Shown here: positions 1 through 64,000 of the stretch, one piece after another
Layout of the letters: each line of letters opens with the position of its first letter
Position numbering within the stretch: the stretch's first letter is position 1
Assembly: GCA_965197745.1 (NCBI GenBank)
Contig: CBDANS010000007.1
Location: 1,408,001-1,472,000 of the forward strand
From: Opitutales bacterium
GTDB lineage: Bacteria > Verrucomicrobiota > Verrucomicrobiia > Opitutales > PNEW01
Reading direction: 5' to 3'
Length of the DNA stretch: 64,000 nt
Notes under the pieces: model-generated
Seen by the model: the letters and a program-made list of their open reading frames with translations, nothing else
What the model was told of the DNA's origin: nothing
Databases searched by the model: none
Made by a program: the position numbers and the translations under genes

Positions 1-293
1 TACTACATATCCTTATTAGGATATCAGTCACTGTGTTTTTTCTGTGTTGATTGATCCTGCCGTGAAGATACTGAAGAAGGTAATTGAGTCGGGGGAAGAG
101 CACTGTTGCGTGTGTTAAGTTTTAGATCTTAAGCAAAATAAATTTCAAAAAAAGCACAGGCACAGCTGAGTGTTATCGAGTAACCTGGCTTAGAGAACGG
201 GTTTCCTGGGATTGGGGTATGCTCTGGGATGAGCCAGAAATAAAACCGTTAAATTACTCGCGAACTTAAATTAAGTTCGCTTACCAGGGAGCA

Positions 294-545
294 TTATATC
301 CACTTTTCTTTAACCGCCAGGTTAAAGCTTGTGACGATACCGTAGCCCGCATTGTCCGATGCCGTCTGATAATACCTGTAACGGGGTCCGATAATTTTTC
401 CATCCTGAATGACAACATATCCGTTATGATTTCGCGGGGGCTCAACAGCATTTACCTGGTTACTGATCTTGGGTTTTTCGGTATTCCACTGCACGTTTTT
501 GTCCGACTGTAAAGTCCCAGGTTGCTCGTTCGCATTATTTACCAT
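294..545 (-). CDS. hypothetical protein (83 aa)
   Basis: ATG-started ORF with no recognisable motif; a 21-bp palindrome (260-280) lies just downstream. Confidence 0.35.
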   Translation of the reverse strand: MVNNANEQPGTLQSDKNVQWNTEKPKISNQVNAVEPPRNHNGYVVIQDGKIIGPRYRYYQTASDNAGYGIVTSFNLAVKEKWI

Positions 546-743
546 GATTAAAATATAATAACCTCATAAGTAATTTGCAAGCGCTGATAACGGATGTCTG
601 AAAAATCCACAAACCAATTGCCATCATGAAGATAGCCCATTTCACTCTTACTCTACCTTGGCGACAGTGAGAATTAAGCGTGTTTTGAGGGTGTTGGATA
701 GACTTAAAGAATTGATTTCAAAAGGGGACCTTTCAACGGTCAG

Positions 744-1535
744 TTAAAAAGCTTTAACCAAAAATAACTGATTGCGCACATCCGTTCCCAGGGGGCCACA
801 AAAAGTATAATGAAGAATGGGAAAGCTTGCTCCCTCAATTGATAAAGGCAGTCGCATCGCATATTCAGCATAATCCCACCGGTTAAATACGATGTAAGCC
901 TGACGGAAGACAGCTACCTCAAGCTCATGCTCGATAGAAAAATCAGGGAGGAGCATGGGACCCGTATCGACCTGCCAGGTATCCTCCATGTGCCGGGCAT
1001 TCATAACTGTAACCGGGTACTCCGCCACCACTTCTATTGTTTCATCCCCTTTTGTTGTGAGATAGCGCGTCCTCCCAAGAATGGGCTTATTCTCAACCAT
1101 GGCGTCATGAACTTCCTCATAAGTCGTCATCTCCACCACTTCATTGTAAGAACGCAGTTCTCCTTCCAGGGAGTCCATGGTTGTCACCGTATTGATTTTA
1201 GAACCGACAACGTCACCCACCCGATAGGCCATCCGTTCAAATCCGGGTGTGCTTTCAAATTGTTTCACAAACATGAACTGGCCTTCATTAGAAAATACCA
1301 CATGAAATTCCATGGTTGGCTGAGCAATTAGATTTGTGTCCACGTACATCTTCTCGCCCGCGCAGGGATGACTTAAAAAATACTCTCTGAATGATTCACC
1401 ACTGCCACGTATTTTACAACTGGCTTGTAAAGCGCATCGAGGGGTATGGTCAGCGGTATGCTGAGACCATTGAACAAATGAATTAATATAGTCGTACTTT
1501 AAAATAGTGTTATAACTTAGATCGAAATTACCCAT
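744..1535 (-). CDS. hypothetical protein (263 aa)
   Basis: Long ORF with globular composition, co-oriented with its neighbours; family not recognised. Confidence 0.7.
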   Translation of the reverse strand: MGNFDLSYNTILKYDYINSFVQWSQHTADHTPRCALQASCKIRGSGESFREYFLSHPCAGEKMYVDTNLIAQPTMEFHVVFSNEGQFMFVKQFESTPGFERMAYRVGDVVGSKINTVTTMDSLEGELRSYNEVVEMTTYEEVHDAMVENKPILGRTRYLTTKGDETIEVVAEYPVTVMNARHMEDTWQVDTGPMLLPDFSIEHELEVAVFRQAYIVFNRWDYAEYAMRLPLSIEGASFPILHYTFCGPLGTDVRNQLFLVKAF

Positions 1536-1679
1536 AGCAGGACTTATAATTTATATATGATGTTTATTTCAATCGCTAAAGTGCAATTCAGTCAGATCGG
1601 CATGGTTCAAAAAGGATTGCCAGTAGCTATCGGGACAGCACCGAAGGAGAGACGCAAGCGGTTTACGCCTGCACCTTGG

Positions 1680-2567
1680 CTAAGCCCGATTGACGGTGTA
1701 TATTCCAATGGCGACAAGGATAGCCCCAATCGCGAGATTTGCGGTGATCGGTTCTTTTAAAAAGATATGACTGAGGGCGACACCAAATAGGGGCGTCGCG
1801 AAAAAAATCGCAGACATTTTACTGGGGCTGTGTCGCTTTAAGATTAGTGTCCAGCCAACGAAACAGAATCCTCCAATTACGAGTCCCTGGTAGAGAATTG
1901 AGCTCATGGCAATCATGGAGAAATGGTGCTCTTTCATATCCTCCAAACAAAGACTCAGGCAGAAAAAAATGGGGAGGCTTAATGCCATCTGCCAGATAAG
2001 GAGTCGATAAATATTTATATCTTGAATCAGCAGCTTAACGAAAATATTACAGATACCTAATAAAAACGCGCTGCCAAGGACAATGAGATCGCCTAAAATA
2101 TAATTGAAATCTAAATTTAAATTTCCCCTGAAAACGATAAGCACGCCTCCAAATGCTACGATTAACCCAAATATTTTACGCAGGGTTAAGTGATCACCTT
2201 TGATGAAAAAGTGAGCTAATACAGCAGTGAAAAAGGGGTTCAGGTTAATGATGACCGTGGTGTGGGAAGCGTAGGTGAATTTCGTTCCCAAATTAATCAG
2301 TCCAATTTGTGCCGTGAAAAGCAGAGACAAAATAATGAGTGGGATTATTTCCGTTTTTTTCGGAATAAGCGGAATGCGAGAATAGGTCGCCCAAAGAAAT
2401 ATAGCCAATGTTGCCAGTGAAAAGCGAAGTCCCCCAATCATGAATGGGGGTAAATCACCGAGGGCAGCTTTCAGCGCTACGGAGTTACCTCCCCAGAGAA
2501 AAGCGAGAAATACAGCGACCGTTATGATTTTAGCGCTGGGCTCTTCAATCGGTATCGATTGTTTCAT
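1680..2567 (-). CDS. DMT/EamA family transporter
   Basis: About 10 hydrophobic segments, LWGGN..ALK, duplicated EamA halves, P.FGV.LS..FL.E.I tail. Confidence 0.9.
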   Translation of the reverse strand: MKQSIPIEEPSAKIITVAVFLAFLWGGNSVALKAALGDLPPFMIGGLRFSLATLAIFLWATYSRIPLIPKKTEIIPLIILSLLFTAQIGLINLGTKFTYASHTTVIINLNPFFTAVLAHFFIKGDHLTLRKIFGLIVAFGGVLIVFRGNLNLDFNYILGDLIVLGSAFLLGICNIFVKLLIQDINIYRLLIWQMALSLPIFFCLSLCLEDMKEHHFSMIAMSSILYQGLVIGGFCFVGWTLILKRHSPSKMSAIFFATPLFGVALSHIFLKEPITANLAIGAILVAIGIYTVNRA

Positions 2568-2685
2568 TTCTCATAAATGTTGTTTCCGGTATAGATATCG
2601 GTGACTGTCGCAGACAGGTCTAATACTATAGCACCTTGTAAGAACCGGGAAGTTCTTAAATATTTAATGCAATTCAGCGTAGCTT

Positions 2686-3822
2686 CTATTGAAAACAGCT
2701 GGATGCTTGATTCCTGAATCTCTTTAACAGATCAGCGATAGAAAAGCTGGGACGGTCAATTAAGTAGGAATGGGCGGTGTCATTAAAATTGCGATACCAG
2801 TGCTCAGGAATTCCGTTCTTTCCGACAACCGCACCGACAATGCTTCCCGCCGTTGCTGCGGTGCAATCATTATCCAATCCCATGGCTACAACTTCGCCGA
2901 TGACTTTTGTCAAGTCGGTCCCACCGATCTTAATACCCCATAAGGTCAAACAGGCGTTATTAATGGTGTGAACTTTATGCATGCCTTCGAAACGATCATT
3001 TACGGCATTTCGAGCCTCACGAAAGTTTGTGATCTTTGGAGCAATTTCAAATGCCCAGTTGAGGGCTTTCGCTAATTCACAGTCCCTTGGAATTTCAGTA
3101 AGTCCGATTTTCAATGCTTCCAATGGATCATCAACGGTAAAAGCAGCTGAAATGGCTGCTGAGAAGAACATCGCCCCGTAAATTCCATTTTTGCGGTGGC
3201 TGATATACGAATCGCGATAGGCCATTTCAGCAGCATATTCGGGCCAACCCGGTGCTATGTAACCCCATGGATCTGATCGGATATCTGCACCAATTAATTC
3301 ATCATAAGGATTATCAATCTCCCCGGCAACCATCGCTGAATGACCTTCCTGCAAATTTTTCAGCGTAATTTCTTCCGCCGTGCAGGCATATGGTAGATAA
3401 CGAAGCCAGGATTCACCTACATTTTCAGTAGTAAATTCAGAACCATAAGATTCCGTGATTAAAAGACCTAAAAGCGTATAAACAATGTCGTCATCCACGG
3501 GCACCCCGCTAAGTTTTTCCCGGGTATAACTTTCGCGTGTGCTGAATTCATATCTTAAAAGGTGTGGATCGGGTACCGTGCTCCAATAATCTTCTGGAGG
3601 AAAACTATCTCCATTATCCCTGGCAAGGGATTCCATTTTCTCAATGGACCATAATTCAACGGGCGCCCCAAGCGTGCATCCAGCGAGTCTTCCAAGTAGT
3701 GCGCCCTCAAGTTTCTCTTCGTAGGTTTTTTCGTCAAAGCGAGTCCACAGACGACGTGGTCCATCTAATCGTAGCTCTCGTATTTTGTCTAATTCGTTGG
3801 GTTCCTGATATTCGGGGTCCAT
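2686..3822 (-). CDS. ADP-ribosylglycohydrolase family protein
   Basis: G.LLG..AGC.LG.PVE, VDDD, IGADIR.D, SH..NG.YG and G.DNDCTAATAGS motifs. Confidence 0.85.
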   Translation of the reverse strand: MDPEYQEPNELDKIRELRLDGPRRLWTRFDEKTYEEKLEGALLGRLAGCTLGAPVELWSIEKMESLARDNGDSFPPEDYWSTVPDPHLLRYEFSTRESYTREKLSGVPVDDDIVYTLLGLLITESYGSEFTTENVGESWLRYLPYACTAEEITLKNLQEGHSAMVAGEIDNPYDELIGADIRSDPWGYIAPGWPEYAAEMAYRDSYISHRKNGIYGAMFFSAAISAAFTVDDPLEALKIGLTEIPRDCELAKALNWAFEIAPKITNFREARNAVNDRFEGMHKVHTINNACLTLWGIKIGGTDLTKVIGEVVAMGLDNDCTAATAGSIVGAVVGKNGIPEHWYRNFNDTAHSYLIDRPSFSIADLLKRFRNQASSCFQ

Positions 3823-3845
3823 GTCAATTTGTTACTTGTTCATTA

Positions 3846-5573
3846 TTACACTATCTCAATAAACTTTAAAAGGAGGAAGATGATGACAAGAAGTAAAATC
3901 ATTAAAATGGCGCCCCATAAAATAGTGGCTTTAACATTTTCTCGTCGCGGGCCGAAATGACTGACGATGACACCGAGAGAAACGTTTACGATCAGTGCGT
4001 ATAGTCCAATCCATTGAAAACTGAGGCTGGGTTGGCCGGTAAAACTATCCCAAAAAGCAACTAACGCGGCTGTAGCAATTCCGTATGCACCCCCCATGAT
4101 CGCTCCCAATGGAGTGGTCGATTTAATGAAGAGAGCAAAAAAGAAGAGGCAAAAAATAGGCGCTACGAGGAGACCGTCAGTTTTCTCGGTTACGGCCAGG
4201 AAGTTTCCTGAGACATGTTCAAGGAATGAACTGAGGTAGACGACGATCAGTCCGATAACAAACGCCAAATACATAGCATATCGCAGATGGGTAATCTCGC
4301 TTTTCGGCCGTAACCCAAATCGATCGAGGAAGTCAGTCATGACCACAGCGGTAATAGAATTCACCCCGGAATCGATACTGGACATCGCTGCCGCAAACAT
4401 CGCGGCGAGAACAAGTCCGGACAAACCCATAGGCAACATATTAGCGATATAAAAAGGAAAGAGGATATCGGCTCCACCAGTTACCGTAGTGTCCTGTGGC
4501 AGCATATGCTGGTGTTCATTGAAGTATCCCAATAAGGCGAGCCCCAGGACACCTAATACAAGGGTTACTCCTATAGAAATTATAGTATTAACCAAATAAG
4601 ATTTTCGCGCAGCAATCGTGTCGCGTGTCGCCATAAATCGCTGGATAGCCGTTTGGTCTCCCCCCGCCGTGCTTACCCGCCAGATTAATGTTGAGACGAA
4701 CGCACCGAAGAGACTAACTCTAATACGCGGGTCGAGGCTGAAGAGTGGTTGCTCATCCCAGGTGGAAACCCACTGGGTGGGCCACCATGATAAGTAACTG
4801 CTGCTTTGGTAACTGATGACAATTATGGTAATCAAAGCACCGAGGAGAAGCAGGCTGAATTGGGCCAAATCGGTAATCACTACCGCCTGCAATCCACCGA
4901 GCGAAGTATAGGTAATGGCAACCAACCCAATGGCCATTACCAATAAGGGTCGCCATTCTGATCCCAGGTCCATCATCACGAGAAGAGCACTCGTTGCGAG
5001 ATAGATAAGGAGCGACATCCAAACCAGTCGCAGGACAATAAACATAGATGCGCCCAAAAGACGACCGCTGAGACCGAGACGCGCTTCAAGCAGTTCATAG
5101 GCGCTGGTCACGCGGTGTTTCATGATTAAGGGAATGAGTCCATACCCAACGATGAAGTAGGCGACAACTATCGAGATTAATCCCCCCAGGATAAAAGAGG
5201 GGCCATGTTTTATGATTTCACCAGGTTGGGCGAGATAGGAGATGGTGCTAAGTAATGTAGCATAAAAAGATATCCCGATGAGCCACGGCGGCATATGCCG
5301 GGATCCGATAAAGTACTCTCCGGTACTTGATTGCTTTCGAGAGTAAGACCATCCTAGAAAGAGAACACCGCCCACATAAAAGGCGATAATTACCCAATCC
5401 AACCAACCCAATCCGGTGTGTTCATATGCATTGACGGTAATAGCTACTTCAATGTTATCGGTGGCGGGTATATTCTTTTCGTGGGATACATCCGTTTTCC
5501 CAGGGAGCGAATGTGATGCCAATAAAATAACAACTCCGAGGTATGTGATCCAGCGGATAGGGAAGTGTGACAT
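3846..5573 (-). CDS. sodium:solute symporter (SSS) family transporter
   Basis: YF.GSR.MP.W..G.S..AT..S, GGL.AVV.TD, DQ..IQR and AAAMSS.DS..NS motifs; many TM helices. Confidence 0.92.
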   Translation of the reverse strand: MSHFPIRWITYLGVVILLASHSLPGKTDVSHEKNIPATDNIEVAITVNAYEHTGLGWLDWVIIAFYVGGVLFLGWSYSRKQSSTGEYFIGSRHMPPWLIGISFYATLLSTISYLAQPGEIIKHGPSFILGGLISIVVAYFIVGYGLIPLIMKHRVTSAYELLEARLGLSGRLLGASMFIVLRLVWMSLLIYLATSALLVMMDLGSEWRPLLVMAIGLVAITYTSLGGLQAVVITDLAQFSLLLLGALITIIVISYQSSSYLSWWPTQWVSTWDEQPLFSLDPRIRVSLFGAFVSTLIWRVSTAGGDQTAIQRFMATRDTIAARKSYLVNTIISIGVTLVLGVLGLALLGYFNEHQHMLPQDTTVTGGADILFPFYIANMLPMGLSGLVLAAMFAAAMSSIDSGVNSITAVVMTDFLDRFGLRPKSEITHLRYAMYLAFVIGLIVVYLSSFLEHVSGNFLAVTEKTDGLLVAPIFCLFFFALFIKSTTPLGAIMGGAYGIATAALVAFWDSFTGQPSLSFQWIGLYALIVNVSLGVIVSHFGPRRENVKATILWGAILMILLLVIIFLLLKFIEIV

Positions 5574-5590
5574 TTAAAAAAGTTAATAAA

Positions 5591-6442
5591 TTAACGACGT
5601 TTAATGATTTCCGATAGGCGATCCCATTCAGCGACATAGTTTCTTAAATGTATCTTACCGCCATCGATTTCACTCGCTAAAAGTTTTCGAACCAACAGCT
5701 GCTCCTGTTCATATTCAGCGTCTGATAAGAGCTCGGCAAAATGAGCCATTCTTGCCCATAAAAGATGCGTGGTAAATGCATCGAATTCATTGTAATTGAT
5801 TATTTCCTTGAGTTTCCCTTCGAGCCAAAGTTGAGACACCGATTCACCGGAAACGTCTATCTTTCCAGGAATGCCACTTAAAGATGCAATTTCATTAAGT
5901 TTGGGTGTATTTGCCCATCGGCCAAGGATGGGAGCAAGATCGATATTGAAATCACTGTGAGCGCTGAAATAATCAGTGCCTTCCCACGGTTTTTCAGGTC
6001 TTTTCCCAAAACCAAAACCTGCGAGGCCGTGGACAATGGATCGTTCTATGATGATAGGAACATCAGCATTGTGAGAGTTGAATCCGACTATTTGTGGTTT
6101 ACGGGACCCTACGGCTTTAAGAAAGGTCGCTATTATATGTCGCTCCGTCCATTTATCTTTGTCTTCTGGGTCAGCGGGTAAGGAGATGAGCTTTAAGGAA
6201 ACGTTATTAGACGTAGCTTCACGGTAGATTCCAGCTATAGAGACTATTCGACATAAAGCAGTTTTAATATAAGGTTTGGGGTTATCAGCATCGGCCCCGG
6301 CATCATTCCAAAGTGCCTGAAATGAATCTGCATAGCTTTGAGGGGGATTATGCTTAATATCATGAAGTATTTCACCTGCCATCGGGTCAGGCACCCATTC
6401 AATATCAAAACTGAGGAGTTGAGGCTGTACTGATTTAAACAT
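5591..6442 (-). CDS. predicted 3'-5' exonuclease (PolB-related DEDD family)
   Basis: ExoI FDIE, ExoII FN..N.D.P and ExoIII Y.E.D; G.PGK....G..V. Confidence 0.8.
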   Translation of the reverse strand: MFKSVQPQLLSFDIEWVPDPMAGEILHDIKHNPPQSYADSFQALWNDAGADADNPKPYIKTALCRIVSIAGIYREATSNNVSLKLISLPADPEDKDKWTERHIIATFLKAVGSRKPQIVGFNSHNADVPIIIERSIVHGLAGFGFGKRPEKPWEGTDYFSAHSDFNIDLAPILGRWANTPKLNEIASLSGIPGKIDVSGESVSQLWLEGKLKEIINYNEFDAFTTHLLWARMAHFAELLSDAEYEQEQLLVRKLLASEIDGGKIHLRNYVAEWDRLSEIIKRR

Positions 6443-6639
6443 CTGCAGAAAATTAGATTGCCCTTAGCATATTCGTTGCGTGTGTTATCCCGGTAAATAT
6501 AAATTTTAACTGCAACTAAAATACAATCATGAAATCTTATCTGGAAGGAGTGCCAATTGGGTCGATCAATTATTGATAGCGATGAATTTTTAATTTGCAG
6601 TATCTGATTGGTTTTTATTTCAAGACATTGACATTTATT

Positions 6640-7632
6640 ATGTCCTATTCCTTAGAAAAAGAGATTGCCTTAAAATCTGTCTTAAAAGCCAGTCGATTAT
6701 GTCAGACGGTGCGCCGCTCTCTGGTCTCAAATGGTGCCATGATGAAGGAAGATAAATCTCCCGTTACGATTGCTGACTTTGGTTCCCAAGCGGTTATATC
6801 AAATGAGCTCTATCAACATTTTCCTGATGATCCGATCATTGCAGAGGAAGACGCAACAGAACTTCTCTTGAATGAAAATTCGCATCTTCGTGAAAATGTG
6901 TTTCGGGAAGTTCAACAGGTATCCCCGGGGTTGGGTCAAGATGCAATTATTGAAGCAATACAGCGAGGAAATCATATTGGGAGTGGAGTAGGGAGGCAAT
7001 GGGCGCTCGATCCCATTGACGGGACTAAGGGGTATTTGAGGAATGGTCAGTATGCGGTCGCCCTCGCCCTGATTGAAAATGGAAAGGTGGTCTTTGGAGT
7101 ACTGGGGTGTCCTCAGCTCGCTTTTGACACCAGTAATGCAGATCATTCAATTGGGTGTTTATTCTATGCTGCGCGCGGAGAGGGTGTGTACATCAGCGAC
7201 TTGGAGAATCAAAATGAAAGGCCGATAAAAGTCTCTGATATCCAGAGACCCTCCGAGGCGAAATTTTGTGAATCTCGAGATTCGGGACATTCATCACATG
7301 GGCGCGCCGCCCGGATTTCATCCCTTCTTGGGATTACCGCCACGCCAATTCGTATAGACAGCCAGTGCAAATATGCCGTAGTCGCGCGCGGTGACGCTTC
7401 CATTTATCTCAGGTTGCCTGCAAGCCGCGGATATGTAGAAAAAATATGGGATCACGCCGCCGGGGTAATCATTGTTGAAGAAGCAGGTGGAAAAGTTTCT
7501 GATGTTGAGGGCAAACCGCTTAATTTTTCAAGAGGAAATACCTTAAAAGACAATAGAGGTGTGATTGCAACCAGCGGATCGATCTTTGAGGATGTTATTT
7601 CTGTTGTCCGTGAGACTATGAAAGCGAAATAG
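6640..7632 (+). CDS. 3'(2'),5'-bisphosphate nucleotidase, HAL2-like (IMPase superfamily)
   Basis: K.D.SPVT.ADF, AEED, LDPIDGTKG, DSQ.KY and EKIWDHAAG; start placed at ATG 6640. Confidence 0.9.
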   Translation: MSYSLEKEIALKSVLKASRLCQTVRRSLVSNGAMMKEDKSPVTIADFGSQAVISNELYQHFPDDPIIAEEDATELLLNENSHLRENVFREVQQVSPGLGQDAIIEAIQRGNHIGSGVGRQWALDPIDGTKGYLRNGQYAVALALIENGKVVFGVLGCPQLAFDTSNADHSIGCLFYAARGEGVYISDLENQNERPIKVSDIQRPSEAKFCESRDSGHSSHGRAARISSLLGITATPIRIDSQCKYAVVARGDASIYLRLPASRGYVEKIWDHAAGVIIVEEAGGKVSDVEGKPLNFSRGNTLKDNRGVIATSGSIFEDVISVVRETMKAK

Positions 7633-7733
7633 ACATCAAGCTATGAGCGATATGGAGTGTAGACGGACATGCGTAAATATGAATAAGCGTAGCATCGACT
7701 GGAGGGGCGCGTCCTTCACGTCTGTGAACTCGC

Positions 7734-8144
7734 TTACAGCTTAGGGCTGAATTCGACTTCTATGTTGAAATAGGTGTCCCCTGAAGTTAAAGCTTGAATG
7801 GCTTTGGTGATTTCAACAAAACCGGACGTTTTCTTGATATACCCATCTGCTTTTAATTTTAATGCTTTCTCAACAGTTTCGCCCTCGAAGATTCCGGAAA
7901 ATATAAGAATCTTTATATGAGGCATACTGCTTTTAAATATTCGTAATATTTCCAGACCGTCTGTGTCTGGCAAGTGTAAGTCCAATATAACCAGGTCAGG
8001 GTCAAGCTCCCGGCATTCCTTGAGGGCATCCTGCCCTTTTCCCGAATATCCTACAATTTCATACTCCGGATTTATCTCCGATAAGTAGGTGGTAATCATT
8101 TCGCGCAAGGTCAAATTGTCGTCGACCATGTAGATTCTTATCAT
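7734..8144 (-). CDS. response regulator (NarL-type receiver domain, no output domain)
   Basis: VDD, PDLVILD, DGLE and GYIKK; ends after the receiver domain. Confidence 0.88.
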   Translation of the reverse strand: MIRIYMVDDNLTLREMITTYLSEINPEYEIVGYSGKGQDALKECRELDPDLVILDLHLPDTDGLEILRIFKSSMPHIKILIFSGIFEGETVEKALKLKADGYIKKTSGFVEITKAIQALTSGDTYFNIEVEFSPKL

Positions 8145-8468
8145 GATTCCGTTTATCTTTTATGATTAAAAACTATCGGTACAAGTTCCTGAATTTTACC
8201 CGTTTATATATTTGCGACGCTTATAGAGTATCAGAAATATCAATATATTAAAGAGGATAAACAACCTCATTGATGACACTTTAAGTAAATCCTCTCTCCT
8301 TTGGCTGTATTTCGGTAAGGACAATGACGATTGTTTGAAAGCCCCTGACCCTGCGAGGTAATCAGTTATGGTAATGCTTTTACCGACTATATGTAAAAAA
8401 AATATAAAAAAATGATTCTTCATTTAATACCATTTATAAAATAACGATTATTCATTATTACTTATTAT

Positions 8469-8505
8469 GAATAGAACATAGAGTAATTCTCGGGGTGTTC
8501 TATTC
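8469..8505. promoter_or_regulatory. inverted repeat between divergent response-regulator and kinase genes
   Basis: GAATAGAACA-N17-TGTTCTATTC, perfect 10-bp arms. Confidence 0.35.
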
Positions 8506-8611
8506 GCTTAGCCTTATGCAGAAATTTACCTGAGAAATGCAATGAAATGGTACTTTTTTTAAAATTCCGGGTTGTTTCGTCGACTATCGAGATGCAGGTA
8601 ATGAGAAATAG

Positions 8612-10210
8612 TTGATAATAATGTTAAGAGAACAGACAATATCGGATAAGCCAATTACGGTTCAAAAGGATCATACGAATTACATTCGCGCTGAAGCGGT
8701 AAATAAGGAACAGGCGACCTTATTTGATAAGGCAAAAGATGCAATTGTGATACAGGATCTGGGAGATCGGATCTTGTATTGGAATCAAGCTGCTGAGAGC
8801 CTCTACGGTTTTACAGCGATAGAAGCGGTCGGAAAATTCACCAAAGATCTATTTTACAGAGATGAATGCAACAAACCAATTGAAGTTGACCAAGCATTGC
8901 GGGAAAATGGCGAATGGCATGGAGAACTCGAGCAATTAACAAAAGACGATATCAAAGTCGCGGTTGATAGCCGTAATACTCTTGTCCGCGATGAGAGGGG
9001 GAAACCGAAATCCATTCTCATGATTAATACGGATAAGACAGAAAGAAAACGTCTGGTAGCACAATTTCTGAGGGCTCAAAGGATGGAAAGTATTGGATCA
9101 TTGGCGGGGGGTATAGCCCACGATCTTAATAATCTTCTGGCCCCGATAACCTTATCAGCTGATATACTATTGAAAAATCCCGTGGATGAGAGAAGCAAGG
9201 AATTGTTATCGATGATAACAAGCAGTTCCAAGCGAGCGGGATCAGTGGTAAATCAACTCCTTACATTCGCGAGAGGTGTGCAGGTTGGGGAGAATGTATT
9301 AATACAACCAAAACATGTATTAATTGATATCGTAAAATTTATTAAAGAAACTTTTCCCGCGAACATAAATATCAGATTCAGTATTCCAAACGAACTGTGG
9401 CTTCTCAACGGAGACCCTACCCAATTACAACAGGTCTTCCTCAACCTGTGTATTAATGCCAGGGATGCCATGCCCCGAGGGGGTAATCTTTTCTTAGGGG
9501 CTGAAAATGTTTTTTTTGATAAAACTTACGCCGTCATGTCATCAGAGGCAAAGCCGGGTTCTTATGTCGTCCTCACAGTCACGGATACCGGAGAAGGCAT
9601 GTCTAATGAGACAAGGGAAAAAATATTTACTCCATTTTTTACGACAAAAAAGATAGGTGAGGGAACAGGGCTTGGTCTGTCAACATCTCTCGGTATTGTC
9701 CAAAGTCACGGTGGATTCTTCATAGTTGACAGTAGGATTGGGCACGGCAGCACGTTTAAAGTTTATTTTCCTGCGAATACCACTGGGTCCGAACAGGTAC
9801 ATAAATTTAGTGTTAAACCGCTGCCCCCGGCCAATGGAGAGAGGGTCCTTATCGTTGATGATAAATCAAACATTCGTATCGCAACGCAAGAGGTTCTGGA
9901 AGCCCAAGGCTATAAAGTTTTAACGGCAGGAGATGGGACTGACGCATTGGCCCTTTTTGTGAAAAGCAAAAATAAAATACGAGTTGTATTAACGGATATT
10001 GGGATGCCCTATATGGATGGAGTAGCCTTAGTGCGCACTTTGAAAAAAATAAAACCGGATACTAAAGTAATTGTTTCTACCGGCCAGGGAGAGAAAAACC
10101 TGATTTCCGAGTTGGAAAAGCTTGGCGTTAAAATATTCCTACATAAACCTTATTCTGCTGAAACATTGATAAGGGCGCTCAATAAAGTATTAATGGCTGA
10201 CGCTATTTAG
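8612..10210 (+). CDS. PAS-domain hybrid sensor histidine kinase (PAS-HisKA-HATPase-REC)
   Basis: YWN.AAE.LYG PAS, GIAHDLNN H-box, NL.INARDA, DTG.GM and GTGLGL boxes, C-terminal receiver. Confidence 0.95.
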   Translation: MIIMLREQTISDKPITVQKDHTNYIRAEAVNKEQATLFDKAKDAIVIQDLGDRILYWNQAAESLYGFTAIEAVGKFTKDLFYRDECNKPIEVDQALRENGEWHGELEQLTKDDIKVAVDSRNTLVRDERGKPKSILMINTDKTERKRLVAQFLRAQRMESIGSLAGGIAHDLNNLLAPITLSADILLKNPVDERSKELLSMITSSSKRAGSVVNQLLTFARGVQVGENVLIQPKHVLIDIVKFIKETFPANINIRFSIPNELWLLNGDPTQLQQVFLNLCINARDAMPRGGNLFLGAENVFFDKTYAVMSSEAKPGSYVVLTVTDTGEGMSNETREKIFTPFFTTKKIGEGTGLGLSTSLGIVQSHGGFFIVDSRIGHGSTFKVYFPANTTGSEQVHKFSVKPLPPANGERVLIVDDKSNIRIATQEVLEAQGYKVLTAGDGTDALALFVKSKNKIRVVLTDIGMPYMDGVALVRTLKKIKPDTKVIVSTGQGEKNLISELEKLGVKIFLHKPYSAETLIRALNKVLMADAI

Positions 10211-10279
10211 GGCTTTATTCCTTATCTCAAAACAGCAACAATTAAATCGGTTCTTCCATTGAGAATAACCATTTGCTCC

Positions 10280-10966
10280 TCAGGTAATCGTTTCATGAGG
10301 TTTAACCATACCATTTGAAATGGCAAATCGCGTAAGCCCGGCTATATCATGAATATCTAATTTTTTCATGATATTGGCCCGATGGGTTTCGGCTGTTTTT
10401 GAGCTTATATTAAGTTTCGATGCGATTTCTTTGGTCGAATGGCTTTCTGCCACAAGCTGTATAATTTCACGTTCGCGTGTGGTCAAAGATTTCATGGTGC
10501 CGTCCTCCCGAGGATTAAACATAATTTCTCTTACTGCTTCCATTATACGGGGACCGAAATAAGTTTCACCGTTGGAGACCAAACGGATTGCTTTTTCAAG
10601 TTCTTCGATAGTTGTATCTTTTTCCAGATAACCATTTATTCCGGTTTCCATTATCTTTTTGACTAACCCGGGGGATTGAGTGCCAGAAAATACTAATATA
10701 TTGCTTTTTGGTTTCTCGGATTTCAGACGTTGCAGGATTTCCAAGCCATTAAGACTGGGAAGCATAATATCTAACATTACGAGGTCCGGCTCGTGTTGCA
10801 GACATAGTTTAAACCCCTCTGCCCCATCACCTGTTGTTGCGATTACCTTTAGGGATGGAAATGAATCCAGAATACGGCATATCATTTCGCGCATTATTTT
10901 CTCATCTTCTATGATAATGACCGATTTCATTAAATTGAGTATAAGAAGACTATGAATACACGACAA
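10280..10966 (-). CDS. NarL/LuxR family DNA-binding response regulator
   Basis: Receiver plus LT.RE.E...S.KEIA..L.IS.KT...HR.NI..KL HTH; true start may be the internal Met (MKSVIII). Confidence 0.93.
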   Translation of the reverse strand: MSCIHSLLILNLMKSVIIIEDEKIMREMICRILDSFPSLKVIATTGDGAEGFKLCLQHEPDLVMLDIMLPSLNGLEILQRLKSEKPKSNILVFSGTQSPGLVKKIMETGINGYLEKDTTIEELEKAIRLVSNGETYFGPRIMEAVREIMFNPREDGTMKSLTTREREIIQLVAESHSTKEIASKLNISSKTAETHRANIMKKLDIHDIAGLTRFAISNGMVKPHETIT

Positions 10967-11344
10967 GGCAGATGTTTTACTTTATCATCATATTTAAAGT
11001 TAAAATCCATAATCTATGGTTTCCAAAAGATGTATTTTATAACTGAAAAAGATCTTTCAGTCAAAAACATACCGGCTTAATGGGGGTATTAAAAGTAACT
11101 ATACACTTCGAATGTAAATTAAACGAAACGCAGCGAAATAAAGATTATCTTTATTGAATTATTTTGCACTGCTTAAATTTTAGAAAACCCGCGAAAATAT
11201 TATATGCATCGAGGGTATTTCAATAAAGTACATTCAAATACTCAGAATGTCTTTTTTGGGAGGCGGTTATCAAGAATATTAACGATGTGACAACAATTAT
11301 AATATTCTTACTTAACAGCTGAATGTTGTGGCTAAAAAAGTTGG

Positions 11345-14300
11345 TTATTTTTTATTTACCAACGCAGTCGTACCCAAAAGTTTAATCAAGCGACGGCGTT
11401 CACGCCATCCGATGAGGGTAAGGATCAAGCCACCGCCGAGGTAAGTCGAGGGCTCGGGGACAGGTACGATCTCATCCCCTTGAAAACGCGCGTGAAAGGT
11501 CTTACTCGTCCCCCACGGATTGACGAACCTTATCTGCGCTAACTGCGAGTCGGTCAGCCCTGCCGATCCAAATATGATCTGGTCGATGCCTCCCCCGTTG
11601 GTGTCTCCGGTGTAGTCCAGTATTGAGAGGATCTGTCCCGAGTCCGTCCACGCCAGTTCCAGTCCGCTGCTGTCGTCAAAGTCTATAATGCTTGTTCCGG
11701 TGCCTAAATCGATTGACGAGTCCGAGGACAGGGTCAGCGTTCCTAACACTTCATCGAAACCGTCGGTGTCAAAGATCCCTCCATCCAATTCCATGTTCGC
11801 GGTGTCCACGATCTGGTCATCACCACTTAAGAGCAAACTGCCCCCGGTGATGATCACCGTTCCCGTGCCGTCAAGGGCATTGCCCGCTCCGTTGTTCAGT
11901 TCCAGGGTTCCCGCATTGACCGTGGTGTCTCCGCTGAAACTGTTCGTGCCGGTTAAGGTCAGGGTCCCCGCATCGAGGAAGACCTGGGCCGTGGCACTGC
12001 CGCTGCTTAAGGAACCGATCGTTTCACTGAAACTGTTTACGTCGAGGCGTCCGTCAGAATCGATGGTCACTGCCGAGGTGTCAGCGATCTGTTCGCTGCT
12101 GCCGACAAAGGCGATGGCCGATCCGGCTGCCCCCACGCCGTCACCAATGACCAGGGCCCCGGGAACAGAGGTTCCACCGGACACATTCAGATTCATCGTC
12201 CCGTCGTTAATGGTCGTTGATCCGGTGTAGGTATTAGACCCTCCCTGGACAAACCAGGTGCTCGTGCCATCTTTTACAAAATTGCCTGTTCCACTGATCA
12301 CTGAACCTGAGATTATCCCGGCTAAATCACCGTTATCAACAGTCAGCGTGCTTCCGTTCAGATCAATATCACCACTGATCGACATGATCGTCGTGTTGCT
12401 TATTTTGGCATTGGAACCAAGGGTGATATCGCCGGTCCATTCCTCAAATCCTGCACCCGGATCAGTCCAATACAGTGCGCCCACGCCGCCCACTCCGGTG
12501 CCATTGATGGTCAACGGCTCCGCGGACATGTCCGAAGCTATATCCGATACCTGGAGCGTTGCTCCGGACTGGACTACAGTCCCACTGCCGGTGCCGCCCA
12601 GGGCGCTCGGATCGGTGATCTCGAGGGTCCCCGCCTGTACCGCGGTCGTGCCTGTGTAGGTATTGACGCCATCCAGGACCAGGGTCCCCCTGTGCCGGTC
12701 TTGTCAAAGCTTCCCGTGCCGGCCATGATCCCCCCGTAGGTCAACGTCGTGGCGGCATCGGTTTCGATCGTCCCTCCGCCCGCGTTTAAGGCGATTCCAC
12801 GGTTGCTGTCCAGGGAGAAGGTAGCAGTGGTATTAAGCGTGCCTCCGTCAAAGGTAAGGTGTCCGGGGGTGGCTGCTCCGGGGGCTGCCCCTAATCCACT
12901 GTCGGCGCTGATGCTGATCGAGCCGTCGTTGATCGTCGTTGCTCCGGTGTAGGTGTTGACCGCCGAGAGGGTGAGGGTGCCATTGCCGTCTTTAATTAAA
13001 TCTCCAGAGTCTGAGACGATGCCACTGAAGGTGGTGTCACCGTTGCCGTCAACGGTAAGATCAAAAGTCTGATTGTCGATGGTGCCACTGACGTCCAAAG
13101 TGCCTGCGTCAGTTTTAATGGTTGCTGCCGATCCCAGACTGACCGCGCCCTGCCATTCGGTGCTGCCGGAAATATTTTGCAAAGCTCCCGCGCTGCTCTC
13201 CCCGGTGCCATTTAAAGAAAGCGCTTCGGCCCCTACAGTGATCCCCGTGTCGAGGGCCAGGGTCCCGCCACTGTTGACGGTCGTGCCGCTGCCGGTTGTG
13301 CCCATTCGATTTCGAGAACACCGTCATTAACGGTGGTGTTTCCTGAGTAAGTGTTAGCGGCGGTAAGGGTGAGGGTGCCATTGCCGTTTTTAATTAAAGC
13401 TCCCGAATCGGAGAGGACGCCACTGAAAGTCGTGTCGGCGGCTCCACCCACGGTCAGCGCGAACGACTGATTGTCGATGTTGCCGCTGATCTCTAAACTG
13501 CCAGCTAGTGAAATGATAGTGGCAGTCGATCCCAAGTCGACGGCTCCCTGCCATTCGTTGGTGCCGGAAATGTTCTGTAAGGCTCCCGCAGTGCCAGCCT
13601 CTCCGGTGCCGTTTAAAGTGAGGCCTTCTCCTGTAACCGTGATTCCCGTATCGAGGGCTAAGGTGCCACCACTGTTGACCGTTGTGTCGCTGGTGGTATC
13701 GCCGAGGGCACTGGCGTCTTCGATTTCGAGGACACCATTGTTGATCGTCGTGGTCCCGTCATAGGTGTTATTATTGGTTAAAGTCCAGGTCCCGTCGCCC
13801 TGCTTGACAATATCGCCACTCTCCGAAATGACACCGTCAAATGTCGCATTCGTAGCATCGCCCACGGTAAGCGTTCCTTGTGGTGAAGTCCCCAACTGCA
13901 CTTCTGCAGCCGTGCTCGAACTGGAGAGCGACCCGATCGTTTCGTCCTCATTGGTGAGATCGAGCAGTCCATCCGACAGTATCGTGACCGCGCTGGTGTC
14001 AGAGATCTGATCATTGCGATTGGCGTATTCGACAATGGCACTGCCCGCTGCTCCCACTCCGTCACCTATAGTAAGATCTGAGTCAATCGCTCCATTGACA
14101 CTGCTTCTATCTAAAGACAGGGTCCCGTCTTCGACAACGGTGTCTCCGCTGTAGGTATTGGTGCCTCCGTTTTCAAAAGTCAGTTGTCCTCCCTGGTGGG
14201 TGATTCCCCCCGTACCCGAGATGTTTCCCTGGATACGGAAGTTCTGTGTGTTGGCGTTAAAATAATCGAGGTCGTCATTGAGGGCTATAGGGGCTAATAT

Positions 14301-14681
14301 TCTGCTCTTGTCCTGCATGTCCACAGTGAGCGAGGCATTGCCGCTGCTCACATCAAAGGTGATGGTGTTGGTGCCAATGATATTGTATTCTTTGTTATTC
14401 GTGTCGTGAAAGAAATCCATCTGCCCGACCACGACATTAATGTCTACCGTGACATTACGGTTGTTGCCGGTACTAACGGTTCCAAAGTTGGCGGTGTCAC
14501 CGATGGCGTTGGGGGGACCTCCACCCGGTGTCCAGTTGCCGGCCACACTCCAGTTGCCATTGCCATTGAGGTTCCAGTCAAATACTTGCGCTTCGAGAGT
14601 TGATGATAAATAAAAACTCAACACTAGGAGTAATCCCAAGCGGTGTGAGTTTCTTATCTTAACTTTATTCTTCAGACTCAT
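11345..14681 (-). pseudogene. PEP-CTERM sorted protein with autotransporter-associated beta-strand repeats, split by two frameshifts
   Basis: Signal peptide, repeated K.G.GTLTL...NTY.G.T.VN.G.L motifs, C-terminal VPEPSTY + TM + RRR; frames break at about 13304 and at the C5 run 12686-12690. Confidence 0.85.
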
Positions 14682-14820
14682 TTCAGATTGGTATCGCGCT
14701 TTAATATTAGTAAATCTAAATTAATTATCTATTAATATTAGAAAAACTTTAATTAAATTGCAAGCAAAACTGGGGGTTTATACCTATAAAAAATATGTAA
14801 AAAACAGCCATGATTTGTGA

Positions 14821-15006
14821 TTATTCAGAAGGAAAACTTAGGAGATGAGTGGCATAAGAGAGTTCTTGATTTTGCAATCTGGCCCAAAGATTACAGGCCA
14901 GGTATAAAAGGAGGAAAAAGACGCCCCAATGCATTTCTTCAAGGAGGAACATAAAAATTGAAAAAAGAAGGAAGACGCTGGCTAAGAGTAGTTTAATTAA
15001 GTGCAT
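14821..15006 (-). CDS. small hypothetical membrane protein
   Basis: 61 aa with two hydrophobic stretches. Confidence 0.3.
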   Translation of the reverse strand: MHLIKLLLASVFLLFSIFMFLLEEMHWGVFFLLLYLACNLWARLQNQELSYATHLLSFPSE

Positions 15007-15097
15007 GCGATACTTTTCTGTTGTATTCCATAGTATCGCATTAAACGAGACTGATGGTATCAGTAAAATACTGTATCTTTTTTAGAGATATCACGTA

Positions 15098-15296
15098 GCA
15101 GGACGCGTAAAGTGCTGGAAGGTAAAATTTACATACCACATATGGGACGCGTTCAAGTTGAATGGGCGATAGCGCCCCGGCTGATAAACAGAGATTGGCA
15201 GTTTTAATGAAAACGCCCCAGTCTGGTCGGTCTGGAGAGAGAGAAGCACCCCCAAGAGCAATTTAACTTAGCGCATAAGATTTAATACGCCCCTGC
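15098..15296 (+). ncRNA. ssrS: probable 6S RNA
   Basis: About 200-nt intergenic rod: GCAGGACGCGTA pairs with TACGCCCCTGC, GTGCT with AGCGC (a G-U pair favours the + strand), AAGGTAAAATT with AATTTAACTT; central bubble ACATACCAC; GGGACGCGTTC pairs with GAAGCACCCC. Confidence 0.6.
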
Positions 15297-15410
15297 CTTT
15301 ATCGGTTTTACACCAGTAAGAGCAATCTCAGGGATTGATTAGGTTTAAATTGGGTGATCAAGTAGTATTTAGTAACCGGTAGATAAAAAGTAAATTGCTA
15401 ATAAATAGGC

Positions 15411-16112
15411 TTATTCACTCAGAAAACGGGGTTTGATTTTTTCTTCAGTAATTTTATCCCCATTCTTACAAACCGTGTAAGCACTTGCCGTTTGACGTGA
15501 GCTGACTACTTGATGAAGTTGATTTTCAACATAATGGAGGGCCACACCGTCATCCGCGGCCACACCATCGGAAATTTCTCCATTTAGAATCAACTGGTGG
15601 TATGATGGTCGACGGGCAGCTTCACTGTCAAAATGAGGACAATTACTGCCAGGGAGAAAGCCCAGGTAATTGAGAGGGGTCAAGCGCCCCGGGATGGAAT
15701 CGGTAACTCCCTCATCAAACCAGCAGATTGATCCCGCGCTTACTCCGCCCAGGACTATGCCTTTCTCCCAGGCTTTTCTCAATATTAGATTTACCCCCCA
15801 ATCGCGCCAAAGAACGAGCATGTTTCGGGTGTTGCCTCCGCCAATGTAGAGCGCGTCCTGATCGAGAATGATCGCTTCCAGGTCTTCACTGGGCGCATTA
15901 AAAAGACTGAGATGGCATGGTTTACACTCCAGGCGGAGAGCAGCATCATAAAAGCGCCGAATCATCCAATCTGAATCCCCGGCAGCGGTCGGAAGAAAAC
16001 AAATATTGGGGCAGGTTTGACCCGTTAGCTTAAGAAAGTATTTTTCAAGTAATAATCTGTCAGGCAGCAACGATAAACCTGCACCCCCAATAGCTAAAAT
16101 CTGTTTTTTCAT
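15411..16112 (-). CDS. pepE: peptidase E (S51 family)
   Basis: F.PTA.GD, YIGGGNT, G.SAG nucleophile elbow, CPH. Confidence 0.85.
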   Translation of the reverse strand: MKKQILAIGGAGLSLLPDRLLLEKYFLKLTGQTCPNICFLPTAAGDSDWMIRRFYDAALRLECKPCHLSLFNAPSEDLEAIILDQDALYIGGGNTRNMLVLWRDWGVNLILRKAWEKGIVLGGVSAGSICWFDEGVTDSIPGRLTPLNYLGFLPGSNCPHFDSEAARRPSYHQLILNGEISDGVAADDGVALHYVENQLHQVVSSRQTASAYTVCKNGDKITEEKIKPRFLSE

Positions 16113-16217
16113 ATAATCTTTGAATCTAATCCTTGATTTAAATTTAAAATTCTAGAGGATTAAATCGCAGAGTAGAATATTTTTTAGAGGCGAAGCAATA
16201 GCGCATATGGAGTATCC

Positions 16218-18344
16218 ATGAGTGGAACATTAGATTTAAAAACCCCTAAGACGATTAATCTCCGCGAGGGCGACTCAGAGGAAAAACGAGAAAAGATAAG
16301 GCAGTATTTTCACGAGACATTTGATGTCTATGAAAAGCTTTTCGAGCCATTGAAAAATGAAGAAGCCTATACTACGCGAGCGGATCCCCTGCGCCATCCG
16401 CTCATTTTTTATTTAGGGCACCCCGCGGTTTTCTTTATCAATAAACTTGTCCTCGCTAAGATACTGGATAAGCGCATCAATCCCAAATTCGAATCCATGT
16501 TTGCGGTTGGTGTTGATGAAATGTCCTGGGATGATCTTAACGAGTTGCATTACGACTGGCCAAAGTCAATAGAGGTGAAGGAATACCGAAATCGGGTCAG
16601 GCGAACGGTCGACGAATTGATAAGAGAAATGCCACTGAATCTTCCCATTGATTGGGATAATCCGTTCTGGGTGATTATGATGGGAATAGAGCATGAACGC
16701 ATCCATTTGGAAACGTCTTCTGTCCTCATCCGCCAGCTTCCGCACAATCTCCTTTCATCTAATTCGGAGTGGCAGATCTGTAGTGATAGTGGAAGAGCGC
16801 CTGAAAACCGCTTACTTCCTGTTAGCGAGGGGAAGTTGCAGATGGGTAAGGAGAGAGAGCATCCGCTCTATGGATGGGATAATGAATACGGCCGTTATGA
16901 AACAGAGGTCGCGACATTTAAAGCCAGTCAGTATTTGGTAACTAATCAGGAATTTTTGGAATTTGTGGAAGCGGGTGCTTACGGGAATGAACAATGGTGG
17001 ACCGAGGAAGGTTGGAAATGGGCACAATATAAAAAAGCAGAACATCCATTGTTCTGGATGCCCGACGATAAAGGGTCCTATCGATTCAGGACCATGCTGG
17101 AAATTATAGATATGCCGTGGAATTGGCCCGTAGAAGTAAATTACCTGGAAGCTAAAGCCTTTTGTAATTGGAAAAGTGATAAATCGGGAAAAACGATACG
17201 CCTTCTTATGGAAGAAGAATGGTATCGCTTGTTGGATTTTACGATGACGAAAGATCAACCTGAATGGCAACACGCACCCGGGAATATAAACCTGGAGTAT
17301 TATGCCTCATCCTGTCCGGTGGATAAATTTCAGTTTGGCGAGTTTTATGATGTATTAGGAAATGTCTGGCAATGGACTGAGAGCCCTATAGCCGGCTTTC
17401 CCGGATTTGAAGTCCACCCTCTATACGACGATTTTTCAACCCCGACCTTTGATACTAAACATAATCTGATTAAAGGAGGGTCATGGATTTCAACGGGCAA
17501 CGAGGCGACAAGACACTCGCGCTATGCTTTTAGACGACACTTTTTTCAACACGCAGGATTTCGCTATGTCGAATCAGATACGCCCGTTGTCATCCGCAAT
17601 GATGTCTATGAAACGGATCCAGAAGTAGCTCAATACTGCGAATTACACTATGGAGAAGACCATTTTGAAATTGAGAATTATCCTGAAAAAATTGCGCAGA
17701 TCAGTCTGGCAAAAATGCAGGGTCGATCTAAAAAGAGAGCGCTTAACCTTGGTTGTAAAGTAGGGCGAAGCACTTTTGAACTGGCGGTGGAGTTTGATTC
17801 GGTCACTGGATTAGATGCCACCGCGCGCACGATCAAGATTGCCGTCGATATGAAGGATAAAGGATACGCTCTTTATGCCCTTCCTAAAGAAGGAGAAATT
17901 TATACCTTTCACGAAAAAAGACTCACCGATCTCGGTCTTGATGGGGTTCGCGACAAGGTTGAGTTTTATCAAGCAGATGCATCCAACCTGATCGAACGAC
18001 ACAAAGATTACGATCTCATCCTCATCGATAACCTCATCGATAGAATATATGACCCGAAGAAATTATTAAACAACGTCCATAATCGGGTAAATCCTGGAGG
18101 ACTGCTATTAATTTCCTCAACTTATGACTGGCAGAAAAAGCACACCGAAAAACAAAAATGGGTGGGGGGTTTTAAAGAGGCGGGTGAGAATGTTATTTCA
18201 CTGGAGGGTTTAAAGCAGCTATTAGAACCGCATTTTAAATTCATGGGCGAGCCCATGGATATTCCTTACGTTATCCGGGAAACAACGCGTAAGTACCAAC
18301 ACTGTATTGCGGAATTAACTATTTGGGAACGCCAAACGAATTAA
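16218..18344 (+). CDS. ovoA: 5-histidylcysteine sulfoxide synthase OvoA (DinB-like + FGE-sulfatase + SAM methyltransferase)
   Basis: RHPLIFY.GH, GVDEMSWDD, Fe motif HERIHLE, YAFRRHFFQHAGFRY, C-terminal methyltransferase LG..VGR..FEL. Confidence 0.93.
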   Translation: MSGTLDLKTPKTINLREGDSEEKREKIRQYFHETFDVYEKLFEPLKNEEAYTTRADPLRHPLIFYLGHPAVFFINKLVLAKILDKRINPKFESMFAVGVDEMSWDDLNELHYDWPKSIEVKEYRNRVRRTVDELIREMPLNLPIDWDNPFWVIMMGIEHERIHLETSSVLIRQLPHNLLSSNSEWQICSDSGRAPENRLLPVSEGKLQMGKEREHPLYGWDNEYGRYETEVATFKASQYLVTNQEFLEFVEAGAYGNEQWWTEEGWKWAQYKKAEHPLFWMPDDKGSYRFRTMLEIIDMPWNWPVEVNYLEAKAFCNWKSDKSGKTIRLLMEEEWYRLLDFTMTKDQPEWQHAPGNINLEYYASSCPVDKFQFGEFYDVLGNVWQWTESPIAGFPGFEVHPLYDDFSTPTFDTKHNLIKGGSWISTGNEATRHSRYAFRRHFFQHAGFRYVESDTPVVIRNDVYETDPEVAQYCELHYGEDHFEIENYPEKIAQISLAKMQGRSKKRALNLGCKVGRSTFELAVEFDSVTGLDATARTIKIAVDMKDKGYALYALPKEGEIYTFHEKRLTDLGLDGVRDKVEFYQADASNLIERHKDYDLILIDNLIDRIYDPKKLLNNVHNRVNPGGLLLISSTYDWQKKHTEKQKWVGGFKEAGENVISLEGLKQLLEPHFKFMGEPMDIPYVIRETTRKYQHCIAELTIWERQTN

Positions 18345-18449
18345 TAAGTGGCATTTTTTTTGCCGATTAATTTATATCCCGATGAATTTTATGGAGGGAA
18401 CGCGTAATAATAGGATTTGTAGTTAATCTTTAATCCGTAATTTTAAAAC

Positions 18450-18477
18450 GGTGGAGCGGGGTGTCCCCAGCACGCTT
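18450..18477 (+). repeat. REP element (class C, GGTGGA-headed)
   Basis: GGTGGAGCGGGGTGTCCCCAGCACGCTT, matching copies at 26092, 43153, 47836 and 52331. Confidence 0.7.
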
Positions 18478-18497
18478 CAACCCTAAAATTTTATAAC

Positions 18498-19028
18498 ATG
18501 GAGGATAAATATTTTTTTTGGCTCGATCTGGAGATGTCCGGGTTAAGTCCTGTGGAAGATAAGATTCTTGAAGCCGCGGTGATCGTCACAGATAAGGAAC
18601 TCACATCGGTAATCACTTATGAAACCGCGGTCTTTCAGTCCCCGGAAGTTCTGGAAAATATGAACGCCTGGTGCAAAGAGCATCATGCCAAAAGCGGACT
18701 GACGGATAGGGTCTCTACCGGGATTCCGGAAAATGAACTTGACGATAAACTCTGTGCAATTACCGATGCCTATTTCAGGGATGAGCCAGTAATTCTTTGC
18801 GGTAATTCCATTGCTCACGACAGGAAATTTGTAGAAATGCATCTCCCAAAATTTACTTCGAAGTTGCATTACCGTATGCTTGATGTCTCAAGTTTCAAAA
18901 TTGTCTTTCAGGAAATTTTCGGTAAGAATTACGACAAAAAAAATAATCACCGGGCCTTGGCGGACATTCAAGAGTCAATAGCAGAATTGAAATATTATCT
19001 CGACTACATAAGGGATCAGGCCCATTGA
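18498..19028 (+). CDS. orn: oligoribonuclease
   Basis: W.DLEMSGL, M..WC.E.H..SGL, GNSI..DR.F, HYR.LDVSS, HRAL.DI.ESI.EL.YY. Confidence 0.95.
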   Translation: MEDKYFFWLDLEMSGLSPVEDKILEAAVIVTDKELTSVITYETAVFQSPEVLENMNAWCKEHHAKSGLTDRVSTGIPENELDDKLCAITDAYFRDEPVILCGNSIAHDRKFVEMHLPKFTSKLHYRMLDVSSFKIVFQEIFGKNYDKKNNHRALADIQESIAELKYYLDYIRDQAH

Positions 19029-19132
19029 CTTTTATCGGATACTGCGGTAATTGATGTGCCGTATAAAATTGTCTCATCACGGGATTTAACCTGACGTGAT
19101 GATGCAATAAGAGTACTCCAACAAATTATACG

Positions 19133-20407
19133 ATGAAAAATAGATTACTGGCTTATAGATTTGCTGATATTGGAATTACCATGCTGCGCTTCCCCATATT
19201 AATTTTTATAGCTCTATTAGCGTGGAGTATTAACTTAACAGCTGCTGACTGGCCCCAGTGGCGAGGGCCGGGGAGGAATGGCATTTCTTCAGAGACTGGG
19301 TTGTTAAGGTCATGGTCTGAAGAAGGACCCGAACTATTGTGGACCACTTCCGTGGGGGTAGGGGCTTCATCTATGGCCGTCCATGACAATTACGTATATA
19401 CCATGGGTAACATAAATGATGAGGACGTTGTCATTTGTCTCAACCGTAAAACTGGAGACAAGGTATGGTCTTTTTCCTATGCATGCCCTTTCAAGAGCAG
19501 GAGGCATGAAGGGGGCACCTCATGTACTCCCACTGTCGATGGCAATCGTGTTTATACACTCAGCTACGAGGGAGATCTTTACTGTCTTGATGCCACATCA
19601 GGCAGGGCCATATGGTCCAAAAGTCTGAGGAAGGAATTTAACGGTAAACCGAATAAATTTGGATATGCGTGTTCACCATTGGTTGTCGATGATATGGTAA
19701 TCGTTGAATCGGGCGCCGATGAAGGATCGCTCCTGGCGCTCAATAAAAAATCCGGTCGCTTTATATGGAAGTCAGGTGATTACAATGCAGGGTATTCCTC
19801 CCCTGTGGCGTTTCAACTCAATGGAAAACAAGTGGGATTAATTTTCAATGGTTATGGCCTGGTCGGGCACCGACTCGAGGACGGTAAGGAACTTTGGAAT
19901 TTTAAGTGGAATACCAGTTATGACATTAATGCGGCCACACCCATTGTTTCGGGAAAATATATATTTATTTCCTCAGGCTATGGGACGGGAGGCGCCGTAT
20001 TGAATGTAGGCAGAGGCAAGCTTACCGCTGTGTGGAAATCAGAAGCCTTTGCCAATCAATTCAGCAGCAGCGTGCTATGGAAGGGGCACCTTTACGGATT
20101 TCACGGTAATGTTGGTAAACAAGATGCATCCTTGCGTTGTGTGGAGTTTGCCACCGGTAATATCATATGGGAAAAGAGAGAACTGGGTATCGGTAGCGTC
20201 ATCCTTGTTGACAAAACGCTGGTCATTCTCAGTGAAGGGGGCGAGTTGGTGCTGGCCGAAGCATCGCCTTCCGGTTACACCGAATTGGAGCGTCTTCAAG
20301 TTCTGGGTGGACGCTGTTGGGTAACCCCGGCCTATGCAGATGGCTTAGTCTACTGTCGCAACAATAACGGCAAAATGGTTTGTTATAATCTAGGGGAGAA
20401 ACTGTAA
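19133..20407 (+). CDS. secreted PQQ-like beta-propeller repeat protein
   Basis: Signal peptide, DWPQWRGP.R.G, repeated CLD..TG..IW tryptophan-docking blades. Confidence 0.88.
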   Translation: MKNRLLAYRFADIGITMLRFPILIFIALLAWSINLTAADWPQWRGPGRNGISSETGLLRSWSEEGPELLWTTSVGVGASSMAVHDNYVYTMGNINDEDVVICLNRKTGDKVWSFSYACPFKSRRHEGGTSCTPTVDGNRVYTLSYEGDLYCLDATSGRAIWSKSLRKEFNGKPNKFGYACSPLVVDDMVIVESGADEGSLLALNKKSGRFIWKSGDYNAGYSSPVAFQLNGKQVGLIFNGYGLVGHRLEDGKELWNFKWNTSYDINAATPIVSGKYIFISSGYGTGGAVLNVGRGKLTAVWKSEAFANQFSSSVLWKGHLYGFHGNVGKQDASLRCVEFATGNIIWEKRELGIGSVILVDKTLVILSEGGELVLAEASPSGYTELERLQVLGGRCWVTPAYADGLVYCRNNNGKMVCYNLGEKL

Positions 20408-20425
20408 TCCCCAACGCTTATACCT

Positions 20426-22696
20426 GTGATCCTAGCGAATATGATTGTTACCAGGTATTGCCGCATCTGGGTTGCCGCGGTTTTATTACTGGCTACCGTT
20501 GACGCCGGATATGGCGCTAAATCCTCCTCGGGGTGGTATAACTGGCGCGGCCCGGATCAAAATGGAACCTCTCCTGAAATTAATTTACCGGATAAATGGG
20601 AATTAGATGGGGCCAATCATCTTTGGACTTACCCGATATCTGGAGGAGGCACTCCGGTGGTAAGAGACGATCGGGTATATATCTTTGGCTATAGAGGCGA
20701 AGGGGAAGACCTTCAAGAGGTTCTCCTTTGCCTCAATGCTCTAAACGGTGAACGTATTTGGGAGCAGTGCTTCAATGATTTTCTCAGCGATATTGTCTAT
20801 AACCGTTATGCTATAGGTGCGCCAGCTTTGGATCCCGATACCGGGAATGTTTATCTGCAGACCAGCGCGGGACTGCTTTTAGGCTTTGATCAAAACGGTC
20901 AGCGTCTCTGGGAACATTCGATGATGGAAGAATATGGAAGGCTTACTTTTCCCAATGGGCGTACCGGTGGACCCGTCATTGACGGCGATCTGGTTATCGT
21001 CCACGGCATCACGGCCAACTGGGGCCGCAACGGACCGGCGCGGGATCGTTTTTATGCTTTTGATAAGAGGACAGGAGAACTTGTCTGGTATTCACAACCT
21101 GGAGTCCAGCCTCAGGACAGTTCGTTTTCCACCCCCGTCTTCGGCTGGATCGGTAAGCGCCGGGTTTTTTATTGTGGCACGGGTTGTGGAAACATCGTGT
21201 GCGTGGATGCGCGTACCGGGCAACCGATATGGCGTTTTCAAATGTCACTCGGCGGAGTAAATTCATCGGTAGTTTTATTTGAAAAAAACAAGCTCATTGC
21301 CATCCACGGCAAAGAGAATCTGGATACCTCGAGCATAGGTCGAATGGTCTGTCTGGAAATTCCCACGCATTTACCGGATGACCTTAAGCTTCCTTTTGTT
21401 CTCGGTCCCGATGCCGAGTTATGGCGCAATGACAGTGAGTCCTTTACGAGCTCACCGGTGCTCCAAGGTAAGCGCATTTATCTGACCGATCGCACCGGCG
21501 AACTTATATGTATAGATGCGGATACGGGAGTGGAGCTATGGAATAAGAAGCTTTCTCCGGATCAGTTGCATGCCTCGCCATTATGGGCAGATAATAAACT
21601 CTACGTGCCGATGCGCGATAGTATTTTTTATATTATCCACCCCGGAGAGACCGAGGCAAAGATCCTCAATCAGGTTAAACTCGAAGGGGTCTGCCTCGGA
21701 GCGCCGGCGGTTAACAGGGGGCGCGTCTATGTACATACGCAGGTTAATCTCTATTGTTTTGGTTCACCGTCATCGCGTAATTATAAAATTAAAAAACGAA
21801 AACCGCTTGTCAAAACCGGACCTCCTGCAGAACTTCAGATTATTCCCGCGGAATTTGCCGCGCGTTCAGGAGAAAGTTTATCCTTCACCGTATGGAACCT
21901 GGATAAAAACGGTAATCGAATAAATAAAGTAACCGATCTTAACTGGAACTCTTCCGTTCCTTCTTATGCCAATGTCGACAGTTCTGGTGTTCTTGCCATT
22001 GAACCTTCCCTTGAGGTAATTGCCGGCAGCATTAAAGCTTCGGCAGGTAATCTCCGAGGAAGCACACGGGGCCGTATCTTACCGGACCTTAATTATAAAG
22101 AAGACTTTGAATCCTTCAGGCTCGATCATAAAACGCCGGGTGGAGTGGCCTTTGCCTATCCGCCCACGCCTTGGATCGGGGCGCGACTGCGTTGGCGGAT
22201 TTTAAATAGGGAGGGGAATCAGGTGATGGAAAATACCCTTGAGCGGGTTCTCTTTCAACGTTCAACGAACTTTATCGGTCACCATAATATGAATAATTAC
22301 ACGATGGAAGCCGATGTCATGAGCGATGGCAACCGCCGTATCATGTCTAATGTCGGGCTTATCAATCAGCGTTACCTGATCGCCCTTGTAGGTAACTGGC
22401 AGATTCTTGAAATTGTTTCCAATCATGATCGACTCAAAGTTTCCGTGCCTTTTAAATGGAAACCTAATGTATGGTATCGATTGAAAACGCGGGTTGATGT
22501 AAACGCAGAAGGGAGAGGTCTCGTGCGGGCAAAAGCCTGGGAAAAAAAATCCCCCGAACCCGATTCCTGGACAATAGAAGTCACGCATAATATAGCTCAC
22601 CAGGAGGGAGCCCCAGCATTGTACGCATTTTCACCGCAAAGCCAAAAGCATGTTTATATCGACAATCTGTCGATTACCCCTAATCAAAATAATTAG
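20426..22696 (+). CDS. secreted PQQ-like beta-propeller protein with C-terminal beta-sandwich domain
   Basis: Signal peptide, W.NWRGP, D..TG..W repeats, extra C-terminal domain of about 200 aa. Confidence 0.88.
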   Translation: MILANMIVTRYCRIWVAAVLLLATVDAGYGAKSSSGWYNWRGPDQNGTSPEINLPDKWELDGANHLWTYPISGGGTPVVRDDRVYIFGYRGEGEDLQEVLLCLNALNGERIWEQCFNDFLSDIVYNRYAIGAPALDPDTGNVYLQTSAGLLLGFDQNGQRLWEHSMMEEYGRLTFPNGRTGGPVIDGDLVIVHGITANWGRNGPARDRFYAFDKRTGELVWYSQPGVQPQDSSFSTPVFGWIGKRRVFYCGTGCGNIVCVDARTGQPIWRFQMSLGGVNSSVVLFEKNKLIAIHGKENLDTSSIGRMVCLEIPTHLPDDLKLPFVLGPDAELWRNDSESFTSSPVLQGKRIYLTDRTGELICIDADTGVELWNKKLSPDQLHASPLWADNKLYVPMRDSIFYIIHPGETEAKILNQVKLEGVCLGAPAVNRGRVYVHTQVNLYCFGSPSSRNYKIKKRKPLVKTGPPAELQIIPAEFAARSGESLSFTVWNLDKNGNRINKVTDLNWNSSVPSYANVDSSGVLAIEPSLEVIAGSIKASAGNLRGSTRGRILPDLNYKEDFESFRLDHKTPGGVAFAYPPTPWIGARLRWRILNREGNQVMENTLERVLFQRSTNFIGHHNMNNYTMEADVMSDGNRRIMSNVGLINQRYLIALVGNWQILEIVSNHDRLKVSVPFKWKPNVWYRLKTRVDVNAEGRGLVRAKAWEKKSPEPDSWTIEVTHNIAHQEGAPALYAFSPQSQKHVYIDNLSITPNQNN

Positions 22697-22706
22697 GAAT
22701 TTTTAA

Positions 22707-24269
22707 ATGAATTCAGTTAACTATTATATAGGCTTGCTTACCTGTTTGGGAATTGTGGGGATAGCATTTAACCCCGTTTTAACGATGGCTGAAGACTGGC
22801 CTATGTGGGGGCGCGATCCGAGCCGTAACATGGTCTCAATGGAAAACAACCTTCCCGAGACATTTGACCTGGGTGAAACGATAGAGGGAAGCGAAGAAAT
22901 AGACTTGGCAACAGCACAAAACATTCAATGGGTCGCCAAATTGGGATCTCAAAGTTACGGTAACCCATCGGTTTCTGACGGTCGTGTCTATATTGGGACC
23001 AATAATGAAGTGCCGCGTGATGCCGACAATATCGGCGATCGCGGGATACTTATGAGTTTTGATGAAGAAACAGGAGGGTTCCTCTGGCAGCTTATTGTCC
23101 CCAAACTTGGCGCCGGTAAAGTCAGTGATTGGGAATACATCGGGATCTGTTCATCTCCCGCGGTCATCGATAATTTTGCCTATGTGGTGACTAACCGGGG
23201 TGAAGTTTTGTGTTTGGATGTGAATGGCATGGAAAATGGGAATGATGGGCCGTTTAAAAATGAAGGGGAATATATGGCGGTCGCTGGAAAACCACCGGTG
23301 GAAGTTAAAGACAGTCATGCGGACATCATGTGGCGCTTTAACATGCGCGACGAGCTCGGTGTATTCCCACACAATATAACCAGTTGCTCCCCTTTGATGA
23401 TAGACAGCTATGTTTACTCGTCGACGTCAAATGGAGTTGATTGGTCACACACGAATATACCCGCTCCGTTTGCACCCAGTTTTGTCGTCCTGGATAAGCG
23501 CAATGGATCATTGCGCGGTGAGGAGAATTCGGGCATAAGTGCCAGGGCTCTGCATGCTTGTTGGACATCTCCGACTTACGGTGAGGTTGATGGTAAAGGG
23601 ATGATAATATGGGGTGGGTCCGATGGATGGTGTTACGGCTATGACCCCGTCCCCATAAAAAATGATGATGATTTCTTTGAGTTAAATGAACTCTGGCGCT
23701 TCGATTGTAATTCACCGCAATATCGATATAAAGATGACAAGCCATTAAGGTATGCCACCTCGAAAGGGCCCAGTGAAATAATTGCCACTCCGGTATTTTA
23801 TAAAAACCGCGCTTATATTGCCATTGGCCAGGATCCCGAACATGGGGATGGCGTAGGTCAATTAAGTTGCATTGATGTCAGCAAGCGAGGGGATATTAGT
23901 GAAACGGGTGCAATTTGGGTCTACCAGGATATTGGCAGAACAATATCAACAGTCTCCATTAAGGATGACTTGCTTTATATTGCTGAATATGCCGGTAAAA
24001 TCCACTGTCTCGACGCGGATACGGGAAAACCTTACTGGATATACGATACCCAAAGCCGCATCTGGGGCTCAACACTCGTAGCTGATGGTAAAGTATATAT
24101 CGGCAATGAAGATGGAGATCTGGTCATCTTAAAGGCGGGAAAAACGATGGGATTGATTAATAAAGTAAATTTTGGTTCTCCTATTTACAGCAGTCCCATC
24201 GTCGCCAATGGAACCTTGTATGTGGCAAGCCAAACCCATCTCTTTGCCATCAGTAAATCAGCGCCATGA
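22707..24269 (+). CDS. secreted PQQ-like beta-propeller repeat protein
   Basis: Signal peptide, DWPMWGR..SRNM, CLDA.TG..W, SSP.VA.G.LYV. Confidence 0.88.
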   Translation: MNSVNYYIGLLTCLGIVGIAFNPVLTMAEDWPMWGRDPSRNMVSMENNLPETFDLGETIEGSEEIDLATAQNIQWVAKLGSQSYGNPSVSDGRVYIGTNNEVPRDADNIGDRGILMSFDEETGGFLWQLIVPKLGAGKVSDWEYIGICSSPAVIDNFAYVVTNRGEVLCLDVNGMENGNDGPFKNEGEYMAVAGKPPVEVKDSHADIMWRFNMRDELGVFPHNITSCSPLMIDSYVYSSTSNGVDWSHTNIPAPFAPSFVVLDKRNGSLRGEENSGISARALHACWTSPTYGEVDGKGMIIWGGSDGWCYGYDPVPIKNDDDFFELNELWRFDCNSPQYRYKDDKPLRYATSKGPSEIIATPVFYKNRAYIAIGQDPEHGDGVGQLSCIDVSKRGDISETGAIWVYQDIGRTISTVSIKDDLLYIAEYAGKIHCLDADTGKPYWIYDTQSRIWGSTLVADGKVYIGNEDGDLVILKAGKTMGLINKVNFGSPIYSSPIVANGTLYVASQTHLFAISKSAP

Positions 24270-24526
24270 ATAAAAGCTCTTCCCCTCTTAAATATATCAT
24301 TTATGCCTATCTCGGCATTCTTTTCATTTTGCATCAGGACTTCTGGTTGTGGGATGACGGAAGCTTAGCATTGGGTTTTATCCCTGCGGGACTTATTTAT
24401 CATATCGGTTATTCAATAATGGCAACCCTGGGCTGGATCCTGGTCATAAAGTATGCCTGGCCCACTGAATTGGAAAATATTTCAGAGCAGCCTGCAGATT
24501 CTGCCTCCTCAACGACGGAAGCTTGA
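24266..24526 (+). CDS. DUF3311-like small membrane protein (SSS partner)
   Basis: LHQDFW.W.....LGF.P.GL.YH; overlaps both neighbours by 4 nt and precedes an SSS gene. Confidence 0.8.
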   Translation: MNKSSSPLKYIIYAYLGILFILHQDFWLWDDGSLALGFIPAGLIYHIGYSIMATLGWILVIKYAWPTELENISEQPADSASSTTEA

Positions 24527-26022
24527 TGACCCCATTAATTATTATCTCCGGTTATCTTTGTTTGCTTTTTGTCTTAGGACAGATCAGCGGTAAATTCTTT
24601 CGGGGTACGCCCAGTGATTTTTTTGTTGCCAGTCGGTCGATTGGGTCCTTCCTGCTCCTCATGTCGGTCTTTGGCACGACGATGACGGCCTTTGCCATGG
24701 TAGGCAGCACGGGTGAAGCATACCGGGTGGGCATCGGGACTTATGGCAAGATGGCATCCTGGTCTGGCCTGATACATTCCGCCTGTTTTTTCTTTATTGG
24801 AATACGATTATGGTCATTCGGGAAACGTTACGGTTATAACACACAAATTCAGTTTTTTCGAGATCGATTTGAGAGTAATGCAATCGGCATACTTTTATTT
24901 CCAATCCTCGTGTGTCTTGTCATCCCCTATCTCCTAATCGGTTTACTCGGCGCAGGGAGTCTTGTCCGTGGGGTTACCGCCGGCGCATTTCCCGAGTTGT
25001 TTGCCGAGACAAGAGGGGGGATTCCACCCGCGATAACCGCGGGCATAATTTCCATTGTTGTCCTTACCTATGTTTTGCGGGGAGGGGTGCGCAGCGCTGC
25101 CTGGGCTAATACATTTCAAACTATAGTATTTATGATCATGGGCCTCGTTGCTTTTTTTATTATTTCTTCAAAACTGGGAGGGCCTTCATCTGCCAGCCAG
25201 ATGGCTAATCCCGAGAGGATGATACGTGGTGAATCTATTCCCCCTATGCAGTTTTTTACGTACTGTTTTATTCCCCTTTCAGTAGCCATGTTTCCCCATC
25301 TCTTTCAGCATTGGCTCACCGCGAAATCGGCCCGGACTTTCCGTTTAACCCTGGTCGCTCATCCCCTTTTTATCATGATTACCTGGGTCCCCTGTATCCT
25401 CATTGGGGTATGGGCGTCAGGAGCCATCATCGACGGTGTAAAAGTGATCACTGAAGGCACTAACCCCAATGCGGTCCTGGGCATTATGGTCGGTAAACTG
25501 ACAAATCCCGTTATCGCCGGTCTCGTCTCATCCGGGGTGCTGGCCGCGATCATGTCTTCACTTGATTCGCAATTTGTCTGTTTGGGAACCATGTTTACAG
25601 AAGACATCGTCCTACATCACTTCCGTCGTTACCGGTTGTCGGAGAAACAGGTTTTATGGATGGCCCGAGGATTTATAATCCTCATTGTTCTTATAACCTA
25701 CCTTTTGTCACTTGCTAATCCGGTGCAGATTTTCTCGCTCGGGGTCTGGTGCTTCAGTGGGTTTGGTGCGCTTTTCCCCCTTGTGTTTGCGGCTATCTAC
25801 TGGAAAAGGGTAACGTGCGCGGGAGCGATCGGCTCCATCATCTGTGCAGCATTGACCTGGTTCTATTTATTTCACAAATCGGATTACGGTCTCAATCGCG
25901 GTTATCTTATCGGTGATGCCATGCCAGTCGTTTTTATTTTTTTAGCCTGCCTCATCCCACTTGTGCTCATTTCTCTTCTAAGCAAACCTCCCTCTAAGGA
26001 AACACTGAATAAATTCTTTTAG
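24523..26022 (+). CDS. sodium:solute symporter family protein
   Basis: DFF.ASRS.G, GG.R..AW.N.FQ, AAIMSSLDSQ. Confidence 0.92.
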   Translation: MMTPLIIISGYLCLLFVLGQISGKFFRGTPSDFFVASRSIGSFLLLMSVFGTTMTAFAMVGSTGEAYRVGIGTYGKMASWSGLIHSACFFFIGIRLWSFGKRYGYNTQIQFFRDRFESNAIGILLFPILVCLVIPYLLIGLLGAGSLVRGVTAGAFPELFAETRGGIPPAITAGIISIVVLTYVLRGGVRSAAWANTFQTIVFMIMGLVAFFIISSKLGGPSSASQMANPERMIRGESIPPMQFFTYCFIPLSVAMFPHLFQHWLTAKSARTFRLTLVAHPLFIMITWVPCILIGVWASGAIIDGVKVITEGTNPNAVLGIMVGKLTNPVIAGLVSSGVLAAIMSSLDSQFVCLGTMFTEDIVLHHFRRYRLSEKQVLWMARGFIILIVLITYLLSLANPVQIFSLGVWCFSGFGALFPLVFAAIYWKRVTCAGAIGSIICAALTWFYLFHKSDYGLNRGYLIGDAMPVVFIFLACLIPLVLISLLSKPPSKETLNKFF

Positions 26023-26091
26023 GGCAAACGTAACGTTTTCTTCATACCTGTCAGGTTTCCAGAACTTATCTGTTATGAATAAACGATAGAG

Positions 26092-26283
26092 GGTGGAGCG
26101 GTCTGTCTCAGCACGCTTCTTTTTTAATAATAAGAAAACACGCGGTAGGGACACCGCGTTCCACCAAGATATTGTTAGTAAATACTGGAGGGACGCGCTC
26201 CGTCGCGTCCGTTAACATCTTTTACAATAAGAAAAATAAATGATTCTCATATTATAGCGGACGCAACGGAGTGCGTCCCTCCA
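26092..26283. repeat. REP cluster: two inverted REP doublets
   Basis: Class C at 26092-26118(+) and 26140-26165(-); class A at 26185-26211(+) and 26258-26283(-); AT-rich linkers. Confidence 0.85.
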
Positions 26284-26486
26284 ACCTTCGACTTTCGATA
26301 TTTGATTTTTCCTCCATGATGATCTGTGAATTGCTAATTTTCCTGTTTCACTCTAATTTCACGATTGCAGGACGCTGGATTTCCTCAGCACGCTTCTTTT
26401 TATTATATTAACATTATGCACGACAGGCGCTTCCTACCCGTGTAAGCATTGGTAAAAGATCCTTTAATTTGCTATCATTACCTGAG

Positions 26487-27560
26487 ATGAGTTTAGAACC
26501 ATTAGTCGAAAATGCAGCCAGCCAACTGGACGCTTATGTGCGCGACATGGTGCAATGGCATTTTTCACCCGAGAGCGGTTCTCCATTCTGGCTTGATTGG
26601 TCGAGTAAGGCGGGGTGGAACCCCGGACAGGAAATTAAATCTTTTGCCGACCTCATGCGTTTTCCCCATTTCGATGATGAATGGTTGCGCGACGAGCCTA
26701 ATGAACGGTGGATTCCGAAAGCTAACGAGGGCAAACCTTTTATGATATTCGAAACAGGAGGCACAACGGGAATGCCAAAACAGCGAATAAGTTGGGAGGA
26801 CCATCTCACTGATTATGCCGATTTCTCAGCCGGTCTCGATGAGAGGGGATTTCCGCGTGGCGGTAATTGGCTAATGTTGGGACCAACGGGTCCTCGAAGA
26901 TTAAGAATCTCCATCGAATATCTGGCTAACCTCAGAGGGGGCTCCTGTTATTTTGCTGATCTGGATTCACGCTGGGTAAAAAAACTAATTGCTTCTAAGG
27001 ATTTTAAAGAGGCCAACAAGTATAAAGATCACGTTGTGCAGCAAGGGTTGGAATTGCTTAAGAATCGCAAGATTGCCTGCCTTTTTACTACCCCAAAAAT
27101 ACTTGAAGCACTGGGGGAAGAGGTTTCCCTGCCCGATGTCGGTATAAAAGGCGTGTTTTGCGGCGGGACGACTATGACTCCTCAAACCGTGCGCTTTCTG
27201 GTGGAGGAAGTTTTAGAAAATCGTGTCGCATTCGTTCCCACCTATGGTAACACCCTTATGGGATTAGCACGCAGTCGCCCTCTTAGACCTGAAGACAATT
27301 TCAGTATTACTTATTACGCGCCCCAACCGCGCGCCGTTCTTCGTATTGTCGATAAAGACGACACGGCAAAGACCGTCGACTATAATGATTACGGGCGCGT
27401 TGAACTGACTACGCTGACGCATGAGTTTTTCATGCCACGTTTTCTAGAGCGAGATGAAGCGATTCGCCGCCCGCCCTGCGAAGAATTCGCCTGGGATGGG
27501 GTCGGTGATGTCCGACCTTACGGAGCCCTGGACACCCAGATTGTAGAAGGCGTTTATTAG
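26487..27560 (+). CDS. GriC/EhpF-like adenylating subunit (LuxE/PaaK-related acyl-activating enzyme)
   Basis: WHF.P..GSPFW, ETGGTTG.PK P-loop, GPTGP, YGNTL.G, G.V.LT.L..E.F.P..LERD. Confidence 0.7.
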   Translation: MSLEPLVENAASQLDAYVRDMVQWHFSPESGSPFWLDWSSKAGWNPGQEIKSFADLMRFPHFDDEWLRDEPNERWIPKANEGKPFMIFETGGTTGMPKQRISWEDHLTDYADFSAGLDERGFPRGGNWLMLGPTGPRRLRISIEYLANLRGGSCYFADLDSRWVKKLIASKDFKEANKYKDHVVQQGLELLKNRKIACLFTTPKILEALGEEVSLPDVGIKGVFCGGTTMTPQTVRFLVEEVLENRVAFVPTYGNTLMGLARSRPLRPEDNFSITYYAPQPRAVLRIVDKDDTAKTVDYNDYGRVELTTLTHEFFMPRFLERDEAIRRPPCEEFAWDGVGDVRPYGALDTQIVEGVY

Positions 27561-27582
27561 ATTTAATGCTGTGCTTGGAGAG

Positions 27583-29019
27583 ATGAAGGATACACCACAT
27601 TTGAACGCTTTACGTCTGGGGGTTCCATATAAAAGTCTGGATACGATGGAGCTTGTTGACAATAGAAACAGCAAAATACTCGCCAGCATAAGCCAGGTGA
27701 ATTCTGGTTTAATAAGGCGTGATTTGCGCAAGGTAAGCTCCGCCCGAGAAACATTCTCCCAGGTAAAAGCACAAGATCTGCTCCAGCAATTTACTAAAGC
27801 GGGAGAGCTTTTTATAACCGCGAATTTAAAAGTAGATTCTGATGACTTTGCTCAGAGTCCGGAGGAATACATCAATGCGCTTTCGGGCAGTACCGGGCTT
27901 CCGCAAACGCTCTGCCGGTCAAACATGAAAAAAATTCATTACGTTTTGACGCATATGGAGATGATACTGCACGGGTTGAGCCGGGGGTTAACCCCTGATA
28001 TTTTAGATAGTAGCCTCGGCAATTACGGGGGAATAGAAATGTGCTTTTATCCGGTGACCGACTGTCTGGGTGTTGTCCTGCCAAGCAATTCTCCGGGTGT
28101 AAATTCGCTCTGGCTTCCAGCCATCGCGATGAAGATACCAGTCATTATAAAACCGGGGCGCGAAGACCCCTGGACACCGTTGCGCATTATTCAGGCTTTA
28201 TATTCTGCGGGGATTCCCCGTGAAGCGATCAGTTTTTATCCCACAGATCATGAAGGGGCAGATACCATTCTTGAACAGTGCGGCCGGGGCATGATTTTTG
28301 GCGGAGCCAATGTTAATCGCTATGAAAGCGATTCACGCATTCAGATACATGGCGCTGGTCGAAGTAAAGTTCTCATCGGCAATGACTGTGTCGATCAATG
28401 GGAAAGTTTTTTGGATGTAATATTAGAATCGATAACAACAAACAGCGGACGCAGCTGCATTAATGCTTCAACGATTGTTACGCCCAGGCATGGCGATGCC
28501 ATTGCTGAAGAGCTGGCCAGGTGCGTTGCCGGAATTCAGCCAAAAGCACTGGATGACGGGGATGCTCAACTGGCGGGTTTTGCCAATTCAAAAATGGCAG
28601 AAGTGATTGATAAGACCATTGAAAGCGGTCTGAAAGCAACAGGTGCGGAAGACATTACAGGTCGATTGCGTCGGGATCCAAGAAAAATTGAATTTGGAGG
28701 GCAGATCTATCTTTTACCGACTATTGTTAAATGTGAAAGTTTTGAACACCCCCTCGCAAATAGTGAATTCATGTTCCCTTTTGCCAGTGTTGTGCAGATT
28801 CCACAGAAACATATGGAATCAGAAATTGGTCATTCTCTAGTAGTCACCGCAATAACAAAGGACCAGAACTGGATTAAAGACTTAATAAAATCTCCACACA
28901 TAGATCGTCTGAATATCGGGACTGTGCCAACCACTCTGGTGCATTGGGATCAGCCGCATGAAGGCAATCTTTTTGACTTTCTCTACCATCGACGAGCGAT
29001 TCAACGTGTACAGGCATAG
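27583..29019 (+). CDS. GriD/EhpG-like reductase subunit (aldehyde dehydrogenase/LuxC fold)
   Basis: PSNSPGV, KPG..DP.TP.R, G.GRSK, NSGRSCINAS catalytic Cys, E..FP, PHEG. Confidence 0.72.
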   Translation: MKDTPHLNALRLGVPYKSLDTMELVDNRNSKILASISQVNSGLIRRDLRKVSSARETFSQVKAQDLLQQFTKAGELFITANLKVDSDDFAQSPEEYINALSGSTGLPQTLCRSNMKKIHYVLTHMEMILHGLSRGLTPDILDSSLGNYGGIEMCFYPVTDCLGVVLPSNSPGVNSLWLPAIAMKIPVIIKPGREDPWTPLRIIQALYSAGIPREAISFYPTDHEGADTILEQCGRGMIFGGANVNRYESDSRIQIHGAGRSKVLIGNDCVDQWESFLDVILESITTNSGRSCINASTIVTPRHGDAIAEELARCVAGIQPKALDDGDAQLAGFANSKMAEVIDKTIESGLKATGAEDITGRLRRDPRKIEFGGQIYLLPTIVKCESFEHPLANSEFMFPFASVVQIPQKHMESEIGHSLVVTAITKDQNWIKDLIKSPHIDRLNIGTVPTTLVHWDQPHEGNLFDFLYHRRAIQRVQA

Positions 29020-29025
29020 AAAAAT

Positions 29026-30192
29026 ATGATCGGATTTGAAGCAAAGTCAGCACCTGGAATAGTGTATGGAATCGACTCCGTGGATAAGATTGGACCCTGG
29101 GTTAATTCGCTTGGAGCAAGCAAAGTATTACTTGTTACTGATCCGGGTATCGTGTCCGTTGGCCATTTGGATCGCGTTACAAAAAGGATCAGGCATGCCG
29201 GATTAGACTTTTGCGCGTATACCGATGTCACTGAAAATCCTACGACTAAGGTGGTTTCTCAGTGTGCGGAGACAGCAAGGGCAGCCAATGTGGATCTGAT
29301 CATTGGACTGGGCGGTGGCAGCAGTCTTGATACCGCTAAGGGTTGCAACATGCTTTTATCTAACGGGGGACAAATTCAGGATTACAAAGGTTACGGGAAA
29401 GTTGCGAATCCCATGCTGCCCTTTATTGCCATTCCCACGACAACCGGCACCGGTAGTGAAAGTCAGTCCTACGCTTTGATTTGTGATGAAAACACACATG
29501 AAAAATTGGCCTGTGGCGATCCTAAGGCGATTGCGGCGATTGCGATCCTCGATCCGAGCCTGGCTAAAACCCAACCGCCAATTGTCACCGCCTGTTCGGG
29601 TGTAGATGCGATGGCGCATGCCATCGAGTCTATGGTTTCGCTCAATTACAACGAGCTGTCATCGCTTTATTCGCGCGAAGCATTCCGAATTGTCAATTCA
29701 AATCTGGAAAAGGTACTCTTTTCAACGCCGGAAATCGAAGCGTATGGAGCGATGCTCCTGGGGGCTTCCTATGCGGGTCTTGCTATCGAAAACAGCATGC
29801 TCGGATGCGCGCATGCGGCAGCTAATCCACTGACAGCACGATTTAACATCGTCCATGGCCACGCCGTAGGTTTGATGCTGCCGCATGTCATGCGTTTCAA
29901 TGCTGAGGACGCGGTAGCCCGGGATATTTATGCCGGTTTAGCCATTGACGCAGGAATAGCGGATCAAGGTGTATCACAGGACCAGGCCTGCGAACGACTG
30001 ATCGAGCGAGTGGTAGCTATCCTTGAACGGTCTGTCCTCTCAACATCGCTTTCGGAGTGCCATGTATCACACGAAGAAATTTCACCCCTTGCCGTTGAGG
30101 CATCTAAACAATGGACCGCTTTATTTAATCCACGCCCGATGACGGTTGAGGATTTTATAAAATTATATGAAGCCGCTTATTCATCTGCATAA
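29026..30192 (+). CDS. iron-containing alcohol dehydrogenase
   Basis: GLGGGS.LD.AK, IPTT.GTGSE, DA.AHAIE, AH..A......HG.A. Confidence 0.93.
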   Translation: MIGFEAKSAPGIVYGIDSVDKIGPWVNSLGASKVLLVTDPGIVSVGHLDRVTKRIRHAGLDFCAYTDVTENPTTKVVSQCAETARAANVDLIIGLGGGSSLDTAKGCNMLLSNGGQIQDYKGYGKVANPMLPFIAIPTTTGTGSESQSYALICDENTHEKLACGDPKAIAAIAILDPSLAKTQPPIVTACSGVDAMAHAIESMVSLNYNELSSLYSREAFRIVNSNLEKVLFSTPEIEAYGAMLLGASYAGLAIENSMLGCAHAAANPLTARFNIVHGHAVGLMLPHVMRFNAEDAVARDIYAGLAIDAGIADQGVSQDQACERLIERVVAILERSVLSTSLSECHVSHEEISPLAVEASKQWTALFNPRPMTVEDFIKLYEAAYSSA

Positions 30193-30236
30193 TTTCATTT
30201 GAGTGAATTCATCATGTATATTTCTGCCTGGGAAAG

Positions 30237-31439
30237 ATGATCCGAAATTTCAGTTTTAAATTGTGCCTCTTAGTCCTCTTCGTAAGACCGGGAAGCGGTC
30301 ATTGGCTGTGCGCCGGGGATAACGAATTTAATACGGCAGCGACGGAAGATGAGGTAAAAATAGTGAGCAGTAATCTCTCTCACGCCTCAGAATGGAGTAT
30401 GCATCGTGGCAGTCCACAGCTTCAGGGTCTGGCTCGAGGCAGGATATCAGAAAATCCTGCACTCCGATGGTCATTTGATACCGGTGATTCTATAAAGTCC
30501 TCCGCCGCGATCGTGGGGAACCGGATATTTATTGGTTCAGACTCTGGAAAGGTACATGCTCTGGATCTCGATTCAGGTCATGAGATTTGGTCATACGCAA
30601 CTGAAGGACCAATCGAGGCGACGCCTTGTGTCGTTAACGAAACCGTATTTACCGGATCTTCTGATTCTTTTCTTTATGCTCTTGATATAAATACCGGTAA
30701 ATTAAAGTGGAAGTATCAGACCGGGGACAAGATCATGGGTGGCGCTAATTGGGCGTTGAATCCCATGGGTGATAATGTCTGGATACTTTTTGGAAGTTAT
30801 GACGGCGCATTACACTGCGTGGATGCCGAATCTGGCGCGTTGATCTGGAAGCATCAAACGGAGTACTTTGTCAATGGCACACCGGCTATTTTAGAAGAGA
30901 GTAAAGTTGTATTTGGCGGATGCGATTCCCACATATATATACTCCGGCTTGAAGATGGAACGGAACTGAAGAGAATAGAATCGGGCGCTTATATCGCATC
31001 CTCGATTGCCATTTTTGACGAACGCGGATTTGTGGGACACTATAACAATGATGTCCTCTCATTTGATTTGAAAGCGGGATCAATTCTCTGGACTTACAGT
31101 GATAATAACTATCCTTATTTCTCCTCAGCAGCCGTCACTGCTGAATATGTTGTAATCGGCAGTCGTGATAAACGATTGCATTGCATTAACCGAAATTCCG
31201 GTAAAGGAGAATGGCAATTTCAGACCCTTGGGCCAATAGACAGTTCTCCTGTTGTCTGTGATAATAAAATTATATTTGGTTCACGCGACGGGCACCTCTA
31301 TATATTAAATCTTAAAACCGGAAAAGAGGCATGGTCTTACGACATAGGCGCGCCGGTGACCTCTTCCCCGGCAATGGGTGACGGTAAAATTGTCATAGGC
31401 TCGGAAGATGGCTCAGTCTATATGTTTGACGCTGGCTAA
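30237..31439 (+). CDS. secreted PQQ-like (BamB-like) beta-propeller protein
   Basis: Signal-like N-terminus, W.MHRG, regular GS.D..L.ALD..TG..W repeats. Confidence 0.88.
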   Translation: MIRNFSFKLCLLVLFVRPGSGHWLCAGDNEFNTAATEDEVKIVSSNLSHASEWSMHRGSPQLQGLARGRISENPALRWSFDTGDSIKSSAAIVGNRIFIGSDSGKVHALDLDSGHEIWSYATEGPIEATPCVVNETVFTGSSDSFLYALDINTGKLKWKYQTGDKIMGGANWALNPMGDNVWILFGSYDGALHCVDAESGALIWKHQTEYFVNGTPAILEESKVVFGGCDSHIYILRLEDGTELKRIESGAYIASSIAIFDERGFVGHYNNDVLSFDLKAGSILWTYSDNNYPYFSSAAVTAEYVVIGSRDKRLHCINRNSGKGEWQFQTLGPIDSSPVVCDNKIIFGSRDGHLYILNLKTGKEAWSYDIGAPVTSSPAMGDGKIVIGSEDGSVYMFDAG

Positions 31440-31460
31440 CTAATAAAACATTTTAATATT

Positions 31461-32798
31461 ATGGACTTAGAAGCCATTGAGAAACTTCCAGCGACAGAGA
31501 AAGAAGAAACCACCGCAGGTAATTACTTTGTGGCTAACTACCCGCCTTTTTCTTTTTGGAACACGGAAGATATAAAACAGGTTCACCGCATTATCGATAG
31601 GGAATCGCCGGCCGACGTGCCCTTGGGTATCTATTACCATATTCCCTTCTGCCGGAAACGCTGCCACTTTTGCTACTTTCGAGTATACACCGACAAGAAT
31701 GCAGCTCAGATAGCGGAATACCTCGATGCTACATTAAAAGAGTTACAGGCTTATACTGAAAAACCTTACATCCAGTCGCGAAAACCGAAATTCATTTACT
31801 TTGGTGGTGGCACCCCCTCTTATCTGTCAGCGAAGCAACTTACCAATCTAACGGACAGTATGAAGACACTGCTTCCCTGGGATGAGGTAGAAGAGGTGAC
31901 CTTTGAATGTGAACCCGGCACCTTAAGTGAAAAGAAACTCGAAGTCATAAAAAATCTGGGGACCACACGGCTGAGCCTGGGAATTGAAAATTTTGATGAT
32001 CACATCCTTGAAATTAATGGTCGGGCGCATCGATCCGAGGAAGTCTACCGCGCCTACGAATACGCCAGGTCTCTCAGCTACAAGCAAATTAACATCGATC
32101 TCATTGCCGGTATGGTAGGCGAAACCGATGATAATTGGAAACAGTGTATGAGGAAGACGCTCGAATTGAAACCTGACTGCGTCACCCTATACCAGATGGA
32201 AATTCCCTATAACACCACCATCTTCAAAGAAATGGAATCAGAGGGAAGGGAAGTAGCGCCCATTGCCAATTGGAAAACCAAACGGGATTGGGTGAAATAT
32301 GGATTCGAGCAACTTGAAAAAGCAGGTTATACTATAACCAGCGGATACACGGCGGTCAGTGACCCTCAAAAAACGCAGTTCGTATATCGTGATAAATTAT
32401 GGACAGGGGCTGATCTTCTTTCTTTAGGGGTTGCTTCCTTTGGTCATCTCGGAGGTGTCCATTACCAGAACATCACCCAGTTTGATAAATATGTAATGGA
32501 GATGGAGCAGGGAAAATTGCCAATCACCCGTGCCCTTGTTATCACTCCAGAAGAAAAGATGATTCGTGAATTAATTCTTCAACTGAAACTGGGCAGGGTC
32601 AGCCGTTCCTACTTTAATAATAAATTCGGCATTGATCTCAATGAGCTGTTTAAAGCGGAGCTTGACATTTTGCAGAATCGGGGATGGCTGAAAACAGAGG
32701 GAGAGCTTATAATTCTCACGCGTGATGCTCTTCTCCGCGTTGATTCCCTGCTACACAATTTCTTTCTCCCTAAACACAAGAACGCTCGTTATACATAA
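31461..32798 (+). CDS. HemN-like radical SAM enzyme
   Basis: YHIPFCRKRCHFC (CxxxCxxC), YFGGGTPS, RLSLG, NIDLI.G, G..SFG and a HemN-type C-terminal domain. Confidence 0.88.
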   Translation: MDLEAIEKLPATEKEETTAGNYFVANYPPFSFWNTEDIKQVHRIIDRESPADVPLGIYYHIPFCRKRCHFCYFRVYTDKNAAQIAEYLDATLKELQAYTEKPYIQSRKPKFIYFGGGTPSYLSAKQLTNLTDSMKTLLPWDEVEEVTFECEPGTLSEKKLEVIKNLGTTRLSLGIENFDDHILEINGRAHRSEEVYRAYEYARSLSYKQINIDLIAGMVGETDDNWKQCMRKTLELKPDCVTLYQMEIPYNTTIFKEMESEGREVAPIANWKTKRDWVKYGFEQLEKAGYTITSGYTAVSDPQKTQFVYRDKLWTGADLLSLGVASFGHLGGVHYQNITQFDKYVMEMEQGKLPITRALVITPEEKMIRELILQLKLGRVSRSYFNNKFGIDLNELFKAELDILQNRGWLKTEGELIILTRDALLRVDSLLHNFFLPKHKNARYT

Positions 32799-32808
32799 TC
32801 CTATTTCC

Positions 32809-33366
32809 ATGTCAGGTCTGATCGATGATGGTGATCCCCAATTACTCTATCCACTGTCCCTGTTTTGCGATATCAATAGTAATGAGACTCTCTCCATTCG
32901 GGGTATCGCGGATAGTGCACTAGCGGAGCCCTATCGCAGTCTGCTTGCGCATGACAGTGATATGACCACAAAATTGGAGAATTATTATCACGGCTCTATA
33001 GAACTTCTTGTGCTACAATGCAGGACTGAAGACAATTCTCACCGTCGCGAGGTTGTCTTGCGCATGAAGGAAAATAAACAACCGGTAGAATACGGGGCTA
33101 TCGATATCAATTTAGCGGCCTTTAAAGATCCTGTTCGTGGGCAAATACTCGAGGGTCATCGACCTCTGGGGGGGATATTATTAGAACATAAAATCCAGTA
33201 TAAAAGTCAGCCGAAGCTATTTATCGAACTTACATCGAATAAGGTGATAAACAATGCTCTTGGGCTCGCTCGCGCTTCGGTGCTTTATGGGCGAAGCAAT
33301 GTTTTAATAGGAGCATCAGAAGTAACATTGGCGCATATTGTTGAAATTTTGCCACCCTCGAGTTGA
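32809..33366 (+). CDS. chorismate pyruvate-lyase (UbiC)-like protein
   Basis: LL.H..DMT..LE, REV.L, PLG.IL, YGR.......I.E.LP pattern; start placed at ATG 32809. Confidence 0.68.
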   Translation: MSGLIDDGDPQLLYPLSLFCDINSNETLSIRGIADSALAEPYRSLLAHDSDMTTKLENYYHGSIELLVLQCRTEDNSHRREVVLRMKENKQPVEYGAIDINLAAFKDPVRGQILEGHRPLGGILLEHKIQYKSQPKLFIELTSNKVINNALGLARASVLYGRSNVLIGASEVTLAHIVEILPPSS

Positions 33367-33385
33367 ACGGTATCAGTAATGAGAC

Positions 33386-34645
33386 ATGCAAGAAAATCAT
33401 TCATATGATGCCATCGTTATTGGTGGAGGCCCTGCCGGTTCGACCGCCGCTGCGGTTCTCGCAGAGAAAGGACAGGATGTTCTCATGCTCGAAAAAGAAA
33501 AGTTCCCGCGCTATCATATTGGGGAATCCCTTATGCCGTTTTGTTATTTCACTCTTGAGCGTCTCGGTATCATTGATCAGCTGAAACAATCAGCCTTTCC
33601 CAAAAAATACAGCGTTCAGTTCGTGCGCGAAGACGGCGAAGTATCTCAACCTTTTTACTTTTTCCAGCACTTTGATCATGAAGCTTCAACTACCTGGCAG
33701 GTTTTAAGGTCTGAATTTGACTTGATGCTCTTAGACAATGCCCGTCGCCATGGCACGGAAGTGCGCGAGCAGACAGCGGTGAAAAGCCTGATAAAAAAAG
33801 ACGGGGCTGTTGTGGGAGTAGAAGCCGTAACCGGCAATGGCCCAATGTGTGAATTTAGAGCGCCGGTTACGATTGATGCATCAGGTCGCGATTGTTTAAG
33901 CGCGGTTAAGGAAAAATGGAGACTGCGCGACCCGCAACTCAACAAAATTTCTATATGGACCTATTACCGTGGGGCCAAGCGTGATCCCGGCCTCGATGCG
34001 GGTGCCACTACTATCGCATACATTGCTGATAAAGGCTGGTTCTGGTATATTCCGATGTCAGATGATTGCGTGAGCGTGGGGGTTGTTGCGGAAAGAGAAT
34101 ACCTCTATGAAAATACACGCGACTTGAAATCTATTTTTGAACGCGAGGTTGAAAACAATTCCTGGATTAAAGACCACCTGGAGTGTGGAGTGCAAACTGG
34201 TCCTTACTTCGTGACGGGAGAATACTCTTACCGATCAAAATACTGTGCGGCCGATGGGCTCGTTCTTGTCGGCGATGCCTTTGCATTTTTAGATCCTGTT
34301 TTTTCTTCGGGGGTGTTCCTCGCCTTATGGAGTGGAGAAATGGCCGGGCACGCGGTTAATTCCGCCTTGGCAGCGGGTGATTGTTCAGGCGCCCGTTTCA
34401 CTGAATACGGTGAAAATCTCTGTCGTGGCATTGAAGCGATGCGCAAACTCGTATACGCCTTTTATGATATCAACTTTAGTTTCGGTAAACTTCTCAGACA
34501 ATATCCTCATTTGCGTGGAAGACTTACCGACTGTTTAATCGGTGATCTTTTTGATAAGGATTTTGGTGAGCTCTTTTCCGTCATTGAAAAAATGGCAAAG
34601 CTCCCTGAATCGCTTGACTACGGTCAGATGCCCGCGAATCTATGA
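33386..34645 (+). CDS. flavin-dependent halogenase-family oxidoreductase
   Basis: GGGPAG, FPRYHIGES, FPKK (Lys), IDASG, WFWYIP (WxWxIP), GDA.AFLDPVFSSG (FxxPxxSxG). Confidence 0.8.
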   Translation: MQENHSYDAIVIGGGPAGSTAAAVLAEKGQDVLMLEKEKFPRYHIGESLMPFCYFTLERLGIIDQLKQSAFPKKYSVQFVREDGEVSQPFYFFQHFDHEASTTWQVLRSEFDLMLLDNARRHGTEVREQTAVKSLIKKDGAVVGVEAVTGNGPMCEFRAPVTIDASGRDCLSAVKEKWRLRDPQLNKISIWTYYRGAKRDPGLDAGATTIAYIADKGWFWYIPMSDDCVSVGVVAEREYLYENTRDLKSIFEREVENNSWIKDHLECGVQTGPYFVTGEYSYRSKYCAADGLVLVGDAFAFLDPVFSSGVFLALWSGEMAGHAVNSALAAGDCSGARFTEYGENLCRGIEAMRKLVYAFYDINFSFGKLLRQYPHLRGRLTDCLIGDLFDKDFGELFSVIEKMAKLPESLDYGQMPANL

Positions 34646-35940
34646 ACATTGTATTTCTTACCCCGGGGACGGGCAGTTATTATTGTGGTGTTTGCATGCG
34701 AGATAATGCCCTGGTATCCGCATTAAGACAACGGGGCCACGATGCAATTATGCTGCCGATTTACCTTCCGATTGTTACTGACGAACCCTCAGAAAGTAAT
34801 GAAATGCCCCTGTTTTTCGGAGGTATTAATGTTTATCTTCAACAGAAGTTCTCCTTCTTTCGTAATACCCCCCTCTGGATAGACAACTTGTTTAACAACC
34901 GAAGCTTGCTTAAATTAGCCAGTCATCGAAGTGGCATGACCCGGGGCGCCGATTTGGGAGCGATGACTGTTTCCATGCTTGAAGGTGATGATGGTCGACA
35001 AGCAAAAGAAATTAACAAACTTGTAAATTGGCTGAGAGAGCAGAAAAAACCGGATGTCATCTGCCTCTCCACTGCCTTGCAAGTGGGAATGGCGAGACAG
35101 ATAAAAAAAGATCTATCCGTGCCTGTTATTTGCTTTTTCCAGGGAGAAGACACTTTTCTTAATTCTTTTACTCAACCTTTCAGCGAGAAGGCCTGGATGA
35201 TACTCCGCGATCGCGTAAAAGACATTGATGGTTTCGTAGCCCCCAGTAACTATTTTGCTCAATTGATGAAGGAACGATTGCAGCTTAGTGAAGATCAGAT
35301 ACGCACTATTCCAAATGGAATCAATCTGGATGGGTTTTCGCCATCCTCCTCATTACCTGATCTTCCCGTCATTGGTTATCTGGCAAAAATGATGGAAAGT
35401 AAAGGGCTGGGTTTGCTTATCGACGCGTTCATTTTACTGAAAAAACGTGCGAATGGTAAGCATAGCAAGTTGCGGGTTGCAGGAGCTGTAACACCAAGTG
35501 ACAAAGCGTTTATTGAACAACAGAAACAGAAATTAAAAAAAGCCGGTTTAATTGCAGAAGTGGAGTTTATTCCCAATATTGATCGGAAATCTAAAATCGA
35601 ATTTTTAAATAAACTTACCATTTTTTCTGTTCCAGCCACTTACGGAGAGGCCTTTGGGTTATACTTAATTGAGGCTTTGGCGACAGGTGTCCCGGTGGTC
35701 CAGCCCCGTCATGCGGCGTTTCCTGAACTGATCGAGGCTACGGGCGGGGGCCGGCTCTGTGAACCAGACGATCCTGTATCGCTGGCTGACCATTGGGAGG
35801 CATTATTGGGCAACCCGGAAGAGGCCCGAACAATGGGACTCCGGGGACGCCAATCAGTGATTGATAAATATTCAATCTCGCGTATGGCTAATATTTTTGA
35901 AATGAGCTGCAAAGAAATAATAGAACCCGCGGTGGATTGA
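34642..35940 (+). CDS. glycosyltransferase family 4
   Basis: IPNGI, KGL..LI.AF, EAFGL.LIEA.A.GVPVV. Confidence 0.9.
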   Translation: MNIVFLTPGTGSYYCGVCMRDNALVSALRQRGHDAIMLPIYLPIVTDEPSESNEMPLFFGGINVYLQQKFSFFRNTPLWIDNLFNNRSLLKLASHRSGMTRGADLGAMTVSMLEGDDGRQAKEINKLVNWLREQKKPDVICLSTALQVGMARQIKKDLSVPVICFFQGEDTFLNSFTQPFSEKAWMILRDRVKDIDGFVAPSNYFAQLMKERLQLSEDQIRTIPNGINLDGFSPSSSLPDLPVIGYLAKMMESKGLGLLIDAFILLKKRANGKHSKLRVAGAVTPSDKAFIEQQKQKLKKAGLIAEVEFIPNIDRKSKIEFLNKLTIFSVPATYGEAFGLYLIEALATGVPVVQPRHAAFPELIEATGGGRLCEPDDPVSLADHWEALLGNPEEARTMGLRGRQSVIDKYSISRMANIFEMSCKEIIEPAVD

Positions 35941-36386
35941 TGGCTTACGAATTTAAATTGAAACGACAGGTCGAATTCGCCGAGACAGACATGGCCGGGA
36001 TCATGCATTTTTCGAATTTCTTTCGCTACATGGAAGAAACCGAGCACGCTTTTTTTCGATCACTTGGGATCTCAGTGCACCAGAAATCCGACAGTCAGAT
36101 TGTCGGTTGGCCTCGTGTGAATGCCAGTTGTGAGTATTCACACCCGTTGAAGTTCGAAGAAAATGTGGAAATTCATTTACTGGTTGTAGAAATTCGCCGA
36201 AGTTCGATTACCTATTATTTCCATTTTCGTAAATTGGCTGGCGATGAGAGAGTTGATGTGGCTCGGGGAAGGATCACGACTATTTGTGCCCGTTTGAATA
36301 CGAAGAATGGTGAATTGGAAACCATTGCTATTCCCCCTGAAATTCTTGAAAAAATTGACACCGTGCCTCCTGAATTGCTCGGGTGA
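35937..36386 (+). CDS. acyl-CoA thioesterase (4-hydroxybenzoyl-CoA/YbgC hot-dog family)
   Basis: V.F.ETD.AG..HF.N.FRY.E..E motif. Confidence 0.88.
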   Translation: MMAYEFKLKRQVEFAETDMAGIMHFSNFFRYMEETEHAFFRSLGISVHQKSDSQIVGWPRVNASCEYSHPLKFEENVEIHLLVVEIRRSSITYYFHFRKLAGDERVDVARGRITTICARLNTKNGELETIAIPPEILEKIDTVPPELLG

Positions 36387-36450
36387 AAGCTGAACTATAC
36401 TATCTTTATCAAATAATATAATGAAAATTAAAAATGGAGTAAGACCTAAT

Positions 36451-36963
36451 ATGAATTGGTTATTCTTTGCCTTAATGACGGTGCTTTTTTGGGGAATATA
36501 CGGAGTTTTTCTGCACTCCGGTCAAATGAATATGGCTGATCCAGAGAACGGGCGTTACAAAGCGTTTTTGTTTGTGGGAATCGCCTATTTTTTTGCCGCA
36601 ATTATCGCTCCGATAATATTGCTTTTAATTAATGATGCCTCCTGGTCGTTTCCCGGAAAAGGTGTATTCTGGTCATTAATTGCCGGGGTAACCGGTGCGA
36701 TCGGAGCCTTTTGCGTCCTTCTCGCTTTCGGAGCGAAAGGATCTCCCAGTGTGGTCATGGCTATCGTCTTTGCGGGTGCTCCCATTGTGAATGCTCTCGT
36801 AGCTCTGCTCTGGCATCCACCTTCGGGTGGGTGGGGAGCTATTCGTTGGCCTTTTTATCTGGGTATTCTGTTAGCCGCATTGGGCGGTTGCCTCGTGACT
36901 TTATATAAACCTGCTCCAGCAGTGCATGTAACCAGTAATGCGGTTGAGCAAGGGCAAAAGTGA
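36451..36963 (+). CDS. small DMT/EamA-like membrane protein
   Basis: WL.FAL....WG, S..AG..GA.G; about 5 TM helices; alternative start 36421. Confidence 0.7.
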   Translation: MNWLFFALMTVLFWGIYGVFLHSGQMNMADPENGRYKAFLFVGIAYFFAAIIAPIILLLINDASWSFPGKGVFWSLIAGVTGAIGAFCVLLAFGAKGSPSVVMAIVFAGAPIVNALVALLWHPPSGGWGAIRWPFYLGILLAALGGCLVTLYKPAPAVHVTSNAVEQGQK

Positions 36964-38237
36964 CCTCGCAGGATAGTCAACTTAAACAGCTTCAAGCCTT
37001 GCTAAAGGGGCTGGTCCCTACGAACAGTTTTTACTCCCAACGCCTGCACGATGCCGGTATTGATGAGTCGATTGGCAGCCTTGAGGATTTTTCTCAACGC
37101 ATGCCTTTCACCTATAAGTCAGAGATCGTTGAGGACCAGTCGAAATGCCCGCCCTATGGTTCAAATTTAACATTTCCCCTTGATCAATACACCCGTTTTA
37201 ACCAGACGAGTGCCACAAGGGGAAACCCGATGATTTGGCTGGACACCCAGGAGAGCTGGGAATGGATGCTAGCTAATTGGTCGGTAATCTACGCGAAGGC
37301 CGGTGTCGAACCGGGCGATAGATTATATTTTGCTTTTTCCTTTGGTCCTTTTCTCGGATTTTGGACCGCATTTGAATCAGCGACAAGGTTTGGCTGTTTA
37401 TGTATTCCGGGAGGGGGTCTGAGCAGCGTAGCAAGGATAAATGCGATCATTCAACATAAGGTGAAGTTTCTTTGCTGCACACCTACTTATGCGTTGCATT
37501 TAGCTGAAGTAGCCGTTGCCGAGAATATCAATCTGAAGGACTCAACCGTTGAAACCATAATTGTCGCGGGTGAACCGGGCGGCAGTTTGCCCCATGTCTG
37601 CGATCGCGTCACTGAATTATGGAATGGCGCTCATATGTTTGATCATTACGGGATGACTGAAGTCGGACCTGTGGCATATGAGGATCATGAGCGCGAGGGA
37701 ATAATGCGTATCATTGAAAGCAGCTACTTTGTCGAAGTTGTAAACTCACAAACCGGTAAAACCGACCAATCCGGTGAAGTGGGTGAGCTGGTCTTAACGA
37801 CCCTGGGCCGGTTGGGGTCACCACTATTGCGCTATCGAACCGGTGATTTAGTTAAGCCCATTAAAATGGAAGAGAAAGGAAGTTCAGGAATAGCCCTGGA
37901 GAAAGGTATTCTTGGACGTGCCGACGACATGATCGTGGTGCGTGGGGTTAACCTCTATCCTAGCGCGGTCGACGATGTCATAAGATCGTGTCAGGATATT
38001 GTCGAATATCGCGTGAACATAAGTCGCCTTGAGTCTCTTTTGGAGGTATCGATCGAAGTGGAACTGGATAAGCATACAAAAAGCATGGATCCCGTGCGCC
38101 ATATAGAAAATGCTTTAAAGACTGCTTTTTCTCTCCGCATTCCGGTAATGATAGTAGAGCCCGGGTTACTTCCACGCTTTGAGATGAAAGCTCAGCGCTG
38201 GCAGTACCCGGACCCGGATAACCCGAGGGGAGCGTAA
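36960..38237 (+). CDS. phenylacetate-CoA ligase (PaaK)-like protein
   Basis: PFT.K, TSATRG.P, AGEPG, YGMTEVG, GELVLT.L, RYRTGD, GRADDM.VVRGVN.YP. Confidence 0.88.
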   Translation: MTSQDSQLKQLQALLKGLVPTNSFYSQRLHDAGIDESIGSLEDFSQRMPFTYKSEIVEDQSKCPPYGSNLTFPLDQYTRFNQTSATRGNPMIWLDTQESWEWMLANWSVIYAKAGVEPGDRLYFAFSFGPFLGFWTAFESATRFGCLCIPGGGLSSVARINAIIQHKVKFLCCTPTYALHLAEVAVAENINLKDSTVETIIVAGEPGGSLPHVCDRVTELWNGAHMFDHYGMTEVGPVAYEDHEREGIMRIIESSYFVEVVNSQTGKTDQSGEVGELVLTTLGRLGSPLLRYRTGDLVKPIKMEEKGSSGIALEKGILGRADDMIVVRGVNLYPSAVDDVIRSCQDIVEYRVNISRLESLLEVSIEVELDKHTKSMDPVRHIENALKTAFSLRIPVMIVEPGLLPRFEMKAQRWQYPDPDNPRGA

Positions 38238-38240
38238 ATA

Positions 38241-38936
38241 ATGCTGCTGGAGATTAATAAAGTTGATAAAAGTTACGATGCGCCGAAAGGAGGAGAACGC
38301 ATTGAGGTATTGAAAGGTATTAACCTGACAGTGGATGCTGGCGAAGCCATTGCTATCGTCGGTCCTTCCGGTTCCGGTAAAAGCACCTTGTTGAATATCA
38401 TAGGTGGTTTAGACTGGCAGACGTCCGGGCAGTTACTGATCGAGGGGCAGAATATTTTACATTTTAATGAAAGGGAGTTGGCCTCTTTCCGCAATAGAAC
38501 AGTGGGTTTTGTTTTTCAGTTACATCACTTGCTGCCACAATGCAGCATACTGGAAAATGTTTTGATTCCCTCGATTGCCCGTAAGGGCTCCCTTGACCGT
38601 GAAAAAATAATACAGCGTGCGGAGCACTTGCTCGAAGCGGTTCATTTAGAGCATCGCCTCACCCATCGGCCGGGAGAGCTTTCGGGCGGCGAACGTCAAC
38701 GCGCCGCGGTAGCGCGGGCGCTTATAAATGATCCCAAACTTCTCCTTGCCGATGAACCTACCGGTTCACTCGATAGAGAATTTTCAGAAAGTATGATCGA
38801 ACTTCTAACTGAATTAAATCGAAGTATGAAAGTAGCATTGATCATGGTTACTCATGCCGCCGATCTCGCCGCACGCATGCAGCGTGTTTTTGCATTGGAA
38901 GACGGCAAGTTGAATCTTCAGGACATTAATCCATGA
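38241..38936 (+). CDS. ABC transporter ATP-binding protein (LolD/MacB type)
   Basis: GPSGSGKS, LSGGERQR, LLADEPTG.LD, VTH. Confidence 0.95.
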   Translation: MLLEINKVDKSYDAPKGGERIEVLKGINLTVDAGEAIAIVGPSGSGKSTLLNIIGGLDWQTSGQLLIEGQNILHFNERELASFRNRTVGFVFQLHHLLPQCSILENVLIPSIARKGSLDREKIIQRAEHLLEAVHLEHRLTHRPGELSGGERQRAAVARALINDPKLLLADEPTGSLDREFSESMIELLTELNRSMKVALIMVTHAADLAARMQRVFALEDGKLNLQDINP

Positions 38937-41900
38937 GCTCATGGACGATCGTTTGGCGTAGCCTGCTTTATTATAGGCGCACCCATTTAGGAGTAATCCT
39001 CGGAACGGCGTTAAGCGCGATGGTTCTCATTGGCGCGCTGTTAGTTGGTGACTCCGTAAAATCTACCCTTAAGGAACTGGCGCTGTTACGTATTGGAGAG
39101 ATCGATGCATCCCTCTATTCTTCTGACCGTTATTTTCGAGAAGATCTGGCTGATGATTTGAAATTAGCCTGGGAGGAAGCGGTCACGATTGCTCCCGCTG
39201 TCATGCTGCAAGGGAATGTTACGACACCCGACAGGGCCAGTCGCGCAAATGATGTACAAATACTGGGAGTCGACAATCGGTTTTGGCAGCTTTCTCCCTC
39301 GGGTAAATCACAACCTTTTACTTCGTTAAATGAAATACATATAAACACAAAGCTGGCCACTAAACTGGATGTCGCGCCAGGTGATACCTTGGTCTTGCGT
39401 GTAGAGAAGCCGGGGAATCTTTCACGCGATGCTCCCTTGTCAGGAGCTCATGATTCGATAATTGCTATTCGCGGGGTAATTAAGTCGGTTGTCTCAGATG
39501 AAGATTTTGGCCGATTCGGTCTACAAGCGAGCCAGATCCCATCCCCTAATGTTTACCTGTCGCTTCCACTGATTCAAGAAAGATTAGACTTAAAAAAGAA
39601 AGCAAACATGCTCTTGGTGGGGAGTCCCGGAAGTCATTCCATTACCGCAGATCGAGTTAATCTCATACTGCAGAAACAATGGCAGCTGGAGGATATGAGC
39701 TTAAGTATTCGTGAGCTGATGCCAGCCAGGGGATGGGAGCTTCGATCAAATCAGGTATTTCTCGATCCTTCTATTACTCGGGCGGTGCACGCCATACTCC
39801 CCAATCGCACCGATGTTCTGACTTATTTTGTAAACGAAATTCGCACTCGTGATCGAGTCACGCCTTATTCTTTTGTCACCGCCTTTAATCCAACTGTGAA
39901 CAGTTTTATACCGGATGAATTAGGGGAGGATGAAATTATTATTAACCAGTGGCTGGCCGATGACCTCGATGTGAAAATTGGTGAGTCGATCGAACTGCGT
40001 TACTATGTCGTGGGTGAACGGCGGAATCTTGTAGAGCGCTTGCGTCAATTTCAAGTGCGTCATATCCTCCCTATGACTCATCCTGGCATCAACCTTTCGT
40101 GGATGCCCGATTTCCCTGGACTGGCAGACGCAGAAAATTGTCGCGACTGGGAACCGGGTATTCCCATAGAATTGGATCGCATCCGAGACAAAGATGAAAC
40201 GTATTGGGACCAATACCGCGGTACACCCAAAGCCTTCATAAATCTTTCAAGGGGACAGGAAATGTGGTCAAATCGTTGGGGGAATTTAACAGCCATCCGC
40301 TATCAACAGGAGATTATAACGCGTGAAATATTTACTGCTTCTCTTCGAGACCAGATGGATATCACTCGAGTCGGATTATATTTTATTCCTCTTCGTGAGG
40401 AGACACTTGCTGCGACCCAATCTCCCATTGATTTTGGACAACTGTTTATTGGCTTCAGTTTCTTTATAATAACAGCTTCAGCCGTGCTTACGGGTCTGTT
40501 ATTTGTTTTTTCGGTGGAACAGCGAAATCACGAAACAGGATTATTACTGGCCGTGGGGTTTCGGGGCAAAGAGACGGGTCAACTAATCTTACGGGAAGGG
40601 GCCATCCTGAGTGTGATCGGCAGTTTGATTGGTGCGGGTGCGGCTGTAATATACACCCACATTGTAATTTACGCACTTTCGACGGTATGGCGCGATGCCG
40701 TGGGCGCGGTTGTTTTTTCATTTAAGGCAATGCCCTCAACCATAGGGGGAGGCATTATTTTAAATATAATAATAGCGCTCTTTGTTATGTGGCTTGCCAG
40801 TCGTAAGCAATTGCGTCGACCCGTAAGTCAACTATTAGGAGCCGAAGGGCTTTATGAGCAATTGGATTCGAGAGGGACAAAGATTCATAATCGAAGAGCC
40901 ATTATGATAAGTGTTCTATCTTTTCTGCTCGCTCTCTCAATAATCTACCTTGTCGGTGTTATAGGAAAGGGACATGAAGCTGAGATATTTTTTGGCGCAG
41001 GCAGTTTATTATTAATTTCCGGAGTCGCTTTATTTTCTGCGTGGTTGGGGAGGATATCACAATCAGGTGGGGGGGTGTCAGGTATCTCCCATCTCGGGCA
41101 ACTGAACGTGACGCGGCGACGCGGGCGCAGCCTGGCCACTACGGCAGTACTCGCTTGTGGGGTCTTTATGGTAGTGGCTGTAAATACTTTTCGTCATGAC
41201 CCATTAAAATCAGCTTCCGAACGCCGTTCGGGAACGGGCGGATTTGCCTTGATTGGGGAATCGACAATACCTGTTTACCACGATCTGAATGAAGCATCCG
41301 TTCACCAATTGTTTGTTCTTAATAAAACGATCATGGAAGGTGTAGCATTTGTGCCTTTCCGTGTTTTGAACGGTGACGATGCCAGTTGTTTAAATTTAAA
41401 TCGCGCGCAAAGACCCAGACTCTTAGGAGTGAAACCCGATGACTTGCATGAACGTGGAGCATTTCGATTTTCATCACTCAGCGAAAGCATCTCACCCGCC
41501 GATGGTTGGCGTATCCTGGAGACTGAAATATCCGACAGAGTAATACCGGCAGTCGCTGATGAGGTCACAGTAAAATGGGCCCTGGGGAAGACGCTGGATG
41601 ATACTTTAACCTTTAAGGATGAACGAGGACAGCCATTCGAGTTACAAATTGCAGGGATTGTTGCCGGTTCAATATTGCAAGGTAACCTGATTATTTCGGA
41701 AGAACAGTTCATTGATAAATTCCCATCGCATTCTGGTTATAAGGCGTTTCTAATTGATACCCCTATAGAAAACGCGGAAACTGTGGTGACGCATCTTGCA
41801 CAATCGCTTGAGAATCTGGGGTTGGAACTGACACCTGCGTGGATTCGTCTTGCGGAATTCCAGAGCATAGAGCACGCCTATATTTCTATCTTCCAAGTCC

Positions 41901-42256
41901 TGGGTGGACTCGGATTGCTCTTGGGCAGCGTTGGATTAGGTGTTGTTGTGGCGCGCAATATGTTGGAGCGCCAGCGTGAGTTTGCTTTGCTCGCAGCCGT
42001 GGGTTTTCGCAAGGGTCTTTTGAGAAGACTTGTTTTTATCGAACACCGGTGGCTTATAGTCTGGGGCCTCCTCATTGGTATTTTGACGGCGCTTGTTGCG
42101 GTGTGGCCAACCCTGCAATCGCGGGGCGCTTACTTTCCTTTCCTGGAGATGGTTATATTAATATTAGCACTTTCTCTAGGGTGTATTCTCTGGACCTGGA
42201 TAGCAGCCTACACAACCTTACGGGGTAGTCTGATCGTCAACTTGAGATCCGAGTAA
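38933..42256 (+). CDS. FtsX/MacB-like ABC permease (duplicated domains, 1107 aa)
   Basis: Two R..E.GLL.AVGF TM modules with large periplasmic domains. Confidence 0.9.
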   Translation: MSSWTIVWRSLLYYRRTHLGVILGTALSAMVLIGALLVGDSVKSTLKELALLRIGEIDASLYSSDRYFREDLADDLKLAWEEAVTIAPAVMLQGNVTTPDRASRANDVQILGVDNRFWQLSPSGKSQPFTSLNEIHINTKLATKLDVAPGDTLVLRVEKPGNLSRDAPLSGAHDSIIAIRGVIKSVVSDEDFGRFGLQASQIPSPNVYLSLPLIQERLDLKKKANMLLVGSPGSHSITADRVNLILQKQWQLEDMSLSIRELMPARGWELRSNQVFLDPSITRAVHAILPNRTDVLTYFVNEIRTRDRVTPYSFVTAFNPTVNSFIPDELGEDEIIINQWLADDLDVKIGESIELRYYVVGERRNLVERLRQFQVRHILPMTHPGINLSWMPDFPGLADAENCRDWEPGIPIELDRIRDKDETYWDQYRGTPKAFINLSRGQEMWSNRWGNLTAIRYQQEIITREIFTASLRDQMDITRVGLYFIPLREETLAATQSPIDFGQLFIGFSFFIITASAVLTGLLFVFSVEQRNHETGLLLAVGFRGKETGQLILREGAILSVIGSLIGAGAAVIYTHIVIYALSTVWRDAVGAVVFSFKAMPSTIGGGIILNIIIALFVMWLASRKQLRRPVSQLLGAEGLYEQLDSRGTKIHNRRAIMISVLSFLLALSIIYLVGVIGKGHEAEIFFGAGSLLLISGVALFSAWLGRISQSGGGVSGISHLGQLNVTRRRGRSLATTAVLACGVFMVVAVNTFRHDPLKSASERRSGTGGFALIGESTIPVYHDLNEASVHQLFVLNKTIMEGVAFVPFRVLNGDDASCLNLNRAQRPRLLGVKPDDLHERGAFRFSSLSESISPADGWRILETEISDRVIPAVADEVTVKWALGKTLDDTLTFKDERGQPFELQIAGIVAGSILQGNLIISEEQFIDKFPSHSGYKAFLIDTPIENAETVVTHLAQSLENLGLELTPAWIRLAEFQSIEHAYISIFQVLGGLGLLLGSVGLGVVVARNMLERQREFALLAAVGFRKGLLRRLVFIEHRWLIVWGLLIGILTALVAVWPTLQSRGAYFPFLEMVILILALSLGCILWTWIAAYTTLRGSLIVNLRSE

Positions 42257-42272
42257 ACAATAAGTAATATAA

Positions 42273-42974
42273 GTGATTATGGACACTCATAACTGTTCAC
42301 TGACTGTCCTTGAGGTAATATTTTGTTTCTGTTTACTATTATTTACTTCTGTTCAAGGTGCTAATTTGGACGAACAAATCGAATTAAGTGATGAAAGCTG
42401 GGAGCAGATTTATAAAAACGACTTTTCAGCAGATAATAGAGACGGAATGTTTGTATTAGGGGGAGACTTTAAGATCGCAGAGAGTGAGTACGGCCCGGTT
42501 CTTGTATTGCCAGGTGAACCATTAGGTGATTTTGGCGTACTTTTTGGTCCGCGACACCAGGATAGTGTGGCTGTCCGCGCGCGTATCTTATCCAATTCAA
42601 TGGGAAGACGGATGCCTGCTTTCAGTATCGGACTTAATGGGCGCTCCGGTTACAGGATACGCGTATCGGCGAGTGCCAAAGCTGTAGAACTTCTCAAAGG
42701 GAACGAGGTCTACGCAACCGCTCCATTCAAGTGGTCACCGGAAAGTTGGACATGGTTGCATCTGCAGGTTGTTAAAGCGTCAAAGAAGCGGTGGATAATT
42801 ACTGGTAAAGTTTGGTTGGATGGGAGTAGTGAACCTCCTGATTGGATTGTTCAAATGGAAGATCTCACCGGTCCACAGAAGGGCAGGGCATCAATTTGGG
42901 GAATGCCGTTCTCGGGAAAGGATATCCTATTTGACGACGTCAGTATTTATCTTAAGCGGGTGGATGAGGAATAA
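42273..42974 (+). CDS. secreted beta-sandwich protein, paralog of the C-terminal domain of 20426-22696
   Basis: Signal-like N-terminus; shares PFKW.P..W, K.W...S.EP..W and ...D..SI with that domain. Confidence 0.75.
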   Translation: MIMDTHNCSLTVLEVIFCFCLLLFTSVQGANLDEQIELSDESWEQIYKNDFSADNRDGMFVLGGDFKIAESEYGPVLVLPGEPLGDFGVLFGPRHQDSVAVRARILSNSMGRRMPAFSIGLNGRSGYRIRVSASAKAVELLKGNEVYATAPFKWSPESWTWLHLQVVKASKKRWIITGKVWLDGSSEPPDWIVQMEDLTGPQKGRASIWGMPFSGKDILFDDVSIYLKRVDEE

Positions 42975-43009
42975 TCCATCAGGACGAGTGAAAGTATCAT
43001 GCAAAAAAG

Positions 43010-43428
43010 CTTCGTCTTCGTCTGCCTCTTCGTCTCGAATTTAATTCTCACTATATTGTAAATTATTAATAGAGATAGACGAAGATATAATGCTTATCTC
43101 ATTACAATTTAGCCACGACGGAGCGTGGTCCTCCAAATATTCATTAATGTCAGGTGGAACGCGGTGTCCCTACCGCGTTTGAAGTAATCATTAATAAAAA
43201 AATAAGTTCCTGAATCTCATGCAATAATCTTCGTCTTCGTCTACGTCTGCCTCTTCGTCTCGTATTTAATTATCATCATATTGTAAATTATTAATGGAGA
43301 TAGACGAAGACGAAGATTTAATGCCTATTTCATTACAACTTAGCCACGACGGAGCGTGGCACTCCAATTGGGTATGACCATCTATCAATCTATAGCTTTT
43401 ACTGGAGGGACGCACTCCGTTGCGTCCG
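43010..43428. repeat. REP cluster downstream of RAYT with a duplicated ~125-140 bp unit
   Basis: REPs at 43112-43135, 43153-43179, 43343-43366 and 43402-43428; units 43010-43135 and 43229-43366 are near-identical. Confidence 0.85.
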
Positions 43429-43472
43429 TGAAGATTTGCAGAAGATTAAAACATATTTTCATCCATCTTATT

Positions 43473-43958
43473 TTATGAATCGTGCCAACGGAAAACATAT
43501 AATTCCCCTTGATAGGGCCAATCATTTGGATCTTTGACTAATTCATGCCGCAGGGGATTATTCCGAACATAGTTCCACTTAGTCGTGTAGCTTTCTCCCC
43601 TTCGCAATTGTCGATCCCAATACCCTTTTTGCCATATTGGCTGTTGTTCTAAGCTGGGCCAACGACACGAAACATAGGATTTCCAATATTTAACCCAGGG
43701 AGTTAAGGGTTCCACTATTACTGAAGCTGGAGCACAGAATAAGTGAATATGGTCAGGTAGAATTACAAAGCGTCCAACTTTCCACGAACTGTCGATAGCC
43801 CAGGATTGCTGAATCAGGGAGAAAGTATGTTCATTGGCAAAGATCTTTTTTCTTTCTGACGAACATACAGTAACAAATACAATGTTAGAGCGTTGTGGGA
43901 TTTCCAAGATAGAGAGATGCGCAGGGGATTTCCTGTCTGGATAGTACCCTTTGGTCAT
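43473..43958 (-). mobile_element. REP-associated tyrosine transposase (RAYT, Y1 HUH family)
   Basis: FVTVC, PDHIH (HUH), IWQ.GYWDR..R, YV.NNP; flanked by inverted REPs. Confidence 0.88.
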
Positions 43959-44007
43959 TAAGATCTATAACGGACAATTAGTCTTTTTGTTAATATCGAA
44001 CTTTTAG

Positions 44008-44095
44008 CGGCCACGACGGAGCGTGGCCCTCCATTGTTCTTTCAGGAGGCAGGTGTTTTGTTGATATTCTGGAGGGCCACTCTCCGTCGTCGCGG
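44008..44095. repeat. REP pair upstream of RAYT (class B)
   Basis: CGGCCACGACGGAGCGTGGCCCTCCA at 44008-44033 and CTGGAGGGCCACTCTCCGTCGT from 44069. Confidence 0.8.
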
Positions 44096-44242
44096 TGTTA
44101 CATCAAAGAAATACCAAAAGATGAGGAAGAAGTCACCAAGCGGCATCTGTCAGGGGCATTAGCAGTTAGCAATCGGAAATCATATTCCGATGAGCTCCCT
44201 CGGCTTGAATTCAGGGCCGAAGGCGCTCAAATAACAAACGAT

Positions 44243-45520
44243 CTAATTCGCACCGAGATCGAGGCATTTCATTTCTTTTTGACTGCGCAATACCAGCTTT
44301 CCGTTACTAAAGGCCATGGGTCCCCACATCTTCCCATCCTCATCATCGAACACTTTCGTTCTCGCCAGTTCAGTGTAGGCATGGGGGTTGGGATCAATTA
44401 ATGCCAGTTCACCGATCTTTCCGTCCAGTATAAGAAGCAGGTCTCCAGTGATAATTAGATTCCCTCTTTCGAAATTGGGTGAAGATCCGGTTTGCCATTT
44501 TATTTGACCATCGAGGTCTAAACATACCAGACCATCCGGGTTATCCTTACGTAAATTTTCGTTGGTGTTAAAGTTTGCATAGAGATAGTCTTTATATAAT
44601 AGGGTGGGATGAAGCTGGGAACCTTGATCTTCAATGCGGAAAAGTTCAGACACTTCATATTGACCCTTATCCAAGGTGATTTTAATCATTACCGAACCGG
44701 CCCCATAACCGCCGGTGACAAAAATTCTTCCGTCACCGATGGAGGTTATAGCAGGAATAGGAATCCTATTAAAGTAACCGGTGTATTTCCACATCAGATC
44801 TCCCGTTTTCGGACTGACCGCGGAGAGCTGACCTTTGGTAAGCATAAGAACAGACTCCACCCCCGCGATGGTGCGTAATATCGGGGAGACATAGCTATCC
44901 CCAAGTATTGCTTCGGATTTCCAGACAATTTCACCTGTTGTTCGATCAAGTCCTGCTAAACCTGCATTTTCACTCATGGGCGCTACGATCAACAGGTTTT
45001 TATAGAGCAATGGTGATTGACTGAAACCCCAATTGGGCGGCTCAGCATCAAAGGTATTTATTAGATTTGTAGTCCAAACTTCCTTCCGGGTATTCCGGTC
45101 TACACAGTAGACATTTCCAAATGGGCTCACCGCGTAAATTCTCTTTCTGCCGATGGTGGGCGTGGATCGCGATCCATTATAGCCGAGCCTGCCGGGGACA
45201 TCAAAAGATATATTCCATAATTCTTTTCCCGTCTCTAAATCCAGGCAGCGCAGCACATCGTTTTCGTCATTCACCCGGTCCAGTAAATAAACTTTACCAT
45301 TACGAATACTCGCTCCACCAAAGCCTTCCCCCACATTTAAGGTCCACATTACTTTTGGTCCACCGCTGGGCCATGATCGCGAAAGGCGACCTTTCTTCGT
45401 GATTCCATCTCGATTGGGACCCAGAAACTGAGACCAATCGGGCGCTGCCGTGAGACCCGCGCATGCGAAGAGCAAAATACTGATTGCACCCGCTTTAGAA
45501 AAGATAAAATATCGATTCAT
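44243..45520 (-). CDS. secreted PQQ-like beta-propeller repeat protein
   Basis: Start at ATG 45520 (MNRYF) gives a signal peptide followed by DWSQFLGP.RDG and CLD..TG..W repeats. Confidence 0.88.
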   Translation of the reverse strand: MNRYFIFSKAGAISILLFACAGLTAAPDWSQFLGPNRDGITKKGRLSRSWPSGGPKVMWTLNVGEGFGGASIRNGKVYLLDRVNDENDVLRCLDLETGKELWNISFDVPGRLGYNGSRSTPTIGRKRIYAVSPFGNVYCVDRNTRKEVWTTNLINTFDAEPPNWGFSQSPLLYKNLLIVAPMSENAGLAGLDRTTGEIVWKSEAILGDSYVSPILRTIAGVESVLMLTKGQLSAVSPKTGDLMWKYTGYFNRIPIPAITSIGDGRIFVTGGYGAGSVMIKITLDKGQYEVSELFRIEDQGSQLHPTLLYKDYLYANFNTNENLRKDNPDGLVCLDLDGQIKWQTGSSPNFERGNLIITGDLLLILDGKIGELALIDPNPHAYTELARTKVFDDEDGKMWGPMAFSNGKLVLRSQKEMKCLDLGAN

Positions 45521-45632
45521 ATTTCTTCTTTTTTCTAACAAATTATTTAATTTAGCTTTGTCGAGGTAGACTGAACGTAGAATTTTACCTGGCTGAGCAA
45601 GGAAGTATTTTCCATCCCCAATAATACAATCA

Positions 45633-47717
45633 TTGAGATCAAGGTATTTACATGATTTGTTTTTTACGACCATTAAACGGAAATTTGTCTGTTTGGTGGT
45701 TATCCCTTTGACCTGGCTGTTCATTTCCCAGGCTGTGGCAGAGGAAGAAACTGCGGGTTCAGCCGTAACGGAACTCCCTGAATTAATCACAGAAGCGATA
45801 CCGCTATTTCATAAAGGTATAGCTTCCAGTTTATCTTTACTTGATACTCAGGACCTGGATCTTTCGGGGTTGAGTTCAATTTCTCAATTACAGACACAAT
45901 CACCCAATTTAAATATCAGCAGCAACTCGCTTCGCTCTTTTGGCGATATTTATACGATCCGTGGATTGGGCAACACTGCGTTCTTTAGTGATCCCGGGGT
46001 TGTTCTTTACATAGACGATGTTCCTTTTGGGAATGCATACAGTTATGTCCCCGATTTGATTGATGTCGAAGAAATAGAAATTCACCGGGGACCTCAGGGA
46101 ACTTTATTTGGACGGAACAGTGAAGCCGGCGTTATTGCTGTAAGGACACGGCAGCCCGATAATAATTTTAAGACAAGCGCCTCTGTGGCCTATGGTAATT
46201 ACGACAACCAGGATTATCGATTATCTTTCACCGGACCACTGATAAAGGATCACCTGTATTTTAGTTTAAGCGGGGGGCATACGCAACGCGACGGGTTCTT
46301 ATACAACACATTTTTACAAAAGAATACTGATACGCGGGACTCGTGGTTTGGCCGAATAGCGCTTCGCTGGACGCCAAATGAAGACTGGGATATTACATTG
46401 GGGCTGAATGGTGAAAAGTATGACGATGGTGATCAGCGTATCACCTCATTGCTTGGAGATCCCTATCAGGTGAATTCCGATCTTGAGGGTTTGACAAAGA
46501 TTGAGCGTAACAATCAATCGCTTCGTGCGGTCCGCACTTTTGACTGGGGTACGATCACCTCTGTTACGACTCGGAACGATTGGAGCCTTAATCCTAACAT
46601 CCTCGATCTCGATCTTTCTTCTGACCCGTTATTTACGTCCACGATCTTGCAATCACAGGATTTATGGACACAGGAACTGCGCATCGAATCAAAAGAGGAT
46701 GACACGAAATACTTGCGATGGCGTGCCGGATTTTTCTTTCTGGACGGCGATACCAACGGGGACACGACGCGCACATTTTTTGGTGCTCCAGAGAGAACCG
46801 TTTACGAGATTAATGAGAACAATTACGCGATCTTTGGAAGAGCGATATACACGATGCTGAAGCATTTTGAAATTGTCGCTGGCATCCGCTACGACTATAC
46901 GGAGAAGAAAATAAATCGTGTGAAAGCCAGTATCCAGGGGCAAAATCTGGAAGTGATCCGGGGCGCTGATTATTCAAATGTGATACCTACCCTCGGCTTG
47001 AATTATCGCATCAATAAGGACTTGAACGTTTATGGGGTAACCGGATTAGGGTTTAAAACGGGTGGATTTTCTGCCTTTTCCGATGATCCGCAAATAGCCC
47101 AATACGACACCGAGACGGTCTGGAGCAATGAGTGGGGCCTGAAAATGACCGCATTTGATGAACAATTGCAACTGACGCTATCAGCGTTCTACAATGAGAT
47201 GGACGATTATCAGGTAGAGCGCTCATTCACGCTGACTGATTATATTATCGTCAATGCACCGGATTCTCACGCAAGTGGATTTGAGGTGGAACTGGTAAGT
47301 ATTCCCATTGAAAGTTTAACCTTTAATATTGCATTTGGGTACACGAATTTTGAATTCGATGAATACCTGGATCCGTTTACGGGAAATAACTTTAAGGGTA
47401 AACGGGCACCCTTCACACCTGAGTTTACCCTTAATCTCTCCACAAGCTACGAGCATAAGAACGGACTATTTGCTTGGATGGAATATAAAGCATTGGGAGA
47501 TACTTATTACGACGAAGCAAACACACTCCGGTATATGCAATCAGATTATGGAGTGCTGAATGCTAATATTGGCTATCAGCGTGACTGGTTCAGTATCGTC
47601 CTTTACGGCCGTAATCTCACTGAATCAACCTATTACACAAACAAAGTAATAGACATCGATGCCGGAGTGCCCGGTGAACCCCAGACCTATGGCATCATGA
47701 CTTCAGTTCGTTTTTGA
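45633..47717 (+). CDS. TonB-dependent receptor
   Basis: Plug IRGLG...V..YIDDV and EI.RGPQGTLFGRN..AG; beta-barrel; NLT...Y and C-terminal Phe. Confidence 0.93.
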   Translation: MRSRYLHDLFFTTIKRKFVCLVVIPLTWLFISQAVAEEETAGSAVTELPELITEAIPLFHKGIASSLSLLDTQDLDLSGLSSISQLQTQSPNLNISSNSLRSFGDIYTIRGLGNTAFFSDPGVVLYIDDVPFGNAYSYVPDLIDVEEIEIHRGPQGTLFGRNSEAGVIAVRTRQPDNNFKTSASVAYGNYDNQDYRLSFTGPLIKDHLYFSLSGGHTQRDGFLYNTFLQKNTDTRDSWFGRIALRWTPNEDWDITLGLNGEKYDDGDQRITSLLGDPYQVNSDLEGLTKIERNNQSLRAVRTFDWGTITSVTTRNDWSLNPNILDLDLSSDPLFTSTILQSQDLWTQELRIESKEDDTKYLRWRAGFFFLDGDTNGDTTRTFFGAPERTVYEINENNYAIFGRAIYTMLKHFEIVAGIRYDYTEKKINRVKASIQGQNLEVIRGADYSNVIPTLGLNYRINKDLNVYGVTGLGFKTGGFSAFSDDPQIAQYDTETVWSNEWGLKMTAFDEQLQLTLSAFYNEMDDYQVERSFTLTDYIIVNAPDSHASGFEVELVSIPIESLTFNIAFGYTNFEFDEYLDPFTGNNFKGKRAPFTPEFTLNLSTSYEHKNGLFAWMEYKALGDTYYDEANTLRYMQSDYGVLNANIGYQRDWFSIVLYGRNLTESTYYTNKVIDIDAGVPGEPQTYGIMTSVRF

Positions 47718-47760
47718 TCAGTAATTTTTTAAAGTAAGGGAATTAGAATTATTGATTGAT

Positions 47761-48021
47761 CTTCGTCTTCGTCTGCCTCTTCGTCTTCGTCCCAGATAAT
47801 TATCGTAATATTCGATTTATTATACTTGTACTCAAGGTGGAGCGGGCTGCCTGTCCGACATAGCCTTGGCGACGGCTGATCCCTAGCACGCTTCTTCATT
47901 AGCGACTTAATCTAACGCGCTAGGGACACGATTCGACTGAGCTCATCGCAGGTTGCGTTCCACCATGATATGATAGTAATTAAATGAAGGGACGCAGACG
48001 AAGAGGAGGACGCTGACGAAG
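47761..48021. repeat. composite repeat: (CTTCGT)n bracket around an inverted REP-C pair, each REP interrupted by an insert
   Basis: REP 47836-47893 with a 30-bp insert and REP 47914-47964 with a ~25-bp insert; CTTCGT arrays at 47761 and ACGAAG-like arrays near 47990-48021. Confidence 0.7.
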
Positions 48022-48026
48022 CTTTA

Positions 48027-48701
48027 TTAACCGAGTACTTTTTCAAGCCAGATTGCGATGGCATCTATCTCGTCCTCACAGACGGCATGCATCATCGGGT
48101 AATCTAACCATTCCACGGAATAATGCATTTCAGTCAGCGCGTCTCTGGATTCTTCTGCCAGCGAGATGGGGATCATTTGATCCATTTGACCATGAATCAT
48201 TAATATAGGGATGTCCTGATTAGCAGGGTGGGGAGGCGGTATTGATGAATCTACCGCTTCTCCTATATGAGTAGAGAGAGCCAGAATTCCAGCCAACCTT
48301 TCATCGTATCGTAAGCCAGTATGCAAAGCAATAGTGCCACCCTGGGAGAAACCGGCGAGGACAATCTTTTGTGGGGAGATTCCCGATTGAATCTCGCTTT
48401 TAATAATCCGGTCAATTTTTTCACGGGTCTTTTCAATACCCGGCCAATCCGTTTTTATTGGGTTGGCCATCTCAATCAGATCGAACCATGCCGGCATTAC
48501 CATGCCCCCGTTAACGGTAACGGGTAGGGTGGGAGCGTGGGGTAATATAAATCGTATGGGAATTGACGCGTTTTCTGCCAATTGCCAGGCTACAGGTTCA
48601 AAGTCGTGACCATCTGCGCCCAATCCATGAAGCCAAATAACTGACGTTTCCGGCTTTTTTTTGGGATTAACCTCAACACAAGGTAAAATAGCGTCGTTCA
48701 A
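48027..48701 (-). CDS. phospholipase/carboxylesterase (alpha/beta hydrolase)
   Basis: WLHGLGADG.DF, M.AW.D, GFSQG, HG..D, Y...H. Confidence 0.92.
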   Translation of the reverse strand: MNDAILPCVEVNPKKKPETSVIWLHGLGADGHDFEPVAWQLAENASIPIRFILPHAPTLPVTVNGGMVMPAWFDLIEMANPIKTDWPGIEKTREKIDRIIKSEIQSGISPQKIVLAGFSQGGTIALHTGLRYDERLAGILALSTHIGEAVDSSIPPPHPANQDIPILMIHGQMDQMIPISLAEESRDALTEMHYSVEWLDYPMMHAVCEDEIDAIAIWLEKVLG

Positions 48702-48943
48702 TTCCTTCTGATTAGTGGATGCAATAACACCGGAGATAAATGGTAATTCTCATTCAGAAAAAAATTAACCCGATGAGGCTGAGTCCACAGAGAATAAGAA
48801 CAATGGTTAACACCTTTTTTTCCTGTTGTGTAAGCTGCCAGGGCATGAGTGAAATAATTTATAGTTTACCTGAATCCGCAAGGATTTCTTTACAGGATGC
48901 AGCCGCCGTCGACCCGCGACCGCGGGACTATGTCGTGCCAAGG

Positions 48944-49027
48944 GATGCAAGATACAGGATGCAAGATGCGTGATGGTTGATACGGGATGCATGATGCGGG
49001 ATGGTTGAACGGTGAGCAGTGAACAGT
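48944..49027. repeat. degenerate 7-bp tandem repeat (12 units, GATRCRN-like)
   Basis: GATGCAA GATACAG GATGCAA GATGCGT GATGGTT GATACGG GATGCAT GATGCGG GATGGTT GAACGGT GAGCAGT GAACAGT. Confidence 0.75.
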
Positions 49028-49114
49028 AGCTATCGTCCCTTTTTATCATTGAGAAGGAAGTGTAGCCGACTTCCAACATTTGATATGCTTGAGTACATCA
49101 TAAGACTTCCCCTG

Positions 49115-49266
49115 GATTGTTTCGTCCCGCAGCCGCAGGACTCGCAATGACAAAGGAATGAACAGGAAGCATGTTTTAAATATCCTCTTATAGATTATAC
49201 ACTTACTGTCATTGCGAGGAGTGGAGCGACGAAGCTACCGAGTCCCGCAATTGCGGGATGACATCT
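49115..49266. repeat. TGTCATTGCGAG-type palindromic repeat pair
   Basis: GATTGTTTCG...CTCGCAATGACA (49115-49152) and TGTCATTGCGAGGAGTGGAGCGACGAAGC (49207-49235). Confidence 0.7.
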
Positions 49267-49374
49267 TCCATTCCAGGCAAATGTAAATATGTGTCCGGTA
49301 ATCCTTCGAAATGAGTGTTGGCTTCATGCAGTTAAGGAACTCATTTATACCTATCCCTGCTTTATAAATCTAAT

Positions 49375-50613
49375 CTAAATAAAATTCAACGGCTTATAAT
49401 ATTTACCGAGGATGTCACTCGATTGACAAGCGAACCACTTATTTAAAACGGTAGAATAGACCTGGCGGAAATCTACGCTGTGCGTGAGATCACTCTTCAT
49501 ATCAATGTTCAGAATGGGAGCGCGCCCCATGAGGGACTGTCTTAATGAACTGCCCATTATGAAGAGAGGAGCAGCGGTGCCATGATCAGTGCCGGCCCCA
49601 TTATTTTCAGCGGGGCGTCGGCCGAATTCTGAAAATGTCATGGTGAGAACCTGGTCCTCTAATGAATGAGCTTCCAGATCTTCCTGGAAAGCAGCCATAG
49701 CCTGGGATAATACCGTCAATAACTGAGCGTGGGTATTGAGTTGATTGGTGTGGGTGTCGAACCCTTGATGAGAGATAAAATAGACGCGTGTTTCCATTCC
49801 CGAAGCAATCATAGAGGCAACCTGTTGCAGTGATCTGGAGAGTGGTGATCGGGGGTATTCTACAGCCGGGCGATAGCGGGTGATAATTTTTCTGACTTGT
49901 TTTTCGGTGACCATGGCATCCATCATGGTGTGTTTCAGAAAACCCGCGTTCTCCTCAATGGGAGCATGGGCAATTAATGATTCCAGAAGATTCTGGTTAA
50001 CTGATTGACGACTTTGATTTCTTTGTAAACTCAATCCATATAAGTTGTGCGGCTTTCCGGAGATAAATGATTGGGGGAGTTGATTGCTTATATGAATACC
50101 TGCTGGTTCTTCTTTAGTCGGTATCTTGTTACATTTATTATCGAAGTAGCGGCCTAACCAACCCGTCGCGAGGTATTCATCGCTGTCACTGCCTGTCTCC
50201 CAAATTTCCATGGAGCGGAAGTGACTACGGTTAGGATTTGGGTAGCCGACATTCTGTACGATACAGAGTTTACCCTCGCGATGAAGCTCAGCCAAATCCT
50301 TGCAGGCATTATGAAAACCCAGGGTAGAGGTAATGGGGATTACGGCTCCTCTACGGAGACCGAGGCGGGGGCGCAGTCGGTAGTAATTGTCATCTTGAAA
50401 TGGAATGAGCGTGTTCAAGCCATCGTTACCGCCTGCCAACTGGATGAGCACTAAAATAGAGCGATCTTTTTCAGGGGCAGGCACTTTTGCCAGTGTCGTT
50501 TGTGTCAGGAAAGCGGGCGCGAAGGAACTGAAAGCAACGAGCCCTATGCCGCCCAGTCCCGATCTTAGAAATTCACGCCGCGTGGTCGGATTTTGAAATA
50601 TTTTATTTTTCAT
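49375..50613 (-). CDS. DUF1501 domain protein (Tat signal)
   Basis: TRREFL, L.GGNDGLNT, VGYPNPNRSHF, FDTH..Q, SEFGRR..EN...GTDHG, DFR.VY. Confidence 0.9.
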   Translation of the reverse strand: MKNKIFQNPTTRREFLRSGLGGIGLVAFSSFAPAFLTQTTLAKVPAPEKDRSILVLIQLAGGNDGLNTLIPFQDDNYYRLRPRLGLRRGAVIPITSTLGFHNACKDLAELHREGKLCIVQNVGYPNPNRSHFRSMEIWETGSDSDEYLATGWLGRYFDNKCNKIPTKEEPAGIHISNQLPQSFISGKPHNLYGLSLQRNQSRQSVNQNLLESLIAHAPIEENAGFLKHTMMDAMVTEKQVRKIITRYRPAVEYPRSPLSRSLQQVASMIASGMETRVYFISHQGFDTHTNQLNTHAQLLTVLSQAMAAFQEDLEAHSLEDQVLTMTFSEFGRRPAENNGAGTDHGTAAPLFIMGSSLRQSLMGRAPILNIDMKSDLTHSVDFRQVYSTVLNKWFACQSSDILGKYYKPLNFI

Positions 50614-50614
50614 A

Positions 50615-52105
50615 TTAGCATAATTGGTACTGGGGTGATTGGAGGAGAACAGTCACCATGGTTCTGATTTTATCGGTTCTATTGGCTGAATTTTGCTTTA
50701 AGTATTGTATCAGTGTTTTTCGAAAATGATCGCTATCAAAGTCAGGGAAAAAATAATTTATAAAATGATCAGCCATTGCTTCATCCTGCATTCCCGCTAT
50801 TCCATTTATCATCCCGTCAGTAACCGTAATCTCGCCTCGATTTTCCAGACGCGCTGCCATCAGCTCTGCATAATCGTCGGCATTGAGTCGGTCCTCATCC
50901 ATGGGCGAAAACAGTGATTCGATTAACTGGGAGCGCGCGGCCAGGGTAGAGGCGTTGATCCAGTTTTTTCCACCTACCCAGCCGCGAACATTAGGTGGTG
51001 CGTAAAAAGGTTGTCCCATACTGCGAAGAGGCTGAAGAGTGTGTGATTGGAAGGGAGCGACGTCGAGATTGAGATCCTGAAGCAAGCCAAGATAAAAGTG
51101 AATGGGGCTCTTTATTAAATTACCACGAAACTGGGGGTGATAAAAAAGCCGGCTCTTAAAGACGATTTCAATTAGGGAACCAATTTTGAAATTGTGGCGT
51201 CGCCAGATATTACCGAGGGATCTGAGATAGGGGGTCTCTAAGCTGACATCGGTAGAGAGATAAAAGTGAAGAAATTCTTTTGGCAGGAATGTCCTCGCGG
51301 CGGATTGTTCCAGAGCGAGATCAATAACATTGTCACCGTTCCAATGCCCTTTCCGGTTGAATACAACTTTGCTTCCCTCATCATGCTGCCTCGGGTTGAA
51401 AAAAAACTGGTTGTCACGGATTTTATATCCGGTGAACGCACGCGCTGCTTCTTTAATGTCTTTTTCCGAATAATTTCCTTCCCCTAAAATAAAGAGTTCG
51501 AATAATTCACGGGCGAAATTTTCGTTCGGATACCCCTTGCGGTTCTGCTGTAAATCAAGGTAATGAATCATCGCCGGGGATCGGCTCACCGCTTTACATA
51601 GCGTTTCGAAATTGCTCTTTAAGTGCTCACGCAATAGTGACTGGTGAAGGAATAACCAGTAGGGATTACGTGTCTTGGGCAAACCAACGACAAACACATC
51701 CTGTAGAAACATCACCATCTTCTCATAGGGGGCATTATAATCTTCGCGCGCGAAGATTATCCATTTAAGGCCGTAATCACGGTACGCTTCATTGAATTTC
51801 CGGAACATTTCCCGCCTGGCTTTTTTCTGTTCTGCCGGACTGGCCAATCGCATCCTTTGAAGCATATCGAATGCTTCCGTGCCTGTTTCTTTAATCTTTG
51901 ATGGCGTCGGCATGTGACGTGGCTCGCCAAAATAATGCCTGATCGTTTTTGAGAGACCGCGTTCAACGGTCTCCTTTGTTTTATCCGGAGTCGCGGAAAA
52001 ACCGATGCGTCGCAAAAGGTGAGCTGCTGTTTCCGCGTTCCACAATGAATGCGGCAATGGATTCCATGCCTCGTAGGGACTCAGTTCTTTGTATTCTTTA
52101 CGCAT
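50615..52105 (-). CDS. DUF1800 domain protein
   Basis: HLLRR.GF, PAM..YLD, PNENFAREL.ELF.LG, P.VRGW, SP.YQL; paired with DUF1501. Confidence 0.9.
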   Translation of the reverse strand: MRKEYKELSPYEAWNPLPHSLWNAETAAHLLRRIGFSATPDKTKETVERGLSKTIRHYFGEPRHMPTPSKIKETGTEAFDMLQRMRLASPAEQKKARREMFRKFNEAYRDYGLKWIIFAREDYNAPYEKMVMFLQDVFVVGLPKTRNPYWLFLHQSLLREHLKSNFETLCKAVSRSPAMIHYLDLQQNRKGYPNENFARELFELFILGEGNYSEKDIKEAARAFTGYKIRDNQFFFNPRQHDEGSKVVFNRKGHWNGDNVIDLALEQSAARTFLPKEFLHFYLSTDVSLETPYLRSLGNIWRRHNFKIGSLIEIVFKSRLFYHPQFRGNLIKSPIHFYLGLLQDLNLDVAPFQSHTLQPLRSMGQPFYAPPNVRGWVGGKNWINASTLAARSQLIESLFSPMDEDRLNADDYAELMAARLENRGEITVTDGMINGIAGMQDEAMADHFINYFFPDFDSDHFRKTLIQYLKQNSANRTDKIRTMVTVLLQSPQYQLC

Positions 52106-52330
52106 TAGAGGTGTCCCTTCTTAAACAGCAGGCACCCAGCAAAGTTTCAATACTGGTAAAATTCATTCTCAATATATCGAATATTCTAAATATTTAAATC
52201 ATCACTTACAGGGACTGACCTGAATCATCTTTAAACGTGGGAGAATTTCAAAATTGATCAGGAAAACAACAATCAACTAACAATTGTAAATCATTAATTC
52301 ATTATTTTTATATTTAATGCTCCAATCCAA

Positions 52331-52497
52331 GGTGGAACGGGCTGTCTCAGCACGTTTGATTATGGGATATGATTTTAAGTCCCATGGGTTTATTTCATAT
52401 TCAGGGGCATGCTCCGTAGCACCTGTTTTAATATGAGAATAATTTATTTATCTTATATTATATGTTGGTTACGGACGCAACGGAGTGCGTCCCTCCA
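52331..52497. repeat. REP elements upstream of tRNA-Ser
   Basis: Class C at 52331-52357; class A at 52472-52497, with 33 bp (52472-52504) identical to 26258-26290. Confidence 0.8.
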
Positions 52498-52568
52498 ACC
52501 TTCGGCCCCTTGAATTATTTTCCTGTTGACCGTTGGCTGATGCCATTATTCTACTCTATTCATTAAAA

Positions 52569-52658
<90 letters not shown>

Positions 52659-52903
52659 TTTTGTAAGCTATTGTTTACCTGTATCTTATGGATTATAAGG
52701 TTCAGGATATAGTCAAAGTTACAATAGATTCGCCGATATCCAAGGATAACGCTGACTGAAATTAATTACTTTACCCCTGATAATTTAGGGGGGCGGGGGG
52801 AAGTAAAAATACATCTCCCTCTTCAATCGATAATCCATTAACCCATATACAGCGGAGGTGAAAAAAGTGAACTATAAGGGGTGGAGCGTTATGCTGCAGT
52901 TTA

Positions 52904-53107
52904 TTATTTCAGTGATCTCAATAATTCTACTTTACTATCGTTAAACGGAACAAGCCCACAATTTCCCAAAGCCGTCCAACCGTTATTATTTTTAATAGTG
53001 TGATCGACACCACAATTCAACAACAGCTCAACTACACCTTCTTCTTTCGGAGAGGCTAAGATATGGGGCATGCCTTTTTCAATTTCTTCATGTATCATAT
53101 GTTTCAT
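52904..53107 (-). pseudogene. short remnant with an ankyrin-like fragment
   Basis: VELLL..G.D...K...G.TAL half-ankyrin in a 67-aa ORF. Confidence 0.4.
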
Positions 53108-53116
53108 CGTAAAGTC

Positions 53117-54202
53117 CTACTTTTCTAAATCATCGATTGCGATTTCCACCCGCCGCTTCTCCGCCGCCGATTGAAAACAGGTATCGAGTATTGCCATCGT
53201 TTTCAAGTTGTCGCGACCACTGTTAGGTGACGGAACTCCGGTTTCAATAGCATCCAGGAGCAGCGCCATATTTTTCCCATAAGAGGCGATGAAATCGCGT
53301 TTTAATGACCATTTATCTTCCCCCTCGCTGCTGCGATAAATAACATCCGTGTAGTTCGGATGAATCAGACTCCCTCCTGTGCCGTCAAACTGCCGAAATT
53401 TAAATGCCCCACGCCCATGCGAAGTCGAAGACTGGATGAGGTTCGCAATCGTCCCTTTGCGAAATTCAATGAGGGCTGAACTTTCACACCGGCCGTTCTC
53501 GTTCTTAGTAGTAAAAGGTTCTGTCTTCAAAACACAGCTCGCCGCTATCGGTTCGTCAGATAATAGCCAACGTAAAAGATCCATATAGTGAACACCCATT
53601 TCAGCCAAAGCATAATAACGGGTATCCGTTTCCATTTCAACGACGTGATCGCGCCATTCGCAATCATTGATAATGACAAATGTAGGTCTTCCTATCCGCC
53701 CTTCTTTAATTAATTGTCGCGAATGCGACATTTGTTCTTTCCAACGATAGTTCTGACCCACAGCGATCTGCAGGTTTAATTTTTCTGCCAATTCGACAAT
53801 CGTTCGCGCTTCAGACAGCGTTGGGGCGAGTGGTTTTTCAATCATCAGATGTTTTCCCGCTTCAAGCAGAGGAATTATTACTTCGTTGCGGACCGATGCC
53901 TGTGTCATTACCACCACCACATTTACATCATCACAGGCAGCGAAATCGGAGAGATCATTAAAGCGCAGCGGAATCTTGTAGTCTTTTTGGTACTTGTCGC
54001 AAAAATGGTTGAGTCTTTGTTCATTATTGTCACAAGCAGCCACCACGCGGGCGCGATCCGTCAGTCCGGCAAAATCATTTTTGCGATCAAGGGCAGTGCC
54101 GTCGGAATGTAAAGGCTCAATGCCAGTAAAAGCGCTGATATGGATATTCGCAATACTGCCACATCCCAACAAACCTATTCCATATAAATTATCTTTTCCC
54201 AT
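53117..54202 (-). CDS. Gfo/Idh/MocA family oxidoreductase
   Basis: GLLGCGSIA, AGKHLMIEKP, G.NYR, E.GVHY.D. Confidence 0.92.
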   Translation of the reverse strand: MGKDNLYGIGLLGCGSIANIHISAFTGIEPLHSDGTALDRKNDFAGLTDRARVVAACDNNEQRLNHFCDKYQKDYKIPLRFNDLSDFAACDDVNVVVVMTQASVRNEVIIPLLEAGKHLMIEKPLAPTLSEARTIVELAEKLNLQIAVGQNYRWKEQMSHSRQLIKEGRIGRPTFVIINDCEWRDHVVEMETDTRYYALAEMGVHYMDLLRWLLSDEPIAASCVLKTEPFTTKNENGRCESSALIEFRKGTIANLIQSSTSHGRGAFKFRQFDGTGGSLIHPNYTDVIYRSSEGEDKWSLKRDFIASYGKNMALLLDAIETGVPSPNSGRDNLKTMAILDTCFQSAAEKRRVEIAIDDLEK

Positions 54203-54888
54203 GGGTGAAAAATTTATCTTCTTTAGTCGTTAAGTTCAGCATGAACAGACAAAAAGCCATGACCACAAATAAAATAATCTCAAGAGGATGGAATGCGGCC
54301 AAAAAAATTGGAAAAGAGAAATAATAAATGGATAATTCAGTGAATTCCAAGTTGCTGTTCTCAAATAAATTTATTGCTCAAGTTCATTTCAAAACTTGAA
54401 ATCCGCCCTTTAAGTTTATCTCACCCATGATCAATACCCCTATAGTTATGCATAGAAACAAATGACTATCACATCTGCAAACATTTCCGTTCCAACTCAC
54501 GTTTTCTTATTTATCCATTACCTTGTATACGGCGGAGGTGTTTAATGAGAGGGTTTTGATGGGCTGGGGTATATCTAGAATCACCTTCTAATCAAAACGA
54601 TTTCTAGAGGCAATTAAGCTTCAATATGCGAGCGCCTCCACTCATCTTGTTAGATAAGATGAATTTAAGATATTGACCATCTAGTTATGATATTAGCAAT
54701 CTTCAGGGCACTATTTTTCACTTTATTTCTCCTTCCAGTTAGCGTTCTAGCTAACGAAATTAGCCTATACAATTCAAAGGGTGCAGCTGTCGCATACATT
54801 GATACTGAAGATGAATTGAATATTTACTTGTGGGCTGGGTAACTCTCTCACTTAATAATTGGTACGAAAAACGGGGTCCGATCATATA

Positions 54889-55842
54889 ATGAAAGCGCTT
54901 ATCACCAGACTCACTGCAGACAACCAAAGAGAGGGAGTATTAGTAACGGATTGGCCGGATCCGGGAAAGCCGGTCGGTAACCAGATAAGAACAAAGACCG
55001 TTTACTCCGGCGTCACTAATGGTACTGAACGCAATTTCCTCGTGCGGGGAAACTATGCGCCCAAGGACACATCCCTTCCCTGCAGCATGGGTTATCAGAT
55101 GATCGCGCGCGTGATTGAGACGGGACCCGATGTTAAACAATGGAAAGTGGACCAGCTTTTATACATGGCAACCCCGCACGCGGAGTATACTGTTGTTCCG
55201 GAAGATGCCAAACTGATCGAGGTTCCACCCGAGATAGACCCGAAACACGCCGCTCTCTTCGGAATGGCCAGCGTGGCGATGAACACCTGTCGCACTATCG
55301 ATGTGCGAATGGGTGAGCGCGTGCTGATTGTTGGACTGGGGTGTATTGGACAGATCGCCTCGCAGATTGCAAACTCGATGGGAGCAAAGGTGACCACCTG
55401 CGATATCGATCAAAATCGAATAGATCTCGCCCGCAAGATCGGAGCTGCGGAAGAAGTTTACAACGTATCGGGAGAAAACTGGAGTAAGCATATCCTCGAT
55501 GATTCGTATGATGTGGTTATTGATGTTGCCGGTGTGCCGGATATGGAGGATAAGTTTATCCACGCGATCAGGATAAAGGGCCGGATAATTCTCATGGGCG
55601 GCCGCTTTAAAGTAAATTACACATTTGGCGAGGGGCAGAATAAAGAACTGACGATTAAGCAAACCGGCAGTTTCAGCGGAGATGATCTTGCCAACCTGTC
55701 ACGGATGGTCCAGCGAAGCGCAGTAAAGATTGGTCCATTGATCCGCGATGTCGTTACTCTCGACGACGCAGGTAGAATTTACGAAAAATTACGCGATAGA
55801 CCGCACGAACTTCTCGGGACCGTTTTCTCTTGGCAGGAGTAA
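54889..55842 (+). CDS. zinc-binding (MDR family) dehydrogenase
   Basis: S.GTE, MGY...RV.E.G, VLI.GLG.IG Rossmann motif, DVVID..G. Confidence 0.85.
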   Translation: MKALITRLTADNQREGVLVTDWPDPGKPVGNQIRTKTVYSGVTNGTERNFLVRGNYAPKDTSLPCSMGYQMIARVIETGPDVKQWKVDQLLYMATPHAEYTVVPEDAKLIEVPPEIDPKHAALFGMASVAMNTCRTIDVRMGERVLIVGLGCIGQIASQIANSMGAKVTTCDIDQNRIDLARKIGAAEEVYNVSGENWSKHILDDSYDVVIDVAGVPDMEDKFIHAIRIKGRIILMGGRFKVNYTFGEGQNKELTIKQTGSFSGDDLANLSRMVQRSAVKIGPLIRDVVTLDDAGRIYEKLRDRPHELLGTVFSWQE

Positions 55843-55892
55843 TTCCTTAGGGCTGGATTTTTTATTGCATACTATGAACAATGAAGCTGTAG

Positions 55893-56567
55893 ATGGCTAA
55901 CAAAAATCAGAAAGAGGAAAAAATTAAAACCGCCGTTGTTACGGGTGTGCATTCATTTGATGTTCCCACCTTTCACGCCGTCTTTCGCAGTATGCCCGAG
56001 GTGGATTTTTATCCTCAGGATTTAAACGACTTTGTCGCCAACCGCGAAAACGCATACGAACAGTACGACGTCGTGGTATTCTATATCTTCCACCAACCTA
56101 CCCCGGGCCATGAATACCGCTGGTATGAAAAGGGAAGAAAGGAAGCGTTGGAAAAACTGGGTGAAACCGAACAGGGCATTTTCGTGCTCCACCACGCTAT
56201 CCTCGCCTTTCCCGATTGGCTGTTCTGGTCTGAAATCTGCGGCATTGAGGATCGTCATATGATCAGTTCTACGGCGGGTGAAACGATGAACTTTGAAATT
56301 GCTAACTCAGATCACCCCATCACTCAGGGCCTCTCCAATTGGGAAATGGTGGAAGAACCTTATGAGATGAATGATGCGGGTGATGGTTCTGATATTCTTA
56401 TAACAGCAAATCATCCCAAGAGTATGAAAACGATTGCTTGGGCACGGAACTTTAAGAAGGCCCGGGTTTTCTGCTACCAGTCCGGCCATGATAACACCGC
56501 CTTTTCCCACCCTCAATTCCGCACCATTGTCTCTCGCGGTATCCAGTGGGTGGCGGGAAGGATTTGA
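55893..56567 (+). CDS. ThuA-like domain protein
   Basis: G.H.FD, YDVVVFY, LHHA, HPIT.GL..W....E.Y, RVF....GH. Confidence 0.85.
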   Translation: MANKNQKEEKIKTAVVTGVHSFDVPTFHAVFRSMPEVDFYPQDLNDFVANRENAYEQYDVVVFYIFHQPTPGHEYRWYEKGRKEALEKLGETEQGIFVLHHAILAFPDWLFWSEICGIEDRHMISSTAGETMNFEIANSDHPITQGLSNWEMVEEPYEMNDAGDGSDILITANHPKSMKTIAWARNFKKARVFCYQSGHDNTAFSHPQFRTIVSRGIQWVAGRI

Positions 56568-56700
56568 CCTCGTTGCGCATCATCTGATATTTCCTAGATT
56601 AATCCTTAATTAAAATGAGGTGTTCTCTACCGGTATTTATCCAATGCTGAGTGTCTGTAACTGTGTGAAATGTGTAAAACAGGGCTTAAAAAAAAATAGT

Positions 56701-56726
56701 GGGTTCGAATCCCTCCCTCTCCGCCA
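56701..56726 (+). repeat. tRNA-Ser 3' fragment (att site)
   Basis: GGGTTCGAATCCCTCCCTCTCCGCCA versus tRNA GGGTTCGAATCCCCCTCTCTCCGCCA (2 mismatches). Confidence 0.85.
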
Positions 56727-56730
56727 TTAT

Positions 56731-56771
56731 ATATTGACAATTTGTCAATATTTGCTAATTATAATTAGCAA
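56731..56771. promoter_or_regulatory. two abutting palindromes upstream of the integrase
   Basis: ATATTGACAA-T-TTGTCAATAT (56731-56751) and TTGCTAATTATAATTAGCAA (56752-56771); contain TTGACA and TATAAT. Confidence 0.5.
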
Positions 56772-56783
56772 TTTTTAATTTAG

Positions 56784-58013
56784 ATGGCAAAACAGAGATT
56801 TAAGATCACCAAGTTTATCAACCCGAGTGGCTCAGAAGCCTGGCGCTTATCCGGAACCCTGAATGGTAAGCAAATACGTAAGAATTTCAAGTCCCGCAAC
56901 GATGCCGTCGCCGAGCGTCAACAGTTATCAATCCGCTATTTAAACGAACAATCCGAAGGGCAGACCGTTTGGACAACCCTGACCCACGGGCAGAATAAAG
57001 AGTCCATTTCAGCTATTAATCTTCTCAACCAAGCCAAGTCCAATAAGTCTCTCACCTTCGCTGTTAACTATTTTTTAGGGCATTATAAAGAAGCTGCTGA
57101 GACAATGACCGTCGAAGAGGCCGTTCGGGAGTATTGCGATCATAAATCCAAGGAAATGGAGCGTGGGATCATCTCATTTTGCCAGGAGCAGGGCATAACT
57201 CGTGAGATGAAAAAATTAAAGGGTATTTTCGCGGGACGGATCGTTAACGAAATTCAACCTGCTGAGCTTAATACTTACCTCGACACACGACACCATCGCT
57301 CAAAAGAAGTGCTCTCCCTTAAAACCTGGAATAACCGCCGAGGATACCTAAGCACTTTCTTCAAATACTGCGTGTCAAAGAAATATGTGGGAGAAAACCC
57401 GATCCTGGAAGTTCCCCAGTATAAAATAAAGCAACGCAGGGGTAGCGCAGAGATTCTCTCTGCTAATGAAGCATCCGAATTGATGGAGTGGCTGGAAACT
57501 TATCGTGGAAAGCAGAACAAGGACGGATCCTGGTGGGGTGAATCCGGGTGCATGGTTCCCTATTTTGCATTAGCCCTGTTTGCAGGAATCAGGCCCGACT
57601 GGGAGCACGGTGAAATGGGCAAACTCAAATCCAAGCACATCCGTATGGATACCGGGGTTATCCTTATCGAACCGGAGGTCTCGAAAGTTAAGGAAAAGCG
57701 TGCCATTAAAATCCAACCCAACCTTAGTCTGTGGCTGCAGAAGTATCCTCTTTCTATATACCCAATCATCCCAGCAAGGAGATTCAGTGACATGTGGGCT
57801 CATGTCCGAAAAGAGCACAAACTTTATCAGAATGTCCTTCGTCATACCTATATATCGATGACGGTGGGGTCCTTCCGCTCGGTAGGAGACGCCGCCCTTC
57901 AGGCGGGTAACTCTGAATCCGTGATCCGCAAATACTATCTCGACCTGGTAACTAAAGAGGAAGCGGATCGCTTCTGGCAGATAGTCCCACTGAGCGATCA
58001 ATTAGTTCGGTAA
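56784..58013 (+). CDS. tyrosine recombinase / phage-type integrase
   Basis: L.LFAGIRP, SK...R, N.LRHT, GNS......Y; lies next to a tRNA att site. Confidence 0.9.
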   Translation: MAKQRFKITKFINPSGSEAWRLSGTLNGKQIRKNFKSRNDAVAERQQLSIRYLNEQSEGQTVWTTLTHGQNKESISAINLLNQAKSNKSLTFAVNYFLGHYKEAAETMTVEEAVREYCDHKSKEMERGIISFCQEQGITREMKKLKGIFAGRIVNEIQPAELNTYLDTRHHRSKEVLSLKTWNNRRGYLSTFFKYCVSKKYVGENPILEVPQYKIKQRRGSAEILSANEASELMEWLETYRGKQNKDGSWWGESGCMVPYFALALFAGIRPDWEHGEMGKLKSKHIRMDTGVILIEPEVSKVKEKRAIKIQPNLSLWLQKYPLSIYPIIPARRFSDMWAHVRKEHKLYQNVLRHTYISMTVGSFRSVGDAALQAGNSESVIRKYYLDLVTKEEADRFWQIVPLSDQLVR

Positions 58014-58032
58014 GCTTAATAAAATAGGGGGG

Positions 58033-59343
58033 TGATCGAGTTACGTAAACTGGTCCACCGAGAGAGTTAGTCTGGAGAGGTTAATGTTGAAGTTAAGTTG
58101 GTAGAGGAAGTCAAGGCTTGGGTGCAATGAGGGCGTAGCCCGAATGGAAGCCCGAGCCTTTGGTATTGATGTCTTCAGCAAAGCGCCGTGGGGTGACATT
58201 GCCGAGGCTGCGATGGGGGAGGACATGATTGTAAAGCCAGCGCCAATCTTCGATCACCACACGTGCTTCGGTTAAAGTCCATAACTGTACACGGTTTAAA
58301 CACTCCTCGCGAAAACGGGCATGGAAAGATTCGATGTATCCGTTCTGCCAAGGACTTCCTGGTTCGATATAGAGGGGTTTTATTTTCATCGCAGCTAGCT
58401 AAGCTCGCAATTCCCTTTCAATGAACTAGGAACCATTGTCGCTGCGAATATATTGTGGCGGTCCATGCCTCTCGATCAATTTTTGCATGATACCGCGAAC
58501 GGGTTCCGTGTTGATATGGCGATCGACATGGATCACCGGACATTTGCGGGTGTACTCGTCGAGGATGGTCAGCATTTTGAGACTCCCACCGCGGACAGTT
58601 TTATCGTGGATAAAGTCCCAAGTCCAAACATGGTCGGGATGTTCCGCTTTTGTCTGCAGGCCGGTGGAGACACCCCTGCGTCGGTGTCTTGGCTTGCGTT
58701 GGGGGATCGCCAAGCTCAGTTCACGTCGCAGACCTTGCACGAGACGTTTACCCACCTGCCAGCCTTCGTCTTTCAACAGCTTCGTGATCTTCGGATAGCC
58801 CCACCTCGCGTATTGCCGTGATAACCGCCTAACTGCCGCCTTCAGTTTCGTTAGCCAGGCATCCGGATACTTCGCCCGATACGCATAGGTGGAGCGGTGC
58901 AGGTGAAAGTATCGGCACGCTCCACGCATCGAACACTGGCCCCGGGCCACAAGTCTCTCTGTCACTTGCCGCTTGTGCCCAGGGCGTACTACCGAGCTTA
59001 AGCGACATCTACCATTTTTTTTCAAGCGTCTCCTGCAGCATCTCTATCCCCAGCAGCTTGTCCGCCAGCATCCGTTTTAACCGTGCGTTCTCTTTCAAAG
59101 AGCTCCTTCATCCGCTAAGCCTGGTTGACATCAATCATCCCAAACTCACGTTTCCAACGGTGGAAGGTCTGTTCGCTGAGGTTATTCCCCCGGCACACTT
59201 CCTGGATCGATTTACCCCTGTCTGCTTGCCGCAATATACGTATCTTCTCTTCGGTGGTGTATCTTTTGCCTTTCATTGTCTGAGTCCTTTCTAGGTGCCC
59301 CAGACTAACTTTTCAAGTGGACCAGTTTTCGTGGTCTCGACCA
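58033..59343 (-). mobile_element. IS3-family insertion sequence, inactivated
   Basis: TIRs TGGTCGAGACCACGAAAACTGGTCCAC / TGATCGAGTTACGTAAACTGGTCCAC; orfA from 59276 (MKGKRYTTE) with a TAG at 59115-59117 and a frameshift; A8 slippery site; orfB (W.WDF, SDNG, PGSPWQNG.IESF) with in-frame stops. Confidence 0.92.
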
Positions 59344-59350
59344 CGAGAAA

Positions 59351-59654
59351 ATGGAAAAAGTCAGTAATGCCGACCAATCGCTTATCAGTGAGTTTTGCGT
59401 TTTATATGTGAAATGGCGAAAGGCTGAGAAACAGATTAAAAAAAGAGGGTATGACTTTTACATTACCCAATGGTACTATAAAAGCTAACCCCGTATGCCG
59501 AGTTGCTGAAAACGCCCAAAAACAATTATTAACCGTGCAAAAATAACTGGGTCTGACACAAGCAGCACGCGAGCGGCAAAAAATAAAACCGTTAGACGGT
59601 ACATCGGGCGATTGGACGACAAATTTTCTCAATAGCAACCGCCGTCGTTTATAA
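59351..59654 (+). pseudogene. P27-family phage terminase small subunit remnant
   Basis: Removing one A from the A7 run (59438-59444) gives D..LI.EFC.LY..W.KA...I.KEG......G...NP...*LGLT.AAR; premature TAA at 59544-59546. Confidence 0.65.
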
Positions 59655-59862
59655 TATCGAAAAATAAATCTCAGGGGGATTATATTTTTCTCCCCGCAAT
59701 AACCAAGCCTTGCTAAAAGCCTGTTGGCTAATCTAATGTTAGGAAAAATAAATATTTTCTAACAAATCAATCCAGTGAACGCTAAAGCGCCACTGATTTC
59801 AATCGTTCGGAAAGAAGAGTCGTATGTGTCCACCTAAACGGCAAAGCTCACAGGACACAGCC

Positions 59863-61403
59863 ATGAAACCCAACATCGTTTTGCCTTCGCTGACGACTGG
59901 GGGCGATACGCCAGCGCGTACAGCAAGATCGAAGGTGAGGGATCCTTGAATACCTTGATCAAGACCCCTCACTTCGATCGTGTTGCAAGGGAAGGGGTCA
60001 TATTCACAAACGCTTTTGTTCCAGCACCTACCTGTACCCCGTGTCGAAGCGCTATCCTCTCAGGGCAGTATTTCTGGCAGACTGGACTGGGAGCCATTCT
60101 CCAGGGTGCCGTGTGGGACGAAAGCATACCTACCTATCCTTTGATACTCGAACAGGAGGGATACCATATTGGATACGCCTATAAGGTGTGATCTCCAGGA
60201 CGCGCGGTCAATGCCCCCTATGGCGGGGAGCGGACACGGTACGAACCGGCCGGAAACAACTTCCGACGGTTTTCTCACTTCGCCACCGGCAAGGTTCCAG
60301 AAATGGGAATCGAAGGAAGCAAGCAGACGCTTCTTGAGGAGACGCGTCAGAACTTCGATGCTTTACTAGGGGCCAGATCTGAGGGCAAACCGTTCTGCTA
60401 CTGGTGGGGGCCACAAAACACTCACCGCACCTGGGAGCGAGGCTCCGGCAAAGCCCTCTGGGGATTGGAGCCGGATGACCTGAAGGGCCGTCTACCTGCG
60501 TTCCTACCGGATGTAGACGAAGTCCGCGAGGACGTGTGCGATTACCTGGGCGAATGCCTGGCCGTGGATGCGGGACTGGGCGTCCTCCTAGAACGGCTTG
60601 AAGCCATTGGCGAGCTGGACGACACGCTCCTGGTCGTGAGCGGGGACCACGGGATTCCGGGGATTCCACGCGCCAAATGCAACCTGTATGATATTGGCTG
60701 CGAGGTGGCGCTTGCTGCACACTGGCCGGGCCGAATCCGGCCGGGCCGCGTCGTAGAAGATTTCATCAATCTGATGGACCTGGGCCCGACTTTCCTCGAA
60801 GCGGCTGGCGCGCGTGTTCCTGACAGCATGAGCGCCAGAAGCCTCATGCCCGTGTTTGAAAGCGACAAGAGTGGACAGATAGAGGACGACCGCACCTTCG
60901 TCGTCACAGGGCGCGAACGGCATGTCGCCGCGGCCCGTGAAGGCAACCTGCCCTATCCCCAACGTGCGATCCGAACACGGGACTTCCTTTACATTCACAA
61001 CTTCGCCCCGGACCGTTGGCCCATCGGCGACCCCTGCGGGCTGGATGACCCGACTACAGAAGCGCCGTCTTTTGAGAAGCTTTGCAACGATACCTATGCG
61101 GCGTATTCAGACATGGATGCCAGTCCGACAAAGGCCTGGATGATTCTTCATCGTACCGAAGAAAACGTGCAGGAGCTGTTTCGATTGGGTTTTGGCAAGC
61201 GTCCGAAAGAAGAACTCTATGATCTTCGTATCGATCCACATCACATGAACAATGTGGCCGGGGACGCGGTCTACAGCGACATCCAAAAGAAACTGGCCGC
61301 CAAACTGATACAGATCCTGCGCGAGAACAACGACCCACGCGTGGTGGAAGCTCAGTGTCGCTTTGAACACGAACCGTTCGCCGGTCCTCTACCGAAAGCA
61401 TAG
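59863..61403 (+). pseudogene. sulfatase, disrupted
   Basis: [14 protein letters not shown] broken at the T4 run 59879-59882; CTPCR (CxPxR) motif; TGA at 60189-60191 in KV(W)SPG; GDHG, K.NLYD and EELYDL..DP. Confidence 0.88.
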
Positions 61404-61749
61404 AAATGCAATACTGCCTGCACGGAATCCGACATCCGAACAAGACGATTGATGCGACGCCCTGACGGCTGCGCATCATCCTAATCGTTATGGCCAAGAA
61501 AGACGATTGATATCTCGATGTTTGACAGCGAGCAACCACAGCGTTTTATCGCTTAAGTAGATAAAGGGTATACCCTCTGCCACCAAAATGCTCTCATCAC
61601 TCGTCAGCGTTCGAGAATGGTAAGCTAAGGATAGCGCATGGCGCAGTTGCAACCATCATTGATAGACAATATTCAGGGACAGTTTAGAAGTTCAACCCCG
61701 CTTGACATTAAAGCTATTTCTCTACTATTTATTCTTTAAAGGATCCCAA

Positions 61750-63963
61750 ATGCACTTTAGAAATCGTGTTTCTTATTTAATATTGTTAAATGCATTAATC
61801 TTACCGCTTCTTCTCTCAGCTCTTCCTCAAGACCTTGAGGTATTCACGGATTTTGAGGATATCAGCGGGGAAGGTGAATTTTTCATCGGCGAAGAGCCCA
61901 ACCGGATCAAGTTAGTCGGATTCACGGTAGAAACGCTGGAAGATCCGGCGCTCTTACACTCCGGAACAAAGGCGATAACCCTCGGACCTGGTCAGGAGGG
62001 GGTAATTGTATCGGAAAGAGGGATTCAACTGCTCCAATTCTATGCGGCCGAAAATACGGGAGCCGGCAGAATCGAGCCCAGAGGAAATATCGATTTAGAA
62101 CATTTCATTACTTTAATTTTAGCGGAAAATGGTATTGTCGAGGGTTTACCGACCAATATCAGTCCCAGTGCCAATCCCCCATTACAAAGCTTTGTCGCAG
62201 ACAGTGATATGTTCCTCGACTCAACCGATTTTGACTTTCTCGACGGCATTAAAGAATTAAAGATCAAAAATGTTTCAGGAAAATTCTCCCTTGACGATCT
62301 GGGTTTCACGATAACGGAAAGACCGTCTAATAACACCGTATTCACTTCTTTTGAGGAATACAGTATTGGTGCAGGAATAACGGAACCCATTGTTTTTGGG
62401 GAATCACCCAATAGTGCTACTTTTGAAGGTGGCTCGATTTTATCTATAGGAAATAGTCCGACGCGATCGGGAACTCAATCCTATGGGATTGCTAACGGAG
62501 AAAGCTTCACGGTAACTTTTGAAACTCCGGCATTTGAGATCGATGTTTTCGCCGCAACCATTATTTTGACTGGCACTACTGACCCTGATGGTTCAATTGA
62601 AGTTTACGATACTAATGATAACCTTCTTGCTGTCTTTACGGATTTAGAAAGTGAGGGGAGTCTTCCTTCTTTATTCAAACCCCGTCAAACTACAATCAAT
62701 ACGGTAGAGTTGGGAGCTCCAGGTGGCATTGACAGACTGCTTGTTAAGGACAATCCCAATGTAAATATAGCAAGAAGCGCAACAGTCTTCGATGATTTCG
62801 GTTTTACTCCCATTGGCGCACCGGGCACAGGTTCCGAGGGTCCTCCACCCGTTGATGCTCCATCCATAACCACCCAGCCCGCGAGCCAAGAAGTGCAGTC
62901 CGGCGCTTCAGCGAGCTTGTCTGTAACCGCCAGCGGCGATGATCTTACTTATCAGTGGTACACAGGCAATAGTGGTGACACATCGAATCCCGTCGCCGGA
63001 GCTACCGGCAGCATTCTAGACACCGGTGCGCTCACCGCGAGCACAAACTTCTGGGTTCAGGTAACTAACGCCGGAGGCAGCGCTGACAGCGACACCGCGG
63101 TGATTACCGTAGCCGCTCCTTCTGTCCCCCTCGTTCTCGACGGCTCAGGCGATATCGCCGGAGAAAACATTCAGCACCCGAATGGAAACGTCTTTGACCA
63201 GGTCTTGCTCACCGGGGAAAGCGTTCGGCTCCAGGCAAAACCCAATCAGATCACCCGCGTTTCCTTCATGGACGAAACCGAAGACATTGTACAGGTGGAG
63301 TTCTCAGGCGCAGGTACCTTTACTGTAACCCTGGACCCGGCCACCTTCCTGCCCCCGGCCATACCCCCGCGCTATAACCAGGCAGTAGAGTACGTGACGG
63401 GCAAACCCAGCGTGGTTATCGATGGAGCGGACTCCAGTACCTTCTTCAGTATCTTCACGGTGGGAAGAATTAACGCGGTGAACCAGGCGCTGTTCCCCGA
63501 GGGACAGGTCTATGACGCCCAGGCGGACGTGACCCTGGTGGAAGTGATCAACTCCACGGGAATGGGAGGGATGCAGTTATCGAACACGGTGTTCAGTGGA
63601 AGCACGGGCAAGGTGGGCGTGGATGCCAGAGGGGTACCGATCGGGGTACGCTTAACCGTAGGCGACATCGATGCTGATGGCGATGCAGTGCCGCATCTCT
63701 TATTCGGATCGGGATCGTTCACCGTGGCGGCGAACAATACCGGGTTGCGGATCACCGGAGGCGACCTGGCGCAGACGAATGGAGCCTCAATCGTCGTCGC
63801 GGAGAGCGGATCGACGACGACCGGCTTTGAAGAGGCCTTTATCTCCCAGAACAATTTCAAGTCCGACAACACGCCTCAACCGACACAGTCCGTAAACGCG
63901 ACTTTTGTTAATGAAGATGGTGAGGTGATTGCGGTGACCGTGAACGAGGAAACGATTGAGTGA
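61750..63963 (+). CDS. secreted modular protein: two tandem beta-domains, an Ig-like domain and a C-terminal domain of unknown function
   Basis: Signal peptide; repeats FTDFED...DDLGFT and FTSFEE...DDFGFT; Ig PSITTQP.SQ...L.V.A.G..LTYQWY. Confidence 0.85.
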   Translation: MHFRNRVSYLILLNALILPLLLSALPQDLEVFTDFEDISGEGEFFIGEEPNRIKLVGFTVETLEDPALLHSGTKAITLGPGQEGVIVSERGIQLLQFYAAENTGAGRIEPRGNIDLEHFITLILAENGIVEGLPTNISPSANPPLQSFVADSDMFLDSTDFDFLDGIKELKIKNVSGKFSLDDLGFTITERPSNNTVFTSFEEYSIGAGITEPIVFGESPNSATFEGGSILSIGNSPTRSGTQSYGIANGESFTVTFETPAFEIDVFAATIILTGTTDPDGSIEVYDTNDNLLAVFTDLESEGSLPSLFKPRQTTINTVELGAPGGIDRLLVKDNPNVNIARSATVFDDFGFTPIGAPGTGSEGPPPVDAPSITTQPASQEVQSGASASLSVTASGDDLTYQWYTGNSGDTSNPVAGATGSILDTGALTASTNFWVQVTNAGGSADSDTAVITVAAPSVPLVLDGSGDIAGENIQHPNGNVFDQVLLTGESVRLQAKPNQITRVSFMDETEDIVQVEFSGAGTFTVTLDPATFLPPAIPPRYNQAVEYVTGKPSVVIDGADSSTFFSIFTVGRINAVNQALFPEGQVYDAQADVTLVEVINSTGMGGMQLSNTVFSGSTGKVGVDARGVPIGVRLTVGDIDADGDAVPHLLFGSGSFTVAANNTGLRITGGDLAQTNGASIVVAESGSTTTGFEEAFISQNNFKSDNTPQPTQSVNATFVNEDGEVIAVTVNEETIE

Positions 63964-63966
63964 ATC

Positions 63967-63992
63967 GATTGCGGAATGCGGAATGCGGATTG
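63967..63992. repeat. heptamer tandem repeat (GAWTGCG)
   Basis: GATTGCG GAATGCG GAATGCG GATTG directly after the stop codon. Confidence 0.55.
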
Positions 63993-64000
63993 ACGGATGT

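Follow-up and report, generated by a model that had tools for sequence, protein, structure and literature searches.

What would a bacterium gain from a run of nineteen genes in which enzymes for aromatic acids lie among secreted PQQ-like beta-propellers? The question is raised by a stretch of 64,000 nucleotides from an Opitutales bacterium (the window). A literature search found no publication on these genes. A preliminary description had read the run as a single carrier-free pathway, leading to an exported halogenated or methylated, reduced and glycosylated hydroxybenzoate. The features, in window coordinates and with their strand, are these:

19133-20407, +: propeller A, secreted, PQQ-like, of the variable type that is expanded in genomes; candidate client (PF13360, E 4e-37)
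20426-22696, +: propeller B, secreted, with a C-terminal beta-sandwich (Pfam profile)
22707-24269, +: propeller C, secreted, eight-bladed, candidate enzyme or loading protein (predicted structure, pLDDT 91.6)
24266-24526, +: DUF3311 small membrane protein (PF11755, E 2.4e-5, under the curated cut-off)
24523-26022, +: sodium:solute symporter (SSS), importer (PF00474, E 1e-36)
26023-26486, no strand: intergenic gap with REP palindromes, outside the conserved system
26487-27560, +: EhpF/GriC-type aryl-acid adenylating enzyme (EhpF 3l2k/3hgu, E 2e-48)
27571-29019, +: ALDH-fold GriD/EhpG-like reductase partner (PF00171, E 2e-15)
29026-30192, +: iron-containing alcohol dehydrogenase, Fe-ADH (PF00465, E 4e-47)
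30237-31439, +: propeller D, secreted, core, candidate partner for the FtsX permease in the periplasm (Pfam profile)
31461-32798, +: HemN-like radical SAM enzyme, candidate class C methyltransferase (HemN, E 1e-31; NocN, E 3e-23)
32809-33366, +: chorismate-lyase (UbiC/Rv2949c) fold protein (profile match to 2nwi, E 4e-4)
33386-34645, +: flavoenzyme of the ChlB4/CndH/PltA halogenase group (E 2e-55 to 6e-52)
34642-35940, +: GT4 glycosyltransferase with an N-terminal CxxC, core marker
35937-36386, +: hot-dog (4HBT-like) thioesterase (PF13279, E 3e-14)
36421-36963, +: small 5-helix DMT/EamA membrane protein (PF00892, E 5e-4; hydropathy)
36960-38237, +: PaaK-like aryl-CoA ligase (PaaK structures, E 2e-45)
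38241-38936, +: LolD-like ABC ATPase, core (TIGR02211, E 7e-81, under the cut-off)
38933-42256, +: single-chain double-FtsX Type VII ABC permease, core (PF02687 twice; 10 predicted helices)
42273-42974, +: secreted stand-alone beta-sandwich protein, the last gene (E 3e-9 to the C-terminal beta-sandwich of propeller B)
44243-45790, -: second propeller-A-type gene, outside the cluster (E 9e-56 to propeller A; equivalent site in G001)

Most of what the preliminary description read directly from the locus holds. Its roughly 19 co-oriented genes are all there (19 of 19 plus-strand ORFs across 19133-42974), the stop/start overlaps at 24266, 24523, 34642, 35937, 36960 and 38933 are exactly 4 nt, and the family calls agree with Pfam, NCBIfam and PDB. 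It had seen no PKS, NRPS or carrier protein, and none appeared in domain scans of the 19 genes against the same collections. The continuity of the run did not stand. Remaining spacings are 3-44 nt, except that a single 446-bp gap, filled with REP elements, separates the symporter from the GriC-like gene, so the run may be two transcripts. These elements (26023-26486) recur at 43001-44093, flanking a REP transposase at 43473; in G012 and G040 the two genes overlap or almost touch. The gap is also the sole room for a precursor peptide, and it contains REP repeats and ORFs of just 20-58 aa, in keeping with the earlier statement that no such peptide is visible. The likeliest start of the GriC-like gene is ATG 26487 (357 aa; database protein P0001), and that of the UbiC-like gene is ATG 32809.

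Is the set kept together elsewhere? All 19 genes stand in intact order in G001 and G012, and 18 of the 19 in identical order in Planctomycetales bacterium ZRK34 (G268). Since this order is shared, the run is more than chance: the cluster is real and common to many Verrucomicrobia and Planctomycetes. Of 151 genomes from a sister order, 104 have an EhpF/GriC-like gene; in three families it is found in 38/39, 33/38 and 31/31 genomes, mostly in a single copy. The GriC clade is conserved at 60-84% across phyla, and the cluster genes are co-inherited across them. A rare metabolite cluster is ruled out by the order conserved as far as the planctomycete and by this frequency in the sister order.

Judged by gene content, the cluster is two-tiered: a core (CxxC-GT4, LolD, double-FtsX, propeller D) and a set of aromatic supply enzymes. 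We compared 54 GriC-positive with 26 GriC-negative genomes, the negatives all belonging to one order, and scored the core through GT4, which is present in 54/54 against 0/26. The same division is seen for propeller C (54/54 against 0/26), the HemN-like gene (50/54 against 0/26) and close orthologs of the halogenase-like (E<1e-100; 47/54 against 0/26) and PaaK-like (E<1e-90; 48/54 against 0/26) enzymes. No close ortholog of the last two was found in certain carriers, single-contig G235 and G261 among them. The core also persists without the aromatic enzymes, at times adjoining Fe-S and terpene genes. Propeller D adjoins GT4-LolD-FtsX in GriC-negative genomes. GriC-negative G286 retains the thioesterase beside LolD-FtsX and the last gene; the last gene also follows FtsX in G001, G012 and G236, and its Atlas neighbours are clusters resembling 3-keto-disaccharide hydrolases. 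Propeller B, found within 10 kb of GriC in 47/80 loci, has no ortholog in 5/5 GriC-negative, GT4-positive genomes and travels with the aromatic module.

The enzymology proposed earlier is supported by homology. For the EhpF/GriC-type enzyme, every one of the 8000 candidates scored proved to be a relative, the best 120 of the 8000 at 67-100% identity. Its ALDH-fold partner keeps a GRSC motif and lies within 10 kb of GriC in 41/80 loci; Fe-ADH is found in 29/80. The HemN-like enzyme has CxxxCxxC at 64. For the UbiC-like protein, Atlas gives 0.97 to clusters of whose members 17% carry PF04345 and 11-15% carry PF01947; just 1/12 members matches PF04345 (E 0.025). The flavoenzyme has GxGxxG, FPKK, WxWxIP and FxDPxFSxG; among the structures of its group is 3e1t, which we take to be CndH. 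The GT4 donor-site residues R/K/E/E are retained in 41, 36, 40 and 46 of 47 sequences. The small DMT/EamA protein is highly conserved (22 sequences). On the import side, the DUF3311 gene occurs in 31/80 loci, almost always immediately upstream of the SSS gene, and an MFS family in 13, in some of which it substitutes for the symporter. TonB receptors lie inside or next to the cluster in G193 and G040.

Carriage of the core tracks a large genome-wide expansion of PQQ-like propellers. Counts of PF13360 candidates are a proxy and not copy numbers; a first look gave 14-121 (median 57) in the 54 GriC-positive genomes and 0-14 (median 4.5) in the 26 negatives, and within the window's own order the medians are 24 (7 positives) and 4.5 (26 negatives). 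Among 80 Planctomycetota genomes the median per Mb is 12.3 with GriC and GT4 (n=30), 16.0 with GT4 and no GriC (n=6) and 5.1 with neither (n=44). Two propeller-rich, GriC-negative genomes of the sister order (107 and 120 candidates) retain GT4 and propeller C; five GriC-negative relatives have 1-11 candidates, and GT4 is absent in the 3/3 examined. Exceptions run both ways. Neither GT4 nor FtsX was found in G431 (87 candidates) and G459 (106), genomes of unstated completeness; G560, in which GT4 is absent, counts 85 (8.4 per Mb), and GT4-positive G418 just 17. G000 and G012 carry all 19 genes yet few propellers (16 and 14 candidates, the 16 being about 7 actual proteins), so there the pathway must be justified by few clients. 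The p-values overstate the case because the genomes are related, and a shared lifestyle could drive both core and propeller number. Given the tracking, the propellers nevertheless seem to be what the system exists for and not bystanders.

If so, are they PQQ enzymes? PqqC was not found over the cut-off in 10/10 carriers, nor PqqE in 5/5. Six quinoprotein active-site motifs are lacking in the four cluster propellers, although the same check finds them in the genome's own XoxF-like protein. PVC-type dehydrogenases (TIGR02604) were considered as clients and rejected, with none over the cut-off in G000 and G012. Propeller A has a hydrophobic N-terminal stretch, and its 22 sequences conserve chiefly structural Trp and Gly, so a binding or scaffold role fits as well as an enzyme. 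Propeller C has a predicted BamB-like fold, its best matches being BamB, a non-catalytic scaffold; its invariant polar residues cluster on a single face, 27/104 polar and aromatic residues of the top loops being invariant against 3/53 of the bottom loops (p=0.002). Propeller D relatives have the hydrophobic stretch in 32/34 cases. A complex prediction weakly supports contact of propeller D with the periplasmic domains of FtsX (0.58 against 0.04 for the best control, on a scale where 18/157 solved complexes, and both mismatches that passed (2 of 215), scored 0.60 or less). At least 90% of its contacts agree between runs, and the partners have pLDDT of at least 88.

Several suggestions can be made as to what all this is for. 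The one that we favour, tentatively and at somewhat less than an even chance, is a lineage-wide, two-tier envelope system making and exporting a small aromatic cofactor or ligand for the secreted propellers. Its supply chemistry is taken from homology, its core joins an observed co-inheritance to a conjectured chemistry, and the steps are put in order by guesswork. 4-Hydroxybenzoate would be made from chorismate by the UbiC-fold protein, or it or a relative would be imported by the DUF3311/SSS pair. The PaaK-like ligase would tether it to CoA, the ChlB4/CndH-type flavoenzyme would halogenate or oxidise the ring, and the hot-dog thioesterase would release it. The EhpF/GriC-GriD pair might then take the acid through an acyl-AMP to the aldehyde, Fe-ADH might reduce this to a benzyl alcohol, and the HemN-like enzyme might attach a C1 unit. 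The supply product would be a ring-tailored 4-hydroxybenzyl compound, then a glycoside once CxxC-GT4 had added a sugar. The LolD/double-FtsX ABC would pull it out of the inner membrane and pass it to propeller D. Finishing or loading it would fall to propellers B and C, which have invariant surfaces, and the variable propeller-A-type paralogs would be clients in which it replaces PQQ. Lineages without the supply tier would scavenge the molecule or use a different supply module.

The same core could instead build an envelope glycoconjugate, GT4 glycosylating a hydrophobic aglycone (aryl here, prenyl or terpenoid in other variants) that the Type VII ABC extracts and the propellers, as carriers or assembly scaffolds, deliver to the outer membrane or surface proteins. 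The BamB-like fold, the predicted propeller D-FtsX contact and the YbbAP-TesA precedent (available part of PMC12646458) are consistent with it, as are the neighbours of the core in G418 and G460 (polyprenyl synthetase and DUF116, with squalene-cyclase/prenyltransferase-fold genes in G418). We nonetheless regard it as rather unlikely: the cluster has no lipid carrier or acyltransferase, the Fe-S and NuoEF genes of the other variant are unaccounted for, and by itself it leaves unexplained why dozens of propeller paralogs track the core. The single pathway of the preliminary description, releasing a signal or antibiotic, keeps the homology of every enzyme class, the place of the UbiC-like gene, which in most loci having it is flanked by the HemN-like gene on one side and the halogenase-like gene on the other, and a planctomycete precedent for chorismate lyase with a brominase (as described in the available part of 10.1101/723874). 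One pathway with one exported metabolite is unlikely, however, when the genes are near-universal and mostly single-copy in three families, the core outlives the enzymes and tracks propeller expansion, close halogenase-like and PaaK orthologs were not found even in some single-contig carriers, and the 19 genes include no outer-membrane channel or MacA-type adaptor.

Two further suggestions we find improbable. One is a trans-envelope redox relay, in which modules that consume NAD(P)H would feed electrons to the periplasmic propellers through the GT4 CxxC and an FtsX cysteine pair, or through a small aromatic shuttle. These modules would be GriC/GriD/Fe-ADH here and, in the other variant, Fe-S proteins resembling NuoEF, GltD and NapGH. 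C15 and C18 of GT4 are conserved in at least 95% of 47 sequences, GriC-negative variants included, and C403 and C819 of FtsX in 67/69 and 69/69; NuoEF- and GltD-like genes lie immediately 5' of the core in G418 and G421, and Fer4_5 membrane Fe-S genes close to it in G418, G427 and G460. Both FtsX cysteines are periplasmic, though, and may form a structural disulfide, GT4 retains its nucleotide-sugar site, and we know of no Type VII ABC that transfers electrons. The other, about as doubtful, is uptake with catabolism or detoxification, SSS import being followed by reductase/ADH and GT4 to give excreted glycosides. An SSS or MFS importer beside GriC and the TonB receptors would suit it; the chorismate-lyase fold, radical SAM and halogenase-type proteins are biosynthetic classes, and no ring-cleavage enzyme is among the 19 genes.

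How does the favoured cofactor or ligand supply system compare with known ones? The eight-bladed PQQ-type propeller fold also occurs in PQQ quinoproteins, in BamB and in relatives without a cofactor, tetrathionate hydrolase for example; unlike the quinoproteins, the cluster propellers lack the site motifs, PqqC/E were not found in the carriers examined, and propeller C bears its own invariant face. Mycofactocin, too, has its biosynthetic cluster, which encodes a radical SAM enzyme and a glycosyltransferase and occurs in step with an expanded family of client proteins. The resemblance is in logic only, as the cluster here has no precursor peptide, has a GT4 instead of a GT2, would act on aromatic acids and serve clients in the periplasm, and includes an exporter. 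GriC makes an acyl-AMP that GriD reduces to an aryl aldehyde (available part of PMC10179220). GriC/GriD (grixazone, Streptomyces griseus) and EhpF/EhpG (D-alanylgriseoluteic acid, Pantoea/Enterobacter agglomerans Eh1087) are matched here by a full-length EhpF homolog beside an ALDH-fold partner; the 19 genes differ in having no phenazine or 3,4-AHBA core genes, and the clade is far more conserved and set among propellers, GT4 and a Type VII ABC. BaaA/BaaB (3,5-dibromo-p-anisic acid, Planctomycetales strain 10988) and Bmp5/Bmp6 likewise place a chorismate-lyase-like gene beside a flavin halogenase-like one, in a PVC bacterium. In the available part of that report (10.1101/723874) BaaB, compared here by its description, is about 44% like Bmp5, whereas the nearest solved relatives of the window enzyme are ChlB4, CndH and PltA; the Baa model given there does without a CoA ligase, a reductase, a GT and an ABC. 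YbbAP of E. coli extracts from the inner membrane for TesA, according to the same part of PMC12646458. Here the candidate partner is an eight-bladed propeller and not a TesA hydrolase, and the permease, of 1107 aa and linked to GT4, has no significant match to YbbP structures, only to YtrF (E 0.003). As to the second propeller-A-type gene outside the cluster, its ORF call probably runs upstream past the true start.

All 19 genes between 19133 and 42974 lie on the plus strand, co-oriented as the preliminary description had it, and the six 4-nt stop/start overlaps that it listed are exact. The remaining intergenic gaps measure 3-44 nt, the sole exception being 446 nt downstream of the symporter gene. 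This gap precedes the gene for the GriC-like (EhpF/GriC-type) adenylating enzyme and is filled with REP palindromes like those flanking the REP transposase at 43473; REP copies have thus entered the operon. Promoter-like and terminator-like elements occur in the gap near shuffle level (1 against 1.7 in shuffles, and 2 against 0.7). No precursor peptide gene was found in the cluster, where the REP-filled gap is the only available space. Pfam, NCBIfam and PDB searches uphold the family assignments made earlier, the UbiC-like protein being the weakest of them. An Rfam scan of the window gave no match besides one tRNA. The surroundings of the cluster are as follows.

12574-14681, minus strand: autotransporter-repeat gene within a GC-rich stretch (57%), split into two overlapping ORFs of 482 and 243 aa, likely by a frameshift or an assembly error
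16218-18344, plus strand: OvoA ovothiol synthase, two genes upstream of the cluster, both NCBIfam domains over cut-off; the genome G001 has a 715-aa ORF at a similar position
26023-26486 and 43001-44093: several kinds of REP palindrome
43473-43958: REP-associated tyrosine transposase
45633-47717, plus strand: TonB-dependent receptor beside the cluster
52569-52655, plus strand: tRNA gene

The system is real, widely conserved and previously undescribed. Relatives of the GriC-like protein number at least 8000, of which the best 120 share 67-100% identity with it, and a genome scan with it gave at least 593 stretches, from which 80 loci, many on short contigs, were examined. Most of the named ones belong to Verrucomicrobiota; Planctomycetota and Armatimonadota are also among them. 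Within 10 kb of the GriC-like gene we find propeller C (51/80 loci), propeller B (47/80), an ALDH-like gene (41/80), the SSS symporter (33/80) and Fe-ADH (29/80), these propellers being two of the four secreted PQQ-like beta-propellers (PF13360) that we call A to D. Clustering of the other ORFs across the 80 loci revealed no additional conserved gene besides MFS. The synteny check proposed earlier shows the gene set conserved together elsewhere: the whole order is kept in the genomes G001 and G012, and Planctomycetales bacterium ZRK34 (G268) has 18 of the 19 genes in the same order. Neither the cluster nor the propeller expansion treated below was found described in open PMC and bioRxiv.

Distribution of the GriC-like gene is patchy across lineages and near-complete inside some. 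It occurs in 7 of 41 near relatives, in 4 of 201 genomes of a phylum-wide sample and in 42 of 151 Planctomycetota (30 at E<1e-100). In the order of G158, which we call the sister order, 104 of 151 genomes carry it, three families being positive in 38/39, 33/38 and 31/31 genomes, while a family of mostly small genomes (0/38) and another family (0/3) are devoid of it.

The genes also travel together when the cluster itself is dispersed. Against 54 GriC-positive genomes (46 from the 80 loci, picked for longer contigs, and eight more) we set 26 from the window's own order that are without GriC, each of these 26 at least 90% complete and at least 2.3 Mb. The glycosyltransferase GT4 is present in 54/54 positives and 0/26 negatives, as is propeller C, though its best match in G238 may be a paralog. 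The HemN-like enzyme (50/54), the PaaK-like ligase at E<1e-90 (48/54) and the halogenase-like flavoenzyme at E<1e-100 (47/54) are likewise found in 0/26 negatives, nine of which have weaker halogenase paralogs. Genome-wide checks of propeller B and FtsX covered five genomes each. Two single-contig genomes, G235 and G261, are without close PaaK and halogenase orthologs; in G261, G272 and G554 a more distant halogenase-family gene adjoins the HemN-like gene.

Two tiers can be told apart. GT4 was sought in 80 of the 151 Planctomycetota (30 strong GriC positives, four of 12 distant hits and the first 46 negatives) and was present in 30/30 GriC-positives and 6/50 others. Three GriC-negative genomes (G418, G421, G427) have a compact block of propeller D, GT4, the LolD-like ATPase and FtsX. 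Two sister-order genomes, G286 and G309, are without GriC, GriD, a HemN-like ortholog and propeller B. Both still have GT4 and propeller C, and the run thioesterase-LolD-FtsX-last gene is retained in G286. Hence GT4, the ABC transporter and propeller D form a wider core, and since this core is retained without the aromatic enzymes, the latter are an exchangeable module. The second, GriC-free core variant is seen at L151, L155, L157-L158 and L160-L161 (G418:C124, G421:C58, G427:C53, G460:C3). Next to the core, G418 and G421 carry flavo-Fe-S genes of NuoEF-like and GltD-like type; G418, G427 and G460 carry genes for membrane Fe-S proteins; G418 and G460 have polyprenyl synthetase with DUF116; and G418 has squalene-cyclase/prenyltransferase-fold genes. 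An NHL protein is also among the neighbours.

Carriers have an enlarged family of secreted propellers. Counted as PF13360 first-look candidates, which are a proxy and not copy numbers, and with kinship among genomes inflating the statistics, propellers number 14-121 (median 57) in GriC-positives (n=54, with the window's genome in place of G277) and 0-14 (median 4.5) in GriC-negatives (n=26). Within the window's order alone the medians are 24 (n=7) and 4.5. Sister-order genomes negative for GriC have 1-11 candidates in five cases, the three tested for GT4 all being without it, and three GriC-positives have 22-94. A strict rule that propeller expansion needs GriC was tried and rejected, since G286 and G309 reach 107 and 120 candidates without GriC/GriD; it was this failure that led to recognition of the GT4 core. 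Planctomycetota medians per Mb are 12.3 with GriC and GT4, 16.0 with GT4 alone and 5.1 with neither, and the highest load is about 200 first-look candidates per genome. The exceptions are the propeller-rich Planctomycetota G431 and G459, where neither GT4 nor FtsX was found; either these genomes are incomplete or another propeller subfamily has expanded there. G424 is without GT4 and has an FtsX split at contig ends, G418 is GT4-positive yet has only 17 candidates, and the window's genome and G012 keep the entire cluster with few propellers. TIGR02604 PVC-type dehydrogenases were considered as obligatory clients and rejected.

What might these propellers bind? Quinoproteins bind PQQ at the top face of the propeller. 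Propeller C is confidently predicted (pLDDT 91.6) as a BamB/PQQ-type propeller, and when faces are assigned by strand order rather than coordinates, the polar or aromatic residues that are at least 98% conserved across 54 sequences make up 27/104 such residues in loops of the top face and 3/53 in those of the bottom face (p=0.002). Propeller B has conserved polar loops, and relatives of propeller A, the variable and genome-expanded type, conserve mainly structural residues; this fits fixed machinery (B, C) as opposed to variable clients (A). None of six quinoprotein motifs (vicinal CC disulfide, PQQ/metal site) occurs in any of propellers A-D, while all six are present in a XoxF-like protein of the same genome (C3:7767-9497), a comparison made by motif search because pairwise alignment is too divergent for reliable residue mapping. 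PqqC over cut-off was found in 0/10 carriers and PqqE in 0/5, in a search that included no PqqC/PqqE-bearing control genome and in which the window's own genome (4.45 Mb) is 92% complete. In that genome a TonB-type receptor ORF precedes an operon for a XoxF-like methanol dehydrogenase (G000:C3:5485-13514), and as PqqC and PqqE were not found there, the organism probably scavenges PQQ. A weak PqqC match (G000:C6:1435330-1437341) lies directly before two ORFs that we read as folP- and folK-like; we take it to be a TenA/CADD-like gene, probably a route of pABA supply. In the part of PMC13088180 consulted, PQQ binding is described solely for E. coli and P. putida.

The supply tier points to aromatic acids. 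The ANL adenylating subunit matches EhpF (E 2e-48, residues 14-357) and adjoins an ALDH-fold subunit (PF00171), whose GRSC motif is conserved in 51 sequences and whose likeness to GriD/EhpG is one of fold, motif and position. By family, the pair may reduce an aryl acid with ATP and NAD(P)H: with GriC/GriD, an aryl acid is turned into its aldehyde by way of acyl-AMP (PMC10179220, in part), and EhpF-O act from phenazine dicarboxylate to AGA (PMC3175449, in part). The UbiC-like protein has no Pfam match above cut-off; it matches the 2nwi profile (E 4e-4), scores 0.97 in Atlas to clusters with chorismate-lyase families in 11-19% of their members, and has a single-sequence fold prediction at a pLDDT of only 33.

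Next to its gene lies that of the flavoenzyme, which has all four halogenase motifs (GxGxxG, the catalytic-Lys region, WxWxIP, FxDPxxSxG), with Lys74 conserved in at least 95% of 17 sequences. Its nearest solved structures are ChlB4, 3e1t (CndH) and PltA; the non-halogenating relatives QhpG, LodB and GoxB also match (E 1e-24 to 1e-35). Halogenases of the ChlB4/CndH/PltA group work on tethered aromatic substrates, which would account for the CoA ligase and thioesterase in the cluster. A plasmid search with this protein gave nothing at 60% identity or more, the best among the matches listed being 33-37%. The HemN-like enzyme combines a CxxxCxxC radical SAM core with a HemN-like C-terminus, and HemN, HemW and ChuW models score similarly, all below cut-off. 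It may add a C1 unit, with methyl transfer as a candidate class C methyltransferase role.

In the core, the GT4 CxxC (C15/C18) is conserved in at least 95% of 47 sequences, and the donor-site Arg, Lys, Glu and Glu are kept in 41, 36, 40 and 46 of the 47. Two periplasmic cysteines of FtsX are conserved as well, in 67/69 and 69/69 sequences. When propeller D and the two periplasmic domains of FtsX were folded together, the prediction lent weak support to their contact, scoring 0.58 against 0.04 for the best control, where calibration gave 0.60 or less in 18 of 157 solved complexes and in both passing mismatches of 215; the runs share at least 90% of contacts and partner pLDDT is at least 88.

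Judging from the chemistry of these families, hydroxybenzoate would be supplied and its ring tailored while tethered to CoA, the acid would be reduced to aldehyde and then alcohol, and a C1 unit and a sugar would be added; taken jointly, we consider these steps fairly probable. Tentatively, and with rather less confidence, the anatomy of the core suggests that the Type VII ABC transporter passes the product to propeller D and that the propeller family uses it as cofactor or ligand. The most far-reaching suggestion, which we regard as somewhat unlikely, is an undescribed chorismate-derived, glycosylated and possibly halogenated redox cofactor in PVC and allied bacteria. It would cross the inner membrane by a dedicated Type VII ABC loader. 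In a single genome, tens to more than 100 'empty' PQQ-like proteins of the periplasm would use it, and other lineages would plug a prenyl/Fe-S module into the same machine.

Other readings can be proposed. One is that the genes form a pathway to an envelope glycoconjugate, which seems to us rather unlikely. The preliminary description had seen a carrier-free route through a hydroxybenzoate to a halogenated/methylated, reduced and glycosylated product that is exported; its enzyme families are borne out, the core nevertheless persists without the aromatic enzymes, and we hold release as a specialised metabolite to be unlikely. A redox relay and the catabolism of aromatics are both improbable. 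Each of these less favoured readings still implies a conserved envelope pathway that has gone unrecognised, and possibly enzymatic halogenation as a routine activity of abundant soil and water bacteria. Should the product be a cofactor, both it and this role for Type VII ABC transporters would be new. Secreted PQQ-like propellers are abundant, yet PQQ synthesis went undetected in the tested carriers and the cluster propellers are without PQQ motifs. A previously unexplained propeller expansion is now tied to one single-copy gene set, which offers a direct test, in phyla with genetic tools, of what propellers need to work.

We know parallels for the parts. The system appears to work like a Gri/Ehp-type reductase joined to a Baa-type precursor supply and a YbbAP-TesA-type extractor, and it is a member of none of these, nor of the PQQ systems. 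With GriC/GriD and EhpF/EhpG it shares the adenylating subunit and the adjacent ALDH-fold subunit with its conserved Cys motif. With the Baa/Bmp bromoaromatic cluster, as far as the accessible part of 10.1101/723874 describes it, it shares a chorismate lyase-like gene next to a halogenase-like gene; the best solved relatives of our flavoenzyme belong, in a comparison with known structures, to the ChlB4/CndH/PltA group. The combination of a LolD-like ATPase and a double-FtsX permease is shared with YbbAP-TesA (PMC12646458, in part), but none of the 19 cluster proteins is a TesA-type periplasmic hydrolase. An expanded family of putative client proteins is shared with mycofactocin and PQQ-type peptide-derived cofactors, which differ in having a precursor peptide gene.

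A few genes near the cluster deserve mention. A UbiA prenyltransferase follows it in G420 (L164:18970-19917) and a menaquinone-biosynthesis gene (PF02621) lies near it in G554 (L166:15326-16183); each is one instance and may be chance. TonB-dependent receptors are found inside the cluster in G193 (L105:12337-14559) and immediately upstream of propeller B in G040 (L098:15460-17580), and it is possible that such receptors, like the one beside the cluster in the window, take up the product or a precursor.
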